Source: Mytilus edulis
Lineage: Eukaryota
Assembly (NCBI RefSeq): GCF_963676685.1
Contig: NC_092344.1
Span: 60,698,001 to 60,762,000 of the forward strand
Direction: 5' to 3'
DNA length: 64,000 nucleotides
Shown: positions 1 to 64,000 of the stretch, piece by piece
Position numbering within the stretch: position 1 is the stretch's first letter
How the letters are laid out: the number at the start of each line of letters is the position of its first letter
Position numbers and translations under genes: made by a program
The notes under the pieces: model-generated
Database searches by the model: none
Seen by the model: the letters and a program-made list of their open reading frames with translations, nothing else
What the model was told of the DNA's origin: nothing

Positions 1-816
1 AATATTCATTTCACATGCCTATGAAAAATCTATAAATATGCAATCTTATATACAATATAATTCTTTATGCTGACATCGAAAGGAAATGTCTGTTAGAAAT
101 TTATTAGAGAAATCTAACAAAAAATATAATTCTAGTTTCGCAACATCTTATCTTTGAGAACAATCAATATTTTGATATTATTAGACTATGCGAACCGTCA
201 GTTATTTCATTTATAATTTCTCTTCATAAACATCCTTATCAAAGAAAAAGCAAAATAATTGTGTTCAGTTGGCAGACATAGAGATGGCGTTGATATTTGA
301 TTTGTTTAGGAATCCGTATTAACATTGATAATTTTGTTTTGTTTACAAATTATATTTGTTTCATTGATACTATAATTGTCTGGAATTTTCCCCAACCCAA
401 CATTCATAGAAATAATTGAAATATATTATTGAATATTTGTATGCACGATCAAATAATGTTTGGGAAGCAAATTCACAATCTCTGTATACTAAACCGAACT
501 TTTCTTGTAGTGGCGCAATGATGTTCGCGCGTTCTTATCTTCTGTGCTAAGATAGCTTGTTGGTTTACTGAAAATCTTCATCAGGATACAATCGAGCACT
601 GCTATCATAAAACTGTTTTTTTTTTTGGCAATTCCTCCAAAGGCGAATTTAGTCTTAAAATGATTAAATATATTCTCGATCAAAATAGTTGCATTTATAT
701 AAATTCATTTGCTAGCTAAACAACCACACCAAATACACTTTTTTTGCCACAGACGGGCTACCTTAACATTTGTTCTTAATTGGAGTAGTTGAAATGGTGG
801 TCTGATCCCTTCACTT

Positions 817-880
817 CATTCGTCTCAACTCGGCCGATTCCGTAAGGAGAGTAGCGGATTCTACCGAGGATTGCCGAATG
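817..880. mobile_element. 64-bp hairpin mini-element, copy 1, with 10-bp TSD
   Basis: Identical to 11900-11962 except a 5-nt loop and the first base. Flanked by direct repeat CCCTTCACTT (807-816, 881-890). Termini CATTCG...CGAATG are inverted repeats. Confidence 0.8.
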
Positions 881-1779
881 CCCTTCACTTATACGTATTG
901 CATGAAAAGGGATGACAAAGGATACCAAGTGGCAAATCAAATACCAGAAGTCGAAGAAAAGCATATACAATTGGTTAAGTTCACTTCATTTTGACTTGTT
1001 TGAAAATTTTCTCGATGCAAATCATTACACATCCCCTAATAATTTATACCACCATGACCTAAAGAAAAACAACCGACCACAAAACACTGAACAGAATTGC
1101 GGGTTAGTGGTATCTTTTTAACGATCCACCGCTTATCCATTGTATCAACTTAACATATTGAGCAACCAGAAACACACGAAAACCTAGGATATATTTTAAT
1201 TAGATGCCCCGGTAGAACAATCAGTATTTTCTTCACTACTGACACCCATCATGTTACTCATAGCAAGTAAACATCGAGAGGTAATATCGTGAAATGAGAG
1301 GCAATGCAATATCGTGAAACAACCCAATATTCTGAAATTCCTTCATTTTGATTATACATGTACCGATACAATTGTTTCTTCCATACATTGAACATATTAT
1401 ATTGTTCCACTGCATGTTGATTTTGATAGCGAAATCAACATCTGATTGGTTGAAACTATTCCACGTGACGTCGAAAAAAACTTCATATTCCCCTATGAAT
1501 GTCGGGATTGCCTTGAGCGACGTGAATCCACATGCAATGAAAATGTCACACAATCGGGAACTTGACAGAGTAATCTGGTATCTAAAGATTTACGTCCGCA
1601 AAAAAATGTAGCTAGCGAGTTGAGCTACATAAATTACGTATCGGTCAACTTGTAAGACTTGTTCAATTGGTTTATCAATTTGTGTTTTATGTAGACATTT
1701 TTAACCCCCTCTTACCATACATGCATTGAGCCACACATTCGTTTTTCTTTAAACTTCGCTTCTTTGAGAAGATTTTTGC

Positions 1780-1948
1780 GCCCGGAGAGAACCAGTGATC
1801 TTCAGTAGGAAATTTGAACATCTAAATCAATTAAGATTGGAGCCGAGCGTACCTGTCACGTGTGGTTTTCGAAATCACAACCTCAGTGTTGACAGCTGGC
1901 TAGTGATACATTACTTTGACTACATGTACTTAGACTAATAAGCCACCT
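1780..1948 (-). mobile_element. Decayed tRNA-headed SINE fragment
   Basis: The minus strand reads an A-box-like GGTGGCTTATTAGTCTAAG, then CACTAGC..GTCAACACTGAGGTTGTG and a B-box-like ATTTCGAAAAC. Related pieces lie at about 23270-23360, 36836-36970 and 41101-41240. Confidence 0.45.
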
Positions 1949-2727
1949 ATGTCCCGAACGGTTCAAAGAACAGAAAGTGACGGCAAAATATTACAGTATA
2001 ACGACTCGAATTGCCCCAAGATTTTATTTTTTTCTCTGCTCACACTCGGAGTCATAGGGAAACAAGCGAATCTTATCAACTAATAAAAATTTGGTGTGAC
2101 CATGTGTCAATATAATGCTTCCACGGTATGACCTAAGACCTACTTTTGAAGAATTAGAATATGATCCCCAAAGTTAAACAATATCGTTAATCAAATATTA
2201 AACGTGAAAAGGTGAGCAAAAAAGGATAAATTTGGTATCTATTGTGTTGAAGCGAAATACTACCACACTAAAGAAGCAATGTATTAGGTATATGATGACA
2301 AAAACACTACCAACTCATTTTGCTAAAAGGATTATTTCTTTGATATGGTGTATTAATAATAGATAGTAACGTATTGCATGTTTATCGACAGAACTATACA
2401 ATGGTATTATTAAAATCGAATGCTCGATGAATAATTTATCACTACACACTATTAATTGTATTGAAACCAAAGTCATACAAGCTTTTATATTAATATATGA
2501 TAGGTTCAACGGAATGACTTATCTTTGAGCTGTAAATGAATTTACAAATTATTCATATGATTAATAAAAAGATCACAAAATATATTCATGGTGATTTCAG
2601 TTTTCAACACCTTCTTTTTGTGTCGTTATTCATAAAGAAAACACATTGTGACATCATAACAACCACAATGACTGAACTGGGCGGTCTCTAGATGCAAAGC
2701 TTTCATTCCTTTATTTCTAAAGTTGAA

Positions 2728-3179
2728 TATAGAATGAAACTCAAAACAGTGTGGCTGTGGCCATTGATTGACACATTAAATTCATCCATTGACTGGGACA
2801 ATTTAGGTGAACGTTTGTATGTAACGACCACTGATCACTATGTACTTTTTAAAGACACGTAAACTATGGGGTCACCAAAGGTTCTCAACACCTTAATAAA
2901 GTAATTCGAAAAATTAATCAGAAATAACACGATGTTTTGATTTATATCAATTATATAATACAAAACATAAAAGGTTATTTCTGATTAATTTTTCGAATTA
3001 TTTTATAATTAAAGGCGTTAAGAAACCTTTGGTGACCCCACAGTTTAAATGTCTATCGTAGGTACGTCGTGAACAGTGGTCGTTACAGACAAACGTTCAC
3101 GTAAATTGTCCCAGTCAATGGATGAATTTAATGTGTCAACCAATGGCCACAGCCACACTGTTATGAATTTCATTCTATA
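2728..3179. mobile_element. Foldback MITE (about 450 bp, TA-flanked)
   Basis: Almost entirely palindromic (TAGAATGAAA..CAGTGTGGCTGTGGCCATTG / CAATGGCCACAGCCACACTG..TTTCATTCTA). A second copy lies at 16059-16604. Confidence 0.85.
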
Positions 3180-3253
3180 AGATTGCATTGTTCAATATGG
3201 TTCAATATTTTCACTGTTATGAACAACGGTACCAGTAACATCACTAAACGACT

Positions 3254-5178
3254 CCATAGTTAACACACCCTATAAAAAGAAATGAAAAAAAACCCTCTAA
3301 ACTGAGCTGTAGTTTCCTCGATATTGGTTGGGGTTTCCCCTTCATGGCCAGTAATATCATGCCTTTTGCAACAATTATACGGGTGACGTCTCTTTTGTTT
3401 TCGTGTTTTAGCAACGAAGCATAAATTTATAAGACCATTATATGCGAGTCGTGCTTTAATACTAGTAAGTACATCGGGTTAATTTTGAATTCGTTCTCAA
3501 TAAAAAAAAAATTCCGATATTTACATCATTAACAGTTACATGTATATGAATCGATGACAATTTACTGTAATCGAAAATAAACGTTTTGTCGATTCATCAG
3601 ATAATTTATCGCCATTCCCTAAATACGATGAATTGATTTATTAATTTGATGGTCAAAATAAAAAAAAAGATGATTTTGATTGAAGGTTATATATTTTTGT
3701 TTGTAATCGAAAAAATTTATATGAAAACATCATCAGTCAAAATTTTATTAAACAACAGCAATATTACTTTTGCAGAAGCTGATATTGGATTCATTGTAGC
3801 CTTCAAACACAGCAAGATTTCTTTCATCTGATGACATACTCATCAACATAAGACACACATCAACTCTTGTCATAGATTTGTTCTTTCTGCTTCAAGTACC
3901 CCATAGTAAACACACCCTACAAAAAGAAATGAAAAAAAATCTCTAAACTGAGCTGTAGTTTCCTCGATATTGGTTGGGGTTTCCCCTTCATGGCCAGTAA
4001 AATCATGCCTTTTGCAACAATTATACGGGTGACGTCTCTTTTGTTTTCGTGTTTTAAGCAATGAAGCATAAATTTATAAGACCATTATATGCGAGTCGTG
4101 CTTTAATACTAGTAAGTACATCGGGTTAATTTTGAATTCGTTCTCAATAAAAAAATTAATTCCGATATTTACATCATTAACAGTTGTATGAATCGATGAA
4201 AAATTACTGTAATCGAAAAAAAACGTTTTGTCGATTCATCAGATAATAATTTATCGCCATTCCCTAAATACGATGAATTGATTTATTAATTCGATGGTCA
4301 AAATAAAAAAAAAAGATGAATTTGATTGAAGGTTATATATTTTTGTTTGTAATCGAAAAAATTTATATGAAAACATCATTAGTCAAAATGTTATTAAACA
4401 ACATCAATTTTACTTTTGCAGAAGCTGATATTGGATTCATTGTAGCCTTCAAACACAGCAAGATTTCTTTCATCTTATGATATTATACTCATCAACATAA
4501 GACACACATCAATTCTTGTCATAGATTTTTCTTTCTGCTTCAAGTACCCCATAGTTAACACACCCTACAAAAAGAATTGAAAAAAAATCTCTAAACTGAG
4601 CTGTAGTTTCCTCGATATTGGTTGGGGTTTCCCCTTCATGGCCAGTAATATCATGCCTTTTGCAACAATTATACGGGTGACGTCTCTTTTGTTTTCGTGT
4701 TTTAGCAACGAAGCATAAATTTATAAGACCATTATATGCGAGTCGTGCTTTAATACTAGTAAGTACATCGGGTTAATTTTGAATTCGTTCTCAATAAAAA
4801 AATAAATTCCGATATTTACATCATTAACAGAATCGATGACAAATTACTGTAATTGAAAATAAACGTTTTGTCGATTCATCAGATAATTTATCGCCATTCC
4901 CTAAATACGATGAATTGATTTATTAATTCGATGGTCAAAATAAAAAAAAGATGATTTTGATTGAAGGTTTTATATTTTTGTTTGTAATCGAAAATTTTTA
5001 TATGAAAACATCATTAGTCAAAATGTTATTAAACAACATCAATATTACTTTCGCAGAAGCTGATACTGGATTCATTGTAGCCTTCAAACACAGCAAGATA
5101 TCTCTCATCTTATGATATACTCATCAACCTAAGACACACATCAATTCTTGTCAGAGCGTTTTTCTTTCTGCTTCAAGT
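3254..5178. repeat. Tandem repeat, 3 x about 647 bp
   Basis: Units start CCATAGTWAACACACCCTA at about 3254, 3901 and 4548 and are highly similar. Confidence 0.9.
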
Positions 5179-5250
5179 TGTCGATAAAGATATTTTTTTG
5201 GGGGAAGTAGGTTAAAAATTGAAAACAAAATCTTAAGAAACATATCTTAA

Positions 5251-6775
5251 GGGGACTCCTGGGTACAAATGATTTTTAACCGGATTTATGTGACAAAAAT
5301 GTCGGTTATTGATTTGGGGATGTACGGCGGGCGGGCGGGCGGTCGGGCGGGCGGTCGGTCGGTCGGGCGGGCGGTCGGTCGGTCGGGCGGGCGGGCGGGA
5401 ATCAAATGTTGTCCGTGCATTAACTCATGAACCGTTAACCGAAGCTTTTAAAATTTTAATATGTTGTTACTGACAACTAAATGAAGGTCAAGTTCAATAA
5501 TGGCGATTTTGACTTTTACCGTTCAGGAGTTATGGTTCTTGAAAGATTGAAAAATGGAGTTTCCAGTCGTGTCCGTGCATTAACTCATGAACCGTTCAAC
5601 CAAAGCTTTTAAAATTTTAATATGTTGTTACTGACAACTAAATGAAGGTCAAGTTCAATAATGGCGAGTTTGATTTTTACCGTTCAGGAGTTATGGTTCT
5701 TGAAAGATTGAAAAATGGAGTTTCCAGTCGTGTCCGTGCATTAACTCAGGAACCGTTCAACCAAAGCTTTTAAAATTTTAATATGTTGTTACTGACAACT
5801 AAATGAAGGTCAAGTTCAATAATGGCGATTTTGATTTTTACCGTTCAGGAGTTATGGTTCTTGAAAGATTAAAAAATGGTGTTTCGAGTCGTGTCCGTGC
5901 ATTTTCTCATGAACCATTCAACCAAAGCTTTTGAAATTTTTATATGTTGTTACTGATGACAAAATAGAGGTCAAGTTCAATAATGACGATTTTGACTTTA
6001 ACCGTTCAGGAGTTATGGTTCTTGAAAGATCGTAAAATGGCGTTTCCATTCACGTTGTTGCATTTACTCATGAACCATTCAATCTAAGCTTTTCAAATTT
6101 TAATATGTTGATACTGATGACAAAATGGAGGTCAAATTTGATATTGACGATTTTAACTTTCACATTCATCAGTAATGGTTCTTGTGATATTGCCAGGACA
6201 CAAATAAATGTTAATAAATCCGGTTTGCTGTCGTTGTGACAGCCTCTTGTTTTTTCTAATATAGGATTTCGCTATATTTTTTCATAAATAAACTTTATCA
6301 TATACTTAAAAGAAAAAAGAAATAAAAAAATGGGGTCACCGTTCATTTAAGCTAAAATCTGCCTCTGGAAGAAGCATACATTTTTGTTAATGTCCATTTT
6401 TTCTGTTGAACTAATAGGAGAAAAAGAGGAAATATCGAAATAAAAAAATAACCTAATATAAGAAATCGCTTAAATTTTACAATTATTTAGTTTATGTACA
6501 GCTTATTTGAAAACAATAATAAAAAATATAGGTCACAGATGAGTTAAAAAAGATATTTCAAATTTAAGGCCAAAAAATGGCATTTTTGCACCAAAGGGAG
6601 ATAATTTGGAGATTTTTCAATTTTTAAAGTCATCTGGGGCCAAACCAAATCATTTTTTTGGGTTGTTTTTTTGTACCATATCATAAAGTAACAACTAATA
6701 GTGTAATAAATATAATTTGTAAAGAAAAAATAAAGGTTTAATTTTTTGCTAAAATTTTTGTACCCACGAGCCACC
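5251..6775. mobile_element. Non-autonomous DNA transposon with TTAA TSD (Kolobok-like)
   Basis: TIRs GGGGACTCCTGGGTACAAA / TTTGTACCCACGAGCCACC, TTAA at 5247-5250 and 6776-6779. Interrupted by a nested HINE. Confidence 0.7.
5273..6250 (+). mobile_element. Helentron-associated element (HINE) with (GGGC/GGTC)n and about 5 x 160-bp internal satellite
   Basis: T-run start, subterminal IRs AACCGGATTTA / TAAATCCGGTT, microsatellite at about 5324-5400, 160-161 bp repeats, 3' palindrome GCTGTCGTTGTGACAGC then CTCTTGTTT. Confidence 0.8.
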
Positions 6776-7525
6776 TTAAGTCAGTTTTAACAACGTTAAC
6801 AATTATTGTTAAAAAGAAATACAAAAATAAGTCTAGATAAGAGAAAACAACATCCAGAAAACTTTCGTTCATTTCTTCAGAGGTATAACTTACTAGAAAC
6901 GTGTCTTAAGTTTTTAAACTATTCAGTCTTTCATTAAGATCTATTTGAGATTGGGAAAATATATAAGGTATTTGAAACATTATATACAAATCTTCATATC
7001 CCACTCTTATACCTTGTAAAATATACGAGAAATACATTTGCTTGTCGTGTTTCCCTTTTTTTTGTTCAGTATATACATAACTACGTATCATAAGTATAAT
7101 AAAAGATTTAGAGATCAGTAAATTGTATTGAGAAAGACTTATTTTTGTTATCATCATTGAAAAAAAAACGATCATCAAGACCATCTGTAAGTTAATTTTT
7201 ATTTCATTTATAGTTTAAACATATATAGTTTACTGTTCAGAAACTAAACACACAGATGAGACACAAGTTTTACAACTTAGTAATGTCTTCTTCATAGTTT
7301 GGAATTATTTATGTGCTACATTCAAAGGGTCGTACATTTCCCCATTTTATCATTTATATTATATGAAAAGATATTAACGATATTTCAAAATCAAATTACT
7401 TGCTTTTCAAAAAAGCGTGTGTTTACCTCCATCATTATAAAAGAGAAATTGTTCGGTAGTTTTTGCCTGATTTTTACATCGAGATAACCGTGAGGGCATT
7501 CCGATGTATTGTAATCGCCTAGATT

Positions 7526-9013
7526 TGCACACGTAACTTTCGTTTTAGGGTTTTATCCGATCTATAAACATGACAAATACACGGATATTAACTAGTGCAA
7601 GCTAACATTCCTTATCGTTTGTTATAAATACATCTCTTCAATGAATACAGATAAAAATATTTTTGTTTAGAAAATAAATTAATAATATGAAAAATGTTTT
7701 GTTGTAAAAAATCATTGGTAATATCTATGCACACGTACCGAAAAAATGTGTTTAAGCATACGGAAGAATCGCAAAAACGTTTTGCGACAATCCAGACAAG
7801 GACTGGTAACTCTGTAATTGTTTTTGCGGGAAAATATGAATGCCTACTCATATCCAATCTTTTAGAAAAATCGATTTTTTTACAAAAGAGTGTCCACCAT
7901 GCACTTGCACTGCACTATTATTAGAATAAAAAAATAGAATGAGATACAAATGGATGAAAATTATATATACATGTAACTGTTATATTAATATAATATATAA
8001 TTACAAACCAGTGTATACTGATTTATATCACTACAATATAATAGTTATTACTGTTAAGCTGAATTTCCTGTCATTTAATCATCATCCACGCACGAACTTA
8101 CTAGTCAGAAAGAAAAAAAAATCTGTACATTGACAGTTTCAGGTATATTTATGTTATTTTTTTCTGTGACAATTGCATTGAACAATCCACATGTACTTGC
8201 GGTCATCCGATGTTGACAGTTCAGTACTTCAGTTCTTTGATATTTACTTATTGAGTGATTTCTAAGGTACATGCATGCTCTTTTAATCTTAGCTTCACGT
8301 CACACACTCTTAGTAAACGGATGGACATCAAAATGCTCAAATGATTAAAATGAGTATTTGACAAACTGCTATATAGCCAATGTGATTATTCCTGTAAACT
8401 GTGTGGTTCATATTTCTTGAAATGTTTACCTTTTACAAATGCCAACATATTTGTTTGATTTGATGGAGACAATCGTTGTTCGTATTGCTTGACGCGAAAC
8501 AGCATATACATTAAACACTATTGAACCTACCAGGGATCGAATGTACGACCCCGTCCGCACTTGAGGCCTTGATCATGCTACAAAGTACCACGCGATCGTT
8601 TAAACCGAACAAGGTCAACGAAAAGAGAATAACCTAGAAATTTTATAAAAAAGAAGAAAAAAAAACAATACTAATAAATCAAATTCAAATTTAGTCATAT
8701 AGTTAAATAAATGATTATGACAAAAATATACATAGTTTTCATAAACAGAAAGAAAAATCCAAGATAAACAAATTTCTCCTAAAAAGAAAGAAAGTAAAAG
8801 ATATATATGTATCATTCATTTCAGAGCTTAAAAAAAGATACCGAGCTGTCACGGATTGAATCATACTCTATTTGAATGTCTCGTATACACAGAACTGTCC
8901 ATAATGGCGCATTAAATTTTTCAGTCTAGTGTGTACACTATATTTTTTTTTGATTTTGTGCGCAATGTCTTTGTTTAGTACTACTGATATTTAATTTTAA
9001 TTCTGATGCACAC
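7526..9013. promoter_or_regulatory. Cluster of four MRE cores (TGCRCNC)
   Basis: TGCACAC at 7526, 7728 and 9007; GTGCGCA at 8958. No linked gene identified. Confidence 0.3.
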
Positions 9014-9464
9014 CGTCAAAGTTTTTATTTATAATCCTTCCTGAAATTTTACCATTGCGTGTTAAATGATTTGTTTTCCAGCTTTCCTCTTAATATTTCC
9101 ACTTCTATTTTTTATCAGACGAAGATATATTTTATTCCTTATCAATCATTAACCACCAAGGGACTTTTATTGTAAGATTTTACTATAAAACTCTTTGATC
9201 TATAATTTTGCTTTTATTGTATGATCTTTTAAATAGATGAAATGCTCATATCAGTGACAAAACTTTAGTCGATTAATAACTAGACTACTTAGTCTTTGTA
9301 CTCCCAATTATCTAACCGATCCCGATTAATTTTCAACATTAAGTTTATCGTAAATCACGATGCTTTGTCATTCAATGGTTTAGAGTATTCTGATTTGGAA
9401 GTATCGAAATTAATAATATTTTTTCGTTGAAAAACACGATGTTATATCTTCATCATAATATATT

Positions 9465-9568
9465 TGGCCGGACAAATAGCGAAAAACCGTAAAAATGCTA
9501 TTTGTCCGGCTTGCCGGATGAATAGACATTTTTGACTATTTATCCGGCTAGCCGGACGAATAGCCACT
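9465..9568. repeat. Inverted-repeat MITE end remnant
   Basis: GCCGGAYRAATAG occurs several times in alternating orientation, ending GCCACTG. Confidence 0.5.
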
Positions 9569-10179
9569 GCCTTATACAAACATCAGCCACCAATTAGACA
9601 GTGCTTGTGTGTTGGAAAAAATAAATTGAAATGATGATTGTGACACGATTGTAATTTATCACTGGATTTATACTTGCATGAGTAGCACGATGGGTGCAAC
9701 GTATGAAACAGGAACTTATTGCCCTTCTGAAACTACTTTGTTCAACCTAGGTATATTGGAGTTTGCATTGATCAATATTAAGTTGTCTGTGTAATATTCA
9801 TCTATTGCTGTTTTTCGTTTTGTCGTTTTCATTTTATTGTCATTGTTTTGTCCGTTTAAATAGAACTTATAATTTTCAATTGCTCTCTGATATTTCTAGA
9901 ATTATAAATTTGAGTGAAATTTTAAATATGTATTAACAATATAAGTATAATGAGATGGCAAGTTCCTAGACCTAAGAACAATTTCATTATGGTTTTCCTA
10001 TGAAGTAGATGACGGAGGCAAATGAGACAACTAACTACTAGTGTTCAAATAAATTACATGTAAGCAGTAATGATCACTGTTCGACCTTCAACAATGCAAA
10101 AACATACCTTATGGTCGTCTGTAAGAGGCCTGGCATGAAAAATGTTAAATGAAATAAGAAAACATCGACATTATATTAT

Positions 10180-10400
10180 TGATATGCTTGATTTCGTGAA
10201 TGACAATATGTTTGCTACGTATGGACGACGTAAACATTATCAAACTATCAGCAGTCTAATGGGAATCAAGTGCGGAATGTTTTTTTTTTACTAATATGAG
10301 CTGACTTCATACAGATACTTCATAGGAAGAAAAGGAGTTAGCAATATCGTTTAACTTCACTCCGCTATAATGATAAATTTCTCTCACTAAATAATTCATA
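10180..10400 (+). mobile_element. Degraded Penelope-like reverse transcriptase fragment
   Basis: Frameshifted translation resembles the PLE RT core (MLDF..DN.F..YG...Y.QTI...MG..C ... LAISFNF). Further RT/thumb fragments lie on the minus strand at about 10575-10660 (PIVNFPFLCS.I.AAP.Y.VYI) and 11530-11720. Confidence 0.65.
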
Positions 10401-10691
10401 AAATCATTTTATTTATTTATAGGAGAGGCAAACGATAACAAGAAACATTCAAACTCACTCGACAATACACTGACAATGTCACGGCAAGGAAAGAAAAAGA
10501 AAATAAGACAAACAGCAATACACAAAACACAACATAGAAGCTAAAGACTGGGCAACACGAATCCCACCAAAACTGGTAGATATATACTACGTATGTAGGT
10601 GCTGCTGAAATTGTGCTACATAAGAATGGAAAATTCACAATTGGGATACTCAAATAGAATCGTATTATTTTATTATACAAGGTTCATATGC

Positions 10692-11480
10692 AATAAAATT
10701 GAGAAAGGAAATGGTGAATATGTCAAAGCGACAACCACCCGACCATAGAGCAAACAACAGCCGAAGGCAACCAATGGGTCTTCAATGCAGCGAGAATTCC
10801 CGCACCCGTAGGTGTCCCTCAGCCGGCCCCTAAAATATGCATAATAGTACAGTGACAATGGACGCCATACTAAACTCCGAATTATACACAAGAAACCAAA
10901 ATTTAAAATCATACAAGACTAACAAAGGCCAGAGGCTCCTGACTTGGGACAGGCGCAAAATTGCGGCGGGGTTAAACATGTTTATGAGATCTCAACCCTC
11001 CCCCTATACCTCTAGCCAATGTAGAAAAGTAAAAGAATAACAATACGCACATTAAAATTCAGTTCAAGAGAAGTCCGAGTCTGATGTCAAAAGATGTAAC
11101 AAAAGAAAATAAATAAAATGACAATAATACATAAATAACAACAGACTACTAGCAGTTAACTGACATGCCAGCTCCAGACCTCAATTAAACTGATTGAAAG
11201 ATTATGTCTTCATCATATGAATATCAGGTACAATCCCTCCCGTTAGGGGTTTAGTATCATACTATCATAAAATATATGAGAAGAACATAACCCGTGTCAT
11301 GCCAACAACTGTTTTTTTAGAAATAAATGTGTTTAGTTCCGATGCAAAGACCCTATCAGTGAATCAATGTTAAAGCCAAAATATGCAATCTTTAATGACC
11401 TGACAACAGTATCGTAACTATATCCCCTTTTAATAAGTCTATTTAAAGGTTTTGTTAGTTTCTGAGGAGAATACTGAAGT
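10692..11480 (-). mobile_element. 3' portion of a Penelope-like retroelement (thumb C-terminus plus tail)
   Basis: ORF 11333-11518 ends KLTKPLNRLIKRGYSYDTVVRSL..*. The tail is shared with 16477-16546 and 43822-43970, with decayed relatives at about 20480-20900 and 21770-22020. Confidence 0.6.
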
Positions 11481-11899
11481 ACGCATTCTGTAATTAGTCT
11501 CATTCGGTGATGTAACAAAAGAAAGAATGGAATTGTTATATCGACAATCAGAAGATATTCGTGGTCATATGTGACACAATTATGCCATAACGGTTAACCA
11601 AATCGTTTTGGCGTCCGTAAAATTTTCGATAGGATGACTTCATCAGCTTTCTTGTAAGCAGTAGCATCTACCAAGAAACATACCTTAAACGAAAATGCAA
11701 GCTCTGGAATATCGATCAACCAGCACATGAAGGCGTCTGTAAATTTTCTAGAGTCGTAAAAATGAGACTAGTGCTCTATTCACAGGCAGAAAATTTTTCA
11801 ACTTCTTAACAATTTATTTCTGTCAAGTATCAGATCTATATTCAACATACAGGTGATTTCATAAAAACACAATATTTTCAAAATTTCTTACTGAGCATA

Positions 11900-11962
11900 A
11901 TTCGTCTCAACTCGGCCGATTCCGTACCACCAGTAGCGGATTCTACCGAGGATTGCCGAATG
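11900..11962. mobile_element. 63-bp hairpin mini-element, copy 2, with 10-bp TSD
   Basis: Flanked by ACTGAGCATA (11890-11899, 11963-11972). Loop is CCACC instead of AGGAG. Confidence 0.8.
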
Positions 11963-14900
11963 ACTGAGCATAGGGAATACACGTTGGTCCTTCTATCTGT
12001 CAGACTATAAAAAAACAACAATTCAATCATAATGGTTATCATGATTATGGAGTTTTCAGAAAGTTATATATATGACATACCAATATAAATTTGTTAAAAA
12101 ACACTGTTTAAGTATAATGTTGAATAAACAAATTGGTACCTTGTATTTTAAAAGCCATGCTGCTTCTTGTTGCCTGTCTCCCCTCAGAAAACAAGTGTGA
12201 AATTATGATTTAATTCAGTTACAAGGAAACACAACCTTGATTGTTAACTTTGCCTATACTTCTCCTATTGTTCACAGTGTCGGTATTCCATCAAAGTACC
12301 ATGCGATCTAGAATAATAAATAGCAGAATGTATGGTTGTATTTTTAAATTTAATTGATCAAATGTATTTCTTAGCATTGTAACTATATTTCTTCTGAAAG
12401 TTTTATATTACTTTCGTATTTTTGATTTTCTACTTTGAGCTATCTTGTATTTCTTTCTACTCATAAGTTATCGTAGATGTATTTGACAAAACCGTTTGAG
12501 TCTTTGATGCACTTTAACTTACACTATGAATCGCTTGATAAATTTTGATTCAAACGTCACTTTTTAGTATATAATAGACTTCAACTAAGGAAAATAACAT
12601 CCAATCAAATTTATATACATTTTTTTGTTTTTTTAACTGCATAATTTGTGAAAAATGGAAACGCTCATCTTCATCTGAACAAGTGGTTTCACAGGCTCTA
12701 CGTCATTACGTGAGTCTACGTTAATCACAATTTACTATGTCAGATTATATCTTCAAAATTATCGTCTGACGTTCAGCTGAAATTACGAAAAGGGATAAAA
12801 AAAGAAAAAGACATACGAACAAACAATAGTACACAACACACAACAAAAAAAACCCTAAAGTCTCAGCAACACAAAATCACCAAACAACTTGGGATGATCC
12901 CAGGTAGTCTAGAATGGTACGCAGATCCTGCTCATTATGTCTGTGAATACTTGAGTTTGGTATTGAGTCATGACCGTTCTCCTTTCTAGCCCGGTAATGG
13001 TAATCTTTTTCAGACACTTGCTGCTGAAATATTTATTGTATTTTTGGTGGGGAATTCCAAAAGCATTTCAAAACCATTGGTGCTGTCTACCATGCTGATC
13101 TCCGAAAGAAACAATACCTATGCATTATATCATTTACGGTTTTAATTCAGTTATGTATTCATATATTGATGTTCTAACATATTTTGTAAGAAGAGCACAC
13201 ACAAATGGTTTTCTTTATTGTTATTTATATACCACGTCTCCATATTATGGATCACAGTAAAACGACAAAACTGATGTTACGATGGAATATTTTAGGATAT
13301 TCCTTTTCAAATTGTCTGCTCTCTTATAAAAAGTTTTTGAATTCCGAATGGTTTCCTGTAACAAAAGGTGTAATTGGTCGAATCGCAGCGATAAAATGTC
13401 TTATTCGACGTTTTACATAGAAGCGTTGATTTACCTTTTAAACATAATAGGGAAACGGAATTGAAATAAGCCACGCTTAAATATATTAGGAGCGAATATC
13501 TAAAGAATTCTATTACACAAGAAATTCTAGAAGTCTGTGATTACGTAACATTGGAATTCTTCCATATTTGTTATCATCTAAAAGCCGTCAAATTTGTCAC
13601 GTGATGAATCGGTTTAAGTTAAATATTCCATCTGTCTCACTTTGCACAAAGCTAATGGATATCTAAAGAAAATTTATCTTCGTTCTATTATATAATGATA
13701 CTTAAAAATAAAACGTATGGCCATATTTATCTGACGGCAAAAGAATCGAAGCACTCTTGGAGAAATTTAAATGACTAATCAAATGTGTACTGGAGTACAT
13801 TCAAGACGGTAATACTACAAGAGTTGACCAACTTCGCAGAATTTAAACCTAGCTATTGTAGTATTTGTTAATTTTTTACAACTGAACGCTCAACAAATAG
13901 TAAATAAATCAATAAGACAATTTGGTGAAGATGTATTATCAAGCACAAACTATTTTGGGAAAGACACGGAAGATAGAGTAATTGTTTCGAAGCAGAACAT
14001 GTGATTATCGATGGAAAGTACAAGAACCAAAAGTTTTACATACCGATTATGTACCATACAGACACTGACTGGAGGTTTTTGCAATCGTAAACAGTAATGT
14101 TGATAAAAACATCAAATATACAGGTCTGTGTTCTCCAAGGAAGTTGATGTTCATATCAGTGATGTAAATAATTGGCAGTTAGAGGACATTATTCTATCTT
14201 CTAACGCTCGTATTTTTTACCATCTTTTATCAAATGTATAATTTATTCAAATGAAGTTAAACTACGATCGCGTGGACACAGGCCTGCTCATAGACACCTT
14301 ATTTTAAGGGTTTGTTGATGTTCCGCTCTCTTCTCGTTATCCTGGTTATTCTTTGACCTTATCGTGTCCTGTAAGAAAAACTACTTTCAACCGACATGTT
14401 CGTAAGACTGTATATTGTTATGCAGTCTGATCCTAGCATGAAGCTCTCTTCCACAAGTTATAAGGCATACGTTTGCGTTTTCACGACGAAATTTCCAGTT
14501 ATATTAATTTAATTAATATGTAACTGTTTTCTAAATACTATTTAAAATGATTCGTTCTATATGTAGAGTGAACACAAATGAAAAGTATTATAGGAACATC
14601 CTTAGCATATATATTAAACCATTGCACACATAATATATTACATATCTCATTAATGAATATCGTCTTGAAACTACGAGGAAAACATTCATGCTGCAGATAT
14701 TTATTTCCTATAGCTATCATGCCCTTGTCCAAAAGAGATGAAAATTAAAAAAAATCATCAAAAGTAAACACGAGGAACAAGAAAAACAAGGTATCTTCCA
14801 ATACATTTGAGTCTCTTTACACTGATACTTTTTTTTACCATGTAACAACCTCTTAAAGCAGGACAAGATCTAGCAGGAAAACATACCCATTATATTTTTA

Positions 14901-16058
14901 GTTTTGTATGCCGCAGTTGCAAGATGTGAGAAAAACAATAATAAAATAGAAAATATATCTACTTTTCCTCCCGATTGCTTAAGCTTCTTCTCATAAAATC
15001 TTGAGTGACACGATAGCATGTTGCCCAATCAAATTAAATCGTCTATACTGCAGTTATATATAACGTTACTGATATATCTGTTGATTGAATGTCTTAATGG
15101 GCCAAAAGTTTGTTTTTGAAACTAAAAATGGGACACTCAAATTGTAGCTCCTAAGAAATATGCAAACAATGACGAACATGCCTTGAAAACGAGCGACCAC
15201 ACAGAATAGTTAATTAATACTTTTATTTATTAGTAAAATCTTACTTTATATCTCAAAGACAATTGTATTTAGAATATGTGAACAAAAAATAAATACAGGA
15301 AATAAAGGCAACAGTAGCATAGCTGTTTAAAGTCATAAATCGATTGATAGAAAACAAACCGGGTTACAAACTAAAACTGAGGGAAACACATAAACTATAT
15401 GAGGAAAACAACAGAACAACAGAAAACTAACGCCAACCTACATCATTGTGTACATAGAAACTTACTATTTGAACAGAATTGCTGTATTCCTGACTTGATA
15501 CAGAACATTTTAAGAAACAATGGTGGTTTGAACCCTGTTTATGGCTGGCCAAACCTCTCGCTTATATGGCAATGTTGATAAAAATCGCTCGCATGACAAC
15601 ACGTTGCGATAGGACTACAGCACACACAAATGCAAGAACACTCAGCACAGAGACACGCACATATCAATAATATAATAGTCGTTACAACATCAGTAAATCG
15701 CAGAACAACAACGAACATCTTCCATTAATGACAGCACAGGATATAACAAATAGTGAAGTATATATAATCCTGAAATTCATACAATTATCTTCACAATACT
15801 AGTCCAAACAATTATCATGATTATGACGATATGAAGGCTATTCTAAATAAATTCTGTGACGACGCATACTTATTTGGACTAACGCAGTATTTTATCCATG
15901 GAAAATGGAAATTCCCTCGAATATACTGGCAATAAGAAATATGTGAAATGTAACGAAAATACAGAACTGAAAAGTACAAACGATAAGACATAACATAATA
16001 TCCAACCAAATCCACTAAAGAAACCTCATAACTTTTAACATGAATGTTGGATGTATTA

Positions 16059-16604
16059 ATAGAATGAAATGCAAAACAGTGTGGCTGTGGCCATTGATTG
16101 ACACATTAAATTCATCCATTGACTGGGACAATTTACGTGAACCTTTGTCTGTAACGACCACTGTTCACGACGTACCTATGATAGACATTTAAACTGTGGG
16201 GTCACCAAAGGTTCTCAACACCTTAATAAAGTAATTCGAAAAATTAATCAGAAATAACACGATGTTTTGATTTATATCAATTATATAAATCAAAACATAA
16301 AGGTTTTTCCTGATTAATTTTTCGAATTATTTTATAATTAAAGGCTTTAAGAAACCTTTGGTGACCCCACAGTTTAAATGACTATCGTAGGTACGTCGTG
16401 AACAGTGGTCGTTACAGACAAACGTTCACGTAAATTGTCCCAGTCAATGGATGAATTTAATGTGTCAATCAATGGCTGTTGTTTGCTCTATGGTCGGGTG
16501 GTTGTCGCTTTGACATATTCACCATTTCCTTTCTCAATTTTATTTTATGAATTTAATGTGTCAATTAATGGCCACAGCCACACTGTTTTGAATTTCATTC
16601 TATA
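16059..16604. mobile_element. Foldback MITE, copy 2, with nested 70-bp retro-insertion
   Basis: Same family as 2728-3179. The insert at 16477-16546 is flanked by a 26-bp duplication (16451-16476 / 16547-16572). Confidence 0.85.
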
Positions 16605-19600
16605 TACATAGACACGCCGTATAGCAATGCAAATTTACAATCGCAAAAACAGTCAACTTCGGGAATACGTTACGTTCGAATTCGGTTCTTACAAATAAAT
16701 GCAGCAGACAGACGTCATAGATGTTAAACCACAATCCAACATGTCCCCATTAGTTAGTTTAGACACAGACACATTTTATAGACCAACCAATCCATGTGTT
16801 AAAAAGAAAGAAGGACAGATTTGTGACCTTGTAAAATTTTATCTTTTGTAAATGATTTTAAAGAATCTGTAGGAGTATCGTGTGCTGTTCATTACAAAAT
16901 CTGCTTTAAAGACCACTTGTTTTAAGCAATAATCTGCGTTATAATATCATTTATTTAACTGTTGTAAATTTCTATAGATTGAACCTGCATCAAAAGATCA
17001 CCTGTCTTATATGAAACCACTCTTCTGCTTTCCCTTGAGTGGTATTTAAACTTGCGTGAGTTTATATCAGTAGAAATTCTTTAAACGGTAAAATAAATGT
17101 AAATAGAAATATCTACAATTTGATTGCCATACAGAAAAATCTTTTGTCGGATCCTTTTCCTGATTGCATCTTTAGTACTCAGTCTAAGTATTTATACAGA
17201 AAAAGGGCGTCCGACGCATTACATTAATAAAGTGTTGTTTTTATTTCTTACAATAGTAGGTCGATACCGCTGCTGGTGAATTACCAGTTTATTATCTAGT
17301 CAGTAGCAAATACTAACATGATTTATACCAAACTTTTCTAAAATTGTCAGTTTATAAATTTATAAATGAAACAGATTCTAAGGTTTTAACCCTCCCTGGC
17401 AAAGTAAACCTTCGGTGGATTATGCTAATAACTTTCTATGTCCTTTCTGAACATATAGTTCTAGATCTTCAACTGTTTCGGTTCTTGTGAATCCTTGGTT
17501 GTATCAAATTCGGTTTAGCGTTCCAGTTGCAGATAAATCCAGAAAACAACACTCTTAGAACGCATGAAAGTCATAAAGTGTTGTGTTCATATTTAAACTA
17601 AAGAAGAGAAACGATGTGAGGGTTATTCATTTCAGTAAGTCATTATTCTTTATCAAGATAACTATATTTATGAAGGAGTATCTGTCATAATTCTGAGATT
17701 ATTACAAAGTGGCAATCAATCCATCGTGGAGAACTGAATATAAATATCCTTAGAGCATTATATAAAAAATCCGAAACTCTTATTAAGTAATTGAATTTTG
17801 TAACAAATATTAATACTTTTTCAATACTGGTATTAATAAATCTTTGATAGGTATCGCACATGTTTGATTGGTTGATAACTGTTGTATCACAAATATTGTA
17901 TACAATACTGTTTCATGTATTTTGTCATATCAAATGAATTAGATCTCAAGGCTAATCAGTTTTGTGGTTATAAAAATATTTTGGCAATAAATTTGAAAAC
18001 ACTAATTTTCAGCTATATAGGCTACTGTTTCAATTTGTATAGGTTCTAAGAACTATGCAAGTTTTTGATTACAAGCAGTCAAGGTCAGCATGGTCATGGC
18101 ATGATCAGGGTCAATACGAATTATCATTGGCCACAAATATTTTGATTGACCAATGAGGATAAAGTGTAAGCTAACTTTTAATAAGCGTCTAGTTGCGCCC
18201 GTATTTTCGCAATTGCACTGACGCTATTTTTGTTTTGCCAGAAAAGTAAAACAAAAATATATACTAGTTCAGTGACAACGGTAGTCATACTAAACTCGGA
18301 AATATATAAAAGAAACTAAAACTTGTCTGTTTGTAGATTTCTTTTCTTAGCAATGACGTTTTCAGCATATTTCGACTTGTGAGTTTAATTGTCCCTTTGT
18401 TATCTGTAGCTTCTCTTTGATCCTGTCGCATCAAACAGTCTCGCGCTTTTTGTTGTTCATGTGATCCCCAAGTTTTGCTAGCCGTTTTGATTTTCCGTTC
18501 TTAAATTCGATTTTATTGTCTCCTCAATGCATTAGCCGCTTAATTAGACTTTTGTGAGGGACTCTAAACTTGATTTTGTTTACACAAAACATGGATCCAG
18601 AGATATGTTGATAACATATTTACTAAAACAGGAAATAAAATCGAACACACATACACTGTCAGTACTAGACCGACAACCTTATGGTAAAATAAAGATATTT
18701 AGACTCCAAAGGTACTTTCCAACAAGACTCTTACATGTATGAGTAGGACAATTATCCGAATGGATTACGTTACAAAATCGATACAAATAAAATTCGAAAG
18801 ATACCTTTTGAAATTTCTAAGCGGAAACATTTTGTTATATTTGTCAACAGATATTTTGCAATTTCCTCCGCCATAGTTGAAATTAAGTAGATTAAATACT
18901 ATTTGAAAGAAAGTAGAAATACTGCAAAACCGGAGAATATTGTGATAAAATTCGATTACTGAAAGGGTAATTTATCTCAATTGCAAATTTCCCAGTAATT
19001 TCCTTCTTTTATTTATTTGACTGCTCCGTGCGAATTTATACAATTGCTGCAAATTGGTGAGCCATTAAAAAGATTTGTGTAAATAAACCGCCAATACAGA
19101 TAATTAACAATACCAAAATCAGAAGGTGGCTTAAAAAAGGGGAAATTCCGATGTTTAAATTACCATCCTGCTGTAAAATTTACACTAAAGAGAGAACAAA
19201 TTAAAAAATTCAAAGGAATGAATGTGACAAATTGACAAGTGTTCTGAATAAACCTTGATAAAAATTAACAAAATGTATTCGTTCATTGATCTTACAATTA
19301 GTTTCAATGCTGTAAATTTGAAAGCAAAGCGAAAGGCGTTAATAAATTGTTGTTATTCTTCTGCGTGATATATATTTTTTTGTAAACATCTAATTAATTT
19401 ATTTTTCTGAAGACATAATTTCTAATATTCTGTAACCTTCCAAATTAATCTAGTTATAAACTTAGCTCGAAAATAGTTTCAATACATGCAGGACTATTTT
19501 TTGATTTGGCATTAATACTGCAAGAGATTTTTTTGGAAAGATTTATTTACAAAATTACGAATGAACAAACAGGTTTTTTTCTAGACATGTAGCGAAACCC

Positions 19601-20917
19601 ATTTATACATTTAAACATATCAATAATGATTAGTTTCTTTTTTCGATATGAATGTTTGATATATTTTGCCAGTTTTATATCGGGATATTTCAAAATAGAC
19701 TTGAAGTGCATGTAAATCAAATACCAATTCAAGTATATAACACGATCAACCGTCATCCCGACAGTCTTAAAGGTCAACACCAAAATAGCCCAACATCCGA
19801 ATATCTGGACAATAGACTATATTTCCTTAAATTAAAGACAACAGTTATTCTTATATGTTCAGATCAGATAAATCAATTCAGATAACACAAATTACTACAA
19901 GAAATTAAATTGTAAGAGCAAAGACTGATAATTAAAACAACGTCCACGAGTTCAAATTGTAAGTATCCTTGTAGGCAACACGTAAAAACATTCGAATATG
20001 CGTGTAACAAGGCAGGGTTTCGTCTTATCATATTGACATACCTACATCAACGTTCTGAATAGATAGTACACTATTTGCTGTTGGACGTTAAACTGCTACA
20101 AAACAATAAACCAAACCAGATTTTAGACTACGATTTAGCTGAATGTTTTGCTAACAAAGACCTAGTCTAATAAAATTTTTAAGGACATACAATAAAACAA
20201 GTCACTCTGAATGCAGCTGTTCAAAGTCATTTGCGAAATAAGGAAAAAGAATTGAGAATGGATAAAGGCAACAACAAAATACCGTCGCTCAATATTCAAA
20301 AATCGATTAAGCGGAAACAAGTCCGAGTCACAATCAAAACCAAGGGGAACACATCAACGAAAGAGGAAAACAAAGAAACAACAGAAACACTGAACAGCTA
20401 TATACAATAACAAACGTTAACATACATAAAAAGGGACTGTTTGATAACAACTGGTGATGGGATTGTGGAATGCGTTGCCAATAAGTCAATAATCCGACCA
20501 CAGAGGAAAAGACGGCAACTAAATAGCTCTTCAATGCAAATTCCACACCCGAAGTCTAATAAATAATGTTTACCTTTTCAGAAAAAGTGACTCCACATTA
20601 AACTCCGATACATATAAATGAATCAAAATTAAAATTCAAACAAGACCAAACAATGGTTCCTGAATTGGGACAGACGTAAAGATGCAGCGGGGTTTAGCAT
20701 GTTTCTTAACCCCCCGTTTACCTGTAGCTAATATGAAAGAAATAAATACAGCAAAACTCAGTTAAGAAGCTGGAGTTTGATATTTGGATAAAAACCTGAA
20801 AAAACTATACGCAACATGACAATCATGACAATGATCAACATAAATTATTAAGAGACTTCTAGCAGTAGCAAGCTCCACACCACTATTAAACCGAGTGACA
20901 AAAAAGGCAACAGCAGT

Positions 20918-21675
20918 AAAAAGTAAAATCACAAAAATACTGAACTTAGAGGAAGATCAATTGGGAAAGTCCATAATCACATGGCAAAATCAAATAACAA
21001 AACGCATCAAAAACGAATGGACAAGAACTGTCATATTCCTGACTTGGTACAGGCATTTTCAAATGTAGAAAATGGTGGATTAAACCTGGTTCTATAGCGC
21101 TAACCCTCTCACTTTTGTAATGACAGTCTCATCAATTTCCGATATTTTTACATTGATGCGTTAAATAAACAGACACAATAAATATAACAGTCAAAATATG
21201 GGTACATCAGTCATCATCGTTTAACAATTTTAAAAGGAACAATTTAACAGAACACAAAAACATCTACTATCTACGAACACATTTATTGAGTGTCTGACGT
21301 CAGAAAATTTTATACGTCACATAAATTTGTCGTTCAATGTGCTTACAAACAATTTTAAAATTTTCATGGGAATGTTAGCATACAGGGTTAAAAAATCAAA
21401 AGTATGTAAGAATAAATTTAAGAAATAGACCGAGATTTAAACTAGTCCAAAAGTTATATATAGAATTTATAAGAATCCAAAAATATTTAATACCACTACG
21501 CTATTGAATGATTTTGACGTTTGTGGTTCAACGTATATTGTAATTCATAATAGAAATATATCATAATGACATATAATAGAACAATATCATACTGACGGGA
21601 TCTTTTAAAGTACAGAGTCACGTTATAAGAACAAAAGAAATACAAAAAGTCGCAAATACAAAACAAACCAAACCA
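20918..21675. repeat. Interspersed repeat inserted into another repeat
   Basis: AAAAGTAAAATCACAAAAATACTGAAC..CTGTCATATTCCTGACTTGGTACAGGCATTTTC, with a reverse-strand relative at about 48830-49040. It splits an AAGGCAACAG..AAAGTCATAAAT repeat also seen at about 15300, 20260 and 22900-23035. Confidence 0.55.
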
Positions 21676-23098
21676 AAACAAACGTATGTTCAAAAGTCAT
21701 AAATTAATTGATAGAAAACAATTCTGGGATACAAAATAAGACCGAGGGAAACACACCAAGATTATTAAAGACAGAAAGATTATGTCTTCGTCATATAAAA
21801 ATCAATTACAATCCCTCTTGTTAGGGGTTTAGTATTTTGCCATCATAAATCACTCCCGAAGACCATAATCATTATCATGCCGACAACTAGCTTAAGAATA
21901 CATATGTTCATTTCCGATGCAAAAACCCTAAAAGTGAATCGATATTTATTCAAAAAAGCCATCTTCATTTACTTGACAACAGCATCGTAACTATATCCCT
22001 TTAAAATAAGTCTGTCTAAAAGGTCAACTAGTACAAATACATATGATTTTAAGTTGACGAGCATAGACCTCTTTCGAGATATAGAAAACTAAATAGCTAT
22101 ATGAATATATATTATACCATATAGGATAGGTTTGTAAGCAGTGTATTCGTTTTCTAAGCAGAAAATGATTCAATCAACTGTGACGTAGAAAATTTTTTGT
22201 CAACATTTGTTTAAAAATATCTATTAAAAAGATTGCAGTTTGTTAGTTTTCCAGTTAAGAAAAATAAAGCACAGGTGAATATTGTCCTGCTTCTGTAGCC
22301 TTCCTGCCCCAAAACGTATGCTTATGTTCAATAGATTTATATGAGATTTGGTTCGCTTAACCATCCGATCGAAAATCTATTATTGGTAAAGCCGACATAC
22401 AAAACATTGATTGCATAATGTAAGGCTACAAAGAAAACGAATGACATTTACAATTGACCTTAAAAAGAGTTTGATGCGTTATCGGTATTAATATATAATA
22501 ACTTATCAGAACCGTGGATGTTAGAGTACATCTCCAGTTATTCTTACATAATATATTGAATTTGTTTGTTAAACATCTAGTATCAATTCATGAAAGTCTT
22601 TCGTTGTTTCATGTTGTAGAACGGTGAAAACAAATTCAAGTTTGGATGAATAAATCAATTGCACCATATGTATAGGGTAATGGTATTCTTATATTCAAGA
22701 TTTGAAGCACGTGTAAAATTAAGGAACTTTTATGATATGAGAGTCAGAGTGATTGAGCACGAACTATAAGGGTATTGGACAATTGAGATGTTTGATTACC
22801 GTGTCACGGTACTTGTCTATCACAAATTCATGTATTTGGTTTTGATGTTATATATATATGTTATATTTGTTATTCTCGTGGGATTTTGTCTATATGTGTT
22901 ACATTTTAGTGTTATGTCGTTGTTCTCCTCTTATATTTAATGCGTTTCCCTCGGTTTTGGTTTGTTATCCCGATTTTGTTTTTTGTCCATGGATTTATGA
23001 GTTTTGAACAGCGGTATACTACTGTTGCCTTTATTTGATTAACGCAATGCTGAACCTTTGCATTTTCGGGTAATCAAATCGACATTTAGCCTCCTGAG

Positions 23099-23200
23099 GT
23101 CGGTTTCACCAAAAATATTACGACTAAGATTGATCGTAAGTATATTAAATTGTTCATGACTTACAATCAATCTTAGTCGTAAGTAATTTTGTGAAATCCT
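23099..23200. mobile_element. Short palindromic MITE
   Basis: TTTCAC..TTACGACTAAGATTGAT / ATCAATCTTAGTCGTAA..GTGAAA. Confidence 0.55.
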
Positions 23201-23479
23201 GTCACAAATAAATTATTATATATATTGTCAATGTTACAGTTTTACATATTTTCAATTTATTAAGGGTATCGGAAGCCGAGTGATCTAAGTAGTTCAATCA
23301 CTAGCCTGTCAACTATGAGGTTTGGAGTTACAACCACTGTCGAGGCAGGTGCGCTTGACTCAGAAAATAACAGACTAAGTACAAATGGAACAATATTATG
23401 TTGCTATTTAGAATCATAAATGCACACTCGTTATTGAGGCAAACAACTTGTACAACATCGCAGTACATAATTTTATAAC

Positions 23480-23860
23480 AATAACGGTACCAATTTTAAT
23501 GCACTAAATGCGCATTTCGACATTATAAGTCTCTTCTGTGATGCTTCATGGCAACATATTTGAAAATCGAAAACGTATTAAAAAAAATAAAGATTTTATA
23601 CACATAAAAGGACAAAAAGAACAGCTGAATCGCGCAAGGAATCTGAGCTTTTCATGAGGTTGATATTTCACCTGAATTCAGAATAATTTCAAATTTTTGA
23701 ACAGCAAATTCTAAAATCATTATATCTGTACTTTTATCCAAATATTGACGTTCTGGCTACAGGGCTGGTGATACCATCAAGGACTATCAGTCCAACAGTA
23801 AATATATTGACCCAGGAGTATTAAAAACATCAACGTACCAATTAATGCTCCACCAACAGA
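23480..23860 (-). mobile_element. Degenerate retrozyme-like monomer (about 350 bp) with mutated hammerhead
   Basis: The minus strand of 23501-23544 reads GCATCA-CAGAAGA-GAC..GTC-GAAA-TGCGCA-TT-TAGTGC, with the CTGA core mutated. The unit boundary motif recurs at about 23832. Confidence 0.5.
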
Positions 23861-25187
23861 TTCGCATACTCAAAATATGGTTAGGCCATATATATGAATA
23901 TACAACATGCAATTTTGAAAGGTTTTTAAGCATCAGTCATTTCGTTTACAACATGACCCCTCACCCTCGTCCCCTTCCCTTCAAAAAGTGTCCAGTCACT
24001 ATTATTCGAAATTGGTTGTGACCTGCCAGATATATTACATAGCCATGTCTAGTTTCAAATTCCTAACGCTCGAACATCAGACGAATATTGCACTATCCCT
24101 TATAAATATCTGAAGATAAATAGGGAACCCGGGTGACTAACATCATATCTCTCCGAGTAAGCATCACTCAACCTTTAAGGTCATATTTAAACATAAAAGT
24201 ACTGTTATATTGAAATATTTTGAACATAAATGAGACCCTTAGTTTCTCGTTTGAATTGTTTTACATTTATAATTTTCGGTCGTTTTATAGGTGAATATGC
24301 GTTATGAGCTATGCACTTTTATTAAAAGCAGTACGGTGACACATGGTTGTTAATTTCAGGGCCGTTTCATTTTTCATCCAACAATGCCATATTCTTAATT
24401 CTATACAAAGCATAACGAAATAATAAAAAGATGTTAAACATAAGAATTAGAAAATGTGAAGGAACGGGATGGGGTTCTTCAGTTCTATATTCTTCCACTT
24501 TTTAAAGTTTTTTTCCCCTTATCTTTATAAATGTTCCCCCTTATTTTCTATTCTTTAAACATGCATGTCAACAATCCGTTGTATTTTATTCTTTACTTTC
24601 TTGCCAATTTTCCCTTTTTTTTGTATTTTGAGCTAATATTTCTATAATAATAGCCCATTATTTTTTATTTTGTAAACATATTAAGATTTTCCTGTATTAC
24701 TTGTCAGTTTAAAAAAAGCCCCTAAGTAAAACACCCCCTCGGCTAAATGTTGTATTGTACAAAAATAATGGAAAGGGAAATTATCAAAGATGGGGTCAAC
24801 AATTTCTTCTTAATGACGATAAATTTTTATTCGACACGTATTTGTTTACGTCCTTGTTTGAATTATATTATACAATTTTTGAAAACAAAATACACTATGA
24901 GAAATAAATGAAAATGTTTCTTAACATTCGAGACTAAAGATACAATTTTCTGTCAGTTATATTGAAGATGATATTAATATGGTTACCGAATTGTTAAAAC
25001 ACTTTGAGATATGCAATTGTTTGTTCGACAACCTTAATCGTGACAAAAATACCAGTACAGCCTTTCATGTGCGGTCTGGTCGAAAAAGAATTGGAATAGT
25101 CAAAGATTACCATGCCTTTTATTACAATGTATAATTTGTCTGATGAGTTTTTTTTATGTTTTTGACCAAATTTTGAAGTATCTGAAA

Positions 25188-25390
25188 AGAGGGTGGTAAA
25201 GAGTTATTTTCGTGCAAAGTGTTTTGTCATTTTTATTTCACGTGCAGACGTGAAAAAGGTTCGTTATTCACCGTGTTTCGTGAAATCGGTAAAAAGATCA
25301 ACTTACATGAAAATTTAAATTGTTCGTTCATCGTGAAACGGCAATTTTATTTCGCGTTATTCTGTGCAGATACCTCTCTTTACGCCCTCT
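25188..25390. mobile_element. Old MITE
   Basis: TIRs AGAGGGTGGTAAAGAG / CTCTTTACGCCCTCT with internal CGTGAAA repeats. Confidence 0.5.
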
Positions 25391-26699
25391 GAAAACGAAA
25401 GGGTCTCATTGAGTGTTTCCAGTCATTATTCCACCATGTAAAATACTCAAGGATCTGAAGGTGTTGTCAGTTTCTTTTCAACGTTGAATGTACTTTTAGT
25501 ATCGTTCTCTTCACTTTGTGGATCATGTATTCTATATCCTTCATACTGTTAGGAACAAAAACCGTAATATTCTAAAATATTTCTTCCATTTAGAAATAAA
25601 ATAATAAATACAGGAACTTTGTTTTCGTGATAGACAGACTAATGGAATGTCGGACTATGGAAGAAGAGGGGGAGAGGTTGACAAACAGATATTCCGATTC
25701 ATATGGTGTCAGAACCAATACGTTGCTTTCATGACTGTACTTTACATATGGAGTATGGGACTATGGAAGAAGAGGGAGATGGGGAGAAGTTTGATTGACA
25801 GGGTATCATAACCAATGCTTTGTGCCTTTTTTTATTGTTGTTGGTGGCTGTATGTGTTAACCTGTTCTGTGAGGTCCTACTCAATGTTTTTTTTTTCAAT
25901 AAAATTTGAAATATTTAGTTGGTTTTAAAGTCTGAGTTTGATTCAAAATATTTGGAATAAATTTTAAATGTGCAATATCATTAAGTTGGCTTGTTAATTG
26001 TTGAGAACATTACACAAGGTATAAAATTTATAAGTTCAACATCTGTAGCATAGAATAATAAATTCACAGGGTTTGATGGGGTAGCTATATATATAGGCAA
26101 CCTGTACAACATCAAAGTAGCTTATTTCAAATATGATCAGATCATGTGTGTGTGTGTGTAACATACAAATTGCAAACATTATCCATCATCACTATCCATG
26201 TTCAAAGCATTGATCCACGATTCCTCCCCGAAAATATGATATTTCACAGTTATTTAGATTTTGCTCTGCTAGATCATGTAGATATATCACATATCATATT
26301 CAATCTCAATTTGTATATATCCCTCGTTTATTTGGAAATATTGACCATGGAAGAAAGAAAGAAATGTGATAGTTTTATCTTTGCTTTCCAAGTTAGTCAC
26401 TCTCTGCTTTTAATGTCATACTTAAAACAGAAAGTCACTAAGAATTTCAATTTGTAATTGAACATGTTTAATACAAATTATATCTTCAAATTGAAATCAT
26501 TTCCTCAATATTTTATATCTAACAAGGACCAAAATATATATCTATGCCACATAATTGGTGATGAATATTTATGATGTTGATAAGCCCAATCTATTCACTG
26601 CATCGGTTCACTGCAAACTAAAGGATATTTTACAGTGTTAAACAAAAGAACAAGGAACAGGAATGTTTTACCGAGATAACCTGCATTTATAAATAAACA

Positions 26700-26885
26700 G
26701 CGTGTCAGCTTATCAAATACTACGGAATAAAAGTTTCTTGTCAGCACAATGTATCAGGAAGGATAACTCTATTTTGATAACAAGGACGTATTGTGTATCA
26801 CGAAATTAGGTAGTAGGTTTATCCATACTTTCATTACTTTAAACTTTCATGTTTACCTTAAACCACCGCGAATTAAACGTTTCAT
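26700..26885 (+). promoter_or_regulatory. Putative promoter and non-coding exon 1 of TIR-ZnF gene A
   Basis: Conserved with 39040-39261 and 42130-42368 (AGCTTATCAAATACTAC, CAGGAAGGATAACTCTA, TTTCATTACTTTA). Ends in a GTAAGT donor at 26886. Confidence 0.55.
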
Positions 26886-27236
26886 GTAAGTATATCAATA
26901 TATTATCTTTTTGTTTAAATATTTGTTGTTATTTTATAGAATAATTTATTTTTGGTTAGAATTCGATTGTTACATAGATACGACGTAGATGTCTTTAGTT
27001 TTGTGTGTGGTTACGTTGTTTTAAAAATAAGAATTGAATGATAAAATCAGATTTAGACAATCAATTGAAAACATTGTTTTGTTACAAGGACTTAAGATTT
27101 ACCAAGAATTTTTTTACCAAACTTGTAGATCTGTTAAAAGACACAAACTTTAAGAACTTTTTGAGAGTACAAAGTTATGTCTGTACTTTCCCTCCTGTTG
27201 ACATTTTCATGACAATTTTAGATAAACACAGACACC

Positions 27237-27699
27237 ATGAAAAGTAAATGGAAAAACTTTCTTAACCTTCAAGACAAAGAATACCATGTTTTTGCCAATT
27301 ATAGTGAAGATGACGGTGAATTGGTAAGCAAGTTGTTGCAGCCCTTCGAGAATAGAAATTGTTTGTTCTACAATCCTGATCGAGATGGGTTACCAGGTCT
27401 ACCAATCATGCGCGGTCTTATCGAAAAAGGAATGGAACAGTCCAAGATTACCATGCTTTTTATTACGAAGAAATTTTTGTCTGATGAGTTGTGTATGTTT
27501 ATGGCCAATCTTGCTATTTGGAAGTACATGAAAACGAAAGGAATTCATCGTGTTTTACCAATCATCCTTCAACCATGTAAAATACCAAGATATCTGAAAG
27601 TCTTAAACTGTATTCATGTCTGGAAATACGCAACTACTAGATCAAGTCATATGTTGTACAAGACGCAAGCCATCACTCGGTTAACGAAAGCCATGCTAG
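27237..27699 (+). CDS. Gene A TIR-domain exon
   Basis: Acceptor TTTTAG ends at 27221, ATG in ACACCATG context, donor CTAG/GTAAT at 27700. Confidence 0.9.
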
Positions 27700-30600
27700 G
27701 TAATATTTCTAATACACTCTGTTTGATTATATCATACTATTTTCATTTTTACTGAATGTATACCCTGTCTATCATAGTGAGTGCACGTTATATTTTCTGG
27801 TCGTTACGTCTGTTCATGTATGTCCCTTACCAGGTCAACAGTCTGGTTTAAGTGGAAATTAGTGTGTGTTATTGTAGTAAGTTGGTTTTAAGCGGAATGA
27901 TAATTACATCAACTTGTAACTTACAGCACATGTACATGCTAATGGGTTTTACAAAAAAAGATACATGATAAGTTGGGGCTGAACCAAGATTTCGCAGCTC
28001 ACAACGAATCCAAGAATCATTAAGGAACAACGAATGCGATATGGTGACTGAGGATAATGTCGTATGGGTATAGATTTTTGTTTATTACTTAATTTTTCAA
28101 AAGACTTATTAGTTATTTGCTGAGATTGTTTCATATATATATTTTTTATCTATCAAAGTCGCGAGAATATCTAATCATCAATAAAGATCGAGATTACACA
28201 CCACCTTTTTTCTGAAATTTTCAATTTCATATAAAAAAATATTGCCACTACACATAAGAAATAATTATCTCAATAAGCCTTATGAATAGACTGACGATAA
28301 AAATTCCAATCATATCATCAGGGGAATAATCAGTTTCTGTGTTTGTTTGATCAAACTTAAATAAAAACTGTTAGCGGGATTCGTAATTGCGTTTAAATTA
28401 TGATGAACAGTTGAAATATTCTAATCGTTTTTTTTTATACTAATTTTTTATTCTAATGTATTTTTTAAAATATGACACTGATATGAATTTATAACTTGAT
28501 TGTATATACATGTTATTGTTTGTCTTGTTTGGTTTCTGTCTCTTTGACATGTACAAATCAGCATCTTTTATTCGTTTTGTTTTAAAGATTATTAGGTTTA
28601 AGTACACTAGAAAAGGGAAGTAATGAAGAAACATGATAAAATAGGTACTTTGCATAACAAAGTATCTACTTCGCATAGAGATAGTGTACCAAAGGAGTAG
28701 GTCCGGTAAGGACCGATTTTGGCCTCAAATTTCAGGTTCCTCTAACGAAAGTTTTTGGATACTTTTTAAACACTTAAGTGTCTATTTCAATTGATTCGAT
28801 TAGTTTATGTGAACAATTTTAACTGATTTAGTCATTAAAAACGCTCTGATTCAAGCTTAAATATGAAAAATCTATCAAATATGTCAAAAAACGTTACTTT
28901 TCAGATGGTTTTTGTCAAAAATGAAAGTAGCCGCATCCGTGTTCATCCTCAACCTTTATATATATTTTGTATTATCATCAAATACAACTTACATTTCAAT
29001 ATTATGAATGAACACGAATGCGGCCACTTTCATTTTAGACGAAAACCGTCTAAAAATTAACCAAAATGCTTAAATTTTGAAGATTTCAGTAATTTAGCAT
29101 GACTTAATGATGCTAGTACGCGATATGTGTGCATTGTATTGTCAAAAAAAGCTCATATTTATGTAGCAGCATTTTACTTTCCAAAATATAGCTTAAAGAT
29201 TACATTTTCACAATTTTGTAAAACTGCTATATTTTGGGGCCAAAAAGGGGTCTTACTGAACCTACTCCTTTAAATACTATCGATTACTTGATAACAGTCC
29301 AAAAGGTATAGATCCTCAATGCTCTTCAACTTTGTATTTGTTTGTCTTTATAACGTTTTTGATCTGAGCGCCACTGACGAGTCTTATGTAGACGAAACGC
29401 GCGTCTTGCGTATGAAATTATAATCCTGGTACCTTTGATAACTATACTGTACACAAAATAGGACATAATGTAATAGCGTAAATACGGAAACACGAAACAT
29501 AAATAAGAAACCATAGTTCATTATTATGAAAGCACATCCTGGGCCATGAAAATTAATCCATACAATATAACAAGATAATTGCATAATATATCAATCGACC
29601 ACAAGATGTCATGAAATAGGAAACATATTATATCAAAACAAATGTACTAAAGTTTCAAATAGCCAAGGTACATAGAACAAAGCATGGTCTTTAAAAATAC
29701 TTTGTATAATAAATGAAAATAGAGAATGCGGAAGTTGAATATATTAAATTGGGTTGTATACTTTTTGTGAAGGTCGAAAGACTTTGGTTGAAAACAAAAT
29801 TTAATGCAAATTCTTTTAATGTTCCAACAAAATGTTGGCAGGTCCTGAAAAGGAGGGGGGGAATTCAACCGAACAACTACATAGTAACAGGTGCATAGTT
29901 CTATCTGTCACGTTTAAAGGATCTGGATTGAAACTTTACGATGAGTTATTTACACACAATAAGCAATTTCTGTGGTAAATTTTCCTGAAAAAAATATTTT
30001 CAAATTCTCCAAATTTGGGGAATAGAAAAAAATCATAAAAACAATTCCATATAAACAAATGATGATTATCAACAAGTGCGTAATCGTTCTGTGAAGTGTC
30101 ATGGATCTGGATTAAAAACTGTATGAATAGGTGATAACACTAAATAGGTTCCCATTTTCCCCCGCCAGATCGACCTGGCCAAAACAAAATGTTATTACAA
30201 ACTTCACTACATGCGTTTAATACAAGTGTCAAACAAGTTTTGTAGCTTGTTGTTTTTGCTTTGATTTTGTGATCATGAAGTGTCTGAGTGTGGTATTTGA
30301 GCGCTTTGTTGATTTGCGTAACTACACCTCAATCACCAAACTTTTTATTGCTGCTTATACGTTTTATCTTCAACCAATACTGATTTAAAACATATTGACT
30401 ATGAACAATTTAAAAAATATTAGCCTCCGTAGGTTTCGTAGATAAAAGACGAATAATTTATATTGAAGTCAAGTTTTGCCAAAACTAAATAGATATGGTT
30501 TTATCAATATTAAAGCAAATGGACGGGAATCATGCTGAATACTTTGTTGAATGATGGGGTAGTCATTTTAAGAAGGTTTTTAATTATTAAGTGTCGGCTT

Positions 30601-33600
30601 GCGTTAGTCTTGCCATACAAAACTTTCAAGTAAGTACTTATGGAAACTATGCATACCAAATCTTAAGAGTTTTACACCATTTTTTATTACATTTCTTGAT
30701 TTTTGCAGTTTTTATTTTATTTTATTTTAGACCCACCACCAAAATTTAGACGAATAAGATGGAATGGAATAAAAACACTGACGTGGACACATAATATTGT
30801 GGAAAAAGTAAAGAAATCGGCTTTGAAAGAAAAGGCTTCAAATCAGTCAATACACAACATCAATCTATTTCAACTATGGCGATTAATAGGTGTATTAAAA
30901 CATTGCTTTCTAAACTGCCGGTACGGTCATTGTTCATTTGCTTGCAGTGGAAGAGAATTCACCAGATTTATAAGCCATGCAGAAAGATGCAGATATAGAC
31001 CAATCAAGTGTCCAAACAAATCTTGCCAGACTTTCCTCCCGAAGTGGTGTGTCGATAAACATGTGGAAGAGTGTCCACTAACCAGGCTAACGTGTCCATC
31101 AGTTGGATGTGGAAAGGAAATCATAAGATATCAAATAGAACAACACTTGTTTAAATGTCAACATCGCACTATTTTGTGTCCGAACCACCATTACGGATGT
31201 GACCAACGACTTACACAAAAGGACGCCTTCAAACATTCTGAGACCTGTTTGTTTGCTTCATTTCTTTGCAATAAATGTGGTCAAATAATAATAAAAAAAG
31301 ACATACATGAACATGAAAAGTATTGTATAAAGTCTGAAACAAAATGCAAGCTTTGTAAAAAGACGATGCTTCGTGAAGAAGAGCTTTTTCACTTGGACGT
31401 TTGCGAAATGGTGGTAGTCTCTTGTCCAAACATAGGATGTGGAATAACAATTGCCAGGCACAAAATTTCACAACACAAGTCAAAATGCTTACTCACGAAT
31501 ATCTGTTGTCCAAATTCTGAAAGAGGATGTAACGCCAGAGATAAAAGAATGAGTATACAAAATCATACTGCATGGTGTCCATTTCGACTCTCAGAGTGTG
31601 AGTTTTGTGGGAGAAAATTGATTTTCAAGAAACTTAATTTCCACATTAAAAACTGTCAGACGAAGAAGACATGTCCATTATGCGGATCGTCCTTTCCTAG
31701 GTTAAGATATTTTAATGCAGGCTACGAAAAGGCAAATCGTAAAAATGAACAAATAAAATCATGACCGAAATAAAAAGTATACACAGAAATTAAACGATAC
31801 AAATCGTATCATGTATTTGGAAGGGTAAACTGTTCCTGTTCTAAAGGGTTTAATGTGTTAAATTGTTGACCACTGCTGAAAAATGTGTTGTTAATAAGGA
31901 TTGTATATCTAACTTAAATACTATTTTAAATAACATGTAAAAGACTTATTGTCCCTGTTTACAATCATGTCCGGTCTAAATAAGGATATGTGTTCAATTT
32001 AATCAAAATTAAACATAAGATTTAGATCTCGAGGTTATGGGTCAATGTAAAACAGTTGTATGCCCTCTGCTCTTTGTGGTGTCATTGTCCATTTCTAGAA
32101 CTTTCAATAATAATGAATTATTTTGTACTTTTGGAATTTCTTTGTAGGTCAACTTGGGAAACTCACGAGCGTACGTGTCAAAGGAATAACAGGCGTCAAT
32201 GTGCTGGCGTTTATCCTGTGAGAACTGACACATTAGAAGACAACAAAAAGTTATGTACGGAGCATGATTACACTCCTACAGTAGTAAGTCTTCTGTATTA
32301 TCCATTTGTGAAAGTGAAAATGCATAGAAGCGGTCATAACTTTATACCAAAGTGAACAAACCTTTTTTTAATTTCGGGTGTGCTATGTGAAATGACAGGA
32401 GTCTACCTAAAGTTGAGTAGGAATTTTATTTATCGCTATTAGTTTAGCTGAACGTTAAAAACAAATGTTTTAATAATATATTTACATGTAAATAAACTGT
32501 CTTTAAAAGTGTCAACATGCCATCATTTGAAAATATTCCTATTTTAAAGTGTCGACCTGCCGATTTGCCGACCACTAAATACATAGGTATTTACTTCATT
32601 TTTTCGTTCAAAATTGACTACTTTTTATATTGATGACTATTAACTGATTAAATTTTGAAATATTCCAAGAACTATTGACTTGAATACAAGAAGATTAACG
32701 ATGCATGTGAGACATCGGGTGTTCTGTCTTTATGTTTTTAATTTACAGGAGCAACCTGGTTCATATTTACCTGATGGTCCAGCATATTCTCCTCAACATG
32801 AACAGCCACCAAAAAGTAAGAACAGTTTTAATTAATTTACAGTCTTCTTCTATTTTGTTATGAATAGAAACAGCAATTTAAACTTAAATGAAAATGATTT
32901 TCATGTCCACCACAAATTTGAAGCGTCTTGTGACTTCCCTCTTTCCCATAGGAAATTGAGCAATAGTAAATGACTGTTCCAAGTTGGGAACTTCTCAAAT
33001 GGTCGTCTTTTGTTATAATATCCTCTAAATGTTATGTTTTTAACCAAAATCTGATAGTTCCTGTTTGTTTTATTTTATATTTAAGAATTGTGTGCGATTA
33101 AGAACTACACAATGTATTGACAATTAACTGGTTCTCATCAGTTGGCGTCCGTCGTCTGTCGTCGTCGGTAACTTCAACAAAAATCTCTAAAATTACTGGT
33201 AAAATTTTACCATTAGTTTTCAAAATGTGGTCAACGAACCCTCCTGCCAACCGACATAGTCGACATGGCTTAAAATGGAACAAAGATTCAAAATGCAAGA
33301 TCAGTTAATTATCTTGAAAACTGCTATAAATAGAAGGAAAAAAAGGGCTGAAAGATTCAGAATGTTGATATCTACCTGCTAGTCACTAACGTCTAAACTG
33401 TCAGACGACGTTTTATAGGAGTTATCATCCTTGAAGGTTACATTTTACCATTCATTATATATTTGTGTATATCAAAATATAATTAAGACAGAAATAATTT
33501 AATTGGGATGAAGAATCACAAAGACAAGATCTTCATAAAAACTAAACATGGCCATAATAACAAGACCACTCCACATTGAAGTAATTGCCCTTCAATGACA

Positions 33601-34349
33601 GTTTTTTTAAACCTTTTTTGATAATTTAAAAGCATAAATTTTTAAAAATCAACAATCACTTGCAGGACAAAATTCATTAACATGTTAACATCTTGAAGAT
33701 CTAGTTGCGCAACACAGGCTCTTTAGAGTATGTAGCTAATAATTATTTGAAACTAAAAGGAATCGTACTATAATTGTTTTCTCAACATTAGCTTATGCCC
33801 ATTTAATATTTTTACTTTCATAACAGATTCACTCGTCAGTTCAGTAAGTTCGAGGGGAATTTATCGTACAAATTGTGACTCAAATACATGTTTTAATAAT
33901 TTGTATGAAAAGTGTTCATACAAATTAATCTATAAGGGATCTGAACGTAAAATGTATCCACATTTTCCACACCATTTTAGATCTTCATATTCTTCCTACA
34001 TAATTTTTTCATTTAAATTGAAAATCCGATTTATATACATGATAATTAAACGAGGTGTAGGCATAACTTCAGCTACGCAAAATCACAAAACCCCAAGGTA
34101 AAGATCACCATCATAAGTTTTATACGACTAGATTGCAATTAAATTATTTTAGGTGATCCTAAAGACAATCATCATTCTACTTATGGAAAAAGTACAGTTT
34201 CAATTCTATGGCGAACAAGAACAAGTAGTGGCTGTTCAGAAAATGGTGGACCTCAGACCTTGGAAGATTTTCTAAAAGAAATTCTCCGCACGAATATTAA
34301 TTTGAATTCGTTCGTCGAAAAGAAACGAAAAGCTGGATTCCAACATTAA
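27237..34349 (+). CDS. TIR-domain + TRAF-type zinc-finger array protein, paralogue A (about 610 aa); join(27237-27699,30731-31700,32148-32283,32749-32815,34153-34349)
   Basis: All junctions GT-AG with consistent phases (1,2,0,1); 1833 nt open to TAA. TIR motifs YHVFANYSEDD, DRDGLPG, RVLPIILQPC; 10 C-x2/4/6-C..H-x3-C fingers. Same exon structure as paralogue B. Confidence 0.85.
28693..29269. mobile_element. Kolobok-like MITE in a gene A intron
   Basis: TIRs AGGAGTAGGTCCGGTAAGGACC / GGTCTTACTGAACCTACTCCT. A decayed half-copy lies at about 47440-47705. Confidence 0.7.
29367..29411 (+). ncRNA. Minimal type I hammerhead ribozyme (retrozyme fragment, about 29322-29445)
   Basis: GCGCCA-CTGACGA-GTCT(TATGT)AGAC-GAAA-C(GCGC)G-TC^-TTGCGT: intact catalytic core, 4-bp stem II, palindromic minimal stem III, one mismatch in stem I. 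Confidence 0.75.
30731..31700 (+). CDS. Gene A TRAF-type zinc-finger exon (970 nt)
   Basis: Acceptor TTTTAG ends at 30730, donor CCTAG/GTTAAG. Nine complete fingers plus the first half of finger 10. Confidence 0.9.
32148..32283 (+). CDS. Gene A exon (end of finger 10, degenerate finger 11)
   Basis: TTTGTAG acceptor, STWETHERTC.., donor GTAAGT at 32284. Homologous to 46742-46895. Confidence 0.8.
32749..32815 (+). CDS. Gene A small Pro-rich exon
   Basis: TTTACAG / GTAAG, phase 0 to 1, EQPGSYLPDGPAYSPQHEQPPK. Confidence 0.65.
34153..34349 (+). CDS. Gene A terminal exon
   Basis: TTTTAG acceptor. ENGGPQTLEDFLKEIL aligns with B DDGGPESMEAYVAAIM. TAA at 34347-34349. Confidence 0.7.
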
Positions 34350-35455
34350 ACATTTACATCTACAAGAACACTCTTCTTTGTGATGTTTTTAAGACAGGTC
34401 GTAGACGCAAGAATTTATTATGCCAACACAATGAAACAATTTGTATTAACTGTCCTTGAGTTTATCTTTTGTAATGTTAAGTGTAACTGATGCCAATCAT
34501 TAAACGTTTCTTGATAGAACTGAAAAATAGTGATTCAAATTTAACCGTATATCGTACATAAGTCAATAATGTCTTGTGAAACATACATCGTGAACGTTTG
34601 GGAGCAATATTTTTAATCATATGCATAATTATAAAGTTTCGAAACCCATAATCAAAGAAAACTACCAAAATATTGGCCTGTTAAGCGCAGGATAAATATG
34701 TAAATTTACCCTGCCAAGTACACTCTGTTTTTTAAAATGTATATCTGTTTTGTATCGATCTAATTGCGTTTAATACCTTTCAACTATTTAAAGTGTGTTC
34801 TCGTTTGTACTGTTACGTCACTGTCCCAGGATAGGAGAAATGTTGACGCTCATAAGAACTAATTTAACTTCGCAACATTCTGATTCTGCCCAAGTCATGA
34901 GCCTCTAACTCAGTAATTGTCGTTTGTTTTATATCATATTTGTTTTTTATTCATTTTAAAATATATATAAATAAGGGCGTTATTTTTCTCGTTTGAATTG
35001 TTTTACATTTGTCATTTCCAGACGTTTTATAGTTGACTATGCTGTATAAGTTTTACAAATTATTGAATGCCATACGGATATGTTAATGTCTATGTCATTA
35101 AGTCTCTGGTGAAAGGTTGACTCATTGGCATTGATGCCATATCTTCTAATTCTTATAATGACTAAGGATTTCAGTGTATCTGTATAAATTTGATTAACTT
35201 ATGTCTCATCCCTTTTGCATATTTAAGCAAATGAAAGATGTCTAAACTGAACTAATCAAAGAGTTATTGTTAATTAAAGACCTTTTTACCAATGTTTTGC
35301 AGTCTTGTTTGTTCCGATCATTTGATCTGTAATAGATTAAGCAATCAGCAAAAAATACTTTCAAGGCAAATAATACTTCATACAGGAGTTAAAGCTCTTG
35401 AATGTCGATTTTCGTCAATTTTGGAGTAAAATTCTTAATTGATTGGTAAATATAG

Positions 35456-36519
35456 AAACAAGAGTGCACACACTGAAATGTCTCGCCTTCTTAACTAATC
35501 ATTGATATTATGTTAATGGTCCTAAATATAAAGCTTTATTACAACTATCATAAAAACTTAACCAAGAAACTAAACATTGACCAATGAACCATGAAAATGA
35601 GGTCAAGGTCATATGAACCATGCCAGACAGGCATGTACAGCTAACAGTTCTTCCATACAAATATAGTTGACCTATTGCTTATAGTTTAAGAAAAACAGAC
35701 CAAAACACAAAAAATTAACACTGAGCAAAGAACGGTGAAAATGAGGTCAAGGTCAAATAAAACCCGTACGACTAATATGTAGATCATAAAATATTTCCAT
35801 ACACCAAATATAGCTGACCTATTGCAATTAGTATTTGAAAAAAAGAACAAAACTCAAAAACTTAACTTTGACAACTGAACCATGAAAATGAGGTCAAGGT
35901 CAGATGACACCTGCCAGTTAGACATGTACACCTTTCAATCATTCCATACACCAAATATAGTAGACCTATTGCATACAGTATAAAAAAAATAGACCAAAAC
36001 ACATCAACTTAACTATAACCACTGAACCATGAAAATGAGGTCAAGGTCAGATAACATCTGCCAGTTGGACATGTACACCGAATATACTAAACCTGTTGCT
36101 TATAGTATCTGAGATAAGGACTTGCCCACCAAAACTTAACCTTGTTCACTGATCCATTAAAATGAGGTCGAGGTCAAGTGAAAACTGTATGAAATGCATG
36201 AGGACCTTGCAAGATACGCACATACCAAATATAGTTATCCTATTACTTATAATTAGAGAGAATTTAACATTACAAAAAATCTGATTTTTTTTTCAAGTAT
36301 TCACTGAACCATGAAAATGAGGTCAAGGACATTGGACATGTGACTGACAGAAACTTCGTAACATGAGGCATCCATATACAAAGTATGAAGCATCCGGGTC
36401 TTTCACTTTCTTAAATATAAAGCTTTAAGGAAGTTAGCTAACGCCGCCGCCGCCGTAACTGCCGGATCAATATCCCTATGTCATGCTTTCGGCAACAAAA
36501 GTTGAACACTCGACAAAAA
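35456..36519 (-). mobile_element. HINE with about 146-bp internal satellite
   Basis: AAACAAGAG end, repeats of ATGAAAATGAGGTCAAGGTCA, (GCC)n, A-run end. Absent at the homologous site near 40775. Confidence 0.8.
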
Positions 36520-37690
36520 TCATCAACAAACTAAGATCGGCAATTCAGTCAACATGGCTTAATTGTCAGCTAATTCCGGATATAAGACATTGCTCTGAAT
36601 TTTTGCCTGTTTCACTTTTTGTGTATGTACATGTAATATGCATAGTCAATGAGATAAAATATTGTTACTTAATGTTGCTTGTTTTCTTTTTATGTATTGT
36701 ATGTATTTCCCCGGCAATTAATGCTGTTTATCATTTGTCTTATTGTAAAATTGTGTTCGTTGCTATAGCATATATAATGCTTTCTGCAATAAAGTATTCA
36801 TTAATTCATACAAGCAGTTCATCTACTTTATTTATAGACTGTCAACATTGAGGTTGTTAGTTTGAACCTAGCTCATGACAAGATCGAACTTCGATATTAT
36901 TTGACTTGGAATGCCAGGTTTCATGCTGAATGTTGGTTGTTTCTTCTGGTCACTCCGACGTCTTCTACCATGTGTATATTGAATATATGGATTAAATTGA
37001 AATGTGAAAAATCAACAAGTACATGGTTTGTTCAATGCTTGGGAAAGTACAACATGTACAAAAAAGACTTTAAATTTTAATTATGCATGTTGAACACCTG
37101 TAGCTTTGAATAAAAAAATCACACTGTTTGATGAGCCAGGCACTTACAGAGTTTATAATTTGGTCAGATGATAATTATGCATATGCAATATTCAATTTAA
37201 ACGTAAACCATTATCGGTAAATGCGTTCACAGCACCACATAATGGTTCCTATCCGAAAGGGTGTGTCATACCATTGTCATCAATATAAAGATGGTTTTGT
37301 CCTGCTACAAATATAGAGATATCAAATACCATGTCCCATCTTCATTAGCTATGACCTCTTCATCAGATTGATATTGCACCATCACTTAAATATTTACTAC
37401 AGATTTAAAGAATCAGGGTGTAGAACTGTATCCTGACCCTCCCAAGCTAGCCACCATCGGCTTGTAAAGTCATACTTAAACGTAATAGTTATAGTAAATG
37501 TATGTGAACTTTATTGTGTGGAATCTGAGTTTACGGCGAACCAAAGGACATCGTATAGTTGAAAACAAGGAAAAAGAATGTTAAAACACAATAACCTATT
37601 GACGAAATCATAAAAAGATAGACAAAACAAGCAACTGTAGTATACCGATCTTTTAGAAGACATAAGTCGATTGAGGGAAAACGAAGATAT

Positions 37691-39040
37691 GTTATAGTTA
37701 TTGACCAAGCAAGTCGGTATATGTCATTTAATCTGCACAGCACGAGATGACTCAATAACCCGAACGACGTAGGAGTTCGGGTATTCGGTCATCTCGTAAT
37801 GTGCAGATTGAATTACATATACCGATTTGATTGGCCAATAACTGTTGTAACACATGACGCAATGAATTTACGTGAACGTTTTAGAAATGTGGACGTTATT
37901 CTGCAATCCATGGGTCATAGGAAAGTTTCTTATAGGGTAAAGAAAGGGGGAAATACGACTTTGGTAAGTTTTAAATTAATCTTTTTTTATATTTAGACTC
38001 ATTCTAAAATAGCGATTTAATGGTATATGTTTTTAATCGTTTCCGTTAATTTATTCCCAATTTTTATTTAAATGGTGACGATTAAGACTTTGATAAATTG
38101 TGTACTTTCAAATCGGTGTATGAAAAAAACATAGCTGCAAGGGTTATTGAGTTTGAATAAGATTAATTGCTTTTGAATTTCTTTCCATCAATGATATGCT
38201 TAAAAGAACCGAGGAAGATGTAGTATTACCTAAATTTAAAATGTTAAATAAACAGAAAATACGTTTCTCTTTCAAAACCTTTTTCTCCCCGCAACCCCCC
38301 ACCCAATTTGTTTTAATCTACTGTATTACTTTTTAAGACACGTCCATTTAAATGAAGTCTGATTGGTCTCCAGCTAATGACCCTGTTTTAAAACAAACTT
38401 AAATATGATCCTCATTAAATCCGATCCAAAAATAGTCTCATTATAGGAATAATTATTCAAAAAGTCGTTATAAATTCAATTGAGTCTGAACCTAATCCAA
38501 ATCAGATTTCTTTTATTCGGACATTCTTAGATACATTTCCCTTATTGCAGAAATTACCAAAAATTGTTAAACTATCTTTCTAACTTTAAAACACTGATTT
38601 AGATTTACGTTGAACACAAAATATAATAAAATAGTTTATTTCCCAGCTTTGATAAAAAAAAAAAAAAAGGAATGAGAAACATATCTTTTTACCTATTTTG
38701 AAACTACGATGTTTGTACGAAGTTCAACTTTGTCGTAATTTCAAGGCAGATGGCGGATTCGGGGGTGGGGGCGAACGGTTCGTTTACCCTTGGATTGGAC
38801 AAAGTATCGTGTTTAAGCTTAAAATCGTCAATAGTGTCTTTAGTCTCGCTACACTCGGTGATATTTTTTTTAATTTGATAGAATAACGCCCCTTTCAAAA
38901 TCCAGGAACCGTCCCTAAGGATAAAAATAGATTTGAACTGTGCAGTATATCTGAGGTAGTTAATGCACACCTTTGCTGTGCATTATCCAGATTATAGCAC
39001 AGTAAAACAAAGAGATTTTACTCTTGCCATGTGTTAAATA
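37691..39040. mobile_element. Insertion of about 1.35 kb starting with a 160-bp hairpin (37691-37851)
   Basis: Absent from the homologous site at about 42125, which reads AAAGATATATATGTATAATGAC. Confidence 0.65.
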
Positions 39041-39261
39041 TGTATAATGACTCTCATTTATACATTTACAGCTTTTGAGCTTATCAAATACTACAAAATG
39101 ATAAATTTCTCATCTGTTCAGTGTACCAGGAAGGATAACTCTATACTATTTTAACAACTAGGAAGTGTTAAGGATATCCCATTTGGTGGTTGGTTAATTC
39201 AGGTTTTCATTACTTTAGTCTTTCATTTTGATCAAAAACGACCTCGGATGAAACTAGTATT
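39040..39261 (+). promoter_or_regulatory. Orphan duplicate of the gene B promoter and exon 1
   Basis: Near-identical to 42130-42368, with donor GTAAGT at 39262. It is followed by intron-1 homology to about 39900 but no TIR exon. Confidence 0.65.
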
Positions 39262-42129
39262 GTAAGTTTGTTAATACATATTTTTTTTAGAAATATTTTT
39301 AAGTTAAATATTTGTAAAATAAGTATGGAATAAAAAAATCTCGGTTAGAAATAATACATGTATGTCGGATGTTGATAAATATACAGGTAAGAAATATTTA
39401 TCTTTTGTGTGTGTATTGACTTACTGAGGCGTTTGATGTTTATCTGATTAAAATGCAGAAAATGAAATGTAACGATCTAATAATATCATGCGTCCTTTAC
39501 ACAACAAAACAGTTATATTAAATTTTATAATTACTTTCGAGTCTAATTGTTTTATGTGTTTTCGATTTTTAATTATTTTAATTTATTTTGGGGTATTAAG
39601 ATACACATCATTGAGCATACATTTGAGTGCAACGAATTATGGTCACCTTTTTGTTTTGGAATTTCGATTAATAATTTTTTAGGCTGTCGTCTGAAATATG
39701 TTATCTGTAATACAAAATGTTCCTACTGTATGCACGCCATCATTATTATTGAGTAAAGGCTAAACTGGAACTGTTTGATAAAAAACCCCAAAAAACATTA
39801 TTGTTATGCATCTGATTACTGCTACCAATTTGATCGGAATCGAAAATCTACTGGAACGATGAATGAACTGCCTTTTCTTCGCTTTTAAATCTGAAATTTT
39901 CAAAACAATGCGTTCTGTAAATCCCCCCGAATAATGCATATACCTCTTACTTAAAAATTAATGCATAATGATTTTCTGATAGAGATCTAAAAATACAAAT
40001 AAACAGGGCTTAGTTCAGGATATTTCTTGAACACAAATTAAAACAGTCAATAATTTCTTGTGATGCATACATCATGAACGTTTGGGATTCAATATTTGTA
40101 ATACTAAGTAATATATATAATTATAAAGTTTCGAAGCCCATAAGTAAAGGACACTACCAAAATCGTGGCCAGTATAGCGCAGAGTAAATATGTATATGTA
40201 TTGTACTGTTACACCACTATCTCAGTATAGGGGGAGTTGGCGCTCATTCAAATTAGTTTTACTTCGCCACATTCTGAAAGTGCCTGTCCCAGGTCGTGAG
40301 CCTCTAACTCAGTAATCATCGTTTGTTCTATATCATATTTGTTTTTCATTCATTTTTCTACATAAATAAGGCCGTTTGAATTGTTTTACATTTGTCATGT
40401 CCAGGCCTTTGATAGTTGACTATGCTGTATAAGTTTTAAAAATTGTTGAATGCCGTACGTATATGTTAATTTCTATGTCATTGTGTCTCTTGTGAAAGGT
40501 TGACTCATTGACATTGATACCACATCTTCTAATTCGTATAATAGCTAAGGATTTCAGTGTACGGATTATAAAAGTCATTGTTATTAAAGACCTTTTTGAC
40601 CAATATTTTGAACTTTTGTTTGTTCCAATCATGTAAAAGATTAAGAGAAACGTCTATCAGCAAAAAATACTTTGAAGGAAAATAAGTCAGTTGAGTTTTT
40701 ATAGGAGTTAGAGCTCTTGACTGTTGATTTTTATCCATTTTGAAGTAAAATTCTTAATTATTTGGTAAATATAGAATAACTGATCAGCAAACTAAGATCG
40801 GCAATTCCGTCAACATGGCTAAATTGTCAGTTGATTACGTATATAAGACATTGATCTGAATCTGCACCTGTTTTACTTATAAAGACATTGTGTAATTACA
40901 TGTTAGGCATAGTCAATCAGATAGCATATTGTTACTTAATGATGCATGTTTTCTTATTATGTATTTTATGTTTTGCCCCGGCCATTACTGCTGTTTATCA
41001 TTTGTCTTATGGTAAATATGTTTTCGTTACTACAGCGCTAGCATATATAAAGCTTTCTGCAATAAAGTATTCATGTATTCATGCAAGCATTTAATCTACA
41101 TATCACTAGCCTGTCAACACAGAGGTTGTGAGTTTTAACCAAGCTCATGATAAGATCGAACTCCGATCGTATTTGACTTGGGTTGCCAGTTTTCATGCTG
41201 AATGTCGGTTGTTTCTTCTGGTAATCCTGACGTCTTCCACCATGTGTATATTGAGTATATGGATTAAATTTAAATGTGTAACATTAGCAAGTGCATGGTT
41301 TGTTCAATGCTAGGGAAAGTACAACATGTACAAAAAAGACATTAAATTTACATGTTGAACATCTGCAGCTTTGAATAGAAAATCACATTGTTTGATGAGC
41401 CAGGCACTTGCACATTAGAACAATGCAGAATTTATATTATGGTCAGATTATAATTAGGCATATACAAGATGCAATTTTAAACGTAAACCATTGTCGGTAA
41501 ATGCGTTCACAGCATCACCCAATGGTCCCTACCCGAAAAGATATGTCATGTCATTGTTATCAATATTAAGATGATGTTGCCCTGCTACAAATGTAGATAT
41601 CAAATACCATGTCCAATCTCCATTGGCTATGACCTTTTCATCAGATTGATTTTGCAACTTACTACAGATTTAAAGAAGCAGGGTGTAGAACTGTATCCTG
41701 ACTTTCCTCAAGCTAGCCATCCTCGGCTAGTAAGGTCATATTAAACGTAAAAGTTATATTGAATATATGTGAACGTCGTCGTGTGGAATCTTCATTTGAA
41801 ATTTTATTAACAAAAATTGTTTATAAAGAAACAAAATAAGAGAATTTCACTTCCTCAAGATTTGATTTCTAACATGAGCAAATCGTTACCTCTGCTGTTC
41901 TTACATCACATGGTTGGAGATGTATATTTGTGACGTATATTAGCTCCACCTATTTACTTCCTAAATTCATAGCGAACCAAAGGGTATCGTAGAGTTGAAA
42001 ACAAAAGAAACAAGGAAAAAGAAATGTTAAAACACAATAAACTATTGACGAACTGATAAAAAGATAGACAAAAAAGGCAACAGTAGTATACCGATTTTTA
42101 AAAGTCGATTGAGGGAAAACAAAGATATA

Positions 42130-42368
42130 TATGTATAATGACTCTCATTTATACATTTACAGCTTATGAGCTTATCAAATACTACAAAATGATAAACTAT
42201 CGTCACCTCAACGTATCAGGAAGGATAACTCTATACTATTTTAACAACTAGGAAGTATTAAGGACATCACGAAATTTGGTGGTTGGGTAATCCTTGAGGG
42301 GTAATCCAGGTTTTCATTACTTTAATCTTCATCTTGATCTAAAAACGACCTCGGATAAAACTAGTGAT
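42130..42368 (+). promoter_or_regulatory. Putative promoter and non-coding exon 1 of gene B
   Basis: Conserved motif block, donor GTAAGT at 42369. Confidence 0.55.
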
Positions 42369-43171
42369 GTAAGTTTGTTAATATACTTTCTTTTTTTTAA
42401 ATATTTTTAAGTTAAATATTTGTAAAATAAGTATGGGATAATTTATTTTCGGTTAGAAATAACACATGTATATCATAGGTAAGAAGAATGTATATATTGT
42501 GTGTGTATTGACTAAGTTAAAATATGTGACGTTGGGTGTTAATCTGATTAAAATGCAGAATATAAAATATAACATATTAATCTAGAATCACACGTCCTTT
42601 ACACAACTAAACAGTTACAATTTATATATACTTTCCAGTCCGATTAACTAATTGATGTGTTTTCGATTTCTAATTTATAATAAATTTGTTTTGGGATGTT
42701 AAGATACACATCATTGATCAAAAATATGAGTGCAACGAAATATGGTCACCTTTTTGTTTTGGAATTTCGATGAATGCTTTTTCATGCCAAAGTATGTAAC
42801 ATGTCAGTATAGATTTAACAGGAACTGCTTGATAATAAAAATCAAATCAAAATTGTGTACACTTTAACATATAAACACTATTGTTATGCATCTACTTACT
42901 GCACCCAGTTTGCTGAGCCTCGACTTTATTGGACTTTATCTACTGACAAGATGAATGAACATGCAGGCTACATTTTTCTTTAAAATCCCTGAATTAAAAA
43001 AAAAACATACGGGCCCCAACTAACTCGTAGTTTTAATGTACCAAAAAACTATTAAAACATTTTAAGAGTACACAATTTCTTCCTGAATTGCCTTTAAAAA
43101 GTACACTTATATTTCTGTATTTCCTTGTTTGTTTGAATTTTATATGACAATTTTAGATAAACACAGACACC

Positions 43172-43631
43172 ATGGAAAGTAAATGGAAAAGCTTTCTAAA
43201 CCTCCAAGACAAAAGATACCATGTCTTTGCCAGTTATAGTGAAGATGATAGTCAATTAGTAAACGGCTTGTTACTGCCCTTTGAGAATAGTAATTGTTTG
43301 TTCTACAACCCTGATAGAGATGGGTTACCAGGTCAACCAATCATGCGCGGTCTTATCGAAAAAGGAATGGAACAGTCCAAGATTACCATGCTTTTTATCA
43401 CAAAGAATTTTCTGTCTGATGAGTTGTGTATGTTTATGGCCAATCTTGCTATTTGGAAGTATATGAAAACAAAAGGAATTCATCGAGTGCTACCAATCAT
43501 CCTTCAGCCATGTAAAATACCCAGATATCTGAAAGTTTTGAACTGTATCCATGTCTGGAAATACACATCAAGATCAAGTAATATGATGTACCAGAAACAA
43601 GCCATTGCTCGACTAACGAAAGCAATGCTAG
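43172..43631 (+). CDS. Gene B TIR-domain exon
   Basis: Acceptor ends at 43156, ACACCATGG start, donor CTAG/GTAAT at 43632. Confidence 0.9.
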
Positions 43632-46600
43632 GTAATATTTTAGATAAGCTTTGTTCGAAATTCACGATTTTCGTATTTATGTTTATTTTTTTTAATTTTA
43701 ATAAGGTACATATAGTTTTCATCGAAATTGTAATCATATCAACTTGTTAACTAGAACACATGTGACACTGAAATGAAAACCTTACTTGAATCTATACATA
43801 TTATCACTGAACAAGTATATATTTGTTTAGGGGCCAGCTGAAGGACGCCTCCGGGTGCGGGAATTTCTCGCTACATTGAAGACCTGTTGGTGACCTTCTG
43901 CTGTTGTTTTGTTTTTTCTATGGTCGGGTTGTTGTCTCTTTGGCACATTCCCCATTTCCATTCTCAATTATATTTTATATGTTTGTGTTGGTGTTGGTGT
44001 TTGTGTTTGTTTTGTTTGGTTGTTGTCTCTTTTATTCAGTTTATTTTAAGGATGATTATATTTAAGTACATAAGGAAAAGGAAGTAATTGTAGTATCATG
44101 ATAAGTAAACACAACCAGTTTATGTATATACTTCACATAGAGATATTTGTACACATCGATTACTACATATAGTATTACAAAAGGTATTGCATACAAAAAA
44201 GGACATAATGTTATAGGGTACATATGTATGTAAACATGAAACATAATAAACAAAAACCACAGTTTCATATGGCCTACAAAAACCTTTTTGAAATAAATGA
44301 AATAGAAAACGAAGAAATGGTTTAAGAAAAAACCCTCCTTAGTGAGAGGTGGACAAATGAAATAGGTTTGTAAATCTATGCTTGAAGTTCGAAAGACATG
44401 GGTTGAAAAAGAAATTTAATTCATATTTTATTTTTTATTATAATGTTCCTGTAAAATGCTGGGGAAATTCATCCAAAAACTACATATTAGCAGGTGCACT
44501 GTTCTATCTGTGCAGTTTTAAGGATCTTGATTGAAAACTTTAAGGGGAGCTATTTACACAAAATAGGGAATTCAAAACTTTTAGGATGGGAAAAAATCTT
44601 CAAACAAGTCTATATCAACAAGTCATGAACATCAACAAGTAAGCAACCCTTCGACGAGGTTTCATAGATCTGGATTGAAAACTGTAAAACTGCACTGAAG
44701 GCCCACTAAATAGTTACCCATTTTTCTCTACCAGCTCGTCCATCTTAGTGCAACCCGGCTAAAAACAACATGTTATCACAAACAACACTACCTGAGAAAG
44801 AGACTGCGTTCAATACAAATGCAAAACCAGATTGTAGCTAGTTATTTCATGAGTCTGAGTGTGGTATTTTAACACTGTGTTGCTTCGCCTAACTAAAACT
44901 CTACAACTCAATGAAAAGATAACAACGTTTTTATTACAGCTAGTACAGGGTTTCATTAATCAATACTGATCAAAACCAAGTAATATGGTATGAACAATCA
45001 AACAACTTTTGCCTTCGTAGACTTCATTGAGTAATTTACGAGCAATAAGCAATGGAATTCAAGTTTTGATTATTCTCAAAAGAAAATTGAATGCTGTGGT
45101 AGACTTATCATAATGAGTAGGTTTTTTCCTAAAGTTTTACGTAATAGCTTGGGAATAAGTCTTACCAAAAGATTTCTATTTAAAATGTGCAACCAAGTAC
45201 TAACGGAAACTTTGTTTTGCGAATGTAAAGGAGTTTAAACCCTTTTGTATCACGTTTCGTAATTCTTACAATTATCATTTATTCTATTATAGAACCACCA
45301 CCAAAATTTAGACGAATAAGATGGAATGGAATAAAAACACTGACGTGGACACGTAATATTGTTGAAAAGGTAAAGAAATCGGCATTGAAAGAAAAAGCTT
45401 CAAATCAATTAAAACACAACATCAATCCATTTCAATTATGGCGATTAACTGGTGTTTTAAAACATTGCTTTCTAAACTGCCGGTACGGTCATTGTTCATT
45501 TGCTTGCAGTGGAAGAGAATTCACCAGATTCATAAGCCATGCAAAAGTATGCAGATATAAACCAACCAAGTGTCCAAACAAAGCTTGCCAGACTTTCCTC
45601 CCGAAATGGTATGTCGATAAACATGTCGAGGAGTGTCTTCACACCTGGATAACTTGTCCATCAGTTGGATGTGGAGAGACAATCACAAGATATGAAATAA
45701 AACAACACTTGTTAAAATGTAAACATCGTTCCATTATTTGCCCAAACCACCATTTTGGATGTGACCAACGACTAACAGGAGAGAACGCTTCCAAACATTC
45801 AGAGAACTGTTCATTTGCTTTAATTCTTTGCAATAAATGTGGTCAAGCAATGATGAAAAAAGGCTTACATGAGCATGAAAAGTTTTGTGTAAAGTCTGAA
45901 ACAAAATGCAAGCTTTGTAAAAAGACGATGCTTCGTGAAGAAGAGCGTTTTCACTTGGACGCTTGTTTAATGGCGGACGTCGCATGTCCCAACATAGACT
46001 GTGGATTAACAATGGCAAGATACAAAATTTTACAACACAAGTCAATATGCTTACACGCAAATATCAGTTGTGCAAATTCTGGAAGGGGATGTAAAACAAG
46101 AGACAAACGAATTAATATACAAATTCATGCAGCATCATGTCCATTTCGAATGTCACAGTGTGAGTTTTGTGGGAGAAAATTGACTTTCAAGAAACTTAAT
46201 TCCCACATAAAAAGATGTCAGACGATGAAGAAATGTCTTTTATGCGGATTGATGGTTCCAAGGTAAAATTATTTTAATGTATTCTAAGAATAAATAAGAC
46301 CTTAACCAATTTCCAAAATAAAAAGTATACACACAGGTGGCTAATGAACAAATGACACGATTATATATCACATCTAGTGCTTCGGAAGAACAGTGCTATG
46401 GTAACTGCTTATTTTACAGGTCTAACTGTTTATCCATTCAATAACCATAGGTTAACTGTTTGCATATTATTGTTTATTGTTCAATGATCAGATTGAGAAC
46501 AAACCTTTTTTTTTTTATCTAGCTTAAAGTAAAAGATTGCAAAGCAAATTTAAGGTCGATATAGCACGTGGTATGAACTGCGAATCGCAAAAAAGGTTAA

Positions 46601-49600
46601 TTCTATCATGGCAATGAAACAAGAAATAGCAAAGGCAACATTAAAATCTTCACACTAGCAATCAATGTTATATGAAAATGCATTCAAGTTATATGTTAAA
46701 TTTTAAGGAATCTTATTAATATTTTTGAATTTGTCCTACAGATCAACATGGGGAACACATGAGCGCACTTGTCCAAGGAAGAATTGGCAGTCATATTGTG
46801 ACGTGTGTCATAAATTAGTGAGAAATGACAAAAAAGAAGACCACAAAGAGTTATGCATGGAACATGCTCACACTTCTCAACAATATGCATCTGCAGTAAG
46901 CCATTTTCTATTACAAATGTAGTAAAAGTGAAAAGTAAATCAGTTGTAGGCTCCAAACTATTGTATGTGTGGTACAGTGGTAGTATCATAAAGGGAAAAC
47001 GGACAGGAGTTTACTTTATCCTATGTTCACAGTTCACTACAAATGTTGTTTTCGCAAAAGGCGCAAAAATACTTTACCTTTTGGAGCATCAACTTAGGGA
47101 CGACATCAAAAGTTCAATGTAGGATAAAAAACTTAATTCACATAGTTTTTTCACTGACCCCCACCCCCCCTCTTAACTTAATTTGGGAAAAATTGATTTA
47201 CCAATAGGGATATATGTAAAAATCGATTTTAAATATACAAAACTTGCAGAATTTTAACCCCCCACCCCCAAACTATTTGATTTAGGTTTTTTTTTTATCC
47301 TACATCGATCTTTTGATGTCGTCCCTTACTTTGAACTATTTTTCTTCGTACTGCAATAAAAAGGTCACGTGAAATAAAAGCTAATGTGATGTTATGTTGA
47401 GATAAAATGTTATGTAATATCAAAAATAAATATTAAAACTTACCATAATTGCGGTCACTTCCATTTTAGACAAAAAACGCCTAAAATTAGCACAATTGCT
47501 CAAATTATGAAGATTTCATTATTATTGCATGGCATAATGATACTTTTACCTGATGCATGACAAGTGTATCAATTGTCAAATACAGATTACATTGTATTTT
47601 ACAATAGCTATCTACTTTGAAAAAATTGCTATAATTTACATTATCATCAACTTTGTAAAAACCCTAGATTTATGGGCCCAAAATGTCTTACCGGGCCTAC
47701 GCCTTTCGGAATTGTTTCATGTGCATGAATGTGAACATAATAGATACTTTGCATCATGTACTGATAAAGACGAACTTATCAGTACTTGGAACCTAATTTT
47801 CCCATACAAATTATTTTGTATTTTGCAGACATGCGGATCTGACAGTTTAATTGTCGCTGCCGGAGCTACACATTTCAATATGCCTGTTACCTCAGAAACC
47901 AGAAACCAGATCGACAGTAAGTTTTCTCGGGTTTTTGATTGTGTGTTGGATAATCACTCCCAATACATGATAGTCTCCTCTCTAGTTACTTTACGATAAG
48001 TGCATGAACTCGTCGGTTCAATTGAAAGTTTTGCCATATTAAAGATTTAAAAATTATCATTTAATGCTTCGCCAAAAACGCAACATTTGGGAGGGTGTGG
48101 AAAAGGTTTACCGAATAGAGATTAATAGACAAAATGTGCAGAATAGAGGGCATCCATATATAGAATAGAAAAAAATAGGCCCAAAAAATAATGAATGGAA
48201 AATAAGGGGGTGCTTAGATATAGTAAGAATAGTTAATAACAGACCAAATTTATAAAGAATATTGATATAAAAGATTAAAGAATAAAGAAATGAAGATTCT
48301 CGTATATCAGAAGGCTAAGAAAACAATTGGTCTGCTCAAAGTTGAATCATGAATTATACATGTAGTGGATATTACCATTGGACGTAAATTAACCATACTT
48401 TTTCCTTTTTAATTATTCAAATTTCTTGTTTATAGACCCTACATTATGGAGTAAAATAAAACCATAATATTAATACAAAGAATTACTGCTTTTATAGAAA
48501 AACATTTTGATATTATACCTTTTTGTACTTCCTTGTTACATATTTGCTTGTTTTTATAGTTATTAAGATTAAAAAACAATGTAGACTGCTGTACCCTTAT
48601 TATGGACATTTTTACCTATTATTTCTATATAAAATAGAAGATGTGGTATGATTGCCAATGAGACAACTCTCTACAACAGTCCAAAAGTACACCGAAATTA
48701 ACAACTATTGGTCACCGTACGGCCTTTAACAATTAGCAAAGCCCATACCGCATTATCAGCTATAAAAGGCCCCGAAATGTTTGTTTTGTTCATAATGATT
48801 CTTCGTTGTCATTATTATGGAATATGATGCGACTGTCATACAAGTGAGATGTTTAGCTAGCTATAAAACCAGGATCAGTCCGCCATTGTCTACATAAGAA
48901 AATGCCTGTACCAAGTCAGGGATATGACAGTTGTTATCAATTCATTTGATATATTTGAGCTTTTGCTTTTGCCATTTGATTATAAGGGAATTTTTGCTTT
49001 GAATTTTTCTCGGAGTTCAGTATTTTTGTGATTTTTAATTTTCTCTAGTCGCATAAGTTCAGGCATTTATTCGACTGAATAAACAGTTCGTCATAAGACA
49101 AAAATAGCAAATTATTTATTTGTATAAAAAAGTGAGATAGTGGTTCGTCTTGGACAACATAATTATGTACTTAATAAATTGTATTTCCTTATTTGCATGT
49201 ACTGTTGAATTGCTAACAATATTAATATAATAGCTAATAAAACGAAAAGTGGGCTAAACGGTAACAAAAATGTAATTCAGCGAAATAAACAAAAACCTAG
49301 GGGATCATAACTTTTATTTCATTTATTTATCTTAGGTGAGACGATATTGTACAAACGTCATTCTAATGGAAAACGAACAGATTCCGATAAACGGTATTCC
49401 AGACATAAAAGTGACAGCTCAGATGATGGCGGACCAGAGAGCATGGAAGCGTATGTAGCAGCCATTATGAGCATGCACGATATCCCAGTTACCGTAAATG
49501 GACACAAGGAAGACTTCGAAAGCTCCGAACTTATTGGAGGGAGTCATTGTGCAAAGTCAAGGAAAACTTTTACCGGCATTTTGTCAGCAGCAAGTTCTTA

Positions 49601-49682
49601 CAGCGTGAAAGATTTGGAAATACACAAAGCCTTTGATTCCGACTTCAAACATTTCCATCGTCAGAGGGACTTTTACTCGTGA
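43172..49682 (+). CDS. TIR-domain + TRAF-type zinc-finger array protein, paralogue B (about 672 aa); join(43172-43631,45293-46262,46742-46895,47829-47916,49336-49682)
   Basis: GT-AG junctions with phases 1,2,0,1 as in A; 2019 nt open to TGA. TIR domain plus 11 zinc fingers. Confidence 0.85.
43822..43970 (+). mobile_element. Retroelement 3' tail fragment in a gene B intron
   Basis: Reverse-complement relative of 10692-10835, ending CATTCCCCATTTCCATTCTCAATT. Confidence 0.6.
45293..46262 (+). CDS. Gene B TRAF-type zinc-finger exon (970 nt)
   Basis: Same length and phase as in A; donor CCAAG/GTAAAA. Confidence 0.9.
46742..46895 (+). CDS. Gene B exon (end of finger 10 and intact finger 11)
   Basis: CTACAG acceptor, STWGTHERTC..YCDVC..DHKELC, donor GTAAGC. 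Confidence 0.8.
47097..47325. mobile_element. PIF/Harbinger-type (Tourist-like) MITE
   Basis: TIRs GGGACGACATCAAAAG / CTTTTGATGTCGTCCC, with TTA on both sides. Confidence 0.8.
47829..47916 (+). CDS. Gene B small exon
   Basis: TTTGCAG / GTAAGT, phase 0 to 1, as for A 32749-32815. Confidence 0.65.
49336..49682 (+). CDS. Gene B terminal exon
   Basis: CTTAG acceptor in frame with ORF 49347-49682. AATAAA at 49812. Confidence 0.75.
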
Positions 49683-49893
49683 CGATTTCCAGTCAGTATT
49701 AAGAGAAAATAACTATGTGACGAAATTAAAGTATTGAATCATCGTATGGGCGAGTTATGTTCAGTTTCCTGGCTATGATGGCAATTAAAAATGAAAACAA
49801 AAATGGTGTTTAATAAAAAAGAGTTGCTTTTTATGTGCGCATTTTGGTTTTTTTTTCCAAGGATAATATTCCGCTTGATAGTCGAGTTTATGG

Positions 49894-51531
49894 TTTTTAT
49901 ACGACCGCAAACATTTTAATTTTTCGTAGTATATTGCTATCACGTTGGCGTCGTCGTCGTCGTCCTTCGTCGTCGTCCTGCGTCGTCGTCGTCGTCGTCC
50001 GAATACTTTTAGTTTTCGCACTCTAACTTTAGTAAAAGTGAATAAAAATCTATGAAATTTTAACACAATGTTTATGACCACAAAAGGAAGGTTGGGATTG
50101 GTTTTGGGAGTTTTGATCCCAACATTTTAGGAATTAGGGGCCAAACAGGGCCCAAATAAGCATTTTCTTGGTTTTCGCACTATAACTTTAGTTTAAGTAA
50201 ATATAAATTTATGAAATTTTGACACAAGGTTCATGACCACAAAAGGAAGGTTGTGATTGATTTTGGGAGTGTGGTTCCAACAGTTTAGGAATTAGGGGCC
50301 AAAAAAGGGCCCAAATAAGCATTTTTCTTGGTTTTTACACCATAACTTTAGTATAAGTAAATAGAAATCTATGAAATTTAAACACGAGGTTTATGACCAT
50401 AAAATTTGTGGTCCCGATTTCAAATTGGTCTACATTAAGGTCCAAAGGGTCAAAAATTGAACTTTGTTTGATTTTGACAAAAATTGAATCCTTGGGGTTC
50501 TTTGATATGCTGAATCTAAAAATGTACTTAGATTTTTGATTATTGGCCCAGTTTTCAAGTTGGTCCAAATCGGGGTCTAAAATTAAACTTTGTTTGATTT
50601 CATCAAAAATTGAATAATTGGGGTTCTTTGATATGCCGATTCTAACTGTGTATGTAGATTCTTAATTTTTTGTCTCGTTTTCAAATTGGTCAACATAAAG
50701 GTCCAAAGGGTCCAAAATTAAACTTAGCTTGATTTTAACAAAAATTGAATTCTTGGGCTTCTTTGATATGCTGAATCTAAACATGTACTTAGATTTTTGA
50801 TTATGGGCCCAGTTTTCAAGTTGGTCCAAATCAGGATCCAAAATTATTATATTAAATATTGTGCAATAGCAAGAAATTTTCAATTGCAGAGTATTCAGCA
50901 ATAGCAAGAAATCTTCAATTGCACAGTATTGGGCAATAGCAAGAAATTTTCAATTTCACAGTATTGAGCAATAGCAAGAAATCTTCAATTGCACAGTATT
51001 GTGCAATAGCAAATATTTTCAATTGCACAGTATTGCGCAATAGCAAGAAATATCTAATTGCACAATATTGTGCAATAGCAAGAAATTTTCAATTGATTGG
51101 AGTTATCTTTCTTTGTCCAGAATAGTAGTTGAATCAACTTAAATCATTGTTTTATACAATATACAATGTATATTCACTTTTACTACCAACTGATAAATTA
51201 AAACAATCTTTACTATTCAGTGATAACAAGCACTTGTTTTACATTTTAATATTTTATGATGTATTTAAATGAGTAGTTATTGCTATTTCTTCAATTATTT
51301 TGAGAGGATTAATATTCAACAGCATAGTGAATTGCTCAAAGGCAAAACAAACATTTTAATTTCATTAGACCACATTCATTCTGTGTCAGAAACCTATGCT
51401 GTGTCAACTATTTAATCACAGTCCAAATTTAGAGCTGAATCCAGCTTGAAAGTTGTGTCCATACTTGCCCCAACCGTTCAGGGTTCAACCTCTGCGGTCG
51501 TATAAAGCTGCGCCCTGCGGAGCATCTGGTT
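49894..51531 (+). mobile_element. HINE with (GTC)n, longer internal repeats and a 35-36 bp minisatellite (50857-51095)
   Basis: Subterminal IRs TTTATACGACCGCA / TGCGGTCGTATAAA, 3' hairpin then CTGGTT. Confidence 0.8.
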
Positions 51532-51690
51532 GCAATTAAAATAATAATAATTTTTTACAAAAAAAGACAACAACAAAACCCTCAACGGACACAGTGAAAA
51601 TCCAAGGTAACGTTTGGTAGGGGCAGAAGTTTGGGAATATTTATTTTTCGTTCGGAAAATGTGTGACACAACATCTTTATATAGACTAGC

Positions 51691-51823
51691 AGTCATTATT
51701 AAGTAAAGGTATACTACCCTCCTTTCGAAGTAGTCTAGTCTTACAGACAGATAGATTGATTATCTGTCGGACTAGTCTACTCTTAAAGAAGGGTAGTGTA
51801 CCTAACCTAAATTAATAATGACT
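51691..51823. repeat. Imperfect palindrome (about 130 bp, MITE-like)
   Basis: AGTCATTATTAA..ACTACCCT..TAGTC / GACTA..AGGGTAGT..TTAATAATGACT. Confidence 0.6.
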
Positions 51824-53300
51824 TCGCGGTTAAGCTAACAAGCAAGCTAACCAAGGATTCTACTTTTTCCTACACACTCAATGCAATCGGCTGTAAATCA
51901 TTATTTGTTTATAAAAACCTCCGATAGTTTGTTATATTACGAAGTAGCTTAACTATAAGGTTTCATAGCTATTTACAAAATATTTAAATTACTTGACTAA
52001 CAGCATAGTTTCCCAAAGAATAGTTAGCAGCACGGGTTCCACGAATTGGGTTCAAACTCATGAACGTTTTCCTCAGTTTTGAGGCCTTTAGCTTTTAAGT
52101 TAAGATTTATTCCGAATGAACAGATTTTCCTATATGTTCTACGATAAATCAGTACTACGATTGGATATCTAAGCTTAAGTGGTTTATGCAAATCAGCCTT
52201 TGTAGTGATCACTGCATGTAGATAAACTGCTTCGACTGACGAAACCTCTGTATTATTTCGTATATTTTTGAAATTCCACGCAAAGCATATTTCAATATGT
52301 GTTATAAATTTTGTTGTCGTTTCCCGTAATTTATTTTGTGCATTACAAATTAAAATGAATACACGTCTTCGTTTTAACTATTAATTCGTATGACGAATGT
52401 TATGTTTATTTTTTTTAATCCGAATAAATTTAAAAGTTGACAATCTTATAAATATTAAAATGAAAGTCAATACTTTGTCTATCAATTTTCGTAATTTGGG
52501 GACTGTTACGACCGGATGAAAAGCATGTAGAACCTTTCAAAATTGAATATAAATTATTTTTAAAAGCCCCTCGCTCTAAATTTCATAGTAAGTACCTTTC
52601 TATACACTAACCAACACATAAAACAGAATAATTAAGAAATTCATGTAACTACAGATTAAGCAATTATTGTTCATTGTAAAGATAATCTGATAAAACTGTC
52701 TTTGACACGTAGATACGAAGTCCATTATCGGATTAGTAGAAATATACATTTTTAACCAAAAGATAATTATGTGGGAATATTTGAGCTAATAATCAACAAT
52801 TCAAAGATATAATAATTAAAGTCAGAAAGATGATCATAGTCCAAATAATTAACATGCTTTTCATCCGGTCATAACTGCACCATTTGTTTAAGCCCTCCCC
52901 CTTTTTTAATTTTCTTTTAATTCCATGCTTGTTTGTCGTTTTGTTTTGGATATAATAACACAAATATTATATAAACGAAGTGTATACATTTTACTATCAA
53001 TTCCTTCTGTATTATGCGCAGCGGTCACTCATAAAAAATAATGGATTTTAGACAAAAGGGGTGTGTATTATAAGAAGAAGTAATTAAACCAACGGCCTTC
53101 ATCAATTATTGTAATATAAGAAGGAGGTTAATATTCACATAATGTAACATGGTCTGCATACTGATCTTTCCCTCAGACTTTCAACAGAAAAACAACATAT
53201 GCGAGAGCTGATTTTTTGGTACTTACATGTTAGGGAAAAACAGCTGTAAACAATGCCTAGGATGGTGCATGCATGGCATTGGTGTCGATGTAAAGGCAAG

Positions 53301-55035
53301 CCGGTGTCCTATAGCCATTCTTCCCCCATGCCAATTTTTCCGGGGGGAAAAACTGGATCGATCCAATATTTCCCCCCGGAAAAAATGGCATGATCTCAAT
53401 TTTCCCCCTCAACGTTATAGGGGGAAAACGAGGATCAGGCCAATTTTTCCCCTTTGCGGCATGATAAGCTAGTTTTTCCCCTTTAAAAATTTATAACGTC
53501 GGCGACGTCAGTTAGAATTTTTTTATCCTAAAAAAAGAATATAAACTTTTTTGATTAGTTTAGCGGTACCAAAGCTTCATCGTATTAATATAAATTGATA
53601 TGTATTATATATACCATGTATACATACAAGTTATATTTATACACACGAAGCACATTCTGATGCAGTGATCACATCCATTCTCATTCGTGAACCCTTGGTA
53701 TCATTGACCTAATGAATACAACTAATAAAACCACGATTTTGACTTTATATGATAAATCATTTTTGTACCACAAGGTAAAAGTACCCATCAAAGGCATGGA
53801 TAGAGAAAAATACTCATCGCCTTAAAGCTTTCTTTCAGGAGAAGAAGTCCGATAAGGGTGAAACTTCATCAAACCTAGGGGAGATATGTACCCCCTCTCC
53901 AACCAGCATGGGACACGTGCAGTGGAAACGTGGAAGTACAGGAACTACCTCCATTATTGTGACTCTACAAAAATATTCCACCTGCTCTAAAGGTGTATAT
54001 ATAATGCGACCACGATCTAGCACTTATGATACAATTATCCACCGGAGTTACACGGACCTGGTAGCAAGTAATAAAAGGCCACCGTACAGCCTCCAAAAAT
54101 GAAAAAAAACCAAACATATATAGTCGGCTATAAAATGCTCCGACCATACAAATTAGGGAACAAAACAAACAAAACTAACAGGCTTATTGATTACAAAATA
54201 ATTTACAAACAAGACATACTCAAACGACATGAACCAACAACAACCACTGTACCCGGTACTACATGTTCCTGGCTTTGGAATGGGCATTGGTACATAAACA
54301 ATGTGGTGGCCATAAACTCAACCCTCCCCAATGAACCCAACCTAGGACAGCACACCGCAAGAAAAAAAGTATCAGTTGCAATTGGCTTCACTAAAAATGT
54401 TGATACGTTGCACAAAAATCACTTACATAAAAACAATAGAAACAAAGCACCGAAATAAAAGTACTCGCAGTCACTGAAAGTTATTTCAAAGCTAGTGAAA
54501 ATATAGACGGACTAGTGAGCATAGACAGGCTGGTAAACATGTGAACAGACGGGTGAATATGTAGACAGACTGGTAAACATGTGAACAGACGGGTGAATAT
54601 GTAGACAGACATGTAAACATGTGAACAGACGGGTGAATATGTAGACAGACTTGTCATATAGACAGACATGCAGTTGAGAATGTAGAAAGACTAGGGGACA
54701 CAAAGCAAGACAGATTAGTTGAAACATAGACAGACTGATAAACCTGTAGACAGACTTTTGTTAATGTAAAAGAACTAAAAATTTGTATCTATAAACCTAT
54801 TCCTAACACTGTTCGGTTTAATTTTCAGACGTGTATATATATATACAGTGATATCTATAATATAGGGGGAAAGATTGGCATGGGGGAAAAGTGACTATAT
54901 GTATACGTATTGTCAAATTTCCGCGGGGGGAGAATGGCAATGATCCAAAATTTCCTAGGGGGAAATATTGGATCATGCCAGTCTTTCCCCCGGGGAAAAA
55001 ACTGGCATGGGGGAAGAATGGCTATATAACACCGG
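53301..55035. mobile_element. Non-autonomous TIR element (about 1.7 kb) with internal 40-bp minisatellite (about 54505-54760)
   Basis: Long TIRs CCGGTGT..TATAGCCATTCTTCCCCCATGCCA / TGGCATGGGGGAAGAATGGCTATA..ACACCGG. No clear TSD. Confidence 0.75.
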
Positions 55036-55453
55036 GCGTTGTTGTCGAAGTACAGGCAGGCCGGGAACGACTGACACAAATAATTTAAAAATTAAAACTT
55101 TTAATAAAATAAATAATAATAAAAAAAAAAGTACACAAAGTAGCAAACTACAGTAAAAAAAACCAAATATTTTCAATTATTTCCCTAATTTCCCTAATAG
55201 ATAACAATAAATATTTTGAAAAAAATACATTTATGGAAACTTAGTCATCTTTATTTTAGTTTAACTTGTGTTAAAACATTTTAATACATTAAATCTTAAT
55301 AATTTTTAATCATGACATGCCTATAATTTCAAAATTCAAACTTTCTACTTATATATGCATTCATTTATTTGATAGTATGCATACATAACCGTTTTCTTTG
55401 CCAAATTACCAAATATGGTTATTGTCCGAAATAAGGTCAAAATGTTGTATAAT

Positions 55454-55539
55454 TGACCTCTCTATTATAAATGTTTGTTGATATTTGCACACGGATTTTC
55501 ACTCGAACATACCAACAAAAATATTTAATAGAGAGGTCA
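55454..55539 (+). promoter_or_regulatory. MRE-bearing hairpin module 1
   Basis: Arms TGACCTCTCTATTA / TAATAGAGAGGTCA; TGCACACGG at 55486. Confidence 0.5.
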
Positions 55540-55774
55540 CTTTGACATTGGTGACAATAAATAATATTTATGTTCTTCTTCGCTATAATCATGCGAACAT
55601 AAGGATTGTCTTGATAATACGTAAATAAAACAAAAAGCAATGTGGGATGAGAAATAGTATAACTGATCAGTTTAATATAAACAAATTGTGACAACTCTGG
55701 TCATGTAAGTCATGGTATCTGGATCTCCGAAAAATGATAGGACATCTACAAATAATTTTTTTTACATTAGATGT

Positions 55775-56124
55775 ATGTTTCATTATAATACTTTATTCTG
55801 GTTGGCTAACTGCACATCACGTGTTATTCCGTAAGCAATTGCATTACTCAATAAAACTTTTCATTCATGATAACACGTGGTCCCACAATAAAGTGCACAG
55901 GTGAATTAAATAAAAACAATATAAAATTCGTGTTTTCTTGTTCATAGCTAAAAAGTGTAATTATAAGTATTGAATACTTCTTTTTGTTACTTCTTAGGGT
56001 TGTAAAAGCGTTGACCGTGCGTACATTTTTAGAATGAAGCGCTTCCGCGCTTCATACAAAATGTACTTCGGTCAACGCTTTTACACCCCAATGAATTTAC
56101 AAAAAGAAGCATTCAATTCTTAAA
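55775..56124. mobile_element. Element with a TTGG/CACGTG head and a 160-bp terminal hairpin (Crypton-like, tentative)
   Basis: Hairpin 55961-56124. Same layout as 59290-59936. Confidence 0.45.
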
Positions 56125-56489
56125 TATAAAATTGTTCAATGAGCAAAGAGGTAACTCTGTTTTATAACATATCATGAATGCAAAATATACATGTCGATCT
56201 GATCAGTGAATTTTCTCAACAAGAGAAAAGGCCGAAATCTATATCTATATGGCAATCCGATGGATACATCTGTTGTAGGGTTGTCACTGACTCAGACGTA
56301 CTTATGAATATAATTATTTTCTGTGACTGTATCTTACATTAATTTGTAGGATCCTTTACTATAGATAATTTAGCCTATCTGTAACAATAACATCTTCATG
56401 CCTTATATATCATGTACTGTAGTACGCCGCTAGATTAAAACTGACGTGGAAAGGTAACACATGGCCAGCGAAAGCTCTTTTTTTAGAGA

Positions 56490-56585
56490 GCCCAGGTGGT
56501 CGTGTGGTCTAGCGGGACGGCTGCAGTGCAGGCGATTTGGTGTCACGATATCACAGTAGCATGGGTTCGAATCCCGGCGAGGGAA
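56490..56585 (+). repeat. tRNA-derived Pol III head, copy 1, in a tandem unit of about 445 bp
   Basis: A-box-like TGGTCGTGTGG and perfect B-box GGTTCGAATCC (56564-56574). Cloverleaf stems are poor. Confidence 0.65.
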
Positions 56586-56934
56586 GAACCAAAAATTTGC
56601 GAAAGCAAATTTACAGATCTAACATTGTTGGGTTGATGTTTAGACGAGTTGTATATACATTATGTACACAGCCATGTATCACCATCATTGATGGCGATCC
56701 GATGGATACATCTGTTGTAGGGTTGTCACTGACTCAGACGTACTTATGAATATAATTATTTTCTGTTACTGTATCTTACATTAATTAGTAGGATCCTTTA
56801 CTATAATAGATAATTTAGCTGATCTGTAACAATAACATCTTCATGCCTTATATATCATGTACTGTAGTACGCCGCTAGATTAAAACTGACGTGGAAAGGT
56901 AACACATGGCCAGCGAAAGCTCTTTTTTTAGAGA

Positions 56935-57030
56935 GCCCAGGTGGTCGTGTGGTCTAGCGGCACGGCTGCAGTGCAGGCGATTTGGTGTCACGATATCACA
57001 GTAGCATGGGTTCGAATCCCGGCGAGGGAA
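56935..57030 (+). repeat. tRNA-derived Pol III head, copy 2
   Basis: As copy 1, with one substitution. Confidence 0.65.
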
Positions 57031-57794
57031 GAACCAAAAATTTGCGAAAGCAAATTTACAGATCTAACATTGTTGGGTTGATGTTTAGACGAGTTGTATA
57101 TCTATATATATATATATATATATGTGTGTGAAAACCGACTCGATTACCGAGTCTAAGCGTATGCGAATATTTATACGCCATATTAAGAAATGGATTTAAA
57201 TGACCGGATAGCTGTTTGCATTCACCCACGGTATACATACATGTAGTGATAAACAAAATCATTACCTTTTTTATTAACATAAAATTTGATTAATAATTTA
57301 AGAAATAATTCATGGGGGCTTGAATATATCGTGATTTTACCACGGGTTGTCCCTTTATGACAAATATCTTACCCTGAGCGATCATAGCGACGCCTATAAT
57401 TTAAAAATTCAAACTGTTAATAAAATAAATAAAAACAAAAAGAATACAAAAAGTAGCAAACAACAGTAAAAAACAAAGATTTTTTTTATTATTTCCTTAT
57501 AAATAGATAACAATAAATATTTTGATAAAACTTCATTTATGGAAACTTTTTTTATAATTATCTTAATTTATTTTAGTTTAACTTGTTTAAAAATATTTTA
57601 CATTAAAACTTAATAATTTCAAATCATCATGACTTGAATAGCCTTTAATTTCAAAACTCGAGTTGACGTCTCAAAGCAGAATTTCTACTCAATTAATATA
57701 TATGCATTCATTTATTTGATAGTATGCACATATTACTTTCTTTGTCAAATTACCAAATATGGTTATTGTCCGAAATAAGGTCAAAATGTTGTAC

Positions 57795-57886
57795 AAGTGA
57801 CCTCTCTATTATAAATGTGTGTTGATATTTGCACACGGATTTTCACACGAACATACCAACAAAAATATTTAATAGAGAGGTCACTT
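57795..57886 (+). promoter_or_regulatory. MRE-bearing hairpin module 2
   Basis: 17-bp perfect arms; TGCACACGG at 57830. Confidence 0.5.
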
Positions 57887-58024
57887 TGACAATGGCGACA
57901 ATAAATCTATACTATTAAACGAGGAGACCTCATTTTGTGTGTCTCTTCTCTTCTTTCCACGCCGCTAGATTAAAACTGACGTGGAAAGGTAACACATGGC
58001 CAGCGAAAGCTCTTTTTTTAGAGA

Positions 58025-58120
58025 GCCCAGGTGGTCGTGTGGTCTAGCGGCACGGCTGCAGTGCAGGCGATTTGGTGTCACGATATCACAGTAGCATGGG
58101 TTCGAATCCCGGCGAGGGAA
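58025..58120 (+). repeat. tRNA-derived Pol III head, copy 3
   Basis: Identical to copy 2, inside the 1.09-kb duplication. Confidence 0.65.
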
Positions 58121-58883
58121 GAACCAAAAATTTGCGAAAGCAAATTTACAGATCTAACATTGTTGGGTTGATGTTTAGACGAGTTGTATATCTATATATA
58201 TATATATATATATGTGTGTGAAAACCGACTCGATTACCGAGTCTAAGCGTATGCGAATATTTATACGCCATATTAAGAAATGGATTTAAATGACCGGATA
58301 GCTGTTTGCATTCACCCACGGTATACATACATGTAGTGATAAACAAAATCATTACCTTTTTTATTAACATAAAATTTGATTAATAATTTAAGAAATAATT
58401 CATGGGGGCTTGAATATATCGTGATTTTACCACGGGTTGTCCCTTTATGACAAATATCTTACCCTGAGCGATCATAGCGACGCCTATAATTTAAAAATTC
58501 AAACTGTTAATAAAATAAATAAAAACAAAAAGAATACAAAAAGTAGCAAACAACAGTAAAAAACAAAGATTTTTTTTATTATTTCCTTATAAATAGATAA
58601 CAATAAATATTTTGATAAAACTTCATTTATGGAAACTTTTTTATAATTATCTTAATTTATTTTAGTTTAACTTGTTTAAAAATATTTTACATTAAAACTT
58701 AATAATTTCAAATCATCATGACTTGAATAGCCTTTAATTTCAAAACTCGAGTTGACGTCTCAAAGCAGAATTTCTACTTAATTAATATATATGCATTCAT
58801 TTATTTGATAGTATGCACATATTACTTTCTTTGTCAAATTACCAAATATGGTTATTGTCCGAAATAAGGTCAAAATGTTGTAC

Positions 58884-58975
58884 AAGTGACCTCTCTATTA
58901 TAAATGTGTGTTGATATTTGCACACGGATTTTCACACGAACATACCAACAAAAATATTTAATAGAGAGGTCACTT
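58884..58975 (+). promoter_or_regulatory. MRE-bearing hairpin module 3
   Basis: Identical to module 2; TGCACACGG at 58919. Confidence 0.5.
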
Positions 58976-59289
58976 TGACAATGGCGACAATAAATCTATA
59001 CTATTAAACGAGGAGACCTCATTTTGTGTGTCTCTTCTCTTCTTTCCACGATAAATTAATCATCATGCCTCTGTGTTCTATTGGTAACATGCATAGTCGC
59101 ATTTGTCATCCCTTCTTATGATTCCGTCATTAGACTGAATTTTAGTCATAGATAAGACTTCTGGTTTGAAACGTGCACAAGTACAACCAATCGTATGATA
59201 GATAACAAAAATGAAAAATAAATAAGCCAATCAGAGCGTTCTCCGTATCATGGTGTTGAGATCGCACGAACCACAACTATTATTATACC

Positions 59290-59936
59290 TTACATATATT
59301 TCAAACAATTCTATTGGTTAAAACGTTATCACGTGACATGGAATAATTCAGTTAATTTTCATTCAATTGCAAGGAAGGACGAATAACCCTAAAAATTTAC
59401 ACCAGCGGTGAATAACCCTATTATTTACCGGTGAATAACCTATTGAGTTTGTTGATTTGCACTTGAGTTACCTCCCATGAAAATGACGTCACAGACGTAA
59501 ATAAACAAAATAGCAGCGTTCACGTTACACTGAAAGCCCATCGAGAGACGAGGAAATAAGGCATAGGACATAAATAGAGCTGAGAATGCCAGCAGCCGAT
59601 GATATCTCTTATAAACGGTCCTTTTGAGGGCCATCAAATTTTTACAAAAAGATTCTACTTTTGTTGTAAATTCGGGAAATTCGAACACCAATGTATTTTC
59701 AAACATCAGTCTGTGTGTTATGTTAAAAATATAGACTAGCAAGCGCTCGAAATGGCTTTCCACTGTTAGTTCGGTATAATAAAACAATTGTGGCCCCTTT
59801 GAATCGATGAATATCCAAAATTGTCAACCCTTAAAAGTTATTTCACTTCGGGCTGCGCCATCAATGAAATAACCTTCTCGTGTTGACAATTTGGATATAT
59901 ATTCACCTTTTCAACGGGCCATAATTGTATATTATA
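59290..59936. mobile_element. Element with an ATTGG/CACGTG head and a terminal hairpin (Crypton-like, tentative)
   Basis: ATTGGTTAAAACGTTATCACGTGAC at about 59314; hairpin 59775-59936. Confidence 0.45.
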
Positions 59937-59997
59937 CCTCCTTAGAGATGACAATTATTTTTCGCGTTTATCCACATGTAAACTACGATTATACTTA

Positions 59998-60702
59998 AGC
60001 CTGCTAGTAGCACTAACAAAGTCAGACTTCCATACTGTAAAGACAGAGACCAGTTCCGGAGATGCAAAACTCTAACGTAGCCGTATCAAAACTTACTCTT
60101 ACACGTGTTTCAACGTTACAGCCGCCATATCGCCAGGACGTCACGTCTGGCGAGGTATAATAGTAAGTTGTTTCCGTATGTTACAACCACGATAATAACC
60201 ACGTTCTGATTGGCTACTATTATTAGTTAATTCAAATCGATCTGGCGGCTAATACTTTCACAAAACGTCGCGACAAGAAACTTAAAAACAGCAAGGACTG
60301 TACGTTTCTGAAAATAGCCAACAAGACATTATAATATTTGAACTGCACTACAAGTCGCATCATTGTTTTACTTTGCGTGATCATTTGTGAATGATATAAT
60401 GTGTTATCTAGTAACTGGTGTATTAAAGGTCGACCATTACCATCATATTTACTGTAAATCTGAAATTGTAACAAATGTTGAAAAATAATTATTTGTGCTT
60501 TAAAAACTGATAGACGGTACTATTTAAACTGTTTTTGAAAATGTTGTAAGTAATGCTTTTATTTGATGGCTATTGATGCTGAATATCCTAAAACAATCCC
60601 GGAAGATTAGCAGAACCAAACATATTTTGTTAGCCGCTACTAGTGGTAACATCTGTACTGTACAGTATGAAAGTCTGACTTTGTTAGTGTTACCAGCAGG
60701 CT
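59998..60702. mobile_element. MITE (about 700 bp)
   Basis: TIRs AGCCTGCTAGTAGCACTAACAAAGTCAGACT / AGTCTGACTTTGTTAGTGTTACCAGCAGGCT. Confidence 0.8.
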
Positions 60703-61110
60703 AACAACACTAATAGAATCCTGATAGTAGCAACTAACATAATAGGATCGGGTGCAAAATAAGGGGGTAGGCCTGAAAAAAAATACTCCCAAAGTGTCTT
60801 TAATTAACGGAAGTTACCAGACAATTTACATTTTAAAGCGACCATTTAAATTTTCCTTTTTTTTTATTTAAAATTTGTGTTTTGCTGAGTTCGGAACTTC
60901 CTATCGTATTGACGCATACCCACACTGTTTTGTTGACGTCTTAAGGACAAATGTTTATCATTCATGTTTACTTTATGGGTACATGTACAATATATATCAC
61001 GCTCTAGATATTACACTTATCTCTTGTTGACGAAGTTTTATTCTTAAGTTAGTAATACATAATTTTATCAGTATTTCCTGCCAGAAATTACTTATACTTT
61101 TCTACGTAAC

Positions 61111-61711
61111 GTGTGCATTTTAAAACATATTCATTCTTTATACTTTTCTACGTAACGTGTGAATTATTAAACATATTCATTGTAAAAATCATTGTAATAC
61201 ATTGCTTTGCTCTTCATGGGCCCTTTAATTGGAATAAAAATATCTTATCTTATCTTATTCATTTGACATAATCCGGTTTAAACTGGATCAAAAAGTCATG
61301 TTAAATTACCAATGTAAACATGGTGTTCGAAAGGTTCAATATGTTACTCGGCATACCTGTACGTTGTATGGTATAACGAAAAACCATTACCAAACTGTGT
61401 TTATATTTGATAATAATAAATGCGTTTCATAAACCAATTAAATGCCTTGACCGAATTATTAAACAAAAAGATGACAACACGACAGGGTTAGTCTATGGAT
61501 GATGTTATGACGCAACATATTATGTCGAATCACAGATTTGCGCACGATCAGATTTTCACACGGAGATGCTATGAGCATGATGAGGCAACATATTATGGCG
61601 AACCTCAGATTTGCACACGATCGGATTTTCACTCGATCGAATTTTCACACGAACATATCAACAAACATATGTTTTGCACACGGATCACATTATTGTAAAT
61701 CGACATATAAA
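61111..61711 (+). promoter_or_regulatory. Metallothionein promoter: four MREs and a TATA box
   Basis: GTGTGCA at 61111, TGCGCAC at 61539, TGCACAC at 61612 and 61675, TATAAA at 61706-61711. Confidence 0.85.
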
Positions 61712-61787
61712 TCAGAAAGCCGAGCGCCAAATAATATTATTATACTTATTTGAATACTACGACCACTGAGACCACTACGAATTAAAC

Positions 61788-63858
61788 ATGCCTGCACCTT
61801 GTAACTGTATCTAAAGTAAGTACATGTTTAAATGTATATTTTATGCTGATTAGTTTATATGTATCATTTAACGCTTTTACTATACTTAGTGTTCATTTTC
61901 TAGTGAGATAATATTAACATGATAAATACGAGAAGTAGAAATCAATGTCCACGTTTAAACTTTACAACGAGATTCACTATAAAAATCGCCCTCCCTTTTT
62001 TTCAAATCATTGCTTGTTATTTTGAACTTCAAACTTTTAACTGTGTAATCTACACCATCATATGATCCATTATGTAATGCTACATGATAGCTTGTACTTT
62101 AGAAGAGGACCTGCTAAAAATGTTTTACTGTATTTTAAACGCAAGCAGAATGTTAAATTACACTTTACTGGTGTATTAAATGTTTAAATTACTATTATTG
62201 ATTTAAATAATTGTGAAATCTTTTCTGAACATAATATTACTTCTATTCCCTAAATTTTATTTATAACTAGGCAGTGTCTATACATAGCTCAACAATAATG
62301 TTCTTTTTGACAACTAATTGATTTAAATAATAGTTAAATCTCCATTGAACATAACAATACTGATCATTACTTATATTACCTAAATTTTATCTATAGTAAG
62401 GCAAGATTATGATACATAGCTCAACGAGTATATGTTCTTTTTGACACGTAGCTTTAAAATGACGTAATTTAACGGATGTTAAATGACTTTTAATAATAAA
62501 TATTGATTTATACCGACAATGGAAAACAAGAAATACTGTGAATTATGACGGAACCCCAACTAACAGATCAATAATGCCTTGGTCTATGCAGCTGATACCG
62601 TTTATTGTTTATTATAACAAATACTAAATTGGTTGAAAGTGTTGTTTTCATGTTTATTAAAGATATACTGTATTTATATATTATTATTTTTAGCAAATGT
62701 GTGTATCTGTGACACTGGCTGCAGCGGTGAAGGTTGTCGTTGTGGTGACGCCTGCAAGTGCTCGGGCGCCGACTGTAAATGTTCCGGTTGCAAAGTAGTT
62801 TGCAAGTGTTCAGGTATGTTTGCCTTCATTTTATTGTAGACGCGTATAGTTAATTTTAGATTGGTAGGCCGTAGTATAACGGCCAGTAATTTGTTCAAAC
62901 AATAGTAAAATTACGAACAATTAACTCTTTCTCTTAAATTATTATTATTGTTATTATACAGTATTTATAACAGCGCATTATATAATATTGAAATTGCCCT
63001 AAGCGCTTTAAAACATAGATCAAGTCATATTATATATTCATTTTTTGTATTAACTATAAAAATATGAAAGCTCATGTTATAAAATTCTAAAACAAACAGG
63101 TATTATAAAATATTTCATATAACACTATACTTTGTCTATTAAAATATACTGATATAAACAATAACAGTTACATAAATTGGGCATGATAAACAACTTTGGT
63201 ATTAAATGTAGATTGTTTGGTATGTGGGCGAGTGATTTTGAGGAGTGGATAAATGCGAAGGCTGCTGAAGCTTTCAAAAACAAAATCATAAATGTGAACG
63301 CCCTTATGTTTAGAAAAATAAATTTTACCTGTTCAAGCTAAAGCTACTTTGAACATCATTTTTCCCACATATACAATCATTGTGTGTATCGATTTTTATA
63401 CTGCAGATAGAACATGTAGAACACGTCATGTTGTCTTTATCTTCTGAATAATTATAGTTCAAAACGATATTTCTTGCAATGTGGATTTTATGCTACCTCA
63501 CTCTTCTTCATAACAATATTAGGGCAATGTCAGAAAAAATACATATTTTTGCATTGGGGACGAAACTGTAGAAGTTTCTTAGTCTCATCATGGAAGTATT
63601 ATATTGACAATATAATACTTCCATGGTCTCATACAAAACAAAAGGTTATTAGCTTGCATTAACTGATATTGTATATAAAGGGATAGAAAAGAAAACAAAT
63701 TTCACTGTTGTTGAAGTGTTTAGAAAAAGGATATCATAGAATAGGAAAAAAAATATTAATGAAAACTGTTTTTCTTATTTTCAGGTAGCTGTGCGTGTGA
63801 AGGAGGATGTACAGGACCTTCAACGTGTAAATGTGCACCTGGCTGTTCCTGCAAGTGA
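61788..63858 (+). pseudogene. MT10: Metallothionein MT-10 with premature TAA at codon 9 (null allele, pseudogene or sequence error); join(61788-61815,62694-62813,63785-63858)
   Basis: Spliced 222 nt: [72 protein letters not shown] (73 positions, 21 Cys), matching the Mytilus MT-10 pattern. GT-AG phase-1 introns; TAA at 61812-61814. Confidence 0.9.
62197..62445. repeat. Diverged tandem duplication (about 120 bp) in MT intron 1
   Basis: ATTGATTTAAATAAT..ATACATAGCTCAAC..TGTTCTTTTTGACA occurs twice. Confidence 0.7.
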
Positions 63859-64000
63859 ATCAAAAAGACAATATACTCGAACTTATTCCATTCATCAAAT
63901 CATCCATTATGTATTAAAATTTCATGTTCAGCTACTTACTAGCTTATTGATCTGTATTCCAAGCCAGAGTTATTCCGCTTAGAGTATTGTGCTGCTATAT

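What the first reader, a model, noticed from the sequence alone, without database searches (positions are those of the whole stretch)
27237..49682. Tandem genes fusing a TLR-type TIR domain directly to 10-11 TRAF-type zinc fingers (no RING, no MATH)
Seen: phase-consistent splicing joins the TIR exon to a 970-nt zinc-finger exon in both paralogues, and no TM segment, death domain, RING or MATH domain is evident. Known: in TLR signalling, TIR adaptors (MyD88) and TRAF6 are separate proteins, and finger-only proteins such as TRAFD1/FLN29 act as negative regulators. Inference: a cytosolic adaptor that either short-circuits TIR-to-TRAF coupling or acts as a decoy. I do not recognise this architecture as a named family, although bivalves have many lineage-specific TIR proteins.
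Basis: partly seen in the sequence, partly recalled or inferred. Interest (0 to 1): 0.78.

Follow-up and report, generated by a model that had tools for sequence, protein, structure and literature searches.

The report
Mussel TIR plus TRAF-finger adaptor genes
Two neighbouring mussel genes each encode a cytosolic immune-type protein with a Toll-receptor-like TIR domain followed by ten or eleven TRAF-type zinc fingers; the genes are real and are found across bivalves, but they are already in public databases, unnamed or mislabelled as TRAF6.

Summary
The window carries two intact tandem paralogues. Gene 1 has a CDS of 1,833 nt (27237-34349). Gene 2 has a CDS of 2,019 nt (43172-49682). In each, a TIR exon is joined in phase 1 to a 970-nt exon of TRAF-type CCHC fingers, followed by three short exons. 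Gene 1 has 10 intact fingers and gene 2 has 11. No RING, MATH, death domain or TM segment was found.

Every exon translation is an exact substring of RefSeq XP_071127075.1 (gene 1) or XP_071127060.1 (gene 2), both "uncharacterized protein [Mytilus edulis]".

- **Transcripts:** transcript-like contigs cover the exons only and show two downstream GT..AG joints. The TIR-to-finger joint itself was not shown, because the tool masked the acceptor. It rests on the RefSeq models, on intron-less orthologue contigs, and on a third paralogue 8.4 Mb away.
- **Distribution:** the architecture occurs in at least 13 clusters at 50% identity. All 9 clusters that carry a name are bivalves, from Solemya to Mya.
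- **Mislabel:** gene 2's 90% cluster holds AYA22142.1, "TRAF6 [Mytilus coruscus]". That label fails the TRAF6 membership test.
- **TIR type:** the TIR is closest to TLR1/2/6 and lacks the NADase glutamate.

The most likely role is a TIR-docked, RING-less finger scaffold in Toll signalling; whether it activates or inhibits is unknown. This is an uncharacterised but already catalogued family, of moderate interest.

The parts
27222..27699 (+). Gene 1, TIR exon. The ATG is at 27237. The exon start at 27222 is putative, placed after a conserved ttttAG.
   Evidence: Pfam TIR_2 at E 1.2e-8. Donor G|GT. The translation is an exact substring of XP_071127075.1 = P0170. Exon-only contig depth in X1, X2 and X5.
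30731..31700 (+). Gene 1, 970-nt exon. It holds a conserved basic linker (PPPKFRRIRW...) and fingers 1-9, plus the first half of finger 10.
   Evidence: zf-TRAF at E 1.3e-24. Boundaries. Exact substring of P0170. Contig depth, and the joint 31700->32148 in 3 of 3 contig runs.
32148..32283 (+). Gene 1, exon with the second half of finger 10 and a degenerate finger 11.
   Evidence: Joints 31697(+3)->32145 and 32283->32749, both GT..AG, in X1, X2 and X5. Exact substring of P0170. Finger list.
32749..32815 (+). Gene 1, short Pro/Gln-rich exon.
   Evidence: Joint at 32749 seen.
34153..34349 (+). Gene 1, last coding exon, with stop TAA at 34347-34349. The tail is shorter than in gene 2 and lacks the family's C-terminal R-x-x-F motif.
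   Evidence: Alignment A3.
43157..43631 (+). Gene 2, TIR exon. The ATG is at 43172. The exon start at 43157 is putative.
   Evidence: TIR_2 at E 3.5e-9. Boundaries. Exact substring of XP_071127060.1 = P0183.
45293..46262 (+). Gene 2, 970-nt linker and finger exon.
   Evidence: zf-TRAF at E 4.9e-25. Boundaries. Exact substring of P0183.
46742..46895 (+). Gene 2, exon with the end of finger 10 and an intact finger 11.
47829..47916 (+). Gene 2, short exon.
   Evidence: The boundaries are fixed by the 2,019-nt sum and by the sequence of P0183.
49336..49682 (+). Gene 2, last coding exon, with stop TGA at 49680-49682. It carries the acidic Ser-rich stretch and the conserved R-x-x-F motif.
24854..25472 (+). 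Decayed solo copy of the TIR exon (a pseudo-exon).
   Evidence: 74-77% DNA identity to gene 2's TIR exon. In-frame stops, frame changes and an insertion of about 200 nt.

Best explanation
Shown. The two genes are intact, under purifying selection, and belong to a family found across bivalves. The encoded proteins are soluble. They have an N-terminal TIR domain closest to TLR1/2/6, a conserved basic linker, a rod of 10-11 tandem TRAF-type CCHC zinc fingers, and a low-complexity tail.

Inferred. The TIR domain is a non-enzymatic docking module that joins the TIR assemblies formed by activated Toll-like receptors and/or MyD88. This brings a RING-less finger array to the receptor complex. The array would work as a protein- or ubiquitin-binding platform at the level where TRAF6 normally acts. 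The protein has no death domain, so it cannot seed a Myddosome. It has no RING, so it cannot be an E3 ligase. Its effect must therefore come from whatever the fingers bind. I lean slightly toward a positive, MyD88-parallel scaffold, but the sign of the effect is open.
For: - **Gene models:**
- **Expression:** the contig sets X1, X2 and X5 cover exons only and give zero depth in intron bins outside one repeat. They show two GT..AG joints in 3 of 3 runs.
- **Intron-less orthologue ORFs:** P0172 is 673 aa on a 2,193-nt Logan contig. P0010 is 719 aa on a 2,576-nt contig.
- **Third paralogue:** it lies at C1:69.18 Mb and keeps a TIR exon followed by a finger exon about 1.5 kb downstream.
- **Selection between genes 1 and 2:** dN/dS is 0.13 for the TIR, 0.15 for the linker and 0.54 for the fingers.
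- **Family size:** 13 of the 47 best representatives carry zf-TRAF. All 9 named clusters are bivalves.
- **TIR relatives:** with the family profile, the nearest solved sequences are TLR2 (1.4e-8), Hydra TRR-2, TLR6 and TLR1. MyD88 and TIRAP score about 1e-4.
- **Finger relatives:** TRAF6 (6.8e-9), TRAF4, FLN29/TRAFD1 and TRAF5.
- **No NADase glutamate:** the glutamate of TLR2's C-x-x-E motif aligns with Met. Only 1 of 18 family members has Glu in that column.
- **From established knowledge, not tested here:** TIR domains signal by homotypic assembly; the TRAF6 fingers lie next to the Ubc13~Ub site; TRAFD1 binds TRAFs.
Against: No interaction, localisation or induction data were obtained.

The BB-loop proline is kept in Mytilus but is not conserved across the family. 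That weakens the case for classical TLR/MyD88-type docking.

The raw-read RNA run X24 gave zero depth on the exons, with about 6% of that run read.

The TIR-to-finger joint was not seen in reads for this locus.

The CRISPR-associated TIR protein Cat1 scores about as well as the TLRs in the profile search (7e-8), so 'TLR-type' is a nearest-neighbour statement only.

Confidence: 0.45

Rival explanations
1. Decoy or negative regulator. The TIR domain caps or competes within TLR/MyD88 TIR assemblies. The RING-less fingers sequester TRAF6, TRAF3 or ubiquitin chains, as the finger protein TRAFD1/FLN29 does in mammals.
For: RING, death domain and MATH are all absent. FLN29/TRAFD1 is among the nearest solved finger sequences (3.8e-8). 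There is a weak TRAFD1-XIAF1_ZnF match at 19-20 bits. From recalled knowledge: RING-less TRAF6 fragments and TIR-only proteins behave as dominant negatives.
Against: The TRAFD1-XIAF1_ZnF match is below Pfam's cut-off of 27 bits. Nothing here tells inhibition from activation. A simple competitor would not obviously need 10-11 conserved fingers kept since the origin of bivalves.
Confidence: 0.25
2. Cytosolic sensor. The finger array is the ligand-recognition module, for polyubiquitin, nucleic acid or a pathogen effector, and the N-terminal TIR domain is the output. This would resemble the TIR-plus-repeat receptors of plants and bacteria.
For: The layout is an N-terminal TIR followed by a long C-terminal repeat array. 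The fingers evolve about four times faster than the TIR domain (dN/dS 0.54 against 0.13). Finger number ranges from 7 to 12 in the nine members counted, and fingers 5-7 are lost in the Imparidentia clade. One member has a UBZ-type match (P0008, zf_UBZ at E 1.4e-5).
Against: No ligand evidence exists. A dN/dS below 1 is also what relaxed constraint would give. No TRAF-type finger is known to me as a pattern sensor (recalled).
Confidence: 0.18
3. It is the mussel TRAF6, as GenBank AYA22142.1 and CAG2202934.1 label gene 2's orthologues.
For: Source names. The fingers match TRAF6 best among solved sequences.
Against: There is no RING and no MATH/TRAF-C domain at E <= 1, and there is an N-terminal TIR domain instead. 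A published table gives AYA22142 only 19.0% identity to pigeon TRAF6, against 36-40% for scallop and oyster TRAF6 (PMC7491236, passage seen).
Confidence: 0.02
4. The TIR and finger exons belong to separate genes, or the locus is a pseudogene pair.
For: The 27699->30731 joint is not in the read laying tables. A decayed solo TIR exon lies just upstream.
Against: The reading frames are open, with an exact match to RefSeq models of 610 and 672 aa. The finger exon has no in-frame ATG near its start. Intron-less orthologue contigs encode both domains. Three paralogues and 13 representative clusters keep the same order. dN/dS is 0.13-0.54.
Confidence: 0.03

Closest known systems
TRAF6 (and TRAF4/5) zinc-finger region
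   Same: Tandem CCHC TRAF-type fingers with a period of about 27 residues. These are the best solved-sequence matches to the finger array (TRAF6 5vo0 at 6.8e-9, TRAF4 2yuc at 2.4e-8).
   Different: No RING, no coiled coil detected and no MATH/TRAF-C domain. There are 10-11 fingers; TRAF6 has about 4-5 (recalled). A TIR domain sits at the N-terminus.
TRAFD1/FLN29 and XAF1 (RING-less TRAF-finger regulators)
   Same: Finger proteins without RING or MATH. FLN29 2d9k matches at 3.8e-8.
   Different: Those proteins have no TIR domain. The TRAFD1-XIAF1_ZnF family match here is below the cut-off (19-20 bits against 27).
TLR1/2/6-type TIR domains and Hydra Toll-receptor-related 2
   Same: These are the nearest TIR sequences with solved structures. 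Box 1, the RD-x-x-PG BB loop (in Mytilus) and the P-C-x-(I/V)-P stretch align.
   Different: The protein is soluble, with no TM segment or ectodomain. The TIR is N-terminal. The glutamate of TLR2's C-x-x-E motif is Met here.
MyD88 / TIRAP / SARM1 (the classical cytosolic TIR proteins)
   Same: Cytosolic TIR-containing proteins of Toll pathways.
   Different: No death domain (MyD88). No SAM/ARM repeats and no catalytic Glu (SARM1). These match the family profile less well than the TLRs do (about 1e-4).
Bivalve 'TIR-DC' proteins catalogued by Gerdol et al. 2017 (Dev Comp Immunol; recalled, not held)
   Same: Lineage-rich cytosolic TIR proteins with unusual partner domains. Open papers that cite the catalogue describe ecTIR-DC families (passages seen).
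   Different: I could not check whether a TIR + zf-TRAF family is listed there.

Membership tests
TIR domain (Pfam TIR_2, PF13676) | Profile match above the gathering score | tested here: met
   35.9 and 37.6 bits against a cut-off of 28.
TRAF-type zinc finger (Pfam zf-TRAF, PF02176) | Profile match above the gathering score, with repeated CCHC ligand sets | tested here: met
   87 and 88.4 bits against a cut-off of 27. 10 and 11 CCHC units. Ligand columns are invariant in 18 sequences.
TRAF6 / TRAF family | N-terminal RING finger | tested here: not met
   No RING family at E <= 1 in P0170, P0183, P0184, P0010 or P0008. The N-terminus is a TIR domain.
TRAF6 / TRAF family | C-terminal MATH/TRAF-C domain | tested here: not met
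   No MATH family at E <= 1. The tail is low-complexity.
TRAF6 / TRAF family | Coiled-coil trimerisation region | not tested
   No coiled-coil predictor was run.
NAD+-cleaving TIR (SARM1, plant or bacterial type) | Catalytic glutamate | tested here: not met
   Met aligns with the Glu of TLR2's C-x-x-E motif. Only 1 of 18 family members has Glu in that column. That this position is the NADase glutamate is recalled, not tested.
MyD88 | Death domain N-terminal to the TIR domain | tested here: not met
   No Death family hit. The TIR domain starts at about residue 15.
Toll-like receptor | LRR ectodomain and a TM helix before the TIR domain | tested here: not met
   No LRR hit. The highest KD19 value is 1.61, inside a finger.
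TRAFD1/XAF1 | TRAFD1-XIAF1_ZnF (PF21366) above the cut-off | tested here: not met
   13.8-20.1 bits against a cut-off of 27.
A named ecTIR-DC or bivalve TIR-DC family (Gerdol et al. 2017) | Listed domain organisation | not testable with these tools
   Paper not held. Supplements are closed.

The most novel reading that the evidence does not exclude
The family is a bivalve-wide cytosolic receptor-adaptor. Its zinc-finger rod senses a ligand (polyubiquitin, nucleic acid or a microbial effector), and ligand binding drives assembly of the N-terminal TIR domain. That would open a MyD88/IRAK-independent branch of Toll-type signalling which has been overlooked because its members are filed as 'uncharacterized' or 'TRAF6'.
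Probability: 0.15. Interest if true: 0.72.

Novelty: new variant of a known kind. Interest (0 to 1): 0.4.

Why it matters
First, annotation. Gene 2's orthologues circulate as 'TRAF6' (AYA22142.1, CAG2202934.1). AYA22142 has already been used as the mussel TRAF6 in a comparative table (PMC7491236). A 2018 paper on 'TRAF6' of M. coruscus exists (reference seen, text not held). Expression or knock-down results credited to mussel TRAF6 may therefore belong to this TIR-finger protein.

Second, biology. The fusion of a TIR domain to a long RING-less TRAF-finger array has been kept from protobranchs to heterodonts. It is a concrete, testable candidate for a non-MyD88 link, or a brake, in the much-expanded Toll system of bivalves.

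Tried and rejected
**RNA joint for the TIR-to-finger junction.** The single read-laying run covered 27050-32950. The tool treated 30703-30735, which includes the acceptor, as a repeat and dropped the rows there. The key joint is therefore neither shown nor excluded. The raw RNA run X24 had no depth on the exons.

I used the contig lengths printed instead.
I used sequence and profile searches against PDB chains.

**Searches that added nothing.**
- The protein-atlas search gave no usable hit.
- The profile run of the search for homologous proteins returned only Mytilus proteins, so it says nothing about other phyla.
- The search of earlier findings returned two unrelated notes.

**Literature.** Eight searches found no open paper describing a TIR + zf-TRAF protein. 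Gerdol et al. 2017 and Qi et al. 2018 are not held. Supplements were not requested. The DEG tables of PMC12488463 and the family tables of Gerdol 2017 could bear on which 'TRAF6' is meant and on whether the family already has a name.

**Readings rejected.**
- True TRAF6: no RING or MATH.
- NADase TIR: no Glu.
- Separate genes or pseudogenes: see the rival explanations.

**Tree.** The tree is the quick version. The careful search did not finish and I did not rerun it.
Full report
**What is in the sequence.** ORF listing and reading of the junctions show two copies of the same arrangement on the + strand. In gene 1, an exon with its ATG at 27237 ends in G|GT at 27699. After a 3,031-nt intron, an AG acceptor precedes 30731, and a 970-nt exon runs to 31700. 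In gene 2 the same points are 43172, 43631, 45293 and 46262, and the exon is again 970 nt. Both junctions are phase 1. Pfam on the single exons gives TIR_2 at 35.9 and 37.6 bits (cut-off 28). It gives zf-TRAF at 87 and 88.4 bits (cut-off 27).

**Full gene models.** tblastn with public proteins returned by the searches, followed by inspection of the splice sites, gives five coding exons per gene.
- Gene 1: 27237-27699, 30731-31700, 32148-32283, 32749-32815 and 34153-34349. These sum to 1,833 nt, or 610 aa plus stop.
- Gene 2: 43172-43631, 45293-46262, 46742-46895, 47829-47916 and 49336-49682. These sum to 2,019 nt, or 672 aa plus stop.

Each exon translation is an exact substring of P0170 (XP_071127075.1) or P0183 (XP_071127060.1/067.1). 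Both are "uncharacterized protein [Mytilus edulis]" on a 126-Mb contig. I did not build or search a joined model of my own; the whole-protein steps used these database entries. A CCHC pattern count gives 10 fingers in gene 1 and 11 in gene 2. Gene 1's eleventh finger has lost its first two cysteines, and its tail is shorter. A conserved ttttAG just upstream of both ATGs suggests an untranslated upstream exon, which I did not look for.

**Expression and splicing evidence.** The look-up of sequencing runs listed 20 runs from 11 studies that hold at least half of the sampled words of gene 1's finger exon. None is on record as RNA, and 14 are guessed to be RNA. I laid three of those contig sets (X1, X2, X5) and one raw RNA run (X24) on 27050-32950.

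The three contig sets have depth on the exon bins. They have zero depth in the intron bins, apart from a high-copy repeat at 28626-29610. All three contain contigs that skip 31700->32148 and 32283->32749 with GT..AG ends. That is the behaviour of transcript assemblies.

The decisive joint 27699->30731 is not in the tables. The tool skipped 30703-30735 as a repeat and states that it dropped 3 joints and 1 loose end there. I make no claim from that remark. One X1 contig piece ends at about 27700: the variant at 27658 lies 42 letters from its end. X24 showed no reads on the exons, with about 6% of the run read.

**Indirect evidence for the fusion is strong.**
- The RefSeq models join the exons exactly as proposed, as does the older M. 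edulis model P0001.
- P0172 is a 673-aa ORF, 92-98% identical to gene 2 exon by exon. It comes from a Logan contig of only 2,193 nt, which leaves no room for introns.
- P0010 is 719 aa on a 2,576-nt contig.
- The same genome has a third, diverged paralogue 8.4 Mb away. Its TIR exon is 43% identical and its finger exon 34% identical, and the finger exon lies about 1.5 kb downstream. It is the orthologue of P0010, at 81-82% identity.
- The finger exon has no nearby in-frame ATG.
- dN/dS between genes 1 and 2 is 0.13 for the TIR, 0.15 for the linker, 0.54 for the fingers and 0.44 for the next exon.

**Family and distribution.** A phmmer scan of 1.84 billion representatives with gene 1's TIR exon found 209 proteins at E <= 0.001, and 150 were listed. 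I scanned the best 47 with Pfam: 44 have TIR_2 and 13 have zf-TRAF. phmmer with the finger exon against all 153 proteins then held found the same set plus one fragment. The full-length members are 463-719 aa, with an N-terminal TIR domain.

Cluster look-ups name 9 of the 13 clusters, and all are bivalves: Solemya velum, Mytilus coruscus and M. californianus, Saccostrea echinata, Pinctada imbricata, Sinanodonta woodiana, Mactra antiquata, Dreissena polymorpha (two clusters) and Mya arenaria. Four clusters come only from unnamed Logan or ENA data. The 90% clusters of genes 1 and 2 add M. trossulus and M. galloprovincialis.

A quick ML tree of 26 rows (the careful search did not finish) broadly follows bivalve orders. 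It places the gene 1/gene 2 duplication inside Mytilus. I found no member outside bivalves, but the searches were not designed to exclude that.

**What kind of TIR and what kind of fingers.** By single sequence, the nearest solved chains to the TIR exon are TLR6, TLR2 and Hydra TRR-2, at E 4e-4 to 3e-3. With the 18-member family profile, TLR2, TRR-2, TLR6 and TLR1 score 1e-8 to 9e-8. The CRISPR TIR protein Cat1 scores 7e-8. TIRAP and MyD88 score about 1e-4. The glutamate of TLR2's C-x-x-E motif aligns with Met, and only the Solemya protein has Glu in that column. From recalled knowledge that this Glu is the NADase catalytic residue, I read the TIR domain as a scaffold and not an enzyme.

The fingers match TRAF6, TRAF4, FLN29/TRAFD1, TRAF5 and FBXO30. 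No RING, MATH, death or LRR family appears at E <= 1 in five members, and there is no TM-like segment.

In the family alignment, fingers 1-4 and 8-10 carry the invariant ligands. Fingers 5-7 are missing in the heterodont members. The linker motif K-F-R-R and a C-terminal R-x-x-F motif are widely kept.

**Mechanism.** The architecture and its conservation are shown; the following is inferred. The TIR domain docks by homotypic contacts to receptor or MyD88 TIR assemblies and places a RING-less finger rod there. The rod acts through what it binds, with TRAF6, Ubc13 or ubiquitin the obvious candidates. Whether this amplifies the signal, bypasses MyD88-IRAK or dampens it cannot be decided here. The faster-evolving and variable finger array leaves room for a sensor reading.

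**Comparison and novelty.** The protein works most like a TIR adaptor that carries TRAFD1-like fingers. It is not a member of the TRAF family, because the RING and MATH tests both failed. It is not MyD88, a TLR or SARM1 either.

GenBank AYA22142.1 'TRAF6 [Mytilus coruscus]' and CAG2202934.1 'TRAF6 [Mytilus edulis]' sit in gene 2's 90% cluster. A published table gives AYA22142 19.0% identity to pigeon TRAF6, against 36-40% for other bivalve TRAF6 proteins (PMC7491236, passage seen). A paper on 'TRAF6' of M. coruscus (Qi et al. 2018) is cited in PMC12488463 (reference seen), but it is not held. That it describes this sequence is my inference.

No open paper describing TIR + zf-TRAF was found. 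The 2017 bivalve TIR-DC catalogue could not be read.

**Verdict.** This is a real, conserved and expressed gene family. It is already present in databases but is unnamed or misnamed, and as far as I could see it is functionally undescribed. It is a new variant of a known kind, of moderate interest.

Noticed in passing
window 24854-25472 (+): A decayed solo copy of the TIR exon lies 1.8 kb upstream of gene 1. It is 74-77% identical in DNA to gene 2's TIR exon, with in-frame stops, frame changes and an insertion of about 200 nt. blastn found no finger-exon remnant beside it.
   Followed up: partly
window 28626-29610 (intron 1 of gene 1); related copy at 47429-47706: A high-copy repeat without an ORF of 80 aa or more. 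Summed contig depth is in the thousands in X1, X2 and X5, and it is read on both strands in the raw RNA run X24. Many loose ends fall at 28690/28691, 29271 and 29445, as expected for a dispersed mobile element.
   Followed up: no
window 32148-32283 and 34153-34349 (gene 1), compared with 46742-46895 and 49336-49682 (gene 2): Gene 1 has lost the first two zinc ligands of finger 11 and the family's C-terminal R-x-x-F motif. Even so, it keeps an open 610-611-aa frame in M. edulis, M. trossulus and M. galloprovincialis.
   Followed up: partly
P0184 (AYA22142.1) in the tree: The GenBank entry labelled M. coruscus 'TRAF6' groups with M. galloprovincialis gene 2 and not with the M. coruscus genome protein P0171. 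The cloned sample or the label may not be what it says. This comes from the quick tree only.
   Followed up: no
G000:C1:69176320-69179207 (loci L003, L015): A third TIR + finger paralogue lies on the same chromosome, 8.4 Mb away. It is the orthologue of a 719-aa protein with 12 fingers (P0010).
   Followed up: partly
window 39409-39832 and 42501-42912: A direct repeat of about 280-400 nt, 78-85% identical, lies upstream of gene 2. Short inverted matches of one repeat family occur at 20925-21140, 24272-24357 and 40396-40540, against 48626-49035.
   Followed up: no
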